From assembly GCA_963722385.1 (NCBI GenBank), contig CAVRKK010000002.1, positions 288,001-352,000 on the forward strand: DNA of 64,000 nucleotides, in the 5' to 3' direction. The stretch comes from an uncultured bacterium. Lineage in GTDB: Bacteria > Babelota > Babeliae > Babelales > Babelaceae. Of the stretch, positions 1-64,000 are shown in pieces. The translations under genes were made by a program, and so were the position numbers. The notes beneath the pieces were generated by a model. It saw only the letters and a program-made list of their open reading frames with translations. It was not told the origin of the DNA and made no database searches. The number at the start of each line of letters is the position of its first letter. Position 1 is the stretch's first letter.

Positions 1-1
1 T

Positions 2-292
2 AATGGAAATCCCGTTATTCGCCATCCTGGCACTCCCTATCCCCACGGCGAAGATGTCTTTGACGTGCACCTTGGCCCTAACGAGTATTGGGTCATGGGT
101 GACAATCGCCTGGGCAGCTGGGATTCCCGCGGCTGGGGCAAGCTTGATGGTCGGTTGATTCACGGAAAGATTCTTTTTAGGCTATGGTCAATAGATAGTA
201 GCGCCGACTGGTGGATAGTTGACCTCATCAAGCATCCGATTGACTTTTGGAAACGAATGCGCTGGGGTAGATGCTTGCAAACGGTAAAATAA
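2..292 (+). CDS. lepB: Signal peptidase I, 3' part (gene begins before window)
   Basis: Frame open from window start; box E motif YWVMGDNRLGSWDSRGWG. Confidence 0.9.
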   Translation, partial: NGNPVIRHPGTPYPHGEDVFDVHLGPNEYWVMGDNRLGSWDSRGWGKLDGRLIHGKILFRLWSIDSSADWWIVDLIKHPIDFWKRMRWGRCLQTVK

Positions 293-379
293 GAATGGAA
301 GAGTAAAAAAACTTGCAGATGTATGTATTTATGATAAATTAGTCACACATAGTGCAACGATTATATGGAGATATCACTG

Positions 380-901
380 ATGGGTTACGCTCTATACACC
401 TTTAGACTTGGCGTGCTGGCATGTTGTGTTTTTTTAGCGGGCTGCTGGAGCAAAGAATCAGAAATACCAGTTTCGCTAACAGGCAAAAAATTAGCCGTGG
501 TCAATGTTTTGGGTGAGAAAGAACATCAAGACGCCCATATAAAAGGCTCTATCAACGTTCCTTTGACTCAGCTTAACGAGATTGCTCAAAGCTGGCCTAA
601 GAATATTCGGCTTGTAGTATATTGTGCTAACTATCAATGTACGGCAAGCAGTCTAGCAGCACGCCAGCTTGCCAAAATGGGCTTTAGTGACGTTGTTGCA
701 TATGAGGGAGGTACTGCTGAATGGTATAGCAAAAAGTATCCGCTTGAAGGTCCGTCAAAGGAAAGCTATTTGACAAAGCCAGGCCAAGCCCATTCACCAG
801 CAGCTGATATAAAGGTTATTGATGCCGAGGCGCTTAAGTGGGAAATAGAAAAAGCCGATAAAGCGGGGCTGCTTATTAAAAGTAAAAATATGGCGGCATA
901 G
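380..901 (+). CDS. Rhodanese-like domain lipoprotein
   Basis: Lipobox LAGC; HIKGSINVP and VVYCA...YEGG..EW rhodanese motifs; GGAG upstream of ATG 380 (ORF track starts at 365). Confidence 0.8.
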   Translation: MGYALYTFRLGVLACCVFLAGCWSKESEIPVSLTGKKLAVVNVLGEKEHQDAHIKGSINVPLTQLNEIAQSWPKNIRLVVYCANYQCTASSLAARQLAKMGFSDVVAYEGGTAEWYSKKYPLEGPSKESYLTKPGQAHSPAADIKVIDAEALKWEIEKADKAGLLIKSKNMAA

Positions 902-965
902 CCAAGTGGTAAGGCAAGGGTCTGCAAAACCCTGATCCCCGGTTCAAATCCGGGTGCCGCCTCCA
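892..965 (+). tRNA. tRNA-Cys(GCA)
   Basis: Acceptor GGCGGCA/TGCCGCC, anticodon GCA at 924-926, GGTTCAAATCC T-arm, encoded CCA. Confidence 0.97.
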
Positions 966-970
966 AATAC

Positions 971-1055
971 GCCGAGGTGGCGGAAGTGGTAGACGCAAAG
1001 GACTTAAAATCCTTCGGGTAACTCCGTATCGGTTCGAGTCCGATCCTCGGCACCA
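971..1055 (+). tRNA. tRNA-Leu(TAA)
   Basis: Acceptor GCCGAGG/CCTCGGC, anticodon TAA at 1005-1007, long variable arm, GGTTCGAGTCC, encoded CCA. Confidence 0.97.
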
Positions 1056-1105
1056 AGACGCGACAACAATTATTTAAGAACGTGTTAACCAATTTGAGGG
1101 TTTTT

Positions 1106-1381
1106 ATGAACAAAGCAAAACTGATCGAACAGATGTCCAAGCTATCAAAGCTTCCTAAAGCAACATGCAAAAGAGCAGTAGAATCTTTTATCAAAACGGT
1201 AGGACAAACGCTTAAAACCGGCAAATCGGTTGTTCTAACAGGCTTTGGTACTTTTACTGTAGCTAAAAGAAAAAGCAGAATGGGCATTAACCCTGCCTCA
1301 GGTGCCCGTATGCAAATTCCTGCTAAGAAAGTTGCCAAGTTCAAACCGGGCAAAGCCTTGCGCGATATGGTATCTATCTAA
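1106..1381 (+). CDS. hup: HU family DNA-binding protein
   Basis: MNKAKLIE...LTGFGTF...R.GINP..G....IPA.KV.KFKPGK.L; GAGG upstream of ATG 1106. Confidence 0.95.
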   Translation: MNKAKLIEQMSKLSKLPKATCKRAVESFIKTVGQTLKTGKSVVLTGFGTFTVAKRKSRMGINPASGARMQIPAKKVAKFKPGKALRDMVSI

Positions 1382-1411
1382 AGGTTATCAAAGGCCCGCT
1401 CAATACGAAAA

Positions 1412-1446
1412 AGACGCTTAGGCAGCTAATCTAAGCGTCTTTTTTT
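1412..1446 (+). terminator. Intrinsic terminator after hup
   Basis: AGACGCTTAG/CTAAGCGTCT 10-bp stem followed by T run. Confidence 0.85.
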
Positions 1447-1479
1447 CTAAAAGCATAGGTAAATAAAGGAGTCATCGCT

Positions 1480-1833
1480 ATGGCAGCACTTAACTGGTAT
1501 GGAGCACTTCAAGCAAAGCTTGCGGGTTACCCGCCCTATATAGCAGATATAGTAATATTTGCTCCTCTGGGGCTCATTAGCGGCTTTCTTTTAAGAAGTT
1601 TGGGTCGTTATCTAGTGGTTGGCCTCTTAATTGGCGTTGGCTTCGTCTGGCTTGCTGATTATTTTCACCTTATTACCTTACATCAGGCAGCGATACAGAA
1701 CTTTTTCGGCTTGCCGGCCTTTTGCTCTTTTAATGATTTTAGCAAAGAAATAACTGCCTGGGCACATGAGCATATCGCCGCCTGTGTTACCTTTTTTATA
1801 AGCTTTTTTATTGGATGGAAAGTAGGCCGCTAG
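1480..1833 (+). CDS. Small membrane protein, FUN14-like
   Basis: AAGGAG RBS; about three hydrophobic helices; GLISGFLLRSLGRYLVVGLLIG..F...ADYFHLITL resembles FUN14 pattern. Confidence 0.55.
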   Translation: MAALNWYGALQAKLAGYPPYIADIVIFAPLGLISGFLLRSLGRYLVVGLLIGVGFVWLADYFHLITLHQAAIQNFFGLPAFCSFNDFSKEITAWAHEHIAACVTFFISFFIGWKVGR

Positions 1834-1840
1834 TTCTTTC

Positions 1841-2989
1841 ATGTCAACTGTTGCTATTGTCGATTCGTTCCTAAGTCAAGCAGTTAAACAAGGCGCATCC
1901 GATATTCACGTAGAGTCTATCCCTGAAGGGCTTCGTGTTCGCTTACGCATTGATGGGCTATTAGAAGACTTTCAGCATGTCTCCCTTGATAGTGCTTTGC
2001 CCGTTATAGCCCGTATCAAAGTTTTGGCGCGTCTCGATGTCGCTGAGAAACGCATTCCCCAGGACGGCAAGCTTTCTTGCCTTGCTGCCGGTGTGAACCT
2101 TGATGTGCGCGTAGCCACGTTTCCTGGCTTATATGGGGAAAAAGTGGTCTTGCGCTTATTAGAGCGCTCCTCCAAACATAAAAGCCTGAGCGAAATCGGG
2201 CTTTCCCCAAAACTACACGCAGAGCTTTTACTGCTCATTCAGCGTACGCATGGCTTTTTCTTGGTCACCGGGCCTACAGGCGCTGGCAAGACGACATCGT
2301 TATATGCCGCCTTACATGCCATCCAGTCTCATCAAAAAAACGTTGTCACCCTAGAAGACCCGATAGAATATACTATCCAAGGCATAACTCAGGGTCAGAT
2401 TCAGCCTGAGATTGGCTTTACGTTTGCTCGTGGTATTCGGGCGCTTTTGCGCCAGGACCCCGATATTATTATGGTAGGGGAGGTAAGAGACCGAGAAACG
2501 GCTGAGACTGCTATTCAGGCAGCATTGACGGGGCATGTTGTGTTAAGCACGTTGCATACCAATGATGCTCCTGGCGCACTTATGCGCTTGCTTGATATGG
2601 GTATCCCTGCTTTTTTAATCAACGCAACGCTGACTGGGGTTCTCGCTCAGCGGTTGGTACGCATACTGTGTCCGTCTTGTCGTTACGAAGAAAGGCCAAC
2701 GGGCGCCGACCTCGATTTTTTGAACTATGTCGGCATTACGCTCCAGCGAGCGTATAAAGCAGGTGGCTGCTCGCTTTGCCAAGGCCGCGGCTATAAAGGG
2801 CGCACGGGTATCTTCGAACTCCTCGTTATCTCTTCTCGCTTACGGGAGCTTGTGAGCGAGCAGGCTTCTTATGATATTATTTACCAACACGCCATGCTTG
2901 ATGGTATGATCTCGCTTAAGCAGGATGCTGCTACCAAGATTGAGCTTGGTATTACATCTATTGCCGAATTGGCACGTGTTGTTTGCTAA
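1841..2989 (+). CDS. GspE/PulE/PilB family secretion ATPase (short form without long N-terminal domain)
   Basis: ASDIHVE, PQDGK, Walker A GPTGAGKTT, TLEDPIE, LRQDPDIIMVGEVRD, TGH.V.STLHTN, CxxC/CxxC zinc motif. Confidence 0.95.
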   Translation: MSTVAIVDSFLSQAVKQGASDIHVESIPEGLRVRLRIDGLLEDFQHVSLDSALPVIARIKVLARLDVAEKRIPQDGKLSCLAAGVNLDVRVATFPGLYGEKVVLRLLERSSKHKSLSEIGLSPKLHAELLLLIQRTHGFFLVTGPTGAGKTTSLYAALHAIQSHQKNVVTLEDPIEYTIQGITQGQIQPEIGFTFARGIRALLRQDPDIIMVGEVRDRETAETAIQAALTGHVVLSTLHTNDAPGALMRLLDMGIPAFLINATLTGVLAQRLVRILCPSCRYEERPTGADLDFLNYVGITLQRAYKAGGCSLCQGRGYKGRTGIFELLVISSRLRELVSEQASYDIIYQHAMLDGMISLKQDAATKIELGITSIAELARVVC

Positions 2990-3032
2990 ATGGCACACCT
3001 AACCTGATAGTAAGGCTACAAGGAGCTTGTTC

Positions 3033-4238
3033 ATGGAAACCTATCGCAATGATTTTCCTTTTTTTGGAGCGCACCCTTCTCTGGCCTATTTGGACAGCGC
3101 CACGACTTCACAAAAGCCATTTTCCGTCATTCGAGCGATGAACGACTTTTATGCCTATGAAAACGCCTCACTCTATCGGGGTATGTACGGCCTTGCAGAA
3201 AAAGCTACGCAGCGATATGAGGATATACGAACTCACTGCGCCCAATTTATTGGTGCCCAACCTCAGGAAATTCTTTTTACCAAAGGAGCAACGGAAAGCA
3301 TCAATTTGGTTGCTCACGCATGGGGAATCGGGCATATTGGGGTTGGCGATGAGATCGTGATTTCTGAGATTGAGCACCATGCTAATATTTTGCCCTGGCA
3401 GCAGCTTGCGCGTACTCGCAGTGCGCACCTACGTTGGCTGGCCTATGACCCGATCGGATTGCTGGCCCTTGATAAGCTTGACGATGTCATTACGGCGCGT
3501 ACGCGCCTCGTTGCCGTGAGCGCCTACTCAAATGTGGTAGGAGGCTTTCCGCAGGGATATCAGGAAGCGCTTTCCCGAATCATTGAGCGCGCGCACGCGG
3601 TTGGTTCGCGTGTTATGGTCGATGCTGCCCAGCTGATGCCACATAAGCACGTTGATGTAGCAAAGCTTGGTTGTGACTTCATGGTATTTTCGGGGCATAA
3701 GATGCTTGGACCGCAGGGGGTTGGGGTGCTCTATAGTAAGCGCGAGCTCCATAATGAGCTTGAGCCCTATCAGCTCGGTGGGGGCATGGTTGCTGATGTG
3801 GGCTATGAGCAGGCGCGCTGGCGACCGTTTCCCTATCTTTTTGAAGCTGGGACACAAGCAGTCGCTCAAGTAATCGGGTTTGGTGCTGCCCTTGCTTATC
3901 TTCGCGATCGCGTCGATTTTGATAAGCTTTATGAGCACGAAGCAGCATTGTGTCAGCATCTGCTTGATGGGCTGGCCAGTATTCCTCGGGTACATCTTTT
4001 GCGCCCTCGCTACCCAGGGCAGGCAGACCATCTCGTGAGCTTTATTGTCGAGGGCATGCATCCCCATGATGTAGCAGCTTATTTAGATGCTCATAATATT
4101 TACGTACGCGCAGGCAACCAGTGCGCTCAGGTCTTGCACAAGCGGCTTGGCTTGGCTGGCTCGGTTCGCGCTAGCTTTTATCTCTATACGACGCATCAGG
4201 AAATTGATAAAGTACTTCAAGCACTTGCTGCTTTATAA
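3033..4238 (+). CDS. sufS: Cysteine desulfurase, SufS family
   Basis: YLDSATTSQKP, EHHANILPW, FSGHKMLGP (PLP lysine), FEAGT, VRAGNQCA catalytic Cys loop. Confidence 0.93.
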   Translation: METYRNDFPFFGAHPSLAYLDSATTSQKPFSVIRAMNDFYAYENASLYRGMYGLAEKATQRYEDIRTHCAQFIGAQPQEILFTKGATESINLVAHAWGIGHIGVGDEIVISEIEHHANILPWQQLARTRSAHLRWLAYDPIGLLALDKLDDVITARTRLVAVSAYSNVVGGFPQGYQEALSRIIERAHAVGSRVMVDAAQLMPHKHVDVAKLGCDFMVFSGHKMLGPQGVGVLYSKRELHNELEPYQLGGGMVADVGYEQARWRPFPYLFEAGTQAVAQVIGFGAALAYLRDRVDFDKLYEHEAALCQHLLDGLASIPRVHLLRPRYPGQADHLVSFIVEGMHPHDVAAYLDAHNIYVRAGNQCAQVLHKRLGLAGSVRASFYLYTTHQEIDKVLQALAAL

Positions 4239-4252
4239 TTCACAAGGGGCAT

Positions 4253-5023
4253 ATGGAGCAACCGAAACATGAGCAGTCGTATTATAGGCTTATGGCTGAG
4301 TTTTATGATCAGCTATTTGAGCTTGACGATGAAGAATACCAGTTTTACCGCTATTTTATGCATGAGCTGCCTGGTCATGCGCTTGAATTGGCTTGTGGCA
4401 CTGGCCAATTTTTACTCGGCTATCTTGATGAAGAACTTGTTGTCGATGGCCTTGATTCTTCGTCCATCATGCTAGCGCGAGCCGAGCGCAAGGCACAGAA
4501 GAGCAATTTAGCTCCCCGACTTTATCAAAGTACGATGCAAGACTTTACGATCAATCAGCGTTATACAACACTTTATATTCCTTCATGCTCTTTTATGCTT
4601 TTGACCGAACGTGCTCAAGCGCATCAAGCGCTTCGTCGTTTCTACGAGCACCTTATTCCTGGAGGGCAACTTTTAGTATCGCTCTTTAACCCATGGCATG
4701 AACGAGATCAGAGCAGCAGAGCCAAATTACGGCGTGATTTTTTTCATAACGCGCATCGTATACTGTTCTATGAAACCTTTCGGTATAAGCCCATTGAACA
4801 GTTAAGACAGGGCTTTTATCGCTTCGAGACCTATCAAGAATCAGGAATGCAGCTGGCCGTTGAGCTCTACGAATTTTGGTGGCGCTGGTATGGGCGTTAC
4901 GAGTTTGAGATGATGCTCGCGCAGGCAGGATTTTCCGATATTACCATTTATAGCGATTATACGTTGCAGCAAGTAAGCACTGATACTGACTCTCCAGTTC
5001 TCATTTTTCGCGCTCGCAAGTAA
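4253..5023 (+). CDS. Class I SAM-dependent methyltransferase
   Basis: ALELACGTG motif I, GLDSSSIML, HLIPGGQLLV. Confidence 0.9.
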   Translation: MEQPKHEQSYYRLMAEFYDQLFELDDEEYQFYRYFMHELPGHALELACGTGQFLLGYLDEELVVDGLDSSSIMLARAERKAQKSNLAPRLYQSTMQDFTINQRYTTLYIPSCSFMLLTERAQAHQALRRFYEHLIPGGQLLVSLFNPWHERDQSSRAKLRRDFFHNAHRILFYETFRYKPIEQLRQGFYRFETYQESGMQLAVELYEFWWRWYGRYEFEMMLAQAGFSDITIYSDYTLQQVSTDTDSPVLIFRARK

Positions 5024-5090
5024 GCTAAAAATGGCTGAATTTTTAAGCATGCTTCTTAATGTTCTCTTTTATACTCGCTAACTAATCTTA

Positions 5091-5175
5091 TGACTCATGA
5101 GTCAATTACTGAGTCAAATGAGTCGCATTTTTAAATCTTATTGACTCATTTGACTCAGTTTTGGTAGAGTATAAT
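5091..5175 (+). promoter_or_regulatory. Operator array overlapping a probable promoter of the Schlafen-HATPase-wHTH gene
   Basis: Palindrome TGACTCATGAGTCA (5091-5104); perfect 17-bp inverted repeat ACTGAGTCAAATGAGTC (5108-5124)/GACTCATTTGACTCAGT (5143-5159); TTGACT hexamers and TAGAGT/TATAAT just downstream. Confidence 0.7.
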
Positions 5176-5201
5176 GGAAGCCCTAAATAAGAGGAGCCAT
5201 T

Positions 5202-6563
5202 ATGAAATATGCAACACAGGAATCATCGACTGTAGAGCTTAAACGAGAACTTCCCAAAAATGACCAAATTATTAAGACCATTATTGGGTTTTGCAACCAA
5301 AATGGAGGAAAGCTTGTAATTGGTGTTGCTGATAACGGAACTATCATCGGATTGCCGGAGGAAGAGGTCCAGCGAGCTATGGAATATCTTGATAAGGCAA
5401 CTTACGAGGCTTCGCATCCTTCGATTATTCCGCTGGTATACGCTCAAACAATAGGAGGTAAGACATTGCTTATTGTTGAAGTATGCGCTGGTATGAACAA
5501 ACCATATTTCCTTAAGTCTGAAGGGCCAGAAAAAGGGACGTACATACGCCTAGGTCGGAGTACGTTGCGCGCCAGCGCCGATATGATAGAAGAGCTTAAG
5601 TGGCAATCGCGGGGCAGGTCCTTTGATATGATGCCTGTCTATCAGGCAACTCTCGAAGATTTGGCTTCTGAAAAAATAAAAGAATTTTTAGGTAGGCGGC
5701 AGAAAACTGGCGGGGCGGTCACGGCAATTAAAGATGCTCTTTATGCATATCACCTTGTTGTTGATGAGCATACACGCAGTTATCCCACCGTAGCAGCACT
5801 GTTGGTATTTGGCAAGGATCCTCAGCATTTTTTTAACCAGGCATTTATTATATGTACCCAATTTGCCGGTATTTCTGGTCGCGAAGCACGAGCTACCCGA
5901 GACTGTATGGGTACGCTGGTCAACCAGTTTTATGAAGCATATGATTTTATCGTAAGTAAGCTTAACCGTTCATTTGTGATTAAGGGGCCACAAAGGACAG
6001 AAGAGCTTGAAATACCCGTGACTGCCCTGCGAGAAATTTTGGTCAATGCACTTGTTCACCGCAATTATCATATTCAAGCGCCCATAAAGATAGCCATTTT
6101 TGATAATAGAATTGAGATATTTAGTCCTGGCAGCTTCCCTGGGCCTTTAAACACCAAAAATTTACTTTGTGGTCTTACGTATATCCGTAATCTTGCTATC
6201 GCTAAGCTCTTTCGGCATTTTGGATTTATTGAGACCTTAGGTACAGGGTTTTTAACACTCTTTGAAACCTACAGCGAGCGCGGATTGGCAACACCAGAGG
6301 TCATCGAAGGTGAAAATTATGTCAAATGTATCCTGCCCAGAAAATCCCATGAAGCAAAAGGATCTCTTAGGTTTCCGGAAGATGATCAGCAACGTATCAT
6401 GCGCTTATTCGAAACTTCACCAGAAATTGCAATATCAGATTTAATTGAACGCCTTCATATGAGCCGCCCAACAGCAGGAAGAAGATTAGCGATGCTGGTT
6501 CATCAAAAAGTAATCAAAAAAATTGGCAGCGGCAAAGCGGCGCGGTATATAAAATATAAGTGA
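5202..6563 (+). CDS. Schlafen/AlbA_2 domain + HATPase_c_4 (RecG C-terminal-like) + winged-HTH protein
   Basis: ESSTVELK...IIGFCNQNGGKLVIGVADNG (AlbA_2); ALREILVNALVHRNY...IFDNRIEIFSPG, RN..IA, ETLGTG (HATPase_c_4); C-terminal wHTH ending GSGKAARY. Confidence 0.9.
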   Translation: MKYATQESSTVELKRELPKNDQIIKTIIGFCNQNGGKLVIGVADNGTIIGLPEEEVQRAMEYLDKATYEASHPSIIPLVYAQTIGGKTLLIVEVCAGMNKPYFLKSEGPEKGTYIRLGRSTLRASADMIEELKWQSRGRSFDMMPVYQATLEDLASEKIKEFLGRRQKTGGAVTAIKDALYAYHLVVDEHTRSYPTVAALLVFGKDPQHFFNQAFIICTQFAGISGREARATRDCMGTLVNQFYEAYDFIVSKLNRSFVIKGPQRTEELEIPVTALREILVNALVHRNYHIQAPIKIAIFDNRIEIFSPGSFPGPLNTKNLLCGLTYIRNLAIAKLFRHFGFIETLGTGFLTLFETYSERGLATPEVIEGENYVKCILPRKSHEAKGSLRFPEDDQQRIMRLFETSPEIAISDLIERLHMSRPTAGRRLAMLVHQKVIKKIGSGKAARYIKYK

Positions 6564-6718
6564 ATGCTAAATGTTAGCTCATCAAGAGCAAAAGCCCTTG
6601 ATGCAAAAAAAGCTGTGCCATCTTGCTTTTTTAATAGCCCTCTCTCTTTTTGTTGTGCAACCGATCTAGCAGTTACTATCTTAACCCTGTGCAACAACTT
6701 AATTCAAGGGAGCTACCG

Positions 6719-8212
6719 ATGAAAAGCACGGTACGGTTCTTGCTTTTTATCAGCATATTTTCTACGACAGCAGCTAACGGCCCTCACTGCCGGTGCCCAT
6801 TCAAAGCGACGTGCACCAACAACCCCTTCCGTAAAATATACCCCAATCAAAACATGTGTTTACTCCTCGATGAGATACCTAAAGCGATCAAGCAATTGCC
6901 CTACGTAACGCTTCCAAACTGCCAATCCTACAATGTTGCTCGCTTTAACTATAACAAGCGATTTGATATATTTCCTCATGCAATTATAGTACCGCGGACA
7001 GCTCATGAAGTCGCACACGCGCTTGCCTTGTTGCGTCATCATAAGCTCCATTTTTCCCTTCGTAGCTGCGGCCATTGTTATGGGCCTGGCTCATTGTCAT
7101 CAGATTACGTTATAGATCTCCGCCATTTTAATGAGATTAAGCCAAACCTTAAAAATGACACGGTATATATTGGCGTGGCAACTCACTTGAGCGAGGTCAT
7201 CGAAACACTTGGCAAGCTTGATTATGCTCTGCCAACGGGTACTTGCCCTTCCGTCGGTGCGGGCGGATTAGCGCTTGGCGGCGGCATCGGCATACTCGGG
7301 CGCCAGTTTGGTTTGACGTGTGATTCAATAAAAAGCATTACCTTTGTTAATGCGAAATCTGAAATTATTGAGGTTGATAAGCAACATTATCCCGATTTAT
7401 TTTTTGGACTCCGCGGGGCAGGTAATGGCTCTTACGGTATTGTTCTTGGCATAACATTCACCATGCATTATATACCCCGCGTCACTTTTCTCGAGCTTGC
7501 CTGGGATTGGGATCCCGCCGTAATCCCGAGCATTATAGAGGCGTGGCAGTCCTGGATTACTACCTTGAAAGATACTATTTCAACAGAGATACACATTCGC
7601 TTTGTTGATGGCAAAGCGCAATTTTCAATTGTCGGGTTAAAGCTGGGTACCAAGCCATTCACTGAATGGGAGAAAACATTCAAACATTTTAAACCACACG
7701 TCACCATCAAGAACGAGCGTTACCTTAAAGCCGCACGAAAGTTAGCCGGAAGTTATACCGAGCCTTTTTCAAAGGCGAAGTCAAAGTTTTTAATGGAGCC
7801 ATTACCTGCTCAAGGAATTGCCGTTATTGTTGATTACATCGACCAATTGATCCATAAACAAGAAGATTTCCTTGTCTATTTTGAGCTGGGAGCTGCGCGC
7901 GGTAAATTTACCAAAGGAAATACTGCATATTTCCCCCGACACGCACTTATGTGGTTCTTCCAATTTATCTATTGGAACTTTCAGCATCAAAGCAGCAAAG
8001 CCCTTAATTCCATCAATGAATTTTACGAAAACATTTCGCCTTTTTGCTCGCGATATTCCTACGCAAATCTCGTAGACTACGACCTGGACAAGCATTACTT
8101 ACGTGATTACTATGGCAACAAAGTTAAGAAACTCATTCGTATTAAAGATAAGTATGACCCAAAAAATATTTTTCACTGGAAACAAAGCATTCCGACAAGC
8201 TTTTCTCGATAG
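6719..8212 (+). CDS. Secreted FAD-binding oxidoreductase, berberine-bridge-enzyme-like
   Basis: Signal peptide; RSCGHCY and GTCPSVG (His/Cys flavinylation sites); DLFFGLRGAGNGSYGIV; BBE tail YANLVD...YYG.....L..IK.KYDP.NIF...QSIP. Confidence 0.9.
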   Translation: MKSTVRFLLFISIFSTTAANGPHCRCPFKATCTNNPFRKIYPNQNMCLLLDEIPKAIKQLPYVTLPNCQSYNVARFNYNKRFDIFPHAIIVPRTAHEVAHALALLRHHKLHFSLRSCGHCYGPGSLSSDYVIDLRHFNEIKPNLKNDTVYIGVATHLSEVIETLGKLDYALPTGTCPSVGAGGLALGGGIGILGRQFGLTCDSIKSITFVNAKSEIIEVDKQHYPDLFFGLRGAGNGSYGIVLGITFTMHYIPRVTFLELAWDWDPAVIPSIIEAWQSWITTLKDTISTEIHIRFVDGKAQFSIVGLKLGTKPFTEWEKTFKHFKPHVTIKNERYLKAARKLAGSYTEPFSKAKSKFLMEPLPAQGIAVIVDYIDQLIHKQEDFLVYFELGAARGKFTKGNTAYFPRHALMWFFQFIYWNFQHQSSKALNSINEFYENISPFCSRYSYANLVDYDLDKHYLRDYYGNKVKKLIRIKDKYDPKNIFHWKQSIPTSFSR

Positions 8213-8322
8213 TAGGCAACTTTCCGGGAAGGGGTTCAGTATTTAGCAAAAATTACCGTATTAATAATTGCGTCTCGGCACCTATTTTGTTTTGAAGTAT
8301 ACTAAGAAAAATAAACAAGCAC

Positions 8323-8712
8323 ATGGTAGAGCATATGGATAAGAAATTTTCTTTATATAGTGAGCTTTTGATGGACCATTATCGCTCACCTCGATTCTCT
8401 GGAACGCTTGAAAACCCAGACTTTTCCATTGAGCTCAAAAATGAGTCGTGTGGCGATGCTCTTTGCTTAACGGGCATTATTCGTGACCATAAACTTGTTA
8501 CGGCACGGTACGTAGGTGTCGGCTGCATCCTGAGTCAAGCATTCGCATCGTTACTTTTACAGGAAGCCCATGACAAGCCGTTAAGTGCTTTACAAGCATT
8601 AACGGGTCAGGACCTTTGTCGATGGGCGGGCATAGAGGTTGGCCCCAATCGCTTGCAGTGTGTCACTTTGGCGTTAACGGCGCTCCATGAGGCTTTAAAA
8701 AAATATGCTTGA
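8323..8712 (+). CDS. sufU: Fe-S cluster scaffold / sulfur transfer protein, SufU/IscU family
   Basis: LY.ELLMDHY..PR..G, N.SCGD, GCILSQA, RLQC. Confidence 0.88.
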   Translation: MVEHMDKKFSLYSELLMDHYRSPRFSGTLENPDFSIELKNESCGDALCLTGIIRDHKLVTARYVGVGCILSQAFASLLLQEAHDKPLSALQALTGQDLCRWAGIEVGPNRLQCVTLALTALHEALKKYA

Positions 8713-9805
8713 CCGAACAAAAATAATAAAAGAGCTGGCTCATCGCTCTGGCGATTTATCTGATGCGCTCAAGAATGAATGTGATTATGCGCTTAATCTT
8801 TGGAACAAGATTGCTCGCGATGAGCAATTTTACGACAGGCTTTGCTCTTTACCCCTACGCTTTCCCGTTCCCTCTTGGCGAGGACTTTTGGGCGATCAGA
8901 TCGCCATAACTCCTCGTCCCTTTTATGACGTTTTAGCGGTCGATGGTTCGCAAATCTATCCAGACCGGCACCAAGGCACATCTTGCTTTTTGATTAATAT
9001 TGGCATCGTGCAACTGAGCTACGGCCAACAGGACAGCAGCGCTCTCTTTGACACCGTGCCCTTCGTAGCGCTTGAGGGCGATAGAGAAATTTTTGAATAT
9101 ACACCCGAGATCGTTAACGCACAACGTACCGAGCGCGAACTTCAAGCAGGGCGCGATCTAATGAGAAAAGCGTGTAATACAAACAATGCGCGCGCCTTTC
9201 TTTTTGATGGCTCGCTTATTTTTTGGTACGTACCTAATCAGAACGAACCAACTCACCAAAATGCCTTTTTTACTCGATACCTTATACTGCTCGAAGACTT
9301 CTTTGAACAAGAACATTTGCTGGCTGGATATATCAGCCTTCCTAAAAGCAGGGACCTCATTAATATACTGCGGGCAGCAGCACAGGATGAGGGGAACAGC
9401 TGTACTTTTGGCTATATTAACGATAGTACTATTGCCGACCTCTACCTCGAAACCGGAACTCGCTCGCTTGTTTTTCAGAGCACTGCTCCCCTTGCTGAAC
9501 ATTATCCCGAGCACAGCAAGCCCTACTTTTTTTATATCAATACCGGTTACGAAATAGCGCGCGTAGAAATCCCCGCATGGATAGCGCTTAACGCTGAGCG
9601 CTTAAAGAGCATCACTGAAATCGTCTTTGATCAAATCATTAAAGGGAATGGGTATCCCATTTCCCTTGCTGAAGCACATGAGCAAGCAGTTATCACTCAT
9701 GCTGACAGAGATTTTTTTTACCATCTTTTACATACAATGTCTCTATCTTCAAATAGTCTTGCTAACTCGCAAAAGAGTATTAAAAAGCGACGCATGAGTG
9801 TGTAG
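8705..9805 (+). CDS. nurA: NurA family nuclease
   Basis: AVDGSQ, FDGSL, ARVEIP.W, GYPISLAEAHEQAVI. Confidence 0.88.
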   Translation: MLDRTKIIKELAHRSGDLSDALKNECDYALNLWNKIARDEQFYDRLCSLPLRFPVPSWRGLLGDQIAITPRPFYDVLAVDGSQIYPDRHQGTSCFLINIGIVQLSYGQQDSSALFDTVPFVALEGDREIFEYTPEIVNAQRTERELQAGRDLMRKACNTNNARAFLFDGSLIFWYVPNQNEPTHQNAFFTRYLILLEDFFEQEHLLAGYISLPKSRDLINILRAAAQDEGNSCTFGYINDSTIADLYLETGTRSLVFQSTAPLAEHYPEHSKPYFFYINTGYEIARVEIPAWIALNAERLKSITEIVFDQIIKGNGYPISLAEAHEQAVITHADRDFFYHLLHTMSLSSNSLANSQKSIKKRRMSV

Positions 9806-9939
9806 AATGTGATAGGTGATAGGGCTGCCTAGGAGCATATTGAAAATTACAAATTGCCAAACAATGTTTACAAAAAAAGCGTTTTTTGCTATAATAATAC
9901 CATGTTTTGTTTTTAAATAAGAATTAAAACGGTGTAATC

Positions 9940-11173
9940 GTGAAAATATATATTGCTTTTTTGCTCGTTGCCAATGCCGCATTTTTGGCACACGGCATGG
10001 AGCAGCCAACCAAGCGAGATTGTGAAGAAAAAAAGAGCTAGAAGGCCAGCCTCCTTTAAAAAAGCCAAAGCTATTAAGCAAAGAAGAGCAAGAAAAATTA
10101 AATAAAGAGTTTATCGATGCTCTAGAGCAAAAAGATATAGCGGCAATGGAATTAGCTTTTAGCCAAGGTGCAAATATCAATGGCGATCCTTTAATGCATG
10201 CCGCAGAAAACGGCGATCTAGATATTATTAAATGGCTTATCGAACATGGAGTACAATATAATATTCGCTGCTGGGGAGGATTCGACCCCGTAATAGCAGC
10301 AGCCAACGGAGAAAGACTTGACATTGTTGAGTGGTTTTTCCAACATTGTACGCAGTTTAATCTCAATCTCCCTGTTGGTAGCCCGCCAAAATTAAGGTGG
10401 TACTCTCTTTTAGTTTCGGTCTGCGTAGAACTAAAAGATGAACCACTCATAAGTGCTGTGCTGCAAGGCCAGAGTGAGGTGGTAAAAAGTTATCTCCAAG
10501 AAAACTTAGAAGAAGAAGAATTTGTTAACGCTTTTTTCTTGAGGAAGAGGAAGCAAAAGTGCCTCGGTTCGTAGACCCAAGCGAGCTCAGGCGTGCCTTT
10601 GTGCTTATGGTTGCTTTTAACCAAACGGACTTGGTTGCATTTACCCTAGAGCACAAGAGCCACTTAATTGATTCTGCAACGTTACAAAGTTCCCTCGAGA
10701 GCGCAGCTGCTACCAACAATTTGCAGCTATTCATCAAGCTCTATGATCTGATCAGAGAGAGAATGGATGCTCACCAGATAAGCAAGCAAGAATTTACCGA
10801 GATGCTCGAAAAAGCATTATATTGGGCAGCGGTCAGAAAAAATGAAGCGATCGTTTACTTCATTCTTGAACGAGCCTTTATTTTCGGCTATGCAAGCGAG
10901 TTACCTCTAGCAAGAGTGGGACGGCAAGTATTTCGTATCCTTACTCTTAATAACAGCCTAATGACCTATGAATATGAACATGAAGCTGCTTCGTTTGAAC
11001 GAATTTATGAGAGTCTCGCTACCGTTCTGCGTATGCGGTGCGCAGGTGGGCGACAGGGTATGCATGCCTTCCTAGAAATGCTTGAAAGCTTGACACCTCA
11101 ACTACCTCTCGAAATTCTTGTGTTTATACTGAGCTTGGTACTGCACCAGCATACCACTGTCTATTCAGGTTAA
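9940..11173 (+). pseudogene. Secreted ankyrin-repeat protein split by two homopolymer frameshifts
   Basis: GTG 9940 gives signal peptide MKIYIAFLLVANAAFLAHGMEQ; +1 nt at A7 (10028-10034) joins ORF 10146-10574 (PLMHAAENGDLDIIKWLIEHG); +1 nt at T6 (10532-10537) joins ORF 10559-11173. Confidence 0.75.
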
Positions 11174-11318
11174 TTTTTGAACTTCTTCCGATAAAACTTT
11201 ACAAAGACCGGTAGCTAGGCTTTTTCTAGCATTTATAATCCAAACAAAAGCTGCTCAAAGAGAGTTTGGGCGAAAAGAGTTAGATTTTAATTGGCCATTT
11301 CTCTTTTCACGAGGAAAT

Positions 11319-11387
11319 CAGCGTGCATTACTGCGCGAGCGCCAGCTTGAGGGAATCACCGCTGCCAAAAAACGTGGCGCTTACAAA
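11319..11387 (+). pseudogene. Serine recombinase (resolvase) remnant
   Basis: Translates QRALLRERQLEGITAAKKRGAYK, matching resolvase helix E consensus ERALIRERQREGIA.AK.RG.YKGR. Confidence 0.7.
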
Positions 11388-11628
11388 GAAGATTATATCG
11401 GCCACCTAGACAACACAGATGCAACAAAAGAAGTACAAGCGTTGGGCAATGAAATTAAAAGGATACTCAATGAGCAAGAATAAAATTAAGCGCATTATGA
11501 ACTCAATTGGCGAAACGCAAAATATAATTGAAAAAGAAAACATCGATAAATTTTCAGCAGCACACACTTAACCATACATGAATTAAGAAAAATTTTTGAT
11601 CTTGTAATCAAAAAAATTATGCAGTGGT

Positions 11629-11877
11629 ATGACGATTCACAAATTTCTTTTGAAGATCCGCGCTACATTAAGATTCCCCTCAAAGAAGAGTATCTGTATA
11701 TGGAATGTTTTCCTTCCTTTTACCATTGAATCGTTAGACGACTGTATAAAAGGTTGGAAAGAAATTTTAAGTGGTAATGCTACGCCATCTGCGCTTGATA
11801 TTGAAAGACTTGGCAGTATATTAACGGCTTTGGGACAAGAAAGAGATAGGATTTTAGAAGAATACTTAGCTCATTAA
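11629..11877 (+). CDS. Hypothetical protein, possibly the 3' fragment of a decayed gene
   Basis: 82-aa ORF in a degraded AT-rich region; no motif recognised. Confidence 0.25.
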   Translation: MTIHKFLLKIRATLRFPSKKSICIWNVFLPFTIESLDDCIKGWKEILSGNATPSALDIERLGSILTALGQERDRILEEYLAH

Positions 11878-11920
11878 GCTTTATTGGCACATTGGCAAGG
11901 ATATACTGCTTAAGCTGTAA
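11870..11920 (+). pseudogene. DUF1016/YhcG N-terminal remnant
   Basis: Translates LIKLYWHIGKDILLKL, matching the LxxLYWxIGxxI motif; degenerate FLEQ-like sequence follows. Confidence 0.5.
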
Positions 11921-12095
11921 CGTGCTAAAAGTTCCGAAGCATGAAGTGACCCTTTTCTCGAACAAAGTAGCCGGTTGTATTTTTCTTTTGCTTGTATAAG
12001 CTTGCATATGGTTAAGGTAAAAATGTAGAACCGGGCTCCAAAAATAGCCATCGCGGTTGAAGATTAAATTAAATCTATTAATGAGGAAGATCTTT

Positions 12096-14363
12096 ATGAA
12101 AATTACTGTATTGCTGAGCGCCGCAGTCTTATTTTTTGCGGTAAATCTGAAATCTAATGCTATTTGTTCTTTGTCACCTGGAACCAATTACGCTCTTCCT
12201 TCCGGTTCTGGAGGATCCCAGTCAGTAGCTTTTTCGCCCAATGGCTTGTACTTGGCTACTGCTAATGAAGGCTCGAATGATGTTACAACATTTAGCGTAG
12301 GAGCAGGAGGTGTGCTCAGTGGAGGTACTTCGTATGCTCTTCCTGCTGATTCAACACCTCTCTCAGTAGCCTTTTCGCCCAATGGTTTATACCTGGCTAC
12401 TGCTAATAAAGGCTTGAGCGATGTTACCATATTTAGCGTCGGAGCGGGAGGGATACTTAGTGGAGGTACTTCATATGCTGTCCCTAACTATCCCACTTCG
12501 GTAGCCTTTTCGCCTAATAGTTCGTATCTTGCTGTTACTAGTGCTACTGGAGGTGCGAATCAAGTAACTATGTTTAGCGTAGGGGTAGGAGGAGTGTTAA
12601 GTGGAGGCACTTCATACTTTCTTCCTTCTGGTTCTACTGAGCCTGTATCAGTAGCATTTTCACCAAATGGCGTATACCTGACTACCGCTAATTATGGTTC
12701 AGATGATGTAACAGTATTTAGCGTAGGAGTTGGAGGAGTGTTAAGTGGAGGAACATCATACTTTCTTCCTTCTGGCTCTCTAGCACCCAATGCAGGGGCA
12801 TTTTCTTCGAATGGTTCATATTTTGCTACCGCTAATCTAACGACGGCTAATGTCACTATATTTAGTGTAGGGGCAGGAGGAGTACTCAGTGGCGGCATTT
12901 CATATCCTTTGCCTTCAGGTTCTTTTGCTCCCTACTCAATAGTGTTTTCGCCTAATGGCGCATACCTTGTTACCAGCAACGGTGATCCAAATAATGATGT
13001 GACAGTATTTAGTGTAGGAACGGGAGGTATGCTTAGCGGAGGAACGTCATACAATCTTCCTGCCGGTACTTCAGGAGGCTTCTCAGAAGCATTTTCACCT
13101 AATGGTTCATATCTGGCCATCGCTAATGCAGGTTCGAACAATGTAACTATCCTGATACTTGATTGTTCGAGCCAAGCTGTTTCCTATCCTTTACCTCCTG
13201 GCTCTACCCAGCCTGACTCAATAGCATTTGCATCTGACGATAAGCATTTTGCCACAGCCAACTACAACTCAAGCGATGTAACCTTGTTTACCACGAATGG
13301 TACTTCTTTGGTGTCAGAAATATCCTATAAACTACCTTTAAACTCAACCAATCCATCTTCTATTGCTTTTTCAACTAATAATTCCTATGTTGCAACTGCC
13401 AATAGCAATTCGCAAGATGTAACACTTTTTGCCTTAGTAAATGACGCACTCGTGGCAGGTACTTCATATACCTTACCTGCAGGATCGACAAAACCAGCTT
13501 CAGTAAAATTCTCACCTAACGATTTTTATCTTGCGGTGGCTAACAGTGAATCAAACGATGTGACTGTATTTAACGTAGTAGGAGGATCTTTACAAAGTGC
13601 CCTTTCGTATCCATTACCTGCAGGCTCTTTATATCCCGTCAGTCTTTCTTTTTCTCCAGAAGGGATCTATCTAGCAACAGCAAATGCACACTCAAGCGAT
13701 GTAACACTCTTTAAGGTAACAGCTGGCGATTTAAGCAATGCTCTTTCATATGCTCTTCCGGCCGGGTCTCTAGAGCCTCAGTCAATTACCTTTTTTGCTA
13801 ACAATAACAACCTCTATTTAGCAACTGCTAATAGTGCATCAAATGATGCAACAATTTTTATGCTGCACAATGACACTCTTGCTGATGGACGTTCTTACTT
13901 ACTGCCACAAAGTACGCTGAATCCCCAATCTATTGCTTCTTCATTCAATGGTAATTATCTTGCTGTAGCTAATAGCAATTCGAGCAGTGTTACTTTTTTT
14001 AATGCTACGGGGGGAACTCTCCAGCAAGCAACAACCTATTCACTTCCTTCTAACTCAACTTACTGTGTCAGTATCACCTTTTCGCCACGTGGCACCTATA
14101 CACTCACAGCTAACCTCTATTCGAATGATGTATCACTTATACCAGTATTGCTCGGAAGCTCACAGGGCGATGGTGATGGATCAAGTAGTAGCTTACCTCT
14201 CGGGGTAATTATAGGCACAACGGTAGGGATTCCCTTGGGTTTTACTGCTTTAACAGCAGCTACGGTAGGTGCAGTCCTGTTATTTTATAAGTACTGCCAG
14301 TACCAGCGTCGTGCTACAAGTGTTAATTTTGATAATAAGCCATCAGTGGTAGAGGATTTCTAA
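12096..14363 (+). CDS. Secreted, C-terminally membrane-anchored double 7-bladed beta-propeller protein (lactonase/YVTN-like repeats), paralog 1
   Basis: Signal peptide; 14 repeats of ~47 aa (Y.LP.GS..P.SVAFSP.G.YLATAN..S.DVT.F); C-terminal hydrophobic helix then basic residues; GAGGA before ATG 12096. Confidence 0.85.
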   Translation: MKITVLLSAAVLFFAVNLKSNAICSLSPGTNYALPSGSGGSQSVAFSPNGLYLATANEGSNDVTTFSVGAGGVLSGGTSYALPADSTPLSVAFSPNGLYLATANKGLSDVTIFSVGAGGILSGGTSYAVPNYPTSVAFSPNSSYLAVTSATGGANQVTMFSVGVGGVLSGGTSYFLPSGSTEPVSVAFSPNGVYLTTANYGSDDVTVFSVGVGGVLSGGTSYFLPSGSLAPNAGAFSSNGSYFATANLTTANVTIFSVGAGGVLSGGISYPLPSGSFAPYSIVFSPNGAYLVTSNGDPNNDVTVFSVGTGGMLSGGTSYNLPAGTSGGFSEAFSPNGSYLAIANAGSNNVTILILDCSSQAVSYPLPPGSTQPDSIAFASDDKHFATANYNSSDVTLFTTNGTSLVSEISYKLPLNSTNPSSIAFSTNNSYVATANSNSQDVTLFALVNDALVAGTSYTLPAGSTKPASVKFSPNDFYLAVANSESNDVTVFNVVGGSLQSALSYPLPAGSLYPVSLSFSPEGIYLATANAHSSDVTLFKVTAGDLSNALSYALPAGSLEPQSITFFANNNNLYLATANSASNDATIFMLHNDTLADGRSYLLPQSTLNPQSIASSFNGNYLAVANSNSSSVTFFNATGGTLQQATTYSLPSNSTYCVSITFSPRGTYTLTANLYSNDVSLIPVLLGSSQGDGDGSSSSLPLGVIIGTTVGIPLGFTALTAATVGAVLLFYKYCQYQRRATSVNFDNKPSVVEDF

Positions 14364-14432
14364 AACCCTGCTAAGATTCCATTGAAAAAAAGGTGAACCA
14401 CTGACGCTTCAGCCGCTAACCTATCTTTTTCT

Positions 14433-14552
14433 TTACTTGAAAGAGAGCTAGTAAGCTGCGGTTGGTTTTTCTCTCGCCATGGAAAAGGCCATGATATTTG
14501 GACCAATGGAAATATGATCGAGCAAATTCCAAGACATAACGAAATAAGATAA
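14433..14552 (+). pseudogene. hicA: HicA-family toxin remnant (no start codon, truncated, no hicB seen)
   Basis: Translates LLERELVSCGWFFSRHGKGHDIWTNGNMIEQIPRHNEIR*, matching HicA GW...RHG..HDIW.N......IPRH.EI. Confidence 0.75.
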
Positions 14553-14759
14553 TTATGAAAGACTACGTAAGGCAGCAAACCCATCTGATGAAAGTATTGT
14601 TCGCATTTGGTAATTGGCTGCTTAACATACTTTAAGATGCGCCTTGTGCTACGAAACTTGCGGATGTGAACCTCAAGCAGAAAGTAGATTGCAAATATTT
14701 GAAATGTCCTTTATGCTCCTAACTAACTTAAAAATTTACAAAATAAGGAGTCTGATAGC

Positions 14760-17045
14760 ATGTTATTCCATAGAGGCCATTTTTACGCTCTCCTGCTCTC
14801 CGTTATTCTTACTATTTTAACGAGCATGCATGCCAATACAGTAACTTTATCAGGAGCGACATCGTATGGGTTACCAAGTGGCTCTAGCACGCCTTATTCA
14901 GTAGCGTTTTCACCTAACGGTTCCTATCTTGCTGTTGCTAATGACGGCTCAGCTAGTGTAACGATATTTCAAGTAGGAGCAGGAATTTTATCAGATGGTA
15001 TATCTTCTGCGTTGCCTTCCGGTTCCACAAATCCTTCTTCGGTAGCATTCTCGCCTGATGGCTCATATCTTGCTACGGCTAATTTTAACTCAAATGATGT
15101 AACGATATTTCAAGTACAAGCGGGAGGGGCATTATCAGGAGCAACAAGCTATGCATTGCCAAGCGGTTCTATGTTCCCTCTATCGGTAGCATTTTCACCT
15201 AATGGTTCATATCTTGCTACTGCTAATGACGGTTCAAATAATGTAACGATATTTCAAGTAGGGGCAGGAGGAGTGCTATCAGGAGCAACTTCGTACACAG
15301 TATCAGGCGGTTCTTATTCAGTGGCATTTTCACCTGATGGGTCTTATCTTGCTGTCGCTAATCAAAGTTCTAATGATGTAACAATGTTTACTGTGGGGGC
15401 AGGAGGGGTCTTAAGCGGTGGCACAGCGTATGCTTTACCAGCTGGTTCTGGTGGTCCTGCCGGAGTAGCATTTTCACCAAACAGCTCATATCTTGCTACT
15501 GCTAATGAAAATTCATCTGATGTAACACTATTTCAAGTAGGAACGGGAGGAGTGTTATCGGGAGCAGTTTCTTATTCATTACCAAGTGGTTCTCTCGCAC
15601 CTGTATCAGTAGCCTTTTCACCTGATGGTACCTGCCTTGCTACTGCTAATGGTTCAGATGTAACGATATTTCAGGTAGCGTCAGAAGGCGTACTCAGTGG
15701 AGCAGCATCATATGCATTACCAAGTGGTTCTAATGGTTCCTCTTCGGTAACATTCTCACTCAACAGATTATATCTTGCTACATCTAACCAAAATTCTAAT
15801 GATGTAACAATATTCCAAGTGGAACAAACCACGAGCATTTCATATCACTTACCACCTGGCTCTACCCAGCCTGACTCAATAGCATTTGCATCTGATGATA
15901 AGCATTTTGCCACAGCCAACTACAACTCAAGCGATGTAACTTTATTCACAGTGAATGGTACTTCTTTGGTGTCAGAAATATCCTATAAATTACCTTCAGG
16001 ATCAATTAATCCATCTTCTATTGCTTTTTCATCTAATAATTCCTATGTTGCAACTACCAATAGCAATTCGCAAGATGTAACACTCTTCGCTTTAGTAAAT
16101 GACGCACTGGTAGCAGGTACTTCATATACCTTACCTGCAGGATCAACAAAACCAGCTTCAGTAGAATTCTCACCTAACGATTTTTATCTTGGAGTAGCTA
16201 ACAGCGCCTCAAACGATGTAACTGTATTTAAAGTAGTAGAAGGATCTTTACAAAGTGCTCTTTCTTATCCGTTACCTGCAGGCTCTTTACATCCTGTAAG
16301 TCTTTCTTTTTCTCCAGAAGGGATATATCTAGCAACAGCAAATGCCCATTCAAGCGATGTAACACTCTTCAAAGTAGTAGCAGGCAACTTAAGCAACGCT
16401 CTTTCATACGCTCTTCCAGCTGAGTCTCTCGAGCCTCAGTCAATTACTTTTTTTGCTAACAATAACAACCTTTTTCTTGCAACGTGTAATAGTGCATCAA
16501 ATGATGTAACAATCTTTACCGTGCACAACGATACTCTTGCTGATGGTCGTTCTTACTTATTACCACAAAATACGACAATGAATCCCCAATCTATTGCTTC
16601 TTCATTAAATGGCAACTATCTCGCTGTAGCTAATAGCAATTCAAGCAGCATTACTTTCTTTAATGCTACGGAAGGTACACTACAGCAACCAGCAACATAT
16701 TCGCTTCCCCCTAACTCAAGCTACTGTGTTAGTATCACCTTTTCGACAAGCGGTACCTATACGCTAACAGCTAACCTCTATTCAAATGATGTATCACTTA
16801 TACCAGTATTGCTTGGAAGCTCACAGGGCGATGGCGATGGATCAAGCGGTACAAGCGAAGATTCGGGTAGTCTACCTCTAGGGCTAATTATAGGCACTAC
16901 AGTAGGGATTCCTGTAGGGCTTACTGCTTTAACAGCAGCTACAGTAGGTACAATTTTGTTATTCTATAAGTATCGCCAGTACCACCACCGCGCTACCACC
17001 GCAAGCGTCAATTTTGATAAGCCATCAGTGGTCGAGGATCTCTAA
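14760..17045 (+). CDS. Secreted, C-terminally membrane-anchored double beta-propeller protein, paralog 2
   Basis: AAGGAG RBS; signal peptide; 14 repeats; second propeller, TM helix and tail nearly identical to 12096-14363. Confidence 0.85.
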   Translation: MLFHRGHFYALLLSVILTILTSMHANTVTLSGATSYGLPSGSSTPYSVAFSPNGSYLAVANDGSASVTIFQVGAGILSDGISSALPSGSTNPSSVAFSPDGSYLATANFNSNDVTIFQVQAGGALSGATSYALPSGSMFPLSVAFSPNGSYLATANDGSNNVTIFQVGAGGVLSGATSYTVSGGSYSVAFSPDGSYLAVANQSSNDVTMFTVGAGGVLSGGTAYALPAGSGGPAGVAFSPNSSYLATANENSSDVTLFQVGTGGVLSGAVSYSLPSGSLAPVSVAFSPDGTCLATANGSDVTIFQVASEGVLSGAASYALPSGSNGSSSVTFSLNRLYLATSNQNSNDVTIFQVEQTTSISYHLPPGSTQPDSIAFASDDKHFATANYNSSDVTLFTVNGTSLVSEISYKLPSGSINPSSIAFSSNNSYVATTNSNSQDVTLFALVNDALVAGTSYTLPAGSTKPASVEFSPNDFYLGVANSASNDVTVFKVVEGSLQSALSYPLPAGSLHPVSLSFSPEGIYLATANAHSSDVTLFKVVAGNLSNALSYALPAESLEPQSITFFANNNNLFLATCNSASNDVTIFTVHNDTLADGRSYLLPQNTTMNPQSIASSLNGNYLAVANSNSSSITFFNATEGTLQQPATYSLPPNSSYCVSITFSTSGTYTLTANLYSNDVSLIPVLLGSSQGDGDGSSGTSEDSGSLPLGLIIGTTVGIPVGLTALTAATVGTILLFYKYRQYHHRATTASVNFDKPSVVEDL

Positions 17046-17264
17046 AACCACTAAGATTTCATTGAAATAAGAAAATCAACAAGGCCAAGGTATCGATTAA
17101 GGATCGATTTAGGCGCACGATAAATTTTTTAGCACTTACATATATAACCATTGCCCTCTTAAACAAAATCAAATCTAGCTGTTTAGCTTTTTTGGTAATT
17201 TCTGATATACTAAAGATATCGATTACAAGGTCCTACACCTATTTTCAGCAGGGCAGCATACAAG

Positions 17265-19091
17265 ATGAAAGAAACTGGTTCCGCCGCCTTTGACGTTATT
17301 GTCGTAGGTGGAGGGCACGCTGGCATTGAAGCGGCGTATGCCGCAGCACGTCTGGGTTCACGCACCCTGATGATCACCCTTAATATTGACCGCATTGGCC
17401 ACATGCCATGCAACCCAGCTATTGGCGGGATTGGCAAGGGCCACATCGTCTTTGAGATCAGTGCTCTGGGCGGCCTTATGCCCCAACTTGCCACCAAAAC
17501 CTATCTGCAGGCCCGCATGCTCAATACGCGTAAGGGTCCCGCCGTCCAAGGGCTTCGCCTTCAGATCGATAAGGCAGCATACAACAAACTAAGCCGCCAG
17601 ATGCTTGAAAAGACCAAAAACTTAACCATTACCATGGGCATGGTAAATGAAATCTTATTCGATGGCCAAGGGCATGTCGCTGGCATAAAAACGCGCGAAG
17701 GTGCACACTACTCCTGCCGCGCGCTCGTTTTGACAACCGGGACATTCTTAAACGGCCTCGTGCATGTGGGCCATACCAACTATACTGCCGGCCGCCAAGG
17801 CGAAGAAGCAGCAACATCGCTCCCTGCATTTTTACGCAGCCTCGCGCTTGAGATGGGTCGTCTTAAAACGGGAACACCCGCGCGCGTTTTGCGCTCTAGC
17901 CTCGATTTTACCAAAATGGAAGTTCAGGGCTCAGATGAGCTGGAGCAACTTTTCGAATTTTACCCCCACAAGGTAACTCCCGTTCTGCCCTGCTATATTA
18001 CCAATACAACAACCGAAACACATGATATTATCAAAAAAAATGCGGAGCTCTCCCCCATTTACACAGGCAAGATAAAAGGGACAGCACCACGGTATTGTCC
18101 CTCAATCGAGGACAAGATTGCACGCTTTCCAACCAAGACAAGCCATCACGTATTCGTTGAGCCTGAAAGCTTAAGCAGCGAGGAGATGTACCCTAATGGC
18201 CTATCGACCGCGCTCCCCTTGCCGGCACAAGAAGAATTCTTGCGTACGATCCCTGGCTTCGAAAACGTCGTTATCACTCGCCCGGGCTACGCTATAGAAT
18301 ACGACTTCATAGCACCCCATCAACTTACCTCTACCCTCGAGGTCAAAAAATTTCCCGGACTCTTTCTTGCTGGCCAAATCAATGGCACCACCGGCTATGA
18401 AGAAGCCGCCGGGCAAGGCATCATCGCCGGTATCAATGCCCATGGAGCAGCCAAAGGGCTTGACCCGTTTATTCTAGACCGTAACGAAAGTTATATCGGC
18501 ATCATGATCAACGACCTGGTAAGCTTTGGCATTGACGAGCCTTACCGCATGTTTACCTCGCGCGCAGAAAGGCGCTTGCTCCTGCGTCAGGACAATGCTT
18601 TTATGCGCTTAGGCGAGCGCGCTTATCAGTGGGGGCTTATCGAAAAGCAGCTTTATCAGGACATGCTCAAAGAAAAAGAGGCAGTCGGACAGATCACCAA
18701 AAAATTACAAGGGACCCAGGGAATTGCTCTGACGCGCCTTTTATCGCAAGGAGACAGCAAAACGGTCATAGACCTCATTGCACATGAAGCTGGCGGTGCG
18801 CTTACGCCGCGGGCGCTTACCTCAATTTACGCCGAGCTTCTCTACGAGCCCTACCTTAAGCGTGAAGCGCGTGAGATTGAAAAAAGTATCTATTACCAGC
18901 AACTCGAAGTTCCGTCCACGTTTTCTTATGCGAATATTCCCGGGCTATCGGTCGAGCTCCAGCAAAAGCTTACCAAGCACCGGCCGCATACGATTGCCGA
19001 AGCGGCACTTATCCCTGGCATGACACCTGCAGCAATCTCGCTCCTCATTTTCAAAGTCCGTACCGCTCAGGGAGAGTGCCATGATTGCTAG
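17265..19091 (+). CDS. mnmG: tRNA uridine-5-carboxymethylaminomethyl modification enzyme MnmG/GidA
   Basis: VVGGGHAGIEAA, MPCNPAIGGIGKG, RLKTGTP, PRYCPSIEDK, AGQINGTTGYEEAAGQG, EPYRMFTSRAE. Confidence 0.98.
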   Translation: MKETGSAAFDVIVVGGGHAGIEAAYAAARLGSRTLMITLNIDRIGHMPCNPAIGGIGKGHIVFEISALGGLMPQLATKTYLQARMLNTRKGPAVQGLRLQIDKAAYNKLSRQMLEKTKNLTITMGMVNEILFDGQGHVAGIKTREGAHYSCRALVLTTGTFLNGLVHVGHTNYTAGRQGEEAATSLPAFLRSLALEMGRLKTGTPARVLRSSLDFTKMEVQGSDELEQLFEFYPHKVTPVLPCYITNTTTETHDIIKKNAELSPIYTGKIKGTAPRYCPSIEDKIARFPTKTSHHVFVEPESLSSEEMYPNGLSTALPLPAQEEFLRTIPGFENVVITRPGYAIEYDFIAPHQLTSTLEVKKFPGLFLAGQINGTTGYEEAAGQGIIAGINAHGAAKGLDPFILDRNESYIGIMINDLVSFGIDEPYRMFTSRAERRLLLRQDNAFMRLGERAYQWGLIEKQLYQDMLKEKEAVGQITKKLQGTQGIALTRLLSQGDSKTVIDLIAHEAGGALTPRALTSIYAELLYEPYLKREAREIEKSIYYQQLEVPSTFSYANIPGLSVELQQKLTKHRPHTIAEAALIPGMTPAAISLLIFKVRTAQGECHDC

Positions 19092-19884
19092 CATACATCC
19101 TCTGTCAATCACCCTCTACGGTCCGTTCACGATTCAGGGATACGGTATCGCGCTTGTGTGCTCACTTGTCGTTACATCATGGCTCATGTTTCGTCACCTT
19201 AAGCGCGTAATACCTATAACATTTGACACGTTTAGCTCTATCATCTGTCAATCAATTCTGGTTGGCATCGTCGGTGGTCGCTTGCTGCATGTTATAACCG
19301 AGCGGCATCTCTATACCAACCTGATCGATGTGCTCGCGGTGTGGCACGGCGGCCTCTCTATACTTGGCGCCGTTCTTGCTGTTTGTGCGTATATCGTATA
19401 TGCCTTAAGACAAAGAGCAATTCCACTTTTCCCTGCTTTAGATATTGCCGCGCTTTACCTACCTCTTGCCCATGCTGGTGGCCGCCTTGGTTGCTTATGG
19501 GCGGGCTGTTGCTCTGGTTTACCAACCTCATGGCCATGGGCTATTATGTACCATGGTACCACCTCAGGAGCACCGGTTGGCATCTCCTTACACCCAACGC
19601 AGATCTATAGCACCTTATGCTTCTTAATCCTTTTTGCGTTATTATACTTTTTATATGCACGCACTACCGTTATTAAACGCCCAGGGACACTCATTCTTTT
19701 GTACCTGCTTGGCGGTGCGGCCGAACGGTTTTCCCTTGATTTTTTACGCGATGATCGTATCATGGGACCTGCTACGCTCTTGTCATTCCACCAATGGCTT
19801 GCCTTGGGCGTTGGTGTTGTTGCATGTATCTTGCTGGCATGCGTAGGCCGGGTAAGCAAGAGGGGGAGATCAAGCAGTGCATAA
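19081..19884 (+). CDS. lgt: Prolipoprotein diacylglyceryl transferase
   Basis: GGRLLHV, WHGGLSILG, GRLGC..AGCC.G, HPTQIY, ERF..DFLR. Confidence 0.92.
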   Translation: MIASIHPLSITLYGPFTIQGYGIALVCSLVVTSWLMFRHLKRVIPITFDTFSSIICQSILVGIVGGRLLHVITERHLYTNLIDVLAVWHGGLSILGAVLAVCAYIVYALRQRAIPLFPALDIAALYLPLAHAGGRLGCLWAGCCSGLPTSWPWAIMYHGTTSGAPVGISLHPTQIYSTLCFLILFALLYFLYARTTVIKRPGTLILLYLLGGAAERFSLDFLRDDRIMGPATLLSFHQWLALGVGVVACILLACVGRVSKRGRSSSA

Positions 19885-21625
19885 AGATGGCATAAATATA
19901 TTTACTTTTATTAAATCGCGCCTGGCTATTATGGACGTAGTGCAGGAATACGTAACGCTTAAAAAAGCGGGCCTTTACTATAAGGGCCGCTGCCCCTTCC
20001 ACCACGAGCGAACAGGTTCCTTTACCGTAAGCCCGCACCGGGAAATTTTTTATTGCTTTGGCTGTCACAAGGGTGGCGATGTCGTTGCTTTTATTGCCGA
20101 GGCGGAGCATTGTACGCAGATAGAGGCTGTTAAGCACTTAGCTGAGCGCTATTCATTAACATTGCCGGCTACTCTTGAACGTGAAGCACACGGATCAAGC
20201 ATTGAGGCGCAACGGCGCCATAACCAGCTGTGCGCTGCCTTTGCACAATGGTGCCATAAGCAACTCTTTAAGCACAAGCCAGCGTACACCTATTGCCGTG
20301 AGCGGGGGCTCAGCGATCAGAGCTTAAAAAGCTTTACGGTGGGGTACTTTCCCGAGCATTGCCTTGATGATATGCTTGAAGCTCTTAACAGGGAAGGCTT
20401 TCTCGCAACTGATCTTATTAATGCGCATATACTCAACAAGGGCAAAATGGGCATTTACTCGCCCTTTGCAAACCGCGTACTTTTTCCAATCAAGGACTAC
20501 CTTGGGCGTACGTGCGGTTTTGGGGGACGAGTTTTTCAGCCCGATGACCAGCGCCCAAAATATTATAATTCCCAAGATCATCCCTTTTTTAGCAAAGGGA
20601 ATATCTTATTCGGCCTCGATGTGTCCAAAAAAGCTATCCAAGAGAAGCAAACGGTTTACCTCGTCGAGGGATACCTTGATTGCATAGCCATGGTACAAGC
20701 AGGCTATACGAACACGGTGGCAACGCTCGGTACCGCTTGCACGTTTGACCACCTGAAGCTTCTTGCCCGTTACGCTCACACCTTGCATGCTATGTACGAT
20801 GGTGATACGGCGGGGCAACAAGCCCTCATCAAGCTCGCTCGCTTGACCTGGGACGTGAACATGGAACTTTCCGTGATCCCATTGCCAGAGGATGAAGACC
20901 CAGCCTCAATTTTGCTCAACCAGCATGACCTGGGGCAGCATATTGCTCAAGCACAAGATATCTTTGTCTTTTTTATTCAGCGCTTGGGTTCAGCGTATCA
21001 AAACAAGCCGATGCATGAGCGGATGACACTTATAGAAGAGGTTCTCGAAACTATAGCGCTCTTGGACAACCCGCTTAAGCAGAACTTTTTGCTCCAAAAA
21101 GCAGCAACGACCTTTTCTCTCCCGCTTGAAATTTTAACCGATCGCATGCACAAAGCTCCCTTGCCGATCTCGACGATCAAGCAGCAGGACGAGGTACGTA
21201 TGGCGTACCAGCCACCGCCCTTTGAGCATAAGCTCTTCATAGGGCTCCTCAAGCATGCCGGAAAATTAAACAGCGAGGATGAGCAGTTGATCAGAAAGTT
21301 GTGCTTGCCACCACTTGCGCTCCTTATCGAAGCTTTGCTGGCTACGCCAGCAAGCACTGACCGCGTAAGCACTTTTTTAGAGAGCCTTGACGCCAGTCAA
21401 CGGGAGCTTGCAATAAAGCTCATTATTCAGGGGGAAGAAGAACCGGCGGTTGAGCTCCATGAGCTCCTTGCTCTATTATGGAAAAAGGAATGGAAAACAA
21501 TGGCGGGAGATTTTAAAATCCGCCTGGCCATTGCCGAGCAGGCACAGGATGGGCGCTTGCGCAGTGAAATTGCCACAGAATTTAGCCAACTAAAGCAAAA
21601 AATGAAAGAAAGGGGGATTTTATGA
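19877..21625 (+). CDS. dnaG: DNA primase
   Basis: [11 protein letters not shown]...FYCFGC zinc finger, GFGGR, PKYYNS, VEGYLD, ATLGTA, YDGDTAG TOPRIM. Confidence 0.98.
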
Positions 21626-23523
21626 CCGCTGTTAAAAAAACTAAGAAAGCAGAGCCTAAAACAAAGACCAAGCCTGTTGCCAAAGAAGAGGAACACCACA
21701 GCCCCGAAGAGCTTGCCGAATCACTTTTGGAGAAGGGCCGAAAAAGTGGTATTTTGACGTATGAAGAAGTGCTCGCATTCGGCGAGCGCAACCATATCAG
21801 CGAAGCGGATCTCAACGACATATTTAAGCTTATTGATAAAGAAAATATCGAAATGGCTATGCAAGCTGAGCTTGAAACGGAGGCTGAGCTGGTACCTTTT
21901 GAAACTGAAGAAACTGAAAAGCGTCTGCCCTTGCGCACGCATATTGTTGAATCGCTCGCCTATACCGAAGAAGAAGCCGAGGAAGAAGAGACGGAGTCTG
22001 AAGAAGAAGAGCGCGAAATTATTCGTGATGGCGGCGAATATGGCTATATTGCCGACAGCGTTAAGGGGTATCTGCGCGACATTGGTAAGATCCCTTTATT
22101 AAATAAGAAGACTGAGACGGTTATTGCCGATCAAATAGCAACCTGCAAACGTAAGTCAATTGAAGCGATTTCAAACTTTCCCTTTTTGCATAAAGAGCTC
22201 GTGCAGCTTGGTGAAAAAGTTGCCAAAGAAAGCATGGCGCTCAAAGATATTATTCAATTTTCAGAATTTGACGAAGAAAATCTACCAAAGTATGAAGAAG
22301 AAAAAAAGAGCTTTTTAGATACGGTTGAGACGATCAAAGAGCTGATCCTCAACGAGCAAAAAATTTATGAAAGCTATCGCGGCAAGCTCGATACACAGGC
22401 TAAAAAGCAGGAAATGCTTGGAGCCGTACGAAAAAACCGAGAAACTATTAGCGCAACGATACAAAGTATCAAACTGTCAAATAAGCTCGTGCGCCGGTTT
22501 GCAAAAAAGATCGAGCGCATCATTTATAAAATTGAAGAGCGGCAAAGCTTTATTAAAGAGCATGAGCCACAGCTTGATACCATGGAAAACAAGGCGGAAC
22601 GAGCGGAGCTTGAGCGGCAAGTGAGAGGCGCCAACAAAGGGATCCGCAAGCTCGAGCAAGAAGCTGGTATCCCGCTTGAAAGCATTCTTTTTTACCATAA
22701 TCAGCTCGTTGATTGCCAATACAAAGATAAAAAGGCAAAAGATGACCTGGCCCGTGCTAATCTTCGCTTGGTCGTGAATATCGCCAAGAAATATGTCAAT
22801 CGCGGCCTGCACTTTTTAGACCTGATCCAGGAAGGCAATATAGGCCTCTTGAAAGCGGTTGAAAAATTTGAATTTGAGCGCGGCTACAAATTTTCTACCT
22901 ATGCCACCTGGTGGATTAGGCAAGCGATCACGCGTGCTATTGCTGACCAATCAAGAACGATTCGTTTGCCCGTTCATATGGTAGAGACGCTTAACAAGAT
23001 CAACAAAATCAAGCGCACGTTCTTGCAAGAGCATGGGCGCGAGCCGACGTATGCCGAGCTGTCTAAAGAGCTCAATACCGATGAAAAGAAAATAAAAAAT
23101 ATCATCAAGATATCGAAAGAGCCAATTTCACTTGAGACACCGGTCGGTGATAGCGAAGATGCGTTTATCAAAGACTTTATTGAAAACGAAAATGAACTCT
23201 CGCCTGCTGAAGCGGTCGTGAGCAACGATTTGAAAGAGCGCGTGAGAAAGGTACTCAAGACATTGACGCCCCGTGAAGAAAAAGTGCTAAAAATGCGCTT
23301 CGGCATAGACGTTGCTTCAGAGCATACCTTGGAAGAGGTCGGCAAAGACTTTGGGGTAACACGCGAGCGGGTGCGGCAAATTGAGGTAAAAGCATTGCGC
23401 AAGCTCAGGCATCCTTCCCGCAGCAAGGAGCTGATGCCCTTTCTGGAAAAAGAGCTCAGCCTTCTTGAAAGTGAGGCTGATGACATAGAAGAAGATGATA
23501 ACGATATGGAAGATGATGAGTAA
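21622..23523 (+). CDS. rpoD: RNA polymerase primary sigma factor
   Basis: [35 protein letters not shown]...[24 protein letters not shown]; region 4 [18 protein letters not shown]; follows dnaG. Confidence 0.98.
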
Positions 23524-23590
23524 GAATTTTTAAGCATTGCTCAAGAAAAAAAAGCACGTTATGCTGACGTAGAAAAAAATAAAAAATGAT

Positions 23591-24928
23591 GTGATTATGG
23601 GATTTATGAGCAGCGGTTATTGTGGCCACAGTAGTTTATCAGCCGACATAGTTATATTTGGTGCATCGTTATCTTTTTGTGCCTTGACGGCATTTTTAGA
23701 AACAACGATTACCACGTTGCGCTTATTTAAGCTCAAGGAACTTGCGCAAGAATCAGGACGCTATCAGGGGCTTTTTGACTCTCTTGAAAAAAACCAAGGG
23801 CGAGTGCTCACCACGATCTTGATTGCCAAAAGCTTGGCAGATGTTACGGCAGCTACCTTTGGCGCTGAACTTATGGGCAAGCTTTTGGCTCCTTTGCCTG
23901 ATACGATTGAAATATGGCTGGGTATCGCCATTGTGACGGCACTTATACTCATGGTGGGCGAAATCATTCCAAAAATTGTTGCAAAAGCATATGGCGAGCG
24001 ATTTTTTGCCTCAACACTTGGTATTACCAACCTGATGTACTATGCGCTGTACCCATTAGTAACTTCGTTCATATTTACGGCAAATTGGGTTGTCGACAAG
24101 CTCTTTGGCAGCGTAAAACATGAAAGCACTGAATACGTAACCTCCGAAAAAGAGATTCGGTTTTTGATCGACTATATAACGCAAAAAGGGATTATGGAGG
24201 GGGAGAAAACGGTAATGATCAGGAGCATTTTTGACCTTGGCACAACACCCGTGCGCGAGATCATGGTTCCTGCCACTTCTATTGTATCAATTGAGGTAGC
24301 GACCCCACTACAAGAAGCGCTTGATATCTTTAATCGCTATCAATTTTCGCGCTTGCCTACGTATGTTGATGCGCCCGAAAATATTATTGGTATGTTACAC
24401 CTTAAGGATCTTTGCGCCCTGCTTACGACGGGTCAAGACAAGCCCTTGCGTGATATTATACGTCCGATTCTCTTTATACCGGAGACTATTAAGGTTAACC
24501 AGCTTCTGAAAGAATTTAAGCACCAAAATATGCATATCGCGATGGTCATTAATGAGTATGGCAGTATTATTGGTCTTGTTACGCTGGAAGACGTGCTTGA
24601 AGAAATTGTGGGAGAGATCAGAGACGAGTACGAATCGGTACCTCAGAAGATAATTAATCTTAAGCCAGGAAGCTGGCTTGCGGATTCCAGCATCGAACTC
24701 AAAGACTTAGCGCCGATGTTGGATATATCATTTGAAACAGAAAGTTCGCAAACTCTAGGCGGATTTCTTAATGAACAGTTTCAGCACCTGCCCAAGAAAG
24801 GCGAGCGGTTGGTTTATAAAACGTATTGTTTTCAGATACAACAAGCGGGGGCAAAGCGCGTTTTACAAGTGCTTATTGTTAAAGAATTTATCAAAGAGCT
24901 TGCCCACAACCCGATCAATATCGCCTGA
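23591..24928 (+). CDS. Hemolysin/CNNM family protein (DUF21 + CBS pair + CorC/HlyC)
   Basis: GEIIPK, VREIMVP, FSRLP, NEYGSIIGLVTLEDVLEEIVGEIRDEY, TLGGF. Confidence 0.93.
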   Translation: MIMGFMSSGYCGHSSLSADIVIFGASLSFCALTAFLETTITTLRLFKLKELAQESGRYQGLFDSLEKNQGRVLTTILIAKSLADVTAATFGAELMGKLLAPLPDTIEIWLGIAIVTALILMVGEIIPKIVAKAYGERFFASTLGITNLMYYALYPLVTSFIFTANWVVDKLFGSVKHESTEYVTSEKEIRFLIDYITQKGIMEGEKTVMIRSIFDLGTTPVREIMVPATSIVSIEVATPLQEALDIFNRYQFSRLPTYVDAPENIIGMLHLKDLCALLTTGQDKPLRDIIRPILFIPETIKVNQLLKEFKHQNMHIAMVINEYGSIIGLVTLEDVLEEIVGEIRDEYESVPQKIINLKPGSWLADSSIELKDLAPMLDISFETESSQTLGGFLNEQFQHLPKKGERLVYKTYCFQIQQAGAKRVLQVLIVKEFIKELAHNPINIA

Positions 24929-24932
24929 TCTA

Positions 24933-25361
24933 TCAAAGGCTATAAATTTGCGTTAAAAAAGCATGCGCCGTGTCGAGCAATCTCACCGCGTTATCATAGG
25001 TAAGCACCTGCCGTGCTTCCTCGTAGGGTAGCCAGCGAAATGCCGTGTGCTCTTCGGATAAAACAACGTCCTGTGTAGGCGCTGGAGCAACAAAAAATGT
25101 TACCTCTTTGCTTACCGGCTCGCCCTCACGGCTCTTAAAGCGGTAAAATATTTTATGTTCGAAGCCAGGGTCAAGCTGAACGGTCAAGCCTGTCTCTTCT
25201 CTAACTTCCCGAACAGCGGCCATTTCATTTGTCTCGCCAACTTCAAGCTTGCCTTTGGCAAAATCCCAATGGCTTCTGCCATATTGTAAGACTAAGTATA
25301 CTAATTTCTGGTCTGCGCCTTTGTAATAGACAACAGCGCCTGCTGAAAATTCTCTTTTCAT
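24933..25361 (-). CDS. Nudix hydrolase, Ap4A hydrolase-like
   Basis: SAGAVVY, HWDFAKGKLEVGETNEMAAVREVREETGL Nudix box, LSEEH..F.WL. Confidence 0.9.
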   Translation of the reverse strand: MKREFSAGAVVYYKGADQKLVYLVLQYGRSHWDFAKGKLEVGETNEMAAVREVREETGLTVQLDPGFEHKIFYRFKSREGEPVSKEVTFFVAPAPTQDVVLSEEHTAFRWLPYEEARQVLTYDNAVRLLDTAHAFLTQIYSL

Positions 25362-25562
25362 CCCAAAAATGTCCCTCTGTAGCTGGCTTGCCTTGATGGA
25401 TACCAGATCCAAAAACTACTTTTGGCCAAGCGCACGAGGCGTAATACCTAAAGCACGTGAGCCTTGACCGATTGTAGCGCTACTATTTTCCTCATTACCT
25501 ACTATACCAGCAATCTGCCGTGAATACTATAATAAAGCATGGCTTTTTGCTAAGACGTACAG

Positions 25563-25922
25563 CTAGAGCTTCTCAAGCTTTGCCGAAATACCATCATGGG
25601 CATCTACAACCGTAATCTTCACCGGCCCCCATGGCAACTGGCTTGATTTAAAAAATACTCCCTTTGGCTTTCCTCCCGCTTGAGGCGCAAGTGAAATATG
25701 CTTTACATGCAGATTTCCATGTACTGAACGCCACTTTCTTGGCACGAGTCCCGAAGCGCCCGACTTAAGGTCGAAATAATCATCAGCACCTATAAACGTG
25801 TACTCAATATGAACCTTGACATCAACTTTACTCTCATTAGCAAAATAAATGTCACCCACGGCCATCACATTTCCCGCCGTTGCTAAGCCTGCTAGAATCA
25901 TAGGAATTAACCTCATTACCAT
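25563..25922 (-). CDS. Small secreted hypothetical protein
   Basis: AAGGAG RBS on minus strand, signal-peptide-like N terminus, beta-rich mature part. Confidence 0.65.
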   Translation of the reverse strand: MVMRLIPMILAGLATAGNVMAVGDIYFANESKVDVKVHIEYTFIGADDYFDLKSGASGLVPRKWRSVHGNLHVKHISLAPQAGGKPKGVFFKSSQLPWGPVKITVVDAHDGISAKLEKL

Positions 25923-26191
25923 CTCCTTAGATAAAAATATAATACTTATAGCATTAACTTAGCACAAATAGAATTAATAATTCAAGATCAGAATTTTTAT
26001 CTTATCAATAGCCAAATTGGTAACTTCAGATGTCATTTTTAATTTTCCATGTTTAAGATATTTCCGTAAAATAATTTGCTTAATCAATAAATATCGGGTA
26101 ATATTCAATAAATTAAAGCGAGATAGGCAAGAAGTAAGGACTCGGTAGTAATGAGGGGTGTACGCAACCTTTTATTACGAGGACTGGCTTT

Positions 26192-29100
26192 ATGTTTATT
26201 AAGGCTTTCATACGGCATGCTCTTGTCTCTATTTTTTCTCTATTAGCAATAATATTTTGTCGAGCAAGCACGGAGCCCCGGGAGGGCTACCACGTAATTA
26301 TTACGCGTGACGAACCGGCATCCCGCCACATACCTAAGCTGCGCGGCCAAGAGAGCCCAGAAAAAGCAACACACTGCAAGATCATGAAGAATGGTGAGCA
26401 GATTGCGCAGGCTGATGTTGTACATGAGGTGCGCGGTAAGTTCAAACAAACGGAAATGGCGAAGCCTTTTTCGCTCATAGACGCTCGTAATTTGCAGATA
26501 CGCTTTCAGGAAGGTGATAACTGTTTTCATTTGTCGGTGGATCTCAAAGGCGATATCGCGATTCACCAACTTGAGATGGCTGATTCATTTTCGCTTGAGG
26601 TATCTGGCAGTAGCAGCATTACCAACCAGACGCCGATTTCGCTTAAGAAAGACTTAGCGATTACTATGCCTCGAGGTGTTTTTTGGAGCGGCAGTAAGGC
26701 CCACTGGCATGTTGGCGGCCAAGCTGACCTATCGTTTGAAGAGGGAGCGGTGGCGATTTGGGGAAGCTTTGATTCAACGGGTGATCTACGTATCAAAGCA
26801 AACCGCTATACACAGCCCTATGGCAAAGCGCAAAGAACTGAGGGTAACCGATACCGTGCTACCAATAGTAACGGATATCCCTGGACATGTGTTGAGTATG
26901 ATATGGTATCGCCAAAACGCTCATTGGTGAGGTCGCAGGGGAATATCTCCCTTACTGCCAATCATGTTGGTATTTACGGCGGTATTCTGCATGCAAAAGA
27001 AAATATTATTGCTGATATTGACCAAAAGTTTGAGCTTCTAACGCAGTGTAATGATCATAAGCGTTGTGAGACCTATAAAGAAGATACTGGCTGGATCTTC
27101 AAAAACATGGTTACCCGAGCAGTGGCTGATTACTTTGAAAGCTGCGACGATGTAGCAATCCTGCAAGCGGGCAAAGATTTCAAGCTCATGCTTCAGGGCC
27201 AGCCGGTGAAGATACATGATATCAAGCACTATCCGGCATTTGAAAGCACAGGCCAGATTGTTATTGGGCAAGAGGCTCATGTCTCATCATCAAACAAGCA
27301 AGGGGTTATGCATAATCATAAGTCCGACGTAGATGATCTGAGATCTTATGGCCCAATTTCTCTCTCATTTGCTCAGTTTATCGATCCCACCACTACCATT
27401 CTCTGTAATGACCCGCGCTTTATCTTTACCCATCCTTCACAAAAAGAGAGCACAGAAGAATGGCAGCCTGGCAATGAGCTTGCATTTTTTCATGGCACAA
27501 CTTTGAACAAACCAGCTATGCTTCTCTCTTTTAGTTCTCAGGTAGAGATACTCTCTCGGCTTTTATTTGAGCTCGGCCTTCCCGCACTTGGGGGCGAAGG
27601 TGACTTTGCTACCCAACTCCGGGAGCTCCAACGTGCTGGCTATCTCGTAGCCCTTGTCAATGGTAGGAAAATAGGAAACATGAAGAAAAGGGAGCCGCTA
27701 CCACGGGGACACAATAAACCGCGAAAGTCGTTGAAAGATCAGCCGCAAGAAACCAAGGTCGAATTGGCTGAGGAAGAAAAGCAAGAGCTCGCCAGACTTC
27801 TCAAGCGCTACAGCCATAAAATTAATGGTTATCCTTCATGGCTCAAAAGCAAAATGACGGACGTACAAGAAGGCCAAAATCTTGGAATACTCACGCAAGA
27901 GCTTATACATGAGTTGCCATTTTCATTTATCTATTACCAGGTTCAAAAATTCGATGGTGTTGATTGTTTAGTCCCTGTCCTTCATGTGTGTGCAGCAGAC
28001 CGTGATGCCAATAAGCGTATGGGCTCTTTTCTTGCTCATGATGTTACTATTGATAAGATGCATCGAGTCGTCAACAAGGGCATGATTCGTGCCATTAATC
28101 GTGTAAAGATACAAGCAGATACGATTATTAACAAAGCCAATAAGGTAAAAAAATACTCCGTGCGCACGCCGTTAGAAGGCGGTGATATTATTGGCTTTGA
28201 TATCGAGCTTGAAGTTCCCCAAGATGCCGTTGGTAAAGCGGGTATTAAGAACATTGGTGGCTCTATTGTGGGCAAGCAGAAAGTATCGCTCTATGCCAAG
28301 CAGGGAGACATCACCAACACGGTTCTTTTGGGAAGCCATACCGTAACGTGGGACCCTGGCTTTTTTGGCAGGCTCTTTGGCCATCAAAGCTCTTCGGAAA
28401 TAGTAGATTTTTATCCAGGAAACATTACTTCTGAGGGCAATATTGAGCTTATAAGCGAGACGGGCAAGCTGTTTAATGAGGGATCGAAAATTATTGGCGC
28501 TCAGAATGTCCAGTTGAAAGCATACGGTGATGCCGTCTTTAAAACACTTACCAACAAGCATACATCATATAGCGGTACATCGCTGCAGGGCTTTTCGGTT
28601 AAGCAAGTGGTCAAAGAGGCGATGACTATGGAGCGCTCAGAGATAGGTGCTGGAAAGAATCTTACGGTAGAGTCTACCAATGGTTCAATCAAAAGCTATG
28701 GTGCTTCTTTTACTGCCATCCGTGATGCCTTGTTTAAGGCAAAAAAGAGTAATGATCTTGCCGTAGTGACCACAACGCTTAAAGGCGAGCAGAAGCAGCT
28801 GGGGCTTGATTTGTTTGGGCTCTATGCTACCAGCAAAAAGCATCTGCAGGACCATATAATCAAAACTGAGATTAATGTTGGTGGCAAGGTGACCTTTGAG
28901 TCGGGCGAGGACAATGTGCTTGAGGCAGTGGCTGTTTATGCAGGTCAGCCTATTCACTTGATTGCCAAGCGCAATAATGTTATCAAAGGAGCCAAACAGC
29001 ATTCATCATCAACGACTGATAGCTGGTCCTTCGGCATGACCTTTTTTGGCTCAGATGCTCTCGGTTTGCTTGCTGATGAAGAATATGGCAAGGCGTTGTG

Positions 29101-31429
29101 GGCGCTCAATGATGAGGACCCACTGATTGCCTCTATTCACCGACTTGCCAGTTCGGCAAGCACTGCTGACACCCTTGCAAGCACAACGATGATGGGTATT
29201 GAGGCTTTGCGCTTGTTTAATCAGTACAAGCAGAAAGAAGGAAGCACCGGCAAGTTCTTGGCCGTGCGGTTGGGTATTGCCGATGCACAAGGCTCCTTCG
29301 CGCCTGATTTATATTTCAATATTGCACATGATACCATACGCCGCGAGCAAACCATTACGGTGCCGAGCCATATTTCTGGTCAAGAAGTCCATATCGAGAG
29401 TGGCGATGATGTTCAGCTTGACGGAACAACCCTAGAAGCCGAGAAAGCAACCATTAAGGGACAGAACTTCCAAGCAACTGCAGCACAACATACGGTCACC
29501 GTTAATCAACAATCACAAAGTGTTGGTGTAACGCTTAGTGGTACCGTTGACGCATCAAAGCAGACAAGCACTTCATATACGGTGACGCATGATAATGCGC
29601 AGATAAACGCCGATACCATTGTCATTGATGTCAAGAATGCAGAGCTCAAAGGAGCCCGGGTACAGGGCATCTCTACAACCATTAATGTTGAGCATAACCT
29701 GATGGTGGAATCAGTTGAGGATACGCACTATAGCTTTTCGAGCGGTGCTAGTGCCTATGTTGGTTCAGCGGCTGGTGGCGCATATTATGCTCAAAAAGAG
29801 ACCTATGAACATAAAGTTAGCCAAGCTTCGGGTATTGAGGGTACCGAACATCTTGAGGTGCATGTTGGCGATACGATAGATCTCACGGGTGCTTATATAA
29901 GCAGTAACTCAACCAATGCCACCGTCGAAACTCGCGAGCTCGTTTTTGAAGATATTCATGAAGGCAAAGAAACGCATGGCTTTAGTGTTGGCGCCAGCTT
30001 TACACCCAGCGATGACCTCGGCATCTATGGCATGGTTGATGGGCGCTATGCTTCTAAGTCGAAAGACGGCATTACACGGGCAACCATTTCTGAAAACATA
30101 GATCTTGATATTTTGGGTGCCGCGATTGCCGAGTTAAATCGCAATATGCGCATGATGCAAGAGACCTATGTTGAAGACGAAGATGTTATGCGCTTGGTGA
30201 TACCAATCATCAATCCGTCAAAGTTTGCCCAAAAGATGCAGCGCATTAAAGAGTTATTTGCTGAAGGCGGTGATAACCGCGATGCCATAAATCACACCAT
30301 GAAAGAGGCTGCAGCGGAACAACGAGAAGAGATTAAGCAGCAGGGAAAGGCTGCTGAGGAGAAGCTTCTTAATGAGTACCTTGAGCAGAAAAAGAAGCAG
30401 GGAGAGCCGCTTACGCCTCACGAAGCAGAGCTTGCCGAAAACATCGCTTCAGGGCAACCTGCAGAAAAAAGTGAAGATCTCAAGGACGTGCTCAGGGAAA
30501 ATTTTGATCAAAAATATCCTGTTACCGAGGGGTACGCTGCACAACATAAGGATGAGGACTTCGAAGAGATTAATCTTGATGACCAAGCAGGTGAATATAG
30601 TCAGGAGCAACCAATTGAATCGGCTTCACCAGAAGAAACAGCAGCAGAACCTGTAGAATTAAAAGACTTGTATGACATCTATGAATTGACCACACAAGAC
30701 ACTTCTGAGCAAATTTACCAAGAGCTCGAAGATATTTTTCAAGCGGAGGCGAACCAAGAAATGCTCTATGATGAGTCAGGTTCATTCGTTCGACCGTTCG
30801 TATCGACCTTGCTCGACTTCGTACCGATTGTAGGCAACGTTAAATCTGCCGCTGAGCTTGGCCTTGGCCGGGATTATATAGGCGGACAGGATATTGGATA
30901 TGGCGAACGGGCTTTGCGTACCGCTGCCGTTATATTCCCCTACGTAAAACACTTAAAATTTGTTAGGGTAATACTCTGGCCAATAAAATTCTTGGCAAAC
31001 AAGACAGGCAAGAAACTAAAAAACCTGAAAGATAAGGCTTCTGCTATCCTAAGGCCATTGGCAATTAATGCTGCTCGCCCGGGCTTTATCGAGCTCGGTG
31101 GAGGAGTTGGTCAAGTTGCAACAAAAGAAGCAGCTGAAAAGATTGCTGCTGCATTTAAAGGAGCAACATTAAAAGGAGCTCAGAACGAAAAGGGATGGAG
31201 AGTCTCTATCCCAAATGGTAGAAAAAAGCTTGTCGTTAGAATTATGGAAGCAGGCTCTGGTGAAAGAAAGAACCCTTATTTTAGAATCGGCATTGATGGC
31301 AAATCAGCTTTAACTTCAGCCGGAGAACTTATGACGGAACCTGAGCTAACCCATATTGATTTAACAAGTGATTATCTTCGCAAAGTTCAAGAAATGATTA
31401 TACAATACAAGATAAGGTATAAAAAATGA
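26192..31429 (+). CDS. CdiA-like polymorphic toxin A: signal peptide, YP-like segment, haemagglutinin (FHA-2) repeats, acidic linker, PT-TG pretoxin domain, C-terminal toxin
   Basis: LTQELIHELPFSFIYYQ...DGVDCLVPVLHV resembles the CdiA segment preceding FHA-2; FHA-2-type repeats (SEIGAGKNLTVES, SGIEG...V.VG...DLTGAYIS); PT-TG LDFVPIVGNVKSAAE...G.D..GG......ER; stop overlaps next ATG. Confidence 0.85.
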   Translation: MFIKAFIRHALVSIFSLLAIIFCRASTEPREGYHVIITRDEPASRHIPKLRGQESPEKATHCKIMKNGEQIAQADVVHEVRGKFKQTEMAKPFSLIDARNLQIRFQEGDNCFHLSVDLKGDIAIHQLEMADSFSLEVSGSSSITNQTPISLKKDLAITMPRGVFWSGSKAHWHVGGQADLSFEEGAVAIWGSFDSTGDLRIKANRYTQPYGKAQRTEGNRYRATNSNGYPWTCVEYDMVSPKRSLVRSQGNISLTANHVGIYGGILHAKENIIADIDQKFELLTQCNDHKRCETYKEDTGWIFKNMVTRAVADYFESCDDVAILQAGKDFKLMLQGQPVKIHDIKHYPAFESTGQIVIGQEAHVSSSNKQGVMHNHKSDVDDLRSYGPISLSFAQFIDPTTTILCNDPRFIFTHPSQKESTEEWQPGNELAFFHGTTLNKPAMLLSFSSQVEILSRLLFELGLPALGGEGDFATQLRELQRAGYLVALVNGRKIGNMKKREPLPRGHNKPRKSLKDQPQETKVELAEEEKQELARLLKRYSHKINGYPSWLKSKMTDVQEGQNLGILTQELIHELPFSFIYYQVQKFDGVDCLVPVLHVCAADRDANKRMGSFLAHDVTIDKMHRVVNKGMIRAINRVKIQADTIINKANKVKKYSVRTPLEGGDIIGFDIELEVPQDAVGKAGIKNIGGSIVGKQKVSLYAKQGDITNTVLLGSHTVTWDPGFFGRLFGHQSSSEIVDFYPGNITSEGNIELISETGKLFNEGSKIIGAQNVQLKAYGDAVFKTLTNKHTSYSGTSLQGFSVKQVVKEAMTMERSEIGAGKNLTVESTNGSIKSYGASFTAIRDALFKAKKSNDLAVVTTTLKGEQKQLGLDLFGLYATSKKHLQDHIIKTEINVGGKVTFESGEDNVLEAVAVYAGQPIHLIAKRNNVIKGAKQHSSSTTDSWSFGMTFFGSDALGLLADEEYGKALWALNDEDPLIASIHRLASSASTADTLASTTMMGIEALRLFNQYKQKEGSTGKFLAVRLGIADAQGSFAPDLYFNIAHDTIRREQTITVPSHISGQEVHIESGDDVQLDGTTLEAEKATIKGQNFQATAAQHTVTVNQQSQSVGVTLSGTVDASKQTSTSYTVTHDNAQINADTIVIDVKNAELKGARVQGISTTINVEHNLMVESVEDTHYSFSSGASAYVGSAAGGAYYAQKETYEHKVSQASGIEGTEHLEVHVGDTIDLTGAYISSNSTNATVETRELVFEDIHEGKETHGFSVGASFTPSDDLGIYGMVDGRYASKSKDGITRATISENIDLDILGAAIAELNRNMRMMQETYVEDEDVMRLVIPIINPSKFAQKMQRIKELFAEGGDNRDAINHTMKEAAAEQREEIKQQGKAAEEKLLNEYLEQKKKQGEPLTPHEAELAENIASGQPAEKSEDLKDVLRENFDQKYPVTEGYAAQHKDEDFEEINLDDQAGEYSQEQPIESASPEETAAEPVELKDLYDIYELTTQDTSEQIYQELEDIFQAEANQEMLYDESGSFVRPFVSTLLDFVPIVGNVKSAAELGLGRDYIGGQDIGYGERALRTAAVIFPYVKHLKFVRVILWPIKFLANKTGKKLKNLKDKASAILRPLAINAARPGFIELGGGVGQVATKEAAEKIAAAFKGATLKGAQNEKGWRVSIPNGRKKLVVRIMEAGSGERKNPYFRIGIDGKSALTSAGELMTEPELTHIDLTSDYLRKVQEMIIQYKIRYKK

Positions 31430-31878
31430 ACAACTTAAGTTTAACTAATGAATTAGACAAGCTCGAGGAAGGCAGAATTCTAAATCTTGAGTTTGACATT
31501 CTCTATCACAGCATAAACCTTAAAATAAAGGTATATCAATCAGAGGAAAAATTTGAAATCTTCAATATAATTTTTTCTAATGTATCTTCTTTTTATTTTG
31601 TAAGTGATATAGGAAAAGAAAGATTTAATATGTGGGAACCTGATCCAGGCGATACTAAGGAATTAGATTCTATTGGTTACTACAAATCAGGGATTGGTAG
31701 TATTAAGGTTACTGCTCATAAAGGCATGAAAGGAGAAAACTGGGCGAATTATTGGTATTCATCGGCAAATTTCGCTCTAGAGCTTCTCATAGGAGCTTTA
31801 TTCATTGAGGCTAGAAGTATAACCATAAATGATAAAACCTATGAGGTAGGCTATCCCCAAGATGAAGGAGGTTTATAA
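31426..31878 (+). CDS. Cognate immunity protein (resembles Bacillus YxiG-like family), allele 1
   Basis: ATGA overlap with toxin stop; AT-rich; F..VSSFYF...EL.SIGYY..GIG.I...SSANFALE.....LFIEA..I.IND. Confidence 0.8.
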   Translation: MNNLSLTNELDKLEEGRILNLEFDILYHSINLKIKVYQSEEKFEIFNIIFSNVSSFYFVSDIGKERFNMWEPDPGDTKELDSIGYYKSGIGSIKVTAHKGMKGENWANYWYSSANFALELLIGALFIEARSITINDKTYEVGYPQDEGGL

Positions 31879-32056
31879 CGTCCAATAAAACCTGGGTTGG
31901 GACTGTGACATGCTTCATTTTGTTGGCATCTGACACAAAAATTTGTTATTATCAAAAATAATATCGATAGATTATTTAAAAAATTGTCAAATATCAATAA
32001 ATATGCTAGTTTGATGGATATATTTATCTTTTATTATATAAACTGAAAGGACTTTT

Positions 32057-32860
32057 ATGGACATGAGAAAAAGTCTTAGAATCACAGGCCTGTCTCTAAT
32101 ACTCGCTCTGGGTAGCTGGCAAGCGACCGGGATGGAAGCTCCTGGGCATGAATCAAGCAGCGATGAGGAAATAAGTGCAAAAGAATACTCCCCGGAGGAA
32201 GCGGAACAGGGCAAAAAGCTTACCCAAGCGATCCATTATGAAGATATGGATCTCATTTATGCCTTAATTGACGCAACACCAGCTATCATTAACTATCAAG
32301 ACCCAGAAACGGGCAATACACCACTTTTAGAAGCAGTGGAAGTCTCTAGCCGTCCAATAATTAAGCTTCTCCTTCAAAAAGGTGCGGACCCCGCGATAAA
32401 AAATGCTCAAGGCTTTCCGCCAATTTTCGTTATTCTTCAGAAATGGAATGAACGCGAAGGGCTTTTAAGACTGCTGATTTCTTACAATATCCAGGCTCGT
32501 GATGCTCATGGTCCCAATGGTCAAACGGCATTGCAATATGCTGTTGAGCGTGATTTACCCGAAAAAAGAGTCCTTTTGAGTTTATGGGCTGATATTAATG
32601 CGCAAGATAACAGAGGTTGGACTGCTTTGCATTATGCTGTAGGGCAAGGAAATAGTATAGCAGTAAGATTTTTGCTTGAACAGGGAGCGAATCCGAGTAT
32701 TCGAAGCTTTGATATCGACGGCAACCGTACTGCTGAAATGGTTATTAATCCTAAAACAGTAGGAAGGAGAGCGCCAGATATTATAGAAGCTATCCAAAAA
32801 GCTCAATTAAACTATGAAAAAGGATGGTTTAGCAGCCTTAAAAATTTTATCGGTCTGTAA
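32057..32860 (+). CDS. Secreted ankyrin-repeat protein, family 1 copy 1
   Basis: Signal peptide ending ATG-ME; GNTPLLEAV, GQTALQYAV, GWTALHYAV repeats. Confidence 0.9.
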   Translation: MDMRKSLRITGLSLILALGSWQATGMEAPGHESSSDEEISAKEYSPEEAEQGKKLTQAIHYEDMDLIYALIDATPAIINYQDPETGNTPLLEAVEVSSRPIIKLLLQKGADPAIKNAQGFPPIFVILQKWNEREGLLRLLISYNIQARDAHGPNGQTALQYAVERDLPEKRVLLSLWADINAQDNRGWTALHYAVGQGNSIAVRFLLEQGANPSIRSFDIDGNRTAEMVINPKTVGRRAPDIIEAIQKAQLNYEKGWFSSLKNFIGL

Positions 32861-32884
32861 TTTACTCTAGATATTAACGTCTTT

Positions 32885-32911
32885 AAGCCAGCACAGAAAT
32901 GCTGGCTTTTT
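32885..32911 (+). terminator. Intrinsic terminator
   Basis: AAGCCAGCA/TGCTGGCTT stem plus T run; stem conserved at 60783 with a different loop. Confidence 0.75.
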
Positions 32912-32983
32912 ATTTATATTGCAATTGATGATAAATATTGATTATAATTATTTTAAATAGCAAATTAAAAAAAGGAGTAAGTA

Positions 32984-33344
32984 ATGAAGCGGCTAAACGT
33001 AATTTGCGTTTCAGCTTTCTTATGTTGCAGTTTACTGGTTGCGCTAGCATGTGCCCAAGAAGCTGAGACTCCGGAAGAGCTATCGGCTAGGAAGGCTCAT
33101 CTAGAAGAGGAACAAGGACAACTTGAGCAAAAATTACTTTTAGCTCAACAAGAAAACAATCCAGAAGAAATTTCAGCAATTGAAAGCCAGCAAAAGCAGG
33201 TTGCTCAACAGCTTAAAGAAGTCTCTCAAGAAGAATCACAAGCCATTCCTATTATCTCACCGCCCATGCCGTCTAATCAAGTGCCAATTGTAGTCACAAA
33301 AGCTGGTAGTGAACAAGATGTTCTCCAAGCATCAGATATAACAA
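32984..33344 (+). pseudogene. 5' fragment of a giant secreted helical protein, truncated by IS630
   Basis: Colinear with the first ~120 codons of the ORF at 60882; similarity stops at the IS left end. Confidence 0.85.
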
Positions 33345-34467
33345 TAGACATCACATTTAGGTTTTAGACTTAAAGCCCAGCAAACTGTACTCAAAGAAAG
33401 TGTTATTTAAAAATTCAGCAAAATCATTTGATATTTGCTTGATATTATCGATGAAACGATTATGTGAAACATTTTTGCGAGCAGCTTTCCAAACCTTTTC
33501 TTGCGGGTTTTCTTCAGGAGCATATGCTGGAAAGTAGATTAAATCGATGTTTTTATCTTCTTTTAAAAATTCCTGGACGGCTGACCCTCGATGCCATCCT
33601 GCATTATCCCAAATCAAAAGCAATCTGCTTTTCGGATAGTTACGTCTAAGCTGTTTTAACACATCTACCGTAATATACATGTTTTGTTTTTCTGCGATGA
33701 AAGCATGTTCTCGGCCTGTTTTTATGTTTAAAAACCCATAAAATGACCGATTTTCTCGTTTGCTTGTAACCTCAATTTTAGGGTACTCGCCGGCAGGCAA
33801 CCAAATTTTTTGGAATGTTGTTGTTGATGAAAGAATCATTTCGTCAGCAGCGAATATCTCGATCTGATCATTATTCCAAGCTTTTTTAATTACAGGCATT
33901 ACATCTTCTTTCCATTTCTGAACCTTCTGTTCATCGCGTTTCTGATAAACCTTGCCAGGCTTGTGAAATGTAAAACGCGCTTCTTTAAAAACAAGATACA
34001 ATGAGGTTTTTGATTTATATTTTACACCATATTGCTCGCGAATAAGATGTCCTAATGACCAAGTCGTCCAGTAATCCTCATCAAATCCGTAATCCCGAGT
34101 ATTATTTTTGAGCGTCTCTAAAATTTGTGTTCGCTGGCCTTTAGTCAGCAGTGATCGAATCTTTTTTTTACGTTTGTCCCTAATCCCGTCGATTCCTTTC
34201 TGCAGAAAATTGTTTCGCAATGTAAATATTGAACTTCTTTTAAACCCAGTTAGCTCTTCAATAATTCCTAAATCGAGTCTTCTATTAAGCATTAAAATCG
34301 CTTGGGTACGCAGCGATTCTTTCGTGTTTGTTTCTTTGTTTTTTAAAAATGCTTTAAGATCTTCAATTTGTGCTTGGGTTAAAACAATCTGTCTTGGCAT
34401 TTTAAAACACTCCCTTTTTGCCAAAACAGTTTACCGTTTTTAGTCTATTTTTAAAGTGTGATGTCTA
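33345..34467 (-). mobile_element. IS630-family insertion sequence
   Basis: Imperfect terminal inverted repeats TAGACATCACA..TAGACT (33345) and AGTCTA..TGTGATGTCTA (to 34467), TA at both ends; single transposase ORF. Confidence 0.92.
33357..34424 (-). CDS. IS630 family transposase
   Basis: HTH/winged-helix N terminus (WT...L...I...YGVKY); DDE motifs FAADE, IWDNAGWH, FPAYAPEENPQEKVW. Confidence 0.95.
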   Translation of the reverse strand: MAKRECFKMPRQIVLTQAQIEDLKAFLKNKETNTKESLRTQAILMLNRRLDLGIIEELTGFKRSSIFTLRNNFLQKGIDGIRDKRKKKIRSLLTKGQRTQILETLKNNTRDYGFDEDYWTTWSLGHLIREQYGVKYKSKTSLYLVFKEARFTFHKPGKVYQKRDEQKVQKWKEDVMPVIKKAWNNDQIEIFAADEMILSSTTTFQKIWLPAGEYPKIEVTSKRENRSFYGFLNIKTGREHAFIAEKQNMYITVDVLKQLRRNYPKSRLLLIWDNAGWHRGSAVQEFLKEDKNIDLIYFPAYAPEENPQEKVWKAARKNVSHNRFIDNIKQISNDFAEFLNNTFFEYSLLGFKSKT

Positions 34468-34854
34468 TATGTTTATTGCTTTATTGCTTATGCCCTGTTT
34501 GCGCATGCTTGCTTTACCCTTTTATTACCTTACTGCTTTATCGTGTTGCAGTCTTATTCTTTTATATGTTTTTAGCTTAAATTAAGAACAATATTCAATA
34601 GGATAAATCAAAACTCATATCCCTTCTACCAAGCATGCTCCTAGCACGTTAGCTTGGTACCAGCTATCCGTGTATGCTTATAACTTTGCCGCAATTGATC
34701 TTAACGAGAATATTTTTAACCTTTGACAAAAAGGATATATCTCAAGCTTAAGCAGTTTATTGATATCTTGCAATTGTCGATGCCACTCAAGAGCAGGTTC
34801 GAAAAGCTAAAAAAATGATATATTAATTATTGTAGTGCAAATGATAGAAGCCAG

Positions 34855-35682
34855 GTGAACCAGATGAGTAGATCCTTTAACATTAAATTTGAGGTAATGC
34901 ACCCCTTAACAGAACAAGGTGCGGTAAACATGCTATGGAAGGCATGGCAAATAGGTGGCATGTTCAAATACGGATTTGGCACCTTCGATAACATGCTAGT
35001 TTCTTGGCTAAAAAATCGCTCGGTCGAACTTGGCTGGCATGAAGAGGATGCTGAAGACCCCGATGCTTATTCTCCTTATGTAATAATATCTATGTACGAA
35101 AGAGATGAATCAAGTTTTGAATTTTACTTCGAGCCAAGTGGTGCTAACCGCTGGGGCCGAGGACGCACATCCATGGGCATAGACTTTTCATGGTATATTG
35201 AAAAAGGGCTCATTATTACTGAGGGACTTGAAATAGCTAGTTTACTAGCCCAAGTAGAGGATTATTACTTCAAGGAACCTGCTCAAGAATGGCAAATAGA
35301 CGTAAGATTACGTGGTCTATATTGGCCATTTGGGCCACCCTTTTTTAAAAAGCCAAATGAATTATTAGAAAAAGATTGGCAACATTTAAGAGATACGCTC
35401 GATAGATTTATAGCAAATGGCTTGTTGGCAGGGTGCATATTTGAACCTTATGTACTTGATGAAACCACTGTGTCAAAAGAATTTATTACCTTACGTGGAA
35501 AAACGGCCTGGGGTGAAGATATTTTAGTTAAAATGCAACGGGGGGGGCTTTGGCTCATGCCAGCTGATCCTGCCTATAGACCCGCCAATATACGTCCTTA
35601 CTTAGAACTGCTCAACAGTTTATTGAAAGGCTTTGAAATTAACGCACTACAGGCAGATAGTCTCGCACTCAAAAAACAATAA
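34855..35682 (+). CDS. Hypothetical cytoplasmic protein, possible immunity protein, copy 1
   Basis: 275-aa ORF without signal peptide, Trp/acidic-rich, duplicated immediately upstream of a putative nuclease effector. Confidence 0.7.
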   Translation: MNQMSRSFNIKFEVMHPLTEQGAVNMLWKAWQIGGMFKYGFGTFDNMLVSWLKNRSVELGWHEEDAEDPDAYSPYVIISMYERDESSFEFYFEPSGANRWGRGRTSMGIDFSWYIEKGLIITEGLEIASLLAQVEDYYFKEPAQEWQIDVRLRGLYWPFGPPFFKKPNELLEKDWQHLRDTLDRFIANGLLAGCIFEPYVLDETTVSKEFITLRGKTAWGEDILVKMQRGGLWLMPADPAYRPANIRPYLELLNSLLKGFEINALQADSLALKKQ

Positions 35683-35924
35683 CAGAAATATTGACTTCAT
35701 ATCCCTTCTACCAAGCACGATCCTAGCACGATAGCTTGACACCAGCTATCCTCTTATAGCCAGTCGCAATCTTAACACGCATATTCTGAAACCTTTGACA
35801 AAAAAGATATCTCCACCTTAAGCAGTTTATTGGTACCTCTCAAATGTCGATGCCACTCAAAAGCAGGTTCGAAAAGTTAAAAAAATGATATATTAATTAT
35901 TGTAGTGCAAATAATAGAAGCCAG

Positions 35925-36749
35925 GTGGACCACATGAGTAGATCCTTTAACATTAAATTTGAGATAATGCACCCCTTAACAGAACAAGGTGCGGTAAACA
36001 TGCTATGGAAGGCGTGGCAAATAGGTGGCATGTTCAAATACGGATTCGGCACCTTCGATAACATGTTGGTTTCTTGGCTAAAAGATCGCTCGGTCGTACT
36101 TGGCTGGTATGAAGAAGATCCCGAAGATCCCGATAATTCTTATCCATATGTCGAAGTAGCTATGAATAAAATAAATGATACAAGTTTTGAATTCTACTTC
36201 CAGCCAAGTAATGCTAACCGCCGGGGCCGAGGACGCACATCCATGGGGATAGATTTTTCATGGTATATTGAAAAAGGGCTTATTATTACTGAGGGACTTA
36301 AAATAGCGAGTTTACTAGCCCAAGTAGAGGATTATTATTTCAAGGAACCTGCTCAAGAATGGCAAGTATTCGTAGTATTAAGAAACCTATATTGGCCATT
36401 TGGGCCACCCTTTTTTGAAAAGCCAAATGAATTATTAGAAAAAGATTGGCAAGATTTGAGAGATACGCTCGATAGATTTATAGCAAATGGTATGTCATCA
36501 GGGTGCGTATTTGAACCTTACCTACTTGATGAGGCCACCGTTTCAAAAGAATTTCTTACCTTAAGAGGGAAAACAGCCTGGGGTGAGGATATTTTAGTTA
36601 AGACGCAACGCTCGGAACTTTGGCTCATGCCAGCTGATCCTGCCTATAGACCCGCCAATATACGTCCTTACTTAGAGCTGCTCAACAGTTTATTGAAAGG
36701 CTTTGAAATTAACGCATTGCAGGCAGATAGTCTTGCCCTCAGAAAATAA
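35925..36749 (+). CDS. Hypothetical cytoplasmic protein, possible immunity protein, copy 2
   Basis: Close paralog of 34855-35682 with clustered substitutions. Confidence 0.7.
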   Translation: MDHMSRSFNIKFEIMHPLTEQGAVNMLWKAWQIGGMFKYGFGTFDNMLVSWLKDRSVVLGWYEEDPEDPDNSYPYVEVAMNKINDTSFEFYFQPSNANRRGRGRTSMGIDFSWYIEKGLIITEGLKIASLLAQVEDYYFKEPAQEWQVFVVLRNLYWPFGPPFFEKPNELLEKDWQDLRDTLDRFIANGMSSGCVFEPYLLDEATVSKEFLTLRGKTAWGEDILVKTQRSELWLMPADPAYRPANIRPYLELLNSLLKGFEINALQADSLALRK

Positions 36750-36849
36750 TCGCAGAAAAGAATAAAAGAAATATTTGACTTAAGTTTGCTTAAAGAATAG
36801 GTTTTTAACAAAGCTGATATTTTGCTAATCTTTAACGGACTGGAAAAGC

Positions 36850-39800
36850 ATGAGTATAGCATCTTTCTTCACCCATCATAAAATCGCAATTAGAATAACT
36901 TTATCAAGTTTTTTTCTTTATTCTGCCTTGCCTGTGGTGGCGCAGGGGCCTGGTTTTGAAAACGAACTCGAAGTTGAGCTCGCGTATCAAACATTAGTCC
37001 GCGCAACAAAAGCTTTCAAGACTGGATCCAAAGAAGCCATCAAATCAGCATGGGAACATCCTGTCAGAACTGCTTGTGGCGTTGCTGTATCATTAGCCAT
37101 CGGTGCTTTGCCTGCGCAATGTAGCAAAGCAGTCCAGACTATCTTAGTGGGAGCATTGGTTGGCGAAATAGTTACCAATAAGCAGCTCCAAGAAGAGTTA
37201 AGCAACAAATCAATGGATGAAGGTTTTGAAATACTGGTGGCACATGGCGGCTATCTGTTGACTAACATGGCATTATACCAAACGCTTGGCACCGTGTCAT
37301 CAGTGGGCTATAGAGCATCAATTTCACGTCTTGCGCCATTTCTTAAAGATGCGATCCCTCAAGGTACCTTTACCACAAGCCCTGTAAATGGCTACACTCT
37401 TGGCGCTCAAGTCAAAAATGGCGATATCACCATTGGCGTAGCGCGCCTTATAGATGAAAAATCAATACGTGTAGTCGGCTTTCAATGGGCTAAAAGCGGC
37501 CACAAAAGGTTTTTTTCTGATAGGGTGCATAAAGCTGATTTTGCGCAAGGGAACATACAAACATCCAAGCTGCCCGTTGACCTTCCTTTCTTTAAAGCGA
37601 CTCCCGAAATTACTTCAGAGATACCCTCATCAGCCAACATTTTTCGCACCGCATTTTTCACCACCATCCCTCCCAGTAAATCTTACCCCAGTGCGTCTTC
37701 TGCTAGGGATGTAAAGCCCTCTTTTACGCCAGAGCAAAAAGAGAATTACAAAACGGTCCTAGAGATGCTGAGAGAACATGACCAAAGGCTTATCAATAAA
37801 GCTCGTCACAACTTAGCAAGAAGGCCACCGCAGCCCGATTTACGTTTCAATGGATATAGACATTATCTAGGATCTGAAGAGATTAAGCAACTAAATAAAT
37901 CAACAGTTAATGAAGCAAATATTCAATTAGCGGATGAGATATTCTCAAGTATCCCAGAAGATACTATCTTTTATGGCATCGGCGATCGTTATACGCTCCG
38001 CGAATGCATTCTAAAAAATACATTCGATCTTACCAAAATCGAGTCTTTGTTAAAAGATTTAATCACTCCTGAATATCTCATAAGCGATTCGGATAGCTCC
38101 TTAAAACGTTTGCTTACAAAGGGATTTAGCGACGACAAAGGTGCTCTAGAAAGTGCTCGTGGCGCTTATGCCGAATTCCTCGCTGACTTGGATTTTCAAG
38201 CAAAGGGCTGGGATAGGCAAGCGTTCGGGGAGCTCTACCCACAGATTCTTCAGGAAAGCGATCCCATGCCACGTAGTAGATCGGAGCTTAAAGAAAAAGA
38301 CCTCGATTTGGTTTACGAAAATATTACACCTGAAGGGGAAAAGCTAAAGCTCCTGGTTGAGGTAAAAGACAAATCCTATAATTTAAACGAACAGATTTTA
38401 GCAGATGAATTTAATAAAAACATATTGCCCAAAAAAAATATAGCGAGCATGGAAAATGCAGAGTTTTTATTTTACTCGCGGCAACCTATACCTTCATACT
38501 TAAAAAACCTTATGGATGAGCATAATATTGCGTATGCAGATACACCACAAGCCATCTTTGCACCTGAAGAATTTGCTCAATTCTATGAAGGCAAGCGCCT
38601 TGCTGAGCAGCTGAAAGATCCAACTTTTATACCAGCGCAGCAATTTCCCGCTTTTGACAATGCAGGTGGTGCTGTTCCTCCTACCCAAGAGACTTCATTT
38701 GGCTATGCTGCTCATGACGAGTCATATTCGAGCAGTGATGAACAATCAACTGGCCGCCCAAACGATGCCACAGGGAGAGCTCAAGGGTTAGCTGGCGTGG
38801 TATTTGGAGAGCTTTATCCGCAGGATACTCCTGAACATGATCAGAAAAGAGGCTCTTATCAACAAGCAACGCGTGTATCGGGCTTTACAAGCGCTCCCTA
38901 TTCCACTCACGCACGCAATCAACCATTTAATGTCATGCACCCATCAGAGGATTTATCAATAAGCTTTCACGGAGGTTTGCGTGCTACCAATGAGCATAGA
39001 GCAGTTCCTAATCGGGGAACAAGCGTTGGCTGGTATACCGGCGCTACCGCGGTTTTGGGAGCACCAGTATTGAGCTCGGCCGAAAATGTGATTGCGTACG
39101 CCATGATAGGTGGTGGTACGGTGGCAATTGTTTCTTTGATTGGTTATACGGGCTATTTAATTTTCGATACCTTGAAAAATATGGATGCGCCAAATTTTAA
39201 CGGCTATATCGAAAAAGTAATCGATAGAGAAATTGGCATGTACGCGCATTCTACGATGGATCTCTTGCGCATGAATGAGAGATACCATAATGCAATAAAA
39301 CATTGCTCAAAGTTATCATCCACTATCTTGGATAAGCCATTCTATACGGTTAATGGCTATCAAGTCCCTTTTTGGCTTTATGATCCTGACAAAAAAATTA
39401 AACTTTTTGAAACACCAGAGTTGGCTCAACTCAAACAATTGGATATACCTATCAGACTCGACGTTATTCCTACGAGCGATACGCGCACGATTCTCCGGAA
39501 TCTTAATGCAGCATTGGGTGAGCGAACCTTTGAATTAGCTCGTATGTCCCTCGGCCAAATTGCCTTAAGAATCGAAAGAGAAAAGCCCCTGTTAAAAAAA
39601 GCTCAAGATACCTGCGATGAAAAACAAAGAGACCTCGAAGCTGCACTACGAAACTTCAAAAATAAGCTCGATGCTTGTAATCGGGGTAAAGCTGATGCAA
39701 GTGATGTGGACATGATGAATCAAGTTCTTAAATTCACGTATGCAGACCTTTATCATAAAGCAGCAGCAAGGTACTATTATATAAAAACGCAGGAACTTGA

Positions 39801-40734
39801 TAACAAAATTCTCCAGGCACACACCGTTGTGATGAACGAGCTCCTTAAAAAACAAAAAGAAGCTTGCCAAACGTACGAACATAAGGTTGAAGAAAGCTTA
39901 ATCAAGCAGCGCGAGGAAGCCCTCAAGCATACCTATGATAAGTACGCTCTAACACTTTATCAATTCCCGCTGCCAGAATCATCGGTTAAGTTTTTAAAAA
40001 ATCTTCACTGCAACACGGATATTTTGATGACGCTTTACGGTACCGAGATACAAAATCATTTATTTGAAGAGATCCATGCCATTATCAAAGTCGCTATTAC
40101 TACGTATGAAACCAGTAGCCGACCAGCCATTCGTTCATTATGCAAAGCCATAGTAACACTCGCTGATGAGTCAGCGTATTATGCAACGCTCGGTTATAAT
40201 ACGCAATCATTTACCATAAATGACACGCTCTATGTTTTGCTCACCTATACTGAACTGCTTAATAAAAATAATCAGGCATTAGATAACGAGCAAGCTGGCC
40301 AGATTAATAATGCCCTTAAAAAAGCTTCAGAGCTCTTGGACATATTGATTAATCGGTCACTACCGCATATCACGGCTCTTTTCTCAGGATGCAAGGCAAA
40401 AAAATTCAGTTTAGCTACCATAATAACAAAGCTGGCCGACATCCTGAAGCCTGCAGCAGAAGAAAACTGTCAAACAAAAGCAAGCTACCAAACCAGTCCT
40501 GATGGAAAAGGGTTCATTGCAGTAACACGCAATCTTTCACAGCCTCTGCGTGGCTTACAATATATAGCCCAACAAGCATTTGCTGAGCTGAGCTATATAG
40601 TGAGCTATCATTTACAAAAATTACGTGCTTGCCTTGACACAGGCGCATGTCCTTTAACCGACTATGAAAATGCCGAAGTCATTCAAAATACTCCCGCAAT
40701 GCTTTTACTCGCCAGCGTACTCAAGAACGCATAA
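36850..40734 (+). CDS. Large secreted protein with internal PD-(D/E)xK nuclease-like motif, hydrophobic segments and coiled coil
   Basis: Signal peptide (..LPVVA-Q); RGAYAE...DLDLVY...LLVEVK (38161-38367); hydrophobic stretch IAYAMIGGGTVAIVSLIGYTGYLIF; helical C-terminal part. Confidence 0.7.
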   Translation: MSIASFFTHHKIAIRITLSSFFLYSALPVVAQGPGFENELEVELAYQTLVRATKAFKTGSKEAIKSAWEHPVRTACGVAVSLAIGALPAQCSKAVQTILVGALVGEIVTNKQLQEELSNKSMDEGFEILVAHGGYLLTNMALYQTLGTVSSVGYRASISRLAPFLKDAIPQGTFTTSPVNGYTLGAQVKNGDITIGVARLIDEKSIRVVGFQWAKSGHKRFFSDRVHKADFAQGNIQTSKLPVDLPFFKATPEITSEIPSSANIFRTAFFTTIPPSKSYPSASSARDVKPSFTPEQKENYKTVLEMLREHDQRLINKARHNLARRPPQPDLRFNGYRHYLGSEEIKQLNKSTVNEANIQLADEIFSSIPEDTIFYGIGDRYTLRECILKNTFDLTKIESLLKDLITPEYLISDSDSSLKRLLTKGFSDDKGALESARGAYAEFLADLDFQAKGWDRQAFGELYPQILQESDPMPRSRSELKEKDLDLVYENITPEGEKLKLLVEVKDKSYNLNEQILADEFNKNILPKKNIASMENAEFLFYSRQPIPSYLKNLMDEHNIAYADTPQAIFAPEEFAQFYEGKRLAEQLKDPTFIPAQQFPAFDNAGGAVPPTQETSFGYAAHDESYSSSDEQSTGRPNDATGRAQGLAGVVFGELYPQDTPEHDQKRGSYQQATRVSGFTSAPYSTHARNQPFNVMHPSEDLSISFHGGLRATNEHRAVPNRGTSVGWYTGATAVLGAPVLSSAENVIAYAMIGGGTVAIVSLIGYTGYLIFDTLKNMDAPNFNGYIEKVIDREIGMYAHSTMDLLRMNERYHNAIKHCSKLSSTILDKPFYTVNGYQVPFWLYDPDKKIKLFETPELAQLKQLDIPIRLDVIPTSDTRTILRNLNAALGERTFELARMSLGQIALRIEREKPLLKKAQDTCDEKQRDLEAALRNFKNKLDACNRGKADASDVDMMNQVLKFTYADLYHKAAARYYYIKTQELDNKILQAHTVVMNELLKKQKEACQTYEHKVEESLIKQREEALKHTYDKYALTLYQFPLPESSVKFLKNLHCNTDILMTLYGTEIQNHLFEEIHAIIKVAITTYETSSRPAIRSLCKAIVTLADESAYYATLGYNTQSFTINDTLYVLLTYTELLNKNNQALDNEQAGQINNALKKASELLDILINRSLPHITALFSGCKAKKFSLATIITKLADILKPAAEENCQTKASYQTSPDGKGFIAVTRNLSQPLRGLQYIAQQAFAELSYIVSYHLQKLRACLDTGACPLTDYENAEVIQNTPAMLLLASVLKNA

Positions 40735-41220
40735 ACACGGCCAAGAGGCACTAATCGCTTGTCTTTGCCGGCATAAAAAAGAGCTGTAGGTTGCCGGCTT
40801 GCTATCCAGCCGTCTTCCACCTTAGCCAGAACGAGAGTAAGGCAAAGCCCCCTTTTTCTATCAAATCCTTGTGCTGTACAACACTAACAAGCTTTCCTAT
40901 CTAAAATATTACGCAACAAGCTTTTTTTCTTAACACGCTCATGTTTTGCGGTATAACCTTGAGGCTGAGCAGCGACTCAGCAGAACTATTATGCTAGGTG
41001 AACAAAGATTAAGCTTATGCACAGAAAATAACTCTGATCCCTGAAATAAAGCGGGCTTCTCATCAAATTGCCCCTAGCTTTTCATGGAAAAAATGATATC
41101 ATGAAAACATGGGCTGAAAATTTTTGATCTGAGTTTTTAAATTTATTTTACAATTATGTTATTTAAAGATATGACTCAGCCTTAATCAATGCAAATCTGT
41201 AACCTCAAGGAGTTTTAAAC

Positions 41221-41865
41221 ATGAACAAGCTGTTCTTATGCTTATCAGCCGCCATCCTCATCGGCGCAGTATATGCGGGGGCGATGGAACAAGATAAAAC
41301 CGAGTTGAACAAAAAGCTAGCGTGGGCTATCGGAAGCGGGTATGACGAAACTGTAGAATCATCATTACGCCAAGGTGCTGATCCTAACTATATTGACTGT
41401 GGGACACCGGTTCTGGTTGATGCGATTAAATATGATAGTAGTCCGACGGTAATAAGCTTACTTTTGCAATATGGTGCAAATCCTGAAGTTTGCGAGGGAT
41501 CAACTCCTGTATTTCGCCTAGCCATACGAACTGACGATCCTGCTATCGTACGAGCTTTTCTATCAAATTTATCAGAAGAAACAACCAAAAAAGTGCTTAG
41601 CGAGCATAACGGCTACTTCGAAACAGTACTCCACCAGATTGCAAGAAGCACCGAACCAAACGCGCTTGAAATAGCTAAAATACTCGTTGAAGCAGGCGCA
41701 CTTGCTAATCAAATAGATGCATTTGATGATACCCCAGCCGCAATTGCAACACAGCATGGCTCTAAAGAATTAGCAGCATATCTTCTCGAGCAAGAGAACA
41801 AAGAAAAGGGTTGGAATTTAGGGGGCATACTTTCTGGATTACGAAATTATATCAGTGGCACCTAA
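41221..41865 (+). CDS. Secreted ankyrin-repeat protein, family 2 copy 1
   Basis: AAGGAG RBS; signal peptide ending YAG-AME; GADPN, LLLQYGANP, TVLH, DTPAAIA repeats. Confidence 0.9.
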   Translation: MNKLFLCLSAAILIGAVYAGAMEQDKTELNKKLAWAIGSGYDETVESSLRQGADPNYIDCGTPVLVDAIKYDSSPTVISLLLQYGANPEVCEGSTPVFRLAIRTDDPAIVRAFLSNLSEETTKKVLSEHNGYFETVLHQIARSTEPNALEIAKILVEAGALANQIDAFDDTPAAIATQHGSKELAAYLLEQENKEKGWNLGGILSGLRNYISGT

Positions 41866-41882
41866 AAACGTTAAGATACCTG

Positions 41883-41911
41883 AAGGGAGCGCTTCTAAGC
41901 GCTCCCTTTTT
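41883..41911 (+). terminator. Intrinsic terminator
   Basis: AAGGGAGCGCTT/AAGCGCTCCCTT stem plus T run. Confidence 0.85.
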
Positions 41912-42032
41912 CGTTCAATTTTTTATTTTAAAATCTAATTTCAGTCAAAATTCTTGCTTTTTTTAATCTATTATTTGTAAATTAGAATTATTATGCCTAA
42001 TAAAGTGGATTAAAATTGGCGAGGATGTGGCT

Positions 42033-42435
42033 ATGAAAGCTCGGTATTGGTACTTATTAGCTCAATTTTTTATCGTATGTGGCCACCTAAAAGCTGGAGA
42101 GGAGCCTTATCGCGGCGCAGGAGAAATATCGAGAGAAGAGCAAAGGCTTAAACTTGAAACGGAAGAGAAAGGACTTAAGGAACAGCAAGCTAAACTATTA
42201 GAGCAATTACGAACTACTCAAGAAAAACCAGAACAAGAGCAGCTTCAAGCAGAAGAAAAACAAGTGAGCTCACAGCTTGTTAATGTCGAAGCTGAAGCCG
42301 CAGCAATTCCTGAGATTGGCGGAGGTGAAGAAGCTGGAGGAGGAGTTACTGTAGGTAAAACTACCGAGCAAAAAATGATGAGCGCTCCAACTCTTGAAGA
42401 ATGGAATAAGTATTGGCAAGAATTCGCCGAACCAC
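42033..42435 (+). pseudogene. 5' fragment of giant secreted helical protein, cut at duplication junction
   Basis: Nearly identical to 43854-44252 but keeps the intact frame through GGAGGAGGA (42336-42344). Confidence 0.85.
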
Positions 42436-43045
42436 TTATAAAAATTACGTGCTTGCCTTGACACAGGCGCATGTCCTTTAACCGACTATGAAAATGCCGA
42501 AGTCATTCAAAATACTCCCGCAATGCTTTTACTCGCCAGCGTACTCAAGAACGCATAAACACGGCCAAGAGGCACTAATCGCTTGTCTTTGCCGGCATAA
42601 AAAAGAGCTGTGGGTTGCCGGCTTGCTATCCAGCCGTCTTCCACCTTAGCCAGAACGAGAGTAAGGCAAAGCCCCCTTTTTCTATCAAATCCTTGTGCTG
42701 TACAACACTAACAAGCTTTCCTATCTAAAATATTACGCAACAAGCTTTTTTTCTTAACACGGTCATGTTTTGCGGTATAACCTTGAGGCTGAGCAGCGAC
42801 TCAGCAGAACTATTATGCTAGGTGAACAAAGATTAAGCTTATGCACAGAAAATAACTCTGATCCCTGAAATAAAGCGGGCTTCCCATCAAATTGCCCCTA
42901 GCTTTTCATGGAAAAAATGATATCATGAAAACATGGGCTGAAAACTTTTGAGCTAAGTTTTTAAATTTATTTTACAATTATGTTATTTAAAGATATGACT
43001 CAGCCTCAATCAATGCAAATCTGTAACCTCAAGGAGTTATTAAAC

Positions 43046-43687
43046 ATGAACAAGCTGTTCTTATGCTTATCAGCCGCCATCCTCATCGGCGCAGCATATG
43101 CGGGGGCGATGGAACAAGATAAAACCGAGTTGAACAAAAAGCTAGCGTGGGCTATCGGAAGCGGGCATGACGAAACCGTAGCATCATCATTACGCCAAGG
43201 TGCTGATCCTAACTATATTGACTGTGGGACACCGGTTCTGGTTGATGCGATTAAATATAGTAGCCCTCAGGTAATAAGCTTACTTTTGCAATATGGCGCA
43301 AATCCTGAAGCCCGAAATGGATCAACGTCTGCACTTCGCCTCGCTATACGAACCAATGATCCCGCTGTTGTACGAGCTTTTTTATCAAATTTATCAGAAG
43401 AAACAGCCAAAAAAATTCTTAGCGAACAAGACTCCTTGGGAACAGCATTACATGAGCTTGCTAATCAAGGCGAAAAACCAAATGCACTTGAAATAGCTAA
43501 AATACTCATCGAAGCCGGCGCACTTGCCAGCAAAAAGGATGTCTACGATGAGACTCCAGCTGCAATTGCAACAATGCATGGCTGCACAGAGTTAGCAGTA
43601 TATCTTTTAGAGCAAGAAACCAAAGAAAAGGGCTGGAATTTAGGGGGCATACTTTCTGGATTACGAAATTATATCAGCGGCAACTAA
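43046..43687 (+). CDS. Secreted ankyrin-repeat protein, family 2 copy 2
   Basis: Paralog of 41221-41865; AAGGAG RBS before ATG 43046. Confidence 0.9.
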   Translation: MNKLFLCLSAAILIGAAYAGAMEQDKTELNKKLAWAIGSGHDETVASSLRQGADPNYIDCGTPVLVDAIKYSSPQVISLLLQYGANPEARNGSTSALRLAIRTNDPAVVRAFLSNLSEETAKKILSEQDSLGTALHELANQGEKPNALEIAKILIEAGALASKKDVYDETPAAIATMHGCTELAVYLLEQETKEKGWNLGGILSGLRNYISGN

Positions 43688-43706
43688 GGACGTTAAGATA
43701 CTTGAG

Positions 43707-43732
43707 GGGAGCGCTTCTAAGCGCTCCCTTTT
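43707..43732 (+). terminator. Intrinsic terminator (duplicate)
   Basis: GGGAGCGCTT/AAGCGCTCCC stem plus T run. Confidence 0.8.
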
Positions 43733-43853
43733 CGTTCAATTTTTTATTTTAAAATCTAATTTTAGTCAAAATTCTTGCTTTTTTTAACTTATTATTTGTA
43801 AATTAGAATTATTACACCTAATAAAGTGGATTAAAATTGGCGAGGATTTGGCT

Positions 43854-46800
43854 ATGAAAGCTCGGTATTGGTACTTATTAGCTCAATTTTTTATCGTATG
43901 TGGCCACCTAAAAGCTGGAGAGGAACCCCATCGCGGCGCAGGAGAAATATCGAGAGAAGAGCAAAGGCTTAAACTTGAAACGGAAGAGAAAGGACTTAAG
44001 GAACAGCAAGCTAAACTATTAGAGCAATTACGAACTACTCAAGAAAAACCAGAACAAGAGCAGCTTCAAGCAGAAGAAAAACAAGTGAGCTCACAGCTTG
44101 TTAATGTCGAAGCTGAAGCCGCAGCAATTCCTGACATTGGCGGAGGTGAAAAAGCTGAGGAGTTACTGTAGGTAAAACTACCGAGCAAAAAATGATAAGC
44201 GCTCCAACTCTTGAAGAATGGAATAAGTATTGGCAAGAATTCGCCGAACCACCAGGGACCATTTGGGGAAGAGGCGGTGAATTTTTTACCCTACCGCCTG
44301 AAGATGCAGCTAAAAAGGTGATTACCATTCTTCAACAAACACCAAAAGAAATCTTTACAAATAAAGCACCAAAAGGGATTGATACTTTATTATCTCTTGC
44401 TCAACGTATTAACGATAATAAGGCTCTTCCTCAAAATAATGTTGGTAAAATTTTCAACCTCATTACTGAAAAATTAGTTGACGTTACAAAAGCTACTCAA
44501 TTTTCAGGAGAAGAGCCTCCTCAACGAATTGGTAGCTGGGATTATATTTATCGAAAAATTGGCGAATCAGTATTACCAAAATCATCAAAAGATACTATTC
44601 AAAATCTCATCATTGAGCGAGCTCGCGACATGATCTTCAAGCAAAATTTTGGTGAATTGAATCCCGCTTTCAAAGAACTCGCCGGTGGTCCAATATGGCA
44701 AGCTATCCATAGTTTAACAGATGAGCGACTAAAAGAGCCTTTAATCAAAGCTTTATCTGAAAAAATGATTGATATTTTCAAATCCAAGGCATTTTCGGGA
44801 ACTCAAGCTCTCGTCCAGTTCGCCAAACAACTTGAAAACAAGGTGGAAAAAGATCTAAAGGATACTGCTTGGCAAGTTATAGCAGACAAAACCTCTGAAT
44901 ACTTAAGAACACTTGCATCCGAGAACAATCCCAAGCAAGCCGTAACTGACATCTTATGGCAATATCAACTCCTCAAAAAACTTAATTTTCCTGAAGAACA
45001 ACGTGAACAAGTAAACAAAGCCTTCCTTAAGCATGTAGGCGATTTAATAGAAAGGATGCCTTCCAATGCTGAAAGTATTGACGCGTTGTTAGAAATAGTC
45101 ACTCAAGCGAAACGTGATCGAGATTTTCTTGTTATCGAGGTTATAGCAGAGAGAATGAATAATATAATTCTTGATACACTCGAAAATCACACCATTATGG
45201 CAGAGTCTGTCGCTGAAAAGGGCACACCAGAAGAGATTTATATAAATGCCTACAAAAAAGAAATCGGCATGCTTACTTCTTATTTAAGTGTAACTTTTGA
45301 TACAGCATACAAAATTTCCGAAAACGCTAAAGCTGGCCAACTTGCTGCGGCCAAGCGATTAACTCGATTACAAGATTTTATGAACGCACAAGAGAAACTT
45401 GCTGCAGCAGAAAAGCAGGGATTAGCTGGCTGGGCTTTCTCCAAAATTAAAGGAGTTTTGGGTGATGCCTTTAAAGCGTTTAAGGGTGAAAACACTTTAG
45501 TCGAGCTTATTAATACGCAAGACCCAGATTTTGCCAAAACACAACATATACAAAAAGAACTTTTTGCCAAAGGCCGACTGGAAGCCCTTCCTGAAGATAT
45601 GCTTGCGCGCCTTAATGCCGAGATCCACCAAACAATGAGTCAAGTAAGCGCAGCAAAAGACAAAAAAGAATTTCTGACGCTCTTTAATAAGCTGCTTGAG
45701 CTCCAAAAACGACTAGAAGAGCCACTTATCGCCGGCACTCGATATGGTTTTAAAGATTTGTTAATCGAAAAGGCAGATGAAGCAAGGTTTGCCAAGCTTT
45801 CTCAAAAACTACCAGCTCAAATGATTAAAGCTTTTGACGAGAATCTATCAAAAATTATTCCCGGCGAAGAATTAGGGAGCGCAGGTACGGAACGAACGGC
45901 GAAATTAGCAGAGCTCGATGCTATGCGTAAAAGATTACTAAGTGATCCAGCATTTAAATCTGCCTCTGGCTCGGCTGAACTATTACAGAAAATTATTAAG
46001 ATTGTTGATGTCGCCCGGAGTCGCGATAGAGCAGATATGGCGCATCTTGAGGGAGAGGTAGAAAAAATTATTCAAGATGCGGTCTCAAAACCGCTTGAAG
46101 AAATGGGATCGCTCAAGGACAGAACGGAAAGTGCTATAAAAGAATTAGAAACCTTAGGCTCCCACTCACTCGGACTTTCTGCCGCAGCCACAAACGTATT
46201 ATATGATAGGCTGCAAGAAGCGCAAGCGTGGTCAGGAATTATCGATATTGCAGACAGTTATACAGCACTACGTGCTGAAGGCTCAACCGCCGATGTTGCC
46301 CAAAAAGCTTATAACGAACTCACGCAGAAAGTACCCGAAATTGTGCACAGCTTGGATTATCGCAACAAGCCAGATACCGATCGAGCTACCTTCATGACAA
46401 AACAAGAGCGCGCTTTGCGTAAAGTGAGCGACCTTCTTAATCAAAAAGTCGGCTCTTATACCATGGTTGATCTAGGTATAGCTATGGATAATATGATCAA
46501 TGCGCTCGTTAAGCCTAAGCTGGATATGATTAAAGTATTGGAAGAACAAGGTTATATACAAGAAAAACCAGCAGGCTCAGGCTTTTTTGAACCAACGCTC
46601 AAGGGAAGCTCGCTTGCAGAAATAACCCGTGAGAACACAGATATTGTCGAGCGAAGTCAGCAACTTAAGGAATATCTCGACAAGTACGGCAAAACACTGC
46701 CGAGCCTGGTTATGGAAATCGCCGGAAAGCCTATTAAACTTGCCGAAGGGCTCAAGCTATCATGGATGATTCTCGATGACCAGCTTGATGCACTCAAGCA

Positions 46801-48655
46801 AAAATATCTCGAAAGCTTGCGAGATCCGCTTAAAGATAGAATCATCGATATTCAAAACTCAATCAGCGCGCGTGTTGATACGGTCGATAAAGGTATGGAA
46901 CGGCTTGAAAAGTTACTTGGTCTTACGGCAGAACAGCTTCAGGATCTTGGGGTTTTGGTAAAAGCATTGGGGCTTGCACCCGAGGTCATAGCAAACCCCG
47001 TTGTGCTCGCCAAACACTTTGGCATTGCTGAAGCAGACATGGATAATCCGCGTGTAATTGGCAAAAAATTTGGCTTGAGCGAGAAACAAATTGAACAAAC
47101 AGACCCATCAAAGCTGTCTTTTAATAATAAAGAAGTACAAATAGAGCTCATGCAAAGCGAGCTCGTCATGCAAAAGCTGCAGGAGCAGACAGAAAAGCGT
47201 GTAGCACCAGGCGAGGCCAAACTCTCCAATACCCTGCTCTTAGGTGATATCGCTGATATTTTAGCGGAGCAGCGAAAGCAATCTGGCAAGCGCTCGGTTG
47301 ACCCTTATTTCGAGGCATTAGTTGGCCTGAGAAGAAAATTGCTCGATATGTCCCCCGCCGAACGAGAGAAATTCAACAAAACCGAGGCATTATTAAGTCT
47401 TAGAGCTGCCGCTGATGGCAGCGTATCACTCAAGCTTGATCCGCGCGCCGTAACCGACGAGATGAAGCTTGTATTTGTTGAAATGGCACGACTGATGGGC
47501 GATGGACTTTCTGGCTTTGCCACCTATAGCCATAAGCTGTGGATTCAAGCACGGAAAGGCACCAGCTTTATAGTGAAGCTTGCAGCGCTTCCGGTAGCCG
47601 CGGTTACCTATATCTTAACAAGAATTGGCATCTCGACTGCATGGAGCGCCGGCACAACAGCAGCGACGGGCGGTGCAACAGCCGCCGGTGGTCCTATTGC
47701 CGGTCTTTTAACATATATCATGCTTCCAGGCCCCGGCTTCTTGCCCGATATTGTCGGCCTGCTGGCAGGCACTGCTGCTGGCGGTGTGTTATACTACGTA
47801 GGCAGCGAAATAAAGCCGAGCAAAGAGGAGATTGAAAAACTCAATGAAGAGTTAATTACTGGAGGTTTTGATCCCATCAAAGTACCAGAAGGCCAAGGAT
47901 GGGTTGAAGCAAGTAAAGAGTGGATAGTGAATACTTTTGCTAAAAGTGATATGGGCGTTTGGACTGCTACCGCGGCACAACAAAAATCTGCTATCGATAA
48001 CAAGGTTGTGCTCTTTGAACAAGCGCGAACCGAATTCTATCACTTGCTTGAGCTCCCACCAACAGCCAGCACGGTAGAGGTAGAAAGCGCGATTGTTCGC
48101 AAACAAGCAGAGATTGAAACAAGCTGGGGCATTAATCGCCAGCTCATAAGCCGGCGCTTTAACAATGCTTATCGCTTTGTATTGCGATCCGCTCAAGATG
48201 TTGTCGAAGCCAATGATCGCTATATGACGACACTAGCTAACATCCAAACCAAAGCACTCGCCGCACCTGCTGAACGTGCTGAAAGCGCCGGGATCAAATA
48301 TGGGTGGGAACGATTGAAAGGGGCAGCTGGCGCTTTATTTAGATGGATGACCGGCATTAAAAAGGAACCCAAAGAAGGCTTAACGCTATCTGCTGGCGAG
48401 TTCACTCAATTTAAATCGCAAGTAGATGAGTTCTTTGGACGACAAATAACTGATTTACGTGCTCTGAAAGACTTTATAACCGAAAATAAAGACCAGATCA
48501 AGAGCGCTTCACCATTTAACGATCAAACATACCTGACCACCTTCCAAAACTTGCTTGATGGTAGAATCGCCACGTTGCGCGATGAGTATGCTGAAGGAGT
48601 AAGAGCGCTGCTCAAAGAATACGGTTTCAAGACATCGGGAACAATTGGTGCGTGA
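43854..48655 (+). pseudogene. Giant (~1600 aa) secreted alpha-helical protein, split by a 4-nt deletion into ORFs 43854-44171 and 44192-48655
   Basis: GCT-GAGGA-GTT at 44154-44164 versus GCT-GGAGGAGGA-GTT in the duplicate; downstream 1487 codons remain open; paralog of ORF at 60882. Confidence 0.8.
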
Positions 48656-48806
48656 CACTTTGTATTTATTAATTCTCTCAAGGAAATCCGCTATGGATAA
48701 TTTCAGTAGAGCTTATATTTTTTAGGTCTGCAGCCAGCACCCGGTACCGAAGGCCATAAGAGAAATTTTTGATCACCAAAACGTTCAGCAAAGCAGTTCA
48801 TAAATC

Positions 48807-48844
48807 AAAAGGGGGGCGAAGAAAATTCTCGCCCCCCTTTTTTT
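48807..48844 (+). terminator. Intrinsic, probably bidirectional, terminator
   Basis: AAAAGGGGGGCGA/TCGCCCCCCTTTT stem with flanking A and T runs. Confidence 0.85.
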
Positions 48845-49428
48845 ATTAAGCATTTCTCCCCTTTCCAAATTCTCGTATTACTGCTTCCCCATTAAAATAT
48901 AAGCAAGTCTAGAAAGAAAAGATATTTTACTCAACCTTAACACAAAACTGCTACGTTTTTGCTGCCTTATTGATGAGTAATTCTTGGTTAAGATGAGATA
49001 CCAGATTTAACTGGTCGGTAGCGCAATGGCGAATTAAACGTATTATTTATTGTTAAACCGTATTCGCTCGTCTGACAATCATTACAAAAGCTCGATATCT
49101 AACCTGTTCTACCTGCCTCCCATTAAATTACTGCGTAATTGTGATCGGCGAACTCAAGCAACCAAATTAAATGTAAGCAGGGCGTTTGCTACATTGTGGT
49201 TGACAAGAAAGGTATTTGAAAGTTTGCCTACCCGCAGCAAAATTTGTGGAACTAAGAATGTCCAAAGCGCAATTTTCCGGTACTGTAATACCACCAAATT
49301 GTGAAAGCAGATTTGCTTAATTAATAAATATCTGGTAATATTCAATAAATTAAATCGAGATAGGCAAGAAGCAAGGACTCGGTAGTAATGAAGGGTGTAC
49401 GCAACCTTTTATTCCGAGGACTGGCTTT

Positions 49429-52400
49429 ATGTTTATTAAGGCTTTCATACAACGTGCTCTTGTCTTTATTTTTTCTCTATTAGCAATAATATCTTGTCGC
49501 GCAAACACGGAGCCCCGAGAAGGGTATCACGTAATTATTACGCGTGACGAACCAGCATCCCGTCACGTAACGAAGCCCCGCGGCCAAGCGAGCCCAGAAG
49601 CAGCAACGCACTGTAAGATCATCAAGAATGGTGAGCAGATTGCGCAGACTGACGTTGTACATGCGGTACGTGATACGTTCAAACCATCAGAATTAGCACA
49701 GCCTTTTTGGCTCATAGACGCTCGCAATTTACAGATACGCGTTCAAGAAGGTGATAACTGTTTTCATTTGTCGGTGGATGCCAAAGGCAATATAGCGATT
49801 CACAAGCTTGAGATGGCCGACTCATTTTCACTTGAGGTATTTGGCAGTGGCAGCATTACCTCTCAAACGCCGATTTCGCTTAAGAAAGACTTGGCGATTA
49901 GTATGCCTCGAGGTGTTTTCTGGAGCGGTGCCAAGGCCCATTGGCATGTTGGCGGCCAAGCCGATTTGTCATTTGAGGAAGGAACGGTGGCAATTGGGGG
50001 AAGGTTTGAGTCAACGGGGGATCTACGTATCAAAGCAAACAGCTATAAACAGTTCTATGGTACGGCACAAAGAACTGAGGGTAACCGATACCACGCTATC
50101 AATGATAACGGATATCCCTGGACATGTGTTGAGTATGATATGGTGTCGCCAAAGCGCTCATTGGTGAGGTCGCAAGGGAATATCTCTCTCACTGCCAATC
50201 ATGCTGGTATTTATGGCGGTATTCTACATGCAAAAGAAAATATTATTGCTGATATTGATCAAAAGTTTGAGCTTCTGACGCAATGTAATGATCATAAGCG
50301 TTGTGAGATATATGAAGAAGATACTGGCTGGATTTTCAAAAACATGGTTCCCCGAGCAGTCGTTGATTACTTTGAAAGCTGCGATGACGTAGCAATCCTG
50401 CAAGCGGGCAAAGACCTCAAGCTCACGCTTCAGGGCCAGCCGGTAAAGATACACGATATCAAGCACTATCCGGCATTTGAAGCCACGGGCCAGATTGTCA
50501 TTGGACAAGAAGCTCGTGTGTCATCATCGAACAAGCAAGGGGTCATGTATAATCATAAGCCCGATGTAGATGATCTCAGGTCATATGGACCAATTTCTCT
50601 CTCGTTTGCTCAGTATATCAATCCCGCCACTACTATTCCCTGTAATGACCCGCGCTTTATATTTACCCACCCCTCACAGAAAGAGAGCATAGAAGCATGG
50701 GAGCCTGGCAACGAGCTTGCATTTTTCTCTGGCACTTCTTTGAGTAAGCCGCCCATGCTCCTCTCTTTTAGTTCTCAGGTAGAGATACTCTCTCGGCTTT
50801 TGTTTGAGCTCGGCCTTCCCGCACTTGGAGGTGAAGGTGATTTTGTCACCCAGCTTAAGGAACTCCAACGTGCTGGCTATCTCGTAGCCCTTATTAACGG
50901 CATGGGAATAGGAAAAATGAAGAAAAGAGAGCCACTACCGCGGGGACAAAGTAAGCCGCGAAAGTCGTTGAAAGAGTCGCAAGAAACCAAGGTCGAATTG
51001 TCTGAGGAAGAAAAGCAAGAGCTCGTCGCACTTGTCAAGCGTTACAGCCATAAAATCAATGCTTCTCCTTCATACCTCAAAAGCAAAATGGCGAGAATAC
51101 AAGAAGGCCAAGATAGTGCAGTACTCACGCAAGAGCTTATACATGAGTTGCCATTTTCATTTATCTATTACCAAGTTCAAAAATTCGATGGCGTTGATTG
51201 TTTAGTCCCTGTCCTTCACGTAAGCGCAGCGGACCGTGATGCCAATAAGCGTATGGGCTCTATTCTCGCTCATGATGTTACTATTGATAAGATGCATCGA
51301 GTCGTCAATAAAGGCATGATTCGTGCAATTAATCGTGTCAAGATACAGGCAGATACGATTATTAACAAGGCCAATAAAGTCAAAAAGTACTCTGTACACA
51401 CGCTCTTAGACGGCGGTGATATTATTGGCTTTGATATCGAGCTTGAAGTTCCCCAAGATGCCGTTGGTAAAGCGGGTATTAAGAACATTGGTGGCTCTAT
51501 TGTGGGCAAGCAGAAAGTATCGTTCTATGCCAAGCAGGGAGACATCACCAACACGGTTCTTTTGGGAAGCCGTACGGTAAGGTGGGACCCTGGCTTTTTT
51601 GGCAGGCTCTTTGGTCATCGAGATTCTTCGGAAGTCGTAGATTTCTACCCAGGCAACATTACTTCTGAGGGCAATATTGAACTCATAAGCGAGGCGGGCA
51701 CGCTGCTTAATGAGGGATCAAAGATCTTTGGTGCTCAGGATGTTAATTTGAAAGCGTATGCTGATGTTGTTTTCAAAACACTTACCGACAAGCATACATC
51801 ATATAGCGGCGCGTCGCTGCAGGGCTTTTCGGTTAAGCAGGTGGTCCAAGAGGCCATGACTATGGAGCGCTCAGAGGTCGCTGCTGGACAGAATCTTACT
51901 ATTGAGTCCACCAATGGTTCAATCAGAAGCTATGGCGCTTCTTTTATTGCCATTCGTGATGCCTTGTTCAAGGCAAAAAAGAGTAACGATCTTGCCGTAG
52001 TGACCAAAACGCTCAAAGGCGAGCAGAAGCAGCTGGGGCTTAATTTGTTTTGGCTCTATGCTACCAGCAAAAAGCATCTGAAGGACCATATAGTCAAAAC
52101 AGAGATTAATGTTGGTGGCAAGGTAACCTTTGAGTCGGGCGAGGACAATGTGCTTGAGGCAGTGGTTGTGTATGCAGGTCAATCTATTCACTTAATCGCC
52201 AAGCGCAATAATATTATCAAAGGCGCCAAAGAGCGCTCATCATCAATGACTGATAGCTGGTCATTCGGTGTGACCTTTTTTGGCTCAGATGCTCTCGGTT
52301 TGCTTGCCGACGAAGAATATCGCAGAGCTTTGTGGGCGCTCAATGATGAGGACCCACTGATTGCCTCTATTCACCGACTTGCCAGTTCGGCAAGCACTGC

Positions 52401-54756
52401 TGACACCCTTGCAAGCACAACGATGATGGGTATTGAGGCTTTGCGCTTGTTTAATCAGTACAAGCAGAAAGAAGGAAGCACCGGCAAGTTCTTGGCCGTG
52501 CGGTTGGGTATTGCCGATGCACAAGGCTCCTTCGCGCCTGATTTATATTTCAATATTGCACATGATACCATACGCCGCGAGCAAACCATTACGGTGCCGA
52601 GCCATATTTCTGGTCAAGAAGTCCATATCGAGAGTGGCGATGATGTTCAGCTTGACGGAACAACCCTGGAGGCCGAGAAAGCGACCATTAAGGGACAGAA
52701 CTTCCAAGCAACTGCAGCACAACATACGGTCACCGTTAATCAACAATCACAAAGTGTTGGTGTAACGCTTAGTGGTACCGTTGACGCATCAAAGCAGACA
52801 AGCACTTCATATACGGTGACGCATGATAATGCGCAGATAAACGCCGATACCATTGTCATTGATGTCAAGAATGCAGAGCTCAAAGGAGCCCGGGTACAGG
52901 GCATCTCTACAACCATTAATGTTGAGCATAACCTGATGGTGGAATCAGTTGAAGATACGCACGATAGCTTTTCGAGTTCTGCTAGTGCTTATGTGGGATC
53001 AGCGGCTGGAGGCGCTCATTATGCTCAAAAAGAGACCAATGAACATAAAATTAGCCAAGCTTCAGGTATTGAGGGTACCGAGCATCTTGAGGTGCGCGTC
53101 GGCGATACGCTCGATCTCACGGGTGCTTATATAAGCAGTGAATCAACGAATGCCACCATCAAAGCTCGCCACCTTGTTTCTGAAGATATTCATGAAGGCA
53201 AAGAAACGCGCGGCTTTAGTATTGGCGGCAGCTTTATACCTAACGGTGATGACCTTGGTATCTATGGTATGGTTGATGGGCGCTATGTTTCGAAGTCGAA
53301 AGACGGTATTACACGGGCAACCATTTCTGAAAATATTGATCTTGATATTTTGGGTGCCGCGATTGCCGAGTTAAATCGCAATATGCGCATGTTGCAAGAG
53401 ACCTATGTTGAAGATGAAACCGTTCTACGCTTGGTGATACCAATCATTAATCCGTCAAAATTTGCCCAGAAGATGCAGCGTATTAAAGAGTTATTTGCTG
53501 AAGGCGGTGATAACCGCGATGCCATCAATCAAACAATGAAAGAGGCTGCAGAGGAACAACGAGAAGAGATTAAGCAGCAAGCGCAGGTTGCTGAGGAGAA
53601 GCTTCTTAATGAGTACCTTAAGCAGAAAAAGAAGCAAGAACAGCCGCTTACACCTTACGAAGCAGAGCTTGCCGAAAACATGGCATCAGGGCAGCCTGCA
53701 GAAAAAACTGAAGAACTTAAGGATGTGCTCAGGGAAAATTTTGATCAAAAATATCCTGGTACTCAGGGATATGCTGCACAACACGAAGACGAGGACTTCG
53801 AAGAGATTAATCTTGATGATCAAGCAGATGAACATACTTGGGAGCGGCCCTTTGAATCAGCCACATCAGAAGAAACAGCAGATTTCGTAGAACTAAACGA
53901 CTTGTATGACATCTATGAGTTCAACACGCAAGACGGCGATACCAGCGAAACGATCATAACAACAGATGTTACTCAAGCTGATTCACCAATCATGGTTAAT
54001 GATCAGCAATCGGCAGACGACTTAGATGCTTCTGAACAAATTTACCAAGAGCTCGAAGATATTTTTCAAGCGGAAGCGAACCAAGAAATGCTTTATGATG
54101 AATCAGCTTCATTCGTTCGGCCTTTCGTATCGACTGTGCTCGACTTCGTACCGATTGTAGGCAATGTTAAGTCTGCTGCTGAGCTTGGTCTGGGTCGGGA
54201 TTATATAAGCGGACAAGACATTGGATACGGCGAACGCGCCTTGCGCACTGCTGCTGTTATATTCCCCTATGTAAAACACTTAAAATTTGTTAGAACAATA
54301 CTGTGGCCCGTCAAATTTTTAGCAAACAAGACCGGCAGGAAACTAAAAAGTCTGAAGGATAAGGCTTCTGCTATCCTAAAGCCATTGGCAATAAATGCCG
54401 CTCGCCCGGGCTTTATTGAGCTCGGTGGAGAAGCTGGCGATATCGCAACAAAAGAAGCAGCTGAAAAAATTGCTACTGCATTTAAGGGAGCAATATTAGA
54501 AGAGGCGTGGAGCGAAAAGGGATGGAGAATCTATATCCCAAATGGTAGAAGAAGGCTTGTTGTTAGAATTATGGAAGCCGGCTCTGGCGAGCGAAAAAAA
54601 CCCTATTTTAGAATCAGTCTAGATGGCAAAGGAGCTTTAACTTCAGCTGGAAAACTTAGCACAGAGCATGTAGTAACCCACATCGATTTGACAAGTGCTT
54701 ATCTTAGCCAAATTAAAGAAATGATTTCACAATACAATATAAAGTATCAAAAATGA
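49429..54756 (+). CDS. CdiA-like polymorphic toxin B (paralog of 26192-31429)
   Basis: Colinear with toxin A over full length, ~30-aa longer acidic linker, variant C-terminal tip; ~120 bp upstream region also conserved. Confidence 0.85.
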   Translation: MFIKAFIQRALVFIFSLLAIISCRANTEPREGYHVIITRDEPASRHVTKPRGQASPEAATHCKIIKNGEQIAQTDVVHAVRDTFKPSELAQPFWLIDARNLQIRVQEGDNCFHLSVDAKGNIAIHKLEMADSFSLEVFGSGSITSQTPISLKKDLAISMPRGVFWSGAKAHWHVGGQADLSFEEGTVAIGGRFESTGDLRIKANSYKQFYGTAQRTEGNRYHAINDNGYPWTCVEYDMVSPKRSLVRSQGNISLTANHAGIYGGILHAKENIIADIDQKFELLTQCNDHKRCEIYEEDTGWIFKNMVPRAVVDYFESCDDVAILQAGKDLKLTLQGQPVKIHDIKHYPAFEATGQIVIGQEARVSSSNKQGVMYNHKPDVDDLRSYGPISLSFAQYINPATTIPCNDPRFIFTHPSQKESIEAWEPGNELAFFSGTSLSKPPMLLSFSSQVEILSRLLFELGLPALGGEGDFVTQLKELQRAGYLVALINGMGIGKMKKREPLPRGQSKPRKSLKESQETKVELSEEEKQELVALVKRYSHKINASPSYLKSKMARIQEGQDSAVLTQELIHELPFSFIYYQVQKFDGVDCLVPVLHVSAADRDANKRMGSILAHDVTIDKMHRVVNKGMIRAINRVKIQADTIINKANKVKKYSVHTLLDGGDIIGFDIELEVPQDAVGKAGIKNIGGSIVGKQKVSFYAKQGDITNTVLLGSRTVRWDPGFFGRLFGHRDSSEVVDFYPGNITSEGNIELISEAGTLLNEGSKIFGAQDVNLKAYADVVFKTLTDKHTSYSGASLQGFSVKQVVQEAMTMERSEVAAGQNLTIESTNGSIRSYGASFIAIRDALFKAKKSNDLAVVTKTLKGEQKQLGLNLFWLYATSKKHLKDHIVKTEINVGGKVTFESGEDNVLEAVVVYAGQSIHLIAKRNNIIKGAKERSSSMTDSWSFGVTFFGSDALGLLADEEYRRALWALNDEDPLIASIHRLASSASTADTLASTTMMGIEALRLFNQYKQKEGSTGKFLAVRLGIADAQGSFAPDLYFNIAHDTIRREQTITVPSHISGQEVHIESGDDVQLDGTTLEAEKATIKGQNFQATAAQHTVTVNQQSQSVGVTLSGTVDASKQTSTSYTVTHDNAQINADTIVIDVKNAELKGARVQGISTTINVEHNLMVESVEDTHDSFSSSASAYVGSAAGGAHYAQKETNEHKISQASGIEGTEHLEVRVGDTLDLTGAYISSESTNATIKARHLVSEDIHEGKETRGFSIGGSFIPNGDDLGIYGMVDGRYVSKSKDGITRATISENIDLDILGAAIAELNRNMRMLQETYVEDETVLRLVIPIINPSKFAQKMQRIKELFAEGGDNRDAINQTMKEAAEEQREEIKQQAQVAEEKLLNEYLKQKKKQEQPLTPYEAELAENMASGQPAEKTEELKDVLRENFDQKYPGTQGYAAQHEDEDFEEINLDDQADEHTWERPFESATSEETADFVELNDLYDIYEFNTQDGDTSETIITTDVTQADSPIMVNDQQSADDLDASEQIYQELEDIFQAEANQEMLYDESASFVRPFVSTVLDFVPIVGNVKSAAELGLGRDYISGQDIGYGERALRTAAVIFPYVKHLKFVRTILWPVKFLANKTGRKLKSLKDKASAILKPLAINAARPGFIELGGEAGDIATKEAAEKIATAFKGAILEEAWSEKGWRIYIPNGRRRLVVRIMEAGSGERKKPYFRISLDGKGALTSAGKLSTEHVVTHIDLTSAYLSQIKEMISQYNIKYQK

Positions 54757-55196
54757 ACAATTTAAGCTTAAGAAACGAATTAAACAAGCTCGAGGAAGGC
54801 AGAATTTTAAATCTTGCATTTGACATTCTCTATCACAGCATAAATCTTAAAGTAAAGGTATATCAATTAGAGGAAAAGTTCGAAACATTCAACGTAATTT
54901 TTTCTCATGTATCTTCTTTTTATTTTGTAAATGATATAGGAGAAGAAAGATTTAATATGTGGGAACCTGATCCAGACGATACTAAAGAGTTAACTTCAAT
55001 AGGTTACTATAAATCAGGGATTGGTAATATTAAGGTTATTGCTCATAAAGGTATCGAAGGAGAAAATTGGGCAAACTATTGGTACTCATCAGCGAATTTC
55101 GCTCTAGATCTTCTCGTAGGGGTGTTATTTATCGAAGCCAGAAGCATAACCATAAATGATAAGACATATGAAGTCGGTTATCCAACAGGTGAATGA
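54753..55196 (+). CDS. Cognate immunity protein (YxiG-like), allele 2
   Basis: ATGA overlap with toxin B; paralog of 31426-31878. Confidence 0.8.
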   Translation: MNNLSLRNELNKLEEGRILNLAFDILYHSINLKVKVYQLEEKFETFNVIFSHVSSFYFVNDIGEERFNMWEPDPDDTKELTSIGYYKSGIGNIKVIAHKGIEGENWANYWYSSANFALDLLVGVLFIEARSITINDKTYEVGYPTGE

Positions 55197-55370
55197 TTAT
55201 GTGAATTTTGATTAATATCGCGAAAAGTTTCATCTGGTTAGCATCTGATAAAAAATCTGTTATTATCAGAAATAATATGGATAGATTATTTAAAAAATTG
55301 CCAAATGCTAATAAACATGTTAATTTGATGGATATATTTATCTTTTATTACATAAAGTGAAAGGATTTTT

Positions 55371-56198
55371 ATGGACATGAGAAAAATTCTCGGAATCATA
55401 GGTCTGTCTGTGGTGCTCGCTCTCGGTAGCTGGCAAGCGACCGCGATGGAAGCCCCTGGTCGGGAATCAAGCAGTGATGAGGAAACAAGTGCAAAAGAAT
55501 ACTCTCCCGAGGAAGCGGAACAGGGCAAAAAGCTTATCCAAGCGATCCATTATGAAGATATGGATCTCATTTATGCTTTAATTAACGCGACACCTGGTAT
55601 CATTAACTACCAAGACCCAGAAGGCAACACACCACTCTTAGAAGCAGTAGAAGGTTCTAGCCGTCCAATAATCAAGCTTCTCCTCCAAAAAGGTGCTGAT
55701 CCCTCGATTAAAAACGCTCAAGGCTTTCCACCAGTTTTCATTATTCTTAAGAAGTGGAGTGAACGTGAAGAGCTTTTAAGGTTACTGATTTCTTATAATA
55801 TACAGGCTCGTGATGCACGTGGTCCTAATGGTCAGACAGCATTGCAACATGCTGTTGAACGTGATTTGCCTGAAAAAAGAGTCCTCTTGAGTTTATGGGC
55901 AGATATTGATGCACAGGATGACAGAGGCTAAACAGCTTTGCATTATGCTGTTGATTCAGGCAATAGCATAGCGGTAGATTTTTTGCTTGAGAAAGGGGCA
56001 AATCCTCATATCAAGAGCTTTGATAGCGATGGTAATCGTACAGCTGATATGGTTATTAATCCAAGTACAGCAGGTAAGACAGCGCCTTGTATAACGCGTG
56101 CTATCCAAAGGGCTCAATTAAGCTATGGAAAGGGATGGTTTAGCGGCCTTAGAAGCTTTTTTAACCTGGAATTCACCCAAGTCTTGAGCGAATTGTAA
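55371..56198 (+). pseudogene. Secreted ankyrin-repeat protein, family 1 copy 2, with in-frame stop
   Basis: TAA at 55929-55931 replaces TGG (Trp) of the GWTALHYAV repeat found in both other copies; frame continues to 56198. Confidence 0.85.
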
Positions 56199-56289
56199 AA
56201 TTAACAAAGTATAGAAAAAAGAATAGGCTGTCTCTGATCAAAAAAAGGGGGCAGTTTTCTGGTTTTTTCGTTTTATTCAAGAGACCAGA

Positions 56290-56840
56290 AAACCCCAGGG
56301 TTTTAAACCTGGGGATGAATGGTCTACCGCATAAGGCGCGGAACGAGATGGCATTGCTCGAAGTGGAGCGCCGTCACAAGTTATGGCATACTAAGCGTAT
56401 GTATTGGAAAGGTTCACAAACGACGCATAGGCTTATGTATCACCTGGTATGGATTCCTAAATATAGAAGACGTATATTGCAAGGGAAAATAGCTGAGCGA
56501 ATTGCAGAGCTACTGCATGAATGTGCGGATATAAATCGATGGAAAATAGAAGAGCTGAATATACAAAAAGATCATGTACATGTACTTGTGCAAATGAGGC
56601 CTGAAATAAGCGTAAGCAAAATGGTGCAGCTATTCAAAGGTAGTAGCAGCAGAGTAATTCGAGAAGAATTCCCTGAATTAAAAGAATTTTTGTGGGGTAA
56701 AAGCTTTTGGGCAGATGGATATTTTGCTGAAACATCGGGTCAAGTTAGCGAAGACAAAATCAGAGAATACATTAACAATCAATAGAGCCTCAATCTCGAA
56801 GCAGAAAGCGCCGGCTTTTAAGCCGGCCGTGCTTTACTAT
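56290..56840 (+). mobile_element. IS200/IS605-family element, tnpA only (ends approximate)
   Basis: Left hairpin CCCCAGG-GTTTTAAA-CCTGGGG (56293-56314); right hairpin AAAGC-GCCGGC-TTTTAA-GCCGGC-CGT-GCTTT (56805-56835); no tnpB. Confidence 0.88.
56399..56785 (+). CDS. tnpA: IS200-type Y1 HUH transposase
   Basis: YHLVWIPKYRR, DHVH (HUH), FKG.SSR, LWG.SFWADGYF, YINNQ; start uncertain (ORF track 56315). Confidence 0.95.
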   Translation: MYWKGSQTTHRLMYHLVWIPKYRRRILQGKIAERIAELLHECADINRWKIEELNIQKDHVHVLVQMRPEISVSKMVQLFKGSSSRVIREEFPELKEFLWGKSFWADGYFAETSGQVSEDKIREYINNQ

Positions 56841-56857
56841 GTAAATCACATTGCAAA

Positions 56858-56972
56858 AGAAGATTTAATATGTGGAGCGTGAACCAGGCGATACTCAAGA
56901 ATCAACTTCTATAGGTTACTATCAATCAGCGATAGGCAGTATTAAGGTTACTGCCTATAAAGAAATCGAAGA
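56858..56972 (+). pseudogene. Degenerate internal fragment of a YxiG-like immunity gene
   Basis: AGATTTAATATGTGG...CCAGGCGATACT...ATAGGTTACTAT.AATCAG.GAT.GG.AGTATTAAGGTTACTGC aligns with ~31620-31730. Confidence 0.8.
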
Positions 56973-56980
56973 CGTCGAAT

Positions 56981-57780
56981 GAGCAAGTTTATCAAGAATT
57001 CGAAGACATTTTTCAAGCGCAGGCGAACGAAGAAATACTCAATGATGAGTCAGGTTCATTCGTTCGGCCTTTTGTCTCGGCCGTACTCGACTTTGTTCCG
57101 ATTGTCGGCAATGTTAAGTCTGCTGCTGAGCTTGGCCTTGGTCGAGATTATATAGGCGGACAGGATATTGGATATGGTGAACGGGCTTTGCACGCAGCTG
57201 CCGTTATATACCCCTATGTAAAATACCTAAAATTCGTTAGAACAATACTGTGGCCCGTCAAATTCTTGGCAAACAAGACCGGCAAGAAACTAAAAAATCT
57301 GAAAGATAAGGCTTCTGCCATCGGTCCCTCATTAGCAAATTATGCTTTGCCAGAACTCCGAGCCTGTACAGCAGCTGGGGAATTAATAAGCAAGGCATCT
57401 ACCACTCGTTTCGTAACGACCCCAGCAAAGCTCATCAAAAATGCAAGAGCAACTGCAGGTGCTGGTAGAGAGATAATCTTAGACAAAGTAAAATCTTTTG
57501 AGCAAGCTAGAAATATTGCGCTTGAAATATTGGGGAATTTGGGGCCTGATTCACTGCCTAAATTTGGGAAGCATGAGCTATTTAAAGGAAAAATTGTGGG
57601 AAGAGAACTCGCAGGTCGCAAAGCTCATTTTAGGCTTGATTGGGATCCTACGAAAGGGCCTCATATCAACGTAGGGGACTTTAGGATTGGCAAAAGAGGA
57701 ATGGCGGTGTAAACATTGCTATTCCATTCGAAGGAGACTTAAACACTGTTCTTAATTTATTAACGCATCTTAATAAATAA
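56981..57780 (+). pseudogene. Orphan toxin tip 1: PT-TG region plus a different C-terminal toxin, no start codon, frameshift near 57700
   Basis: EQVYQEFEDIFQ...LDFVPIVGNVKSAAELGLG...KDKASAI matches toxins A/B, then switches to SFEQARNIALEILGNLGPDS...GR....FRLDWDPTKGPHINV.DFR; tail NIAIPFEGDLNTVLNLLTHLNK* lies in another frame. Confidence 0.85.
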
Positions 57781-57811
57781 TTAAAAAAATTAGTTATATA
57801 AGGAGCTGATG

Positions 57812-58582
57812 ATGTCCACTTTGTGTGAGGATTATATGAATGAAATTGATCCGAGAAAAAGAACGATACTTTCGCAATCAAGCACAAATGAAATCGATGA
57901 AGTTTTAACCAAAATGTTCCCTTTTGTTTTATGGGGAAGGGTAAATTGGGAAAAAGTGAATGAGAAAACATTGATTGATCTTGAAAAACCCCTTCTAGAA
58001 CCAATATATCAATTTCTAAATCAGCACGGTATCAACATTGCGGAAGCAAACAATTGCGTATATATAATTTGGGATAACGGTTCTTTACCAGCTGTAAAAA
58101 CAGAAACGAAAGATGCTATTATCTTTCTACAAAATACCCTTGATTACCAGGGAGATAATGTTTGGATATTTTCACCTAGCAAAAGATATGTCATAGAGTT
58201 TTTTCATGAAGGAGAAATCGTAGCAGGAATCGCACCAGAATTAATTATTAAACTAGAAGCCGCTTATAAGAATTTTTTACAAATCAAAATCAAAAAAGAA
58301 GAATTTCCTTTGGAATATAGCAATATTATCGCTGACATTATAAGCGTGGGTGAATATATAGCCAAGCTAGCAAGACGTATTCTTGCTCATGAAGAAATAG
58401 AAGATGCTGATAAGCTTGTTCTACAAAAAGAGTACTTGACTAAATCTGCTTGGCGTGTTCCTCTTGCTAACCCTTACCCTCTTGTAAAAATTCCACCTAT
58501 TTTAGACTATGCGCGAAAAACAGAAGAATTGAGGAGCCTTTGTGCTAACGTGCTCCTGCACAGAGAAGTTTTAAAGCTCTAA
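57812..58582 (+). CDS. Immunity protein for orphan tip 1 (CdiI-like N domain plus an extra helical C domain)
   Basis: AAGGAG RBS directly after toxin tip; FPF..WGRVNW, YIIWD..SLP.VKT, WIFS....YVIEFFHEGEI resemble a CDI-immunity family. Confidence 0.7.
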   Translation: MSTLCEDYMNEIDPRKRTILSQSSTNEIDEVLTKMFPFVLWGRVNWEKVNEKTLIDLEKPLLEPIYQFLNQHGINIAEANNCVYIIWDNGSLPAVKTETKDAIIFLQNTLDYQGDNVWIFSPSKRYVIEFFHEGEIVAGIAPELIIKLEAAYKNFLQIKIKKEEFPLEYSNIIADIISVGEYIAKLARRILAHEEIEDADKLVLQKEYLTKSAWRVPLANPYPLVKIPPILDYARKTEELRSLCANVLLHREVLKL

Positions 58583-58632
58583 TATCATCCTTCTTTTTTA
58601 GAATTATAAACAGTTGGCTCTTGGCTTAAGTA

Positions 58633-59319
58633 GTGGGTACCGATAACCTGCTAGCAATGTATTTCTCAGATGAATCTTATCGATCTGAATTTTTGCCAAT
58701 ACTTGCGTCAATGGCACTCGATATCGTACCTGTCGTTGGTAACATTAAATCTGCGGCTGAGCTTGACCTTGGACATGATTACATAACCGAACACGACTTG
58801 AGCACGGAGGAACGAGTTTTGCTCGCTGCTTGCTTGCTTTTACCCTTGGTAAAACACCTAAAATCGGTTAAAGTAATCGCAAAGTCGATCTATCAAGCAT
58901 ACTGGTGAGTTTGCTGCCAAGCAAGCACTTAAAACTGCAAAAATCGGGGAGTTGCTGAGAGGGGCCAAACTGGCTTTATCGAGCTTGGTGGAAAAGCTCG
59001 TCATATCGCAACAAAAGAAGCTGCTCAAACGATTGCTGCTGCGTTTAAAGGAGCAACATTAATCGGGGCTAATAACAAGAAGGGATGGAAAGTCTATGTT
59101 TCAAATGGGAAAAAAGAATTTACTGTTAGAATTATGGAAGCCGGCTCTGGTGGGAGAATGGAACCTTATTTTAGGATTGGCATCAGTGGCGAATCAGCTT
59201 TAACTTCAGCCGGACAGCTTATGGCAGATCCTAAATTAACTCACTTCGATTTGACAAGTAATTATCTTATCCAAATTCAAGAAATGATTTCACAATACAA
59301 GATAAGGTATAAAAAATGA
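58633..59319 (+). pseudogene. Orphan toxin tip 2: divergent PT-TG plus third allele of the toxin A/B C-terminal domain, broken by frameshifts
   Basis: LDIVPVVGNIKSAAELDLGHDYIT...EER (58633-58908); GFIELGG...KGWKV...VRIMEAGSG.R..PYFRIG...TH.DLTS (58972-59319). Confidence 0.85.
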
Positions 59320-59777
59320 ACAATTTAAATCTAACTAATGAACTAAATAAACTTTGGGAAGGCAGAATTCTAAATCTTGAGTTTGATATCCTTCACCATA
59401 AAATTAAGTTCAAAATAAAAGTATATAGACCAGGAACAAGGGATGAACAATTTGATATCTATAACGTTGTTTTTTCTGGGGTTTCATCTTTTTACTTTTT
59501 GCAAAATACAGATGAAGATAGATTTAGGACATATGATCCAGATCCGGGAGATACAACGGAACTGACCACCATAGGTTACTATAAAGATGGTATTGGAAAA
59601 ATTAAAATCGTGACTCGTGAGGGAGATGAAGATGCTGGATGGGCAAGCCAGTGGTACTCATCGGCAAATTTTGCCCTAGAGCTCGATCCATCAGCATTAT
59701 TTATCGAAGCCAGAAGTATAACCATAAATGATAAAACCTATGAGGTAGGCTATCCCCTAGATGAAGGAGGTTTGTAA
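59316..59777 (+). CDS. Immunity protein (YxiG-like), allele 3
   Basis: ATGA overlap; more divergent paralog of 31426 and 54753 genes. Confidence 0.8.
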   Translation: MNNLNLTNELNKLWEGRILNLEFDILHHKIKFKIKVYRPGTRDEQFDIYNVVFSGVSSFYFLQNTDEDRFRTYDPDPGDTTELTTIGYYKDGIGKIKIVTREGDEDAGWASQWYSSANFALELDPSALFIEARSITINDKTYEVGYPLDEGGL

Positions 59778-59954
59778 CGTCCAATAAAACGAGCTTCTGA
59801 CTATTACATGCTTCATTTTGTTGGTATCTGACAAAAAATTTGTTATTATCAGAAATAATATCACTAGATTATTTAAAAAATTGTCAAATACTAATAAACA
59901 TGCTAGTTTGATGGATATATTTATCTTTTATTATATAAAACTGAAAGGATTATT

Positions 59955-60758
59955 ATGGACATGAGAAAAAATCTTAGAATCACAGGCCTGTATCTAGTAC
60001 TTACTCTGGGTAGCTGGCAAGCGACTGGGATGGAAGCTCCTGGTCATGAATCAAGCAGCGATGAGGAAACAAGTGCAAAAGAATACTCGCCCGAGGAAGC
60101 AGAACAGGGCAGAAAGCTTATCCAAGCGGTTAAAGATGAAGATATGGATCTCATTTATGCCTTAATTGACGCAACACCAGCTATCATTAACTACCAAGAC
60201 CCAGAAACGGGCAACACACCACTTTTAGAAGCAGTGGAAGACTCTAACCGTCCAATAATCAAGCTTCTCCTTCAAAAAGGTGCTGACCCTTTGATTAAAA
60301 ACGCTCAAGGATTTCCGCCAATTTTCATCATTCTTCAGAAGTGGAGTGAACGTGAAGAGCTTTTAAGACTGCTGATTTCTTACAATATACAAGCTCGTGA
60401 CGCTCCTGGTCCTAATGGGCAAACAGCATTGCAATATGCTGTTGAACATGATTTACCTGAAAAAAGAGTTCTTTTGAATTTATGGGCTGATATTAATGCA
60501 CAAGATGACAGAGGCTGGACAGCACTGCATTATGCTGTAGCGCAATGCGATAGCATAACGGTAGATTTTTTGCTTGAAAAAGGGGCAAATCCTAATATTA
60601 AAAGCTTCGATAGCGACGGCAACCGTACAGCTGATATGGTTATTAATTGTGCTAGAGCTGGGAGAAGGGCGCCTGATATAGTTGGTGCTGTCCAAAGAGC
60701 TCAATTAAGCTATGGAAAAGGATGGTTTAGCAGCCTTAAAAGTTTTATCGGCCTGTAA
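59955..60758 (+). CDS. Secreted ankyrin-repeat protein, family 1 copy 3
   Basis: Intact 267-aa paralog of 32057-32860. Confidence 0.9.
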   Translation: MDMRKNLRITGLYLVLTLGSWQATGMEAPGHESSSDEETSAKEYSPEEAEQGRKLIQAVKDEDMDLIYALIDATPAIINYQDPETGNTPLLEAVEDSNRPIIKLLLQKGADPLIKNAQGFPPIFIILQKWSEREELLRLLISYNIQARDAPGPNGQTALQYAVEHDLPEKRVLLNLWADINAQDDRGWTALHYAVAQCDSITVDFLLEKGANPNIKSFDSDGNRTADMVINCARAGRRAPDIVGAVQRAQLSYGKGWFSSLKSFIGL

Positions 60759-60782
60759 TTTACTCTAGGTATTAACGTCTTT

Positions 60783-60809
60783 AAGCCAGCATCTTGTGCT
60801 GGCTTTTTT
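60783..60809 (+). terminator. Intrinsic terminator
   Basis: AAGCCAGCA/TGCTGGCTT stem plus T run. Confidence 0.75.
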
Positions 60810-60881
60810 ATTTATGTTGCAATTCATGATACATATTAATTATAATTATTTTTAAATAGCAAATTAAGGCAGGAGTAAGTA

Positions 60882-63800
60882 ATGAAGCAGCTAAACGTAA
60901 TTTGCGTTTCAGCTTTCTTATGTTGCAGTTTACTGGTTCGGCTAGCACATGCCCAAGAAATTGAAACTCCAGAAGAGCTATCGGCCAGGAAAGCTCATTT
61001 AGAAAAGGAACAAGGGCAACTTGAGCAAAAATTACTTTTAGCTCAACGAGAAAACAAACCGGAAGAAGTTTTAAAAATTGAAAACCAGAAAAAGCAAATT
61101 GCTCAGCAGCTTAAGAAGATAGATGAAGAGGAATCACGAGCAGTTCCCGTTGTCTCCCCAACAACACCGTCTAATCAAGTGCCAATTGTAGTCACAAAAG
61201 CTGGTAGTGAACAAGATGTTCTCCAAGCACCAGATATAATAAGTTGGCAAAAAGCTTGGGAAGCATTTGCTGAACAACCTGGCAGACTTTGGGGCAAAGG
61301 CGGCGCTTTGTTTGCCGCTACTTCCCCTGGAGAAAGAGCACAGAATATTGTTGAAATTATAAAGAAATTACCTGATAACTTTACTGCTAATCAAAGTATT
61401 GATGCGCTCTCTCTTATAGCTCAGCAAGCGCTTGACATGAAAAATAAGAATTATTTTACGCCAGATGAAGCTAATCGTGATTACGGCCGAATAATCAAAG
61501 CTCTAGCTAAAAAGCTAGGCCAAGTCATCGAAAATGCCCATTATCAAGATCAAAGTCCTGAACAGGTAAATCAGTTACTTATGACAATCCTCAAAAAAAT
61601 TAAGGCAGACCCTCAATTTGAAAGACTGATACAAACTACCATTGTTACTAAGATGGTTGAATATTTAAAGACTATGCCATTACAAGGAGATTCTGCAAAT
61701 ATCTTAAGTAGTTTTAAAGATATAATAGACACTTATCTTACACTCTCAAAAGGTATTGTTCTGGCTGAAATACATAATCACGCAATTCAAACTGCTTTGG
61801 CGGAAATCATTGAAAAAATAACTGAGCCTGTAGCTAACCTATCTTTTGAGCAGGGACTAAATACGCTCAAGGATATAGCGGAAAGTGAGAAAGCTAAAGC
61901 ATTATCCAAGAAGATGCCACAGCTTTCCCATATATTTGTTATTACTGCGAATCGACTTTTATCGAACGAATTAAGCAATCATAGTTTAACACGCGATATT
62001 TCACCGCTTACGCAACCTGGCCAAACAGAAGAGCAGAAAGAAGCATTATACCTGAATGCTTATGTTAAAGAAGTGGACTTGCTCAATAAATATTTAATTT
62101 TTACCAAGAAGAATGGCGCCAGCAAAACAGACCCAGAATTTCAAGCAGCGGCACGAAGGCTTTCTCGCATTAACGATTTTATGAATGAACAAAAGGACTT
62201 GCCAGAAACGCAAGCCAATAAGCAACTTTTTAATAATCTCAATAAGGCTATTTTTAAGGTGCTCGACACGCTGGTCGATGAAGGCGGCATCATGGGTGTT
62301 CTCGAGCATGATACAGAATTTGAGTCAAAAGAAGAGGAACAAAGCAAGCTTTTCAATCGACTGTCGGCGCTTCCTGAAGATATGCTTGCCGGCATGGATC
62401 AGGAAGCTAAAAACGTACTTGAGCAAATGAGCAAAACGACTGATCAAAAGAAGCTCAAAGAGCTTTATGATAATTTAGAAGCTATCTATGTAAACCTGAC
62501 CGAGCCACTCATCGAAGAAAAAGATAAAAGTTATAGCTTAAAAGATTTACTGAGCGAATCAGCTGATCTTACAAACTTAAATAGTCTCACCGAACAAATC
62601 GAAAAAGCCCTTGGGCCTCGAAAAGAAGTACTCCAAAAGAATGTTAAACGTCTCATAACGATAAGAGACCGCTTCAATGAGATATTGCCCGAGCTTACAA
62701 AGTCTGATCTCGCCAATATCACGGCCCATGGCAAAGAACTTGGTCAGCAAAAGCAGGATCTTGAGCAAATAACAGAACATGCAGTACCAGAAGGGATGGT
62801 GCCCGAGTTTCAACGCACCTATGGACAGGTAGAGGCGTGGACGGACATTATCGATGCAGCTGAAGCATATAATGCATTAACCAAGGCGCCTGCTCAATTA
62901 ACCGAGCAAGAAAAAGAAACTATTGGCCAAGTTTACGTAACGGTAACCAAAGCTTTTGCTGGCATTCCTGTTTCCCTCGATTATGATCAAGAAAAAATAT
63001 TTACCGATCGTCTTGAGGCTATGAAGAAGCAACAAGAAGCATTGGATAAGCTTACGAGTCTCGTGCGTGAGCCAAAAGCAACTATCGGTGGCAAAGAGTA
63101 CGATTTGCTGCAGGTGGCGGACTTTATTAAAAAGCTTGCTTATCATTTTGAGAAACTTTCGTCACAGCAGCTTGATGATTTAGAAAAAAGTGGCTTTTTG
63201 ATTCATGACGTACGAGAGGGTCAAACATATTATAGGCCAAGTGATCGTGGCCTTTATTTAGTCAGCATTGCTGATACGCTTAATGACGTTGAACGCCGCG
63301 CAAAGCAGCTTGACGAATATCAAAAGCAGCATGCTTCTGGCGTAGAGCCAAGCCTCCAGATGCTGAGTCCAACGGGGCGACCTATCGAAATTGCAGAGGC
63401 TTATAGATTGCAGTTGCTTATTCTTGATGATCAGGTTGATGTTTTGCAATATCTCTATCGTAGAAACATTCTCGAAAACAAAGTTGAAGAAGCAATCTCT
63501 GGTGTTGTTAATACCACTGCTATCGATAACCCCCCACCGCTGGCCAAAATTGATAAAACAGAATTACTCAATGATATAAGTGATCTGCTCTCCGTAAGAG
63601 AAGAATCAGTTAATCCCTATTTTGAGGCACTTATTGAAAGTGAAGCTTATATCGAGTCGTTACCTCAAAAAGAGCAGGCGGAGGCACGCAAGGCAGCTGG
63701 CTTAACAACCTGGGTTATGCGCATTATTGGCCTCTCTGATCCTGAGGCAGTGTTTTCCGCTGATGAGGCAACGATTACGCAAGAGGTCAAAGAAATCTAT

Positions 63801-64000
63801 ACCAAGTTGAATAGTGCCGTTAATGCCAGCTTAGCTGATCTTGCTGCTCGCTGGAAGCAAGCGATGATTGCTGGTAAAGAGACTGCCAGTAAAGTAGCAT
63901 GGTACAGCGCAATTCCCGCTGCTGTTGTTGCTTTCTTTGCCACTAAAATAACGGTACAGGCGGGAGCGCCGATAATTGGCGGAACTATAGGCAGCGCCAT
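60882..64000 (+). CDS. Giant secreted alpha-helical protein, runs off window (absent from ORF track)
   Basis: AGGAG RBS, ATG 60882, signal peptide MKQLNVICVSAFLCCSLLVRLAHA, same frame at window end; shares FAE.PG..WG.GG, RL.ALPEDMLA, ILDDQ.D.L, V.PYFEAL with 44192-48655. Confidence 0.88.
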   Translation, partial: MKQLNVICVSAFLCCSLLVRLAHAQEIETPEELSARKAHLEKEQGQLEQKLLLAQRENKPEEVLKIENQKKQIAQQLKKIDEEESRAVPVVSPTTPSNQVPIVVTKAGSEQDVLQAPDIISWQKAWEAFAEQPGRLWGKGGALFAATSPGERAQNIVEIIKKLPDNFTANQSIDALSLIAQQALDMKNKNYFTPDEANRDYGRIIKALAKKLGQVIENAHYQDQSPEQVNQLLMTILKKIKADPQFERLIQTTIVTKMVEYLKTMPLQGDSANILSSFKDIIDTYLTLSKGIVLAEIHNHAIQTALAEIIEKITEPVANLSFEQGLNTLKDIAESEKAKALSKKMPQLSHIFVITANRLLSNELSNHSLTRDISPLTQPGQTEEQKEALYLNAYVKEVDLLNKYLIFTKKNGASKTDPEFQAAARRLSRINDFMNEQKDLPETQANKQLFNNLNKAIFKVLDTLVDEGGIMGVLEHDTEFESKEEEQSKLFNRLSALPEDMLAGMDQEAKNVLEQMSKTTDQKKLKELYDNLEAIYVNLTEPLIEEKDKSYSLKDLLSESADLTNLNSLTEQIEKALGPRKEVLQKNVKRLITIRDRFNEILPELTKSDLANITAHGKELGQQKQDLEQITEHAVPEGMVPEFQRTYGQVEAWTDIIDAAEAYNALTKAPAQLTEQEKETIGQVYVTVTKAFAGIPVSLDYDQEKIFTDRLEAMKKQQEALDKLTSLVREPKATIGGKEYDLLQVADFIKKLAYHFEKLSSQQLDDLEKSGFLIHDVREGQTYYRPSDRGLYLVSIADTLNDVERRAKQLDEYQKQHASGVEPSLQMLSPTGRPIEIAEAYRLQLLILDDQVDVLQYLYRRNILENKVEEAISGVVNTTAIDNPPPLAKIDKTELLNDISDLLSVREESVNPYFEALIESEAYIESLPQKEQAEARKAAGLTTWVMRIIGLSDPEAVFSADEATITQEVKEIYTKLNSAVNASLADLAARWKQAMIAGKETASKVAWYSAIPAAVVAFFATKITVQAGAPIIGGTIGSA

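Follow-up and report, generated by a model that had tools for sequence, protein, structure and literature searches.

CdiA toxins are thought to depend on CdiB and on cell contact. According to the available text of PMC13625785, residues 1358-3132 of CdiA-EC93 (its C-terminal half), once purified, enter liposomes that bear the receptor and cleave off their own tip. For the Rickettsiales Ca. Jidaibacter, Tisiphia and Ac37b, haemagglutinin-like toxins with CRCT/CRCA tips and without CdiB are described (excerpts of PMC11077975 and PMC9111745). Sec/T2SS-dependent polymorphic toxins carry a signal peptide as their sole export mark, a lineage-specific N-terminal domain and variable tips (Zhang et al. 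2012; part of PMC3482391). The Bdellovibrio protein Bd3460 is a short ankyrin protein which binds and inhibits the exported weapons of its own cell (part of PMC4686830).

The window, i.e., the whole stretch of 64,000 nucleotides analysed, contains toxin, immunity, ankyrin and giant genes as well as mobile elements (Table 1). Like CdiA/CdiI (type Vb), the toxins combine a signal peptide, a beta-helix, FHA-2, a pre-toxin region and a polymorphic tip with an overlapping immunity gene and orphan tip/immunity cassettes (compare the available part of PMC9086364). The CdiA toxin chain of PDB 5T86 is a homologue of tip B (E 6e-36), whose partner matches PF24172. Unlike CdiA, the toxins have neither a TPS domain nor a long FHA-1 stalk nor cdiB, they carry PT-TG instead of a VENN-type pre-toxin domain, lack a Tyr/Pro-rich stretch and are about 1750 aa long. 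The Rickettsiales toxins are alike by description, being large haemagglutinin-like proteins with antidotes in protist endosymbionts without cdiB; those genomes belong to another phylum and have type I and IV secretion, and the excerpts cited above contain no mention of an ankyrin/giant pair alongside CRCT/CRCA toxins. The export mark, N-terminal domain and tips are as in the Sec/T2SS-dependent group, whereas Table 1 of Zhang et al. lists filamentous-haemagglutinin repeats with TPS and FhaB/CdiB, in contrast to the bare signal peptide found here (part of PMC3482391).

Table 1. Positions of the features within the window.
Feature	Position	Strand	Remarks
Toxin 1	26192..31429	+	1745 aa: signal peptide, beta-helix, FHA-2, PT-TG, tip type A; TPS domain undetected
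Probable immunity protein of tip A, YxiG-like (PF24711)	31426..31878	+	4-bp overlap with toxin 1; signal peptide absent
Ankyrin type 1	32057..32860	+	signal peptide, C-terminal amphipathic motif
Intrinsic-terminator-like hairpin between ankyrin 1 and giant A stub	32885..32908	+	stem kept and loop variable in 5/5 copies
Giant A stub	32984..33340	+	first 119 aa; rest absent
IS630-type element	33340..34469	-	transposase 33357-34424; 3 further copies in genome
Two tandem 275-aa genes, probable nuclease immunity proteins	34855..36749	+	signal peptide absent; precede nuclease at 3/3 loci
1294-aa secreted protein (nuclease)	36850..40734	+	internal restriction-endonuclease-like domain, aa 413-564
Ankyrin type 2, copy a	41221..41865	+	
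Giant B stub	42027..42461	+	end of first unit of 1.8-kb tandem duplication
Ankyrin type 2, copy b	42980..43687	+	terminator-like hairpin behind
Giant B	43848..48655	+	frameshifted near 44155 (43848-44171 plus 44192-48655); 26% identical to giant A
Toxin 2	49429..54756	+	1775 aa, tip type A
YxiG-like immunity protein behind toxin 2	54753..55196	+	
Ankyrin type 1, broken	55371..56198	+	stop at 55929-55931
IS200 element	56270..56838	+	TnpA 56315-56785
Orphan PT-TG + tip type B	56971..57712	+	homologue of CdiA-CT PDB 5T86; startless, C-terminus shortened
CdiI-type immunity protein of tip B (PF24172)	57809..58582	+	E 6.5e-18
Orphan PT-TG + tip type A	58633..59319	+	broken between PT-TG and tip
YxiG-like immunity protein, orphan tip A cassette	59316..59777	+	
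Ankyrin type 1, intact	59955..60758	+	
Terminator-like hairpin, then promoter-like site before giant gene	60783..60846	+	10 pairs + T run; 10/12 matches
Giant A, intact	60882..64000	+	1347 aa, stop at window position 64925; signal peptide, coiled coil, helical bundles

The toxin forms a distinct CdiA-derived clade with swappable tips. In the tree, 13 TPS-less sequences are split from 32 TPS-bearing ones by one branch (SH-like 100). By sequence, PF05860 (TPS) was detected neither in the two window toxins nor in 16 family relatives, while all five canonical CdiA-like proteins scanned were positive. An own TPS profile gave no match on the toxin N-termini and NPNG/NPNL motifs were found in none of 17; a genome-wide PF05860 scan gave 0 matches, its controls being likewise silent, so that it carries no weight. 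FHA-2 (PF13332) was detected in both window toxins (E 9e-23 for toxin 1 and 7e-25) upstream of the pre-toxin region, for which PT-TG (PF14449) matched at aa 1536-1590 (E 1e-8 for toxin 1). The stretch preceding FHA-2, which we take to be the YP secretion-arrest domain in CdiA, resembles that of canonical CdiA-like proteins, yet is not Tyr/Pro-rich. By analogy, the toxin resembles a natural version of the self-inserting CdiA C-terminal half.

Judged from the sequences, the constant N-terminus, exchangeable tips, adjacent immunity genes and orphan cassettes are polymorphic toxin features. Tips A and B ride on carriers about 90% identical, and other proteins of the family bear Ntox35, Ntox50 or ribonuclease tips. 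By gene order, tip A is paired with PF24711 and tip B with PF24172, here and in other genomes; the tip A/YxiG-like pairing recurs in G009, which has an intact toxin gene, and in G008. Tip A had no match in Pfam or PDB, nor had the YxiG-like protein or a 257-aa immunity protein in a single-sequence search of PDB. The immunity genes have no signal peptide, as originally noted, and their products are predicted to be cytoplasmic. One toxin-immunity pair stands without ankyrin or giant (C2:1248607-1241950). A toxin-like gene in G011 (genome 80% complete) has no tip, no immunity gene and no giant. The orphan tip B/immunity pair at 56971-58582 had been overlooked before. The segment 58453-59105 is identical in short-read run X1, which is possibly the source sample.

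The original prediction was a four-gene module (toxin, immunity, ankyrin, giant) in three copies. ORFs, strand and order were found as described at 26192-33340, 49429-56198 and 58633-64000, but none of the three copies is complete; the sole intact four-gene copy lies just outside the window (C2:359866-370803). The IS630 element said to cut the first giant is present, its junction being found also in run X2, but the remainder of the gene is missing beyond it, which is more than an interruption. An IS200 element does follow the ankyrin of the second copy, and the toxin of the third is indeed reduced to an orphan PT-TG with tip A. Since the copies are recent duplicates, 82-97% identical in DNA across most aligned blocks, their repetition is not independent evidence. 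Toxin 1, ankyrin type 1 and giant A do carry signal peptides; by a crude rule, 543 of 1288 ORFs (42%) and 66 of 81 ankyrin-like ORFs score, so the feature is not discriminating in this genome.

We consider it probable that the amplified island holds two separate things, a CdiA-derived antibacterial polymorphic toxin and an independently relocating ankyrin-giant pair. The toxin would derive from CdiA by a single event that removed the TPS domain along with most of the FHA-1 stalk. Sec would deliver it to the periplasm, from where it may exit by the general type II secretion system, or by vesicles or lysis. Its N-terminal part would bind a surface receptor on Gram-negative competitors or on kin sharing the protist host. 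FHA-2 would insert into the outer membrane of the target without help, and release of the tip, which is probably a nuclease, would follow. Ankyrin and giant would be an older secreted pair, relocating independently. In this lineage, the pair would have been fixed at a site behind the immunity array and copied together with it later. Most likely, the giant would act on membranes as an effector, with the ankyrin as its partner for chaperoning or self-protection. Bd3460 offers an analogy for the pair, extending to generic ankyrin repeats (part of PMC4686830); as a difference, no enzyme domain is known in the giant.

Ankyrin and giant are a specific, old pair in their own right, and to this extent the original prediction was borne out. 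The pair is under purifying selection. The best conserved part of the giant (dN/dS 0.07) is a Gly/Ala-rich hydrophobic hairpin, located at aa 1005-1080 in giant A. A terminator-like hairpin separates the two genes at 7/7 junctions. Between 54500 and 61200, promoter-like and terminator-like sites are not in excess over shuffles (22 vs 18.5 and 6 vs 4.8, respectively), so weight is given only to the conservation of the terminator across copies. Between immunity gene and ankyrin, no terminator-like site was found, which counts against a separate pair. Among 4 copies, variation in the ankyrin runs parallel to that in giant aa 111-350, which is accounted for by linkage alone. The model of giant aa 480-1347 has a pLDDT of 57, below 50 in the hairpin region; fold searches with this low-confidence model returned generic helical bundles only (Z up to 9.5) and nothing specific, and an Atlas search with the giant gave no usable match. 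Complex prediction for giant aa 26-700 and ankyrin 1 scored 0.00 and carries no weight either way.

Alternatively, ankyrin and giant could be a dedicated CdiB-free chaperone and translocation module for unrelated toxins, acting in trans where unlinked; this we regard as unlikely. Within this genome, the order is fixed with two different tip/immunity types, all five giant A genes lie behind ankyrin 1 and an immunity gene, or what remains of one, ankyrin 1 follows the immunity array for four of the five toxin genes with an N-terminus, and one duplicated block begins behind the immunity gene and finishes at the giant stop. The strong conservation of the hydrophobic hairpin would also suit such a role. 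The giant was found in 3/261 genomes, all of which carry the toxin, and the only toxin-like gene without a giant, that of G011, is the one lacking tip and immunity gene, which counts in favour of a link; but the three form one clade (support 98/93), so that their co-occurrence counts as one event. Among these three, the four genes are adjacent in this genome only. In neither of the two relatives do ankyrin and giant follow toxin-immunity; toxin and giant are 27-30 kb apart, and their sites differ and are non-orthologous across the three genomes. This largely agrees with the outcome named beforehand as refuting (ankyrin and giant unlinked to toxins in relatives), and the claim that the pair travels with toxins as a module was not supported. 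Scans for giant and toxin loci confirmed 0/437 and 0/596 pattern matches in metagenomes and 1/190 GTDB-wide, the latter being the G009 locus. Further arguments against a module are the terminator preceding the giant, the insertion of CdiA on the target side by FHA-2 (available text of PMC13625785) and, as weak evidence, the absence of longer or fused giant forms among 8000 candidates. In both relatives, toxin and giant nevertheless lie no more than 30 kb from each other, and G009 has a remnant of giant B at 2.8 kb from toxin-immunity. This residual proximity exceeds chance (roughly 0.002 and 0.07), which leaves a small probability of a shared delivery role.

The nuclease locus bears on the same question. 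An ankyrin of a different family and a divergent giant do follow the nuclease in the order predicted, but giant B is frameshifted and lies within a tandem duplication which also doubles ankyrin type 2; the frameshift junction is also present on one short-read contig of run X1. Ankyrin and giant follow the nuclease in only one of three loci examined. The nuclease domain matches a profile from 7 C-terminal domains of other genomes of the phylum (E 2e-13), and related nuclease tips occur in phylum genomes without any giant. The two probable immunity genes upstream (34855-36749) had been overlooked; their G009 orthologue matches a profile of genes behind related nuclease tips (E 1e-5), the window copies being unmatched. 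It is equally doubtful that giant and ankyrin form a new alpha-helical export or translocation apparatus which replaces CdiB for the TPS-less clade and serves the nuclease toxin too, acting in trans once the genes had moved apart. The pair is probably not the delivery machine of the toxin.

That the toxin is CdiB-independent, as proposed from the lack of TpsB in the window, was supported genome-wide. This genome (93% complete) and three relatives with the toxin gene yielded no TpsB; an ShlB model scan, run without positive control, gave a sub-cut-off match to BamA only. The Omp85 proteins here are BamA and one TamA/BamA-like protein, both with 3-5 POTRA domains and matching BamA/TamA models. 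Type II secretion genes are present (GspC, two GspD, GspL/PilM, two GspE, two GspF); TolC and T6SS VipB were not found in the 93% complete genome with the queries used. Another reading is that the toxin retains a degenerate secretion domain and leaves through BamA itself or through the second Omp85, as a CDI-like surface filament on a borrowed transporter, ankyrin and giant being bystanders; to this we assign a similarly low probability. The toxin N-terminus was modelled as a TpsA-type beta-helix (pLDDT 84) with TPS secretion domains as best structural matches (EtpA, HxuA and HMW1, Z about 19), with which a degenerate TPS cap may be compatible, and BamA is present in all genomes checkable in full. 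Against this, the TPS sequence signal is absent, many unrelated beta-helices reach Z 12-18, and G009 combines an intact toxin with a single, BamA-sized Omp85 (G008 and G011 likewise have one each).

The bacterium encodes ATP/ADP translocases and has some 81 ankyrin-like ORFs; it is likely intracellular and probably a protist parasite. This lifestyle, the interpretation of secreted Dependentiae ankyrins as host effectors (parts of PMC6561590 and PMC4378268) and the adhesin-like tipless G011 form would fit an island directed entirely at the protist (adhesin plus effectors), its immunity genes merely guarding against mis-sorted toxin, but this is the least probable reading, as tip exchange, orphan cassettes and surplus immunity genes are hallmarks of inter-bacterial competition (part of PMC9086364) and one tip/immunity pair has its counterpart in a CDI system of E. 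coli.

Whatever its partner, the giant is of interest as an amplified 1350-aa family without known fold under purifying selection. If the reading as two separate things is true, a natural clade keeping just the receptor-to-tip half of CdiA behind a plain signal peptide would show that this half suffices as a stand-alone weapon, and would offer a direct test of FHA-2-driven entry. It would also bear on the exit route of the CdiB-less haemagglutinin toxins of endosymbionts, a question raised by the Rickettsiales. A literature search found no report on warfare between bacteria in Dependentiae, and it is to such warfare that the toxin would point.

The solid result is that the toxin is a member of a CdiA-derived clade without the two-partner secretion (TPS) domain. 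Pfam assigns FHA-2 repeats and PT-TG to it. A profile of residues 100-720, searched against 1.84 billion representatives, gave 112 matches. The TPS domain was absent from 16 of the 21 matches scanned (two of the 16 being fragment-like and four either sequences behind the query or without a tip) and present in five lower-scoring, canonical CdiA-like proteins. The N-terminal parts of 18 family sequences gave no match to our own TPS profile, which was built from 18 canonical matches and had five training sequences as controls. In a FastTree phylogeny of the FHA-2 core, one branch (SH-like 100) separated 13 TPS-less from 32 TPS-bearing rows, a split favoured by gathering the set with the family profile; nine probable fragments were unlabelled, two family rows were dropped for want of an anchor and two fragments were omitted. 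The AlphaFold model of residues 26-900 (19 rows, pLDDT 84) shows a beta-helix whose N-terminal sheet is antiparallel. Its best structural match was HxuA (Z 19.2, rmsd 3.1, 219 aligned), followed by HMW1 (Z 18.9, rmsd 2.5, 256 aligned) and EtpA (Z 18.9, rmsd 2.7, 252 aligned), with unrelated beta-helices scoring close behind; Foldseek gave no match at E 0.001.

Tips of the family include Ntox35, Ntox50 and a ribonuclease. Tip B resembles the toxin chain of CdiA in PDB 5T86 (E 6e-36), and genes for PF24172 proteins lie behind it. Tip A had no match in Pfam or PDB searches; a YxiG-like gene follows it in three genomes.

The source genome G000 (1.6 Mb, 93% complete) contains type II secretion parts, the sole secretion system reported for Babela (PMC4378268). 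We infer that it belongs to the Dependentiae (Babelota), since it encodes two GspD secretins and ATP/ADP translocases, has about 81 ankyrin-like ORFs and is rich in signal peptides (crude score positive in about 42% of ORFs), which agrees with features described for that phylum (PMC4776705, PMC6561590, PMC4378268). Among read sets, a soil metagenome matched the genome best and is possibly its source. Together with two GspF and a second GspE, the two GspD hint at two type II-like machines. No Omp85/TpsB transporter had originally been seen in the window. Genome-wide, Omp85 proteins number two (BamA and a 952-aa BamA/TamA-like protein), and the ShlB model matched BamA only, below the cut-off. 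Partial ShlB matches occurred in 25 of 261 genomes of the phylum, 24 in BamA-sized frames (674-995 aa), and none of the four genomes with a toxin gene had a match at E 0.001. The relatives G008, G009 and G011 show one Omp85 each (a 360-aa frame in G008). Since both transporter and TPS tests fail, this is not a CDI system.

ORFs and gene order were as originally described, apart from corrections. Across G000, an N-terminus is present in five toxin genes, of which one is frameshifted; giant A occurs five times, once as a stub, ankyrin 1 six times plus a chimera, and there are two nuclease loci. Among intact copies, a dN/dS of about 0.2 indicates purifying selection on each of the four gene types. 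Beta-propeller genes often adjoin island genes in G000 and G009.

Positions of individual features (C2, contig CAVRKK010000002.1; the window spans C2:288001-352000)
Feature	Genome	Position	Strand	Remarks
Second GspE-type ATPase	G000	window 1841-2989		N-terminally short
Beta-propeller (lactonase-like) secreted proteins	G000	window 12057-17045, genome-wide		760-1120 aa; large expanded family
275-aa genes	G000	window 34855-36749		tandem pair
Nuclease	G000	window 36850-40734	+	1294 aa
Gly-X-X repeat protein	G000	L064:4584-6800 (C2:356584-358800)		secreted; collagen-like, Thr/Ser-rich; variable length
Gly-X-X repeat protein	G000	beside giant copy, C2:846-848 kb		
Chimeric ankyrin	G000	C2:811044-812879		611 aa; last 115 aa from ankyrin 1; no giant behind
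Toxin-immunity pair	G000	C2:1248607-1241950		flanked by both remnants of a disrupted nuclease gene
Orphan array, textbook	G008	L025:6883-18460		Ntox35-tip toxin, TPR-like immunity genes, tip B + PF24172, further cassettes
Toxin-family gene ending after FHA-2	G011	L030:13237-18825; L031:6664-11934		no tip or immunity gene; 3 kb past it, an ORF of >1756 aa without Pfam match runs off the contig

Conservation within the giant is highest in a hydrophobic hairpin rich in Gly and Ala; the protein also carries a signal peptide, a coiled coil and helical bundles. Only five homologues were found (four nearly identical, one at 40%), and structure searches gave no fold match. Its pairing with the ankyrin is specific: in G009 the giant is immediately preceded by the two top-scoring counterparts of ankyrin 1 (E 9e-20 and 2e-13, against 3e-7 for the third), and a C-terminal amphipathic motif is confined to 8 of 1288 ORFs, namely seven giant-type ankyrins and the chimera. 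The giants of G008 have no ankyrin 1-like neighbour. A terminator-like hairpin, of two unrelated sequences, separates ankyrin and giant at 7/7 junctions, with a promoter-like site after it at type A junctions. A protective role of the ankyrin would have an analogy in the Bd3460 ankyrin (PMC4686830). Giant A copies differ strongly at residues 111-350 (63-94% identity) and are uniform at 351-1347 (94-97%), a pattern suggestive of gene conversion involving a specificity domain that varies.

Toxin, immunity gene, ankyrin and giant had been proposed to travel as one module for toxin delivery. In G000, all five giant A genes lie behind ankyrin 1, itself behind an immunity gene or remnant, and the island copies are recent duplicates. 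Among the matches listed, one duplicated block continues for 1.1 kb beyond the giant, entering a beta-propeller gene on the opposite strand, and another begins 3' of the immunity gene and stops at the giant stop codon. One toxin-immunity pair has neither ankyrin nor giant. A full toxin gene is found in 4/261 genomes and the giant in three; in a GidA tree covering 28 of the 41 family genomes, those that carry both genes group as a single clade of three (98/93), so that co-occurrence counts as one event. Synteny did not support the proposal: in G009, a housekeeping block separates toxin-immunity from ankyrin-ankyrin-giant, 30 kb away, and in G008 one toxin locus carries an orphan array without giant and a second locus sits at a distance of 27.5 kb from the giant genes. 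G000 has no such gene at these G008 and G009 sites. Two observations count against our own reading: the distances, with chance probabilities of roughly 0.002 and 0.07, and a giant B remnant 2.8 kb from toxin-immunity in G009 suggest an ancestral island, and the toxin-like gene of G011, a genome that lacks the giant, is tipless. A four-gene delivery system is an unlikely, minority reading.

Ankyrin and giant were also said to travel with the unrelated nuclease, but follow it in one of three loci. Residues 413-564 of the nuclease match a profile made from seven C-terminal domains found elsewhere in the phylum (E 2e-13); small genes without obvious signal peptides lie behind related domains in several loci of the phylum. 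The 275-aa genes, which lie 5' of the nuclease in 3/3 loci, are probably immunity proteins, the profile match behind this assignment being weak and indirect. A wider class of polymorphic toxins on non-haemagglutinin carriers was seen in other genomes of the phylum (L060, L111, L113-L115, L117, L119, L120, L125), with variable tips (restriction-endonuclease-like, tip B, others) and immunity-like genes downstream; these genomes have no giant.

No report of a polymorphic toxin, hemagglutinin or toxin secretion in Dependentiae/Babelota was found in the literature searched, which lacked most subscription papers. CdiB-less haemagglutinin-like toxins are reported for Rickettsiales endosymbionts, where export is described as unresolved (PMC11077975, PMC9111745). 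The toxin shares size and domain order with residues 1358-3132 of CdiA-EC93, a purified half which enters BamA liposomes and cleaves its own tip unaided (PMC13625785), so that in principle no extra translocase would be needed on the target side. By this analogy we infer that self-insertion may extend to the toxin, which would then work like CDI on the target side.
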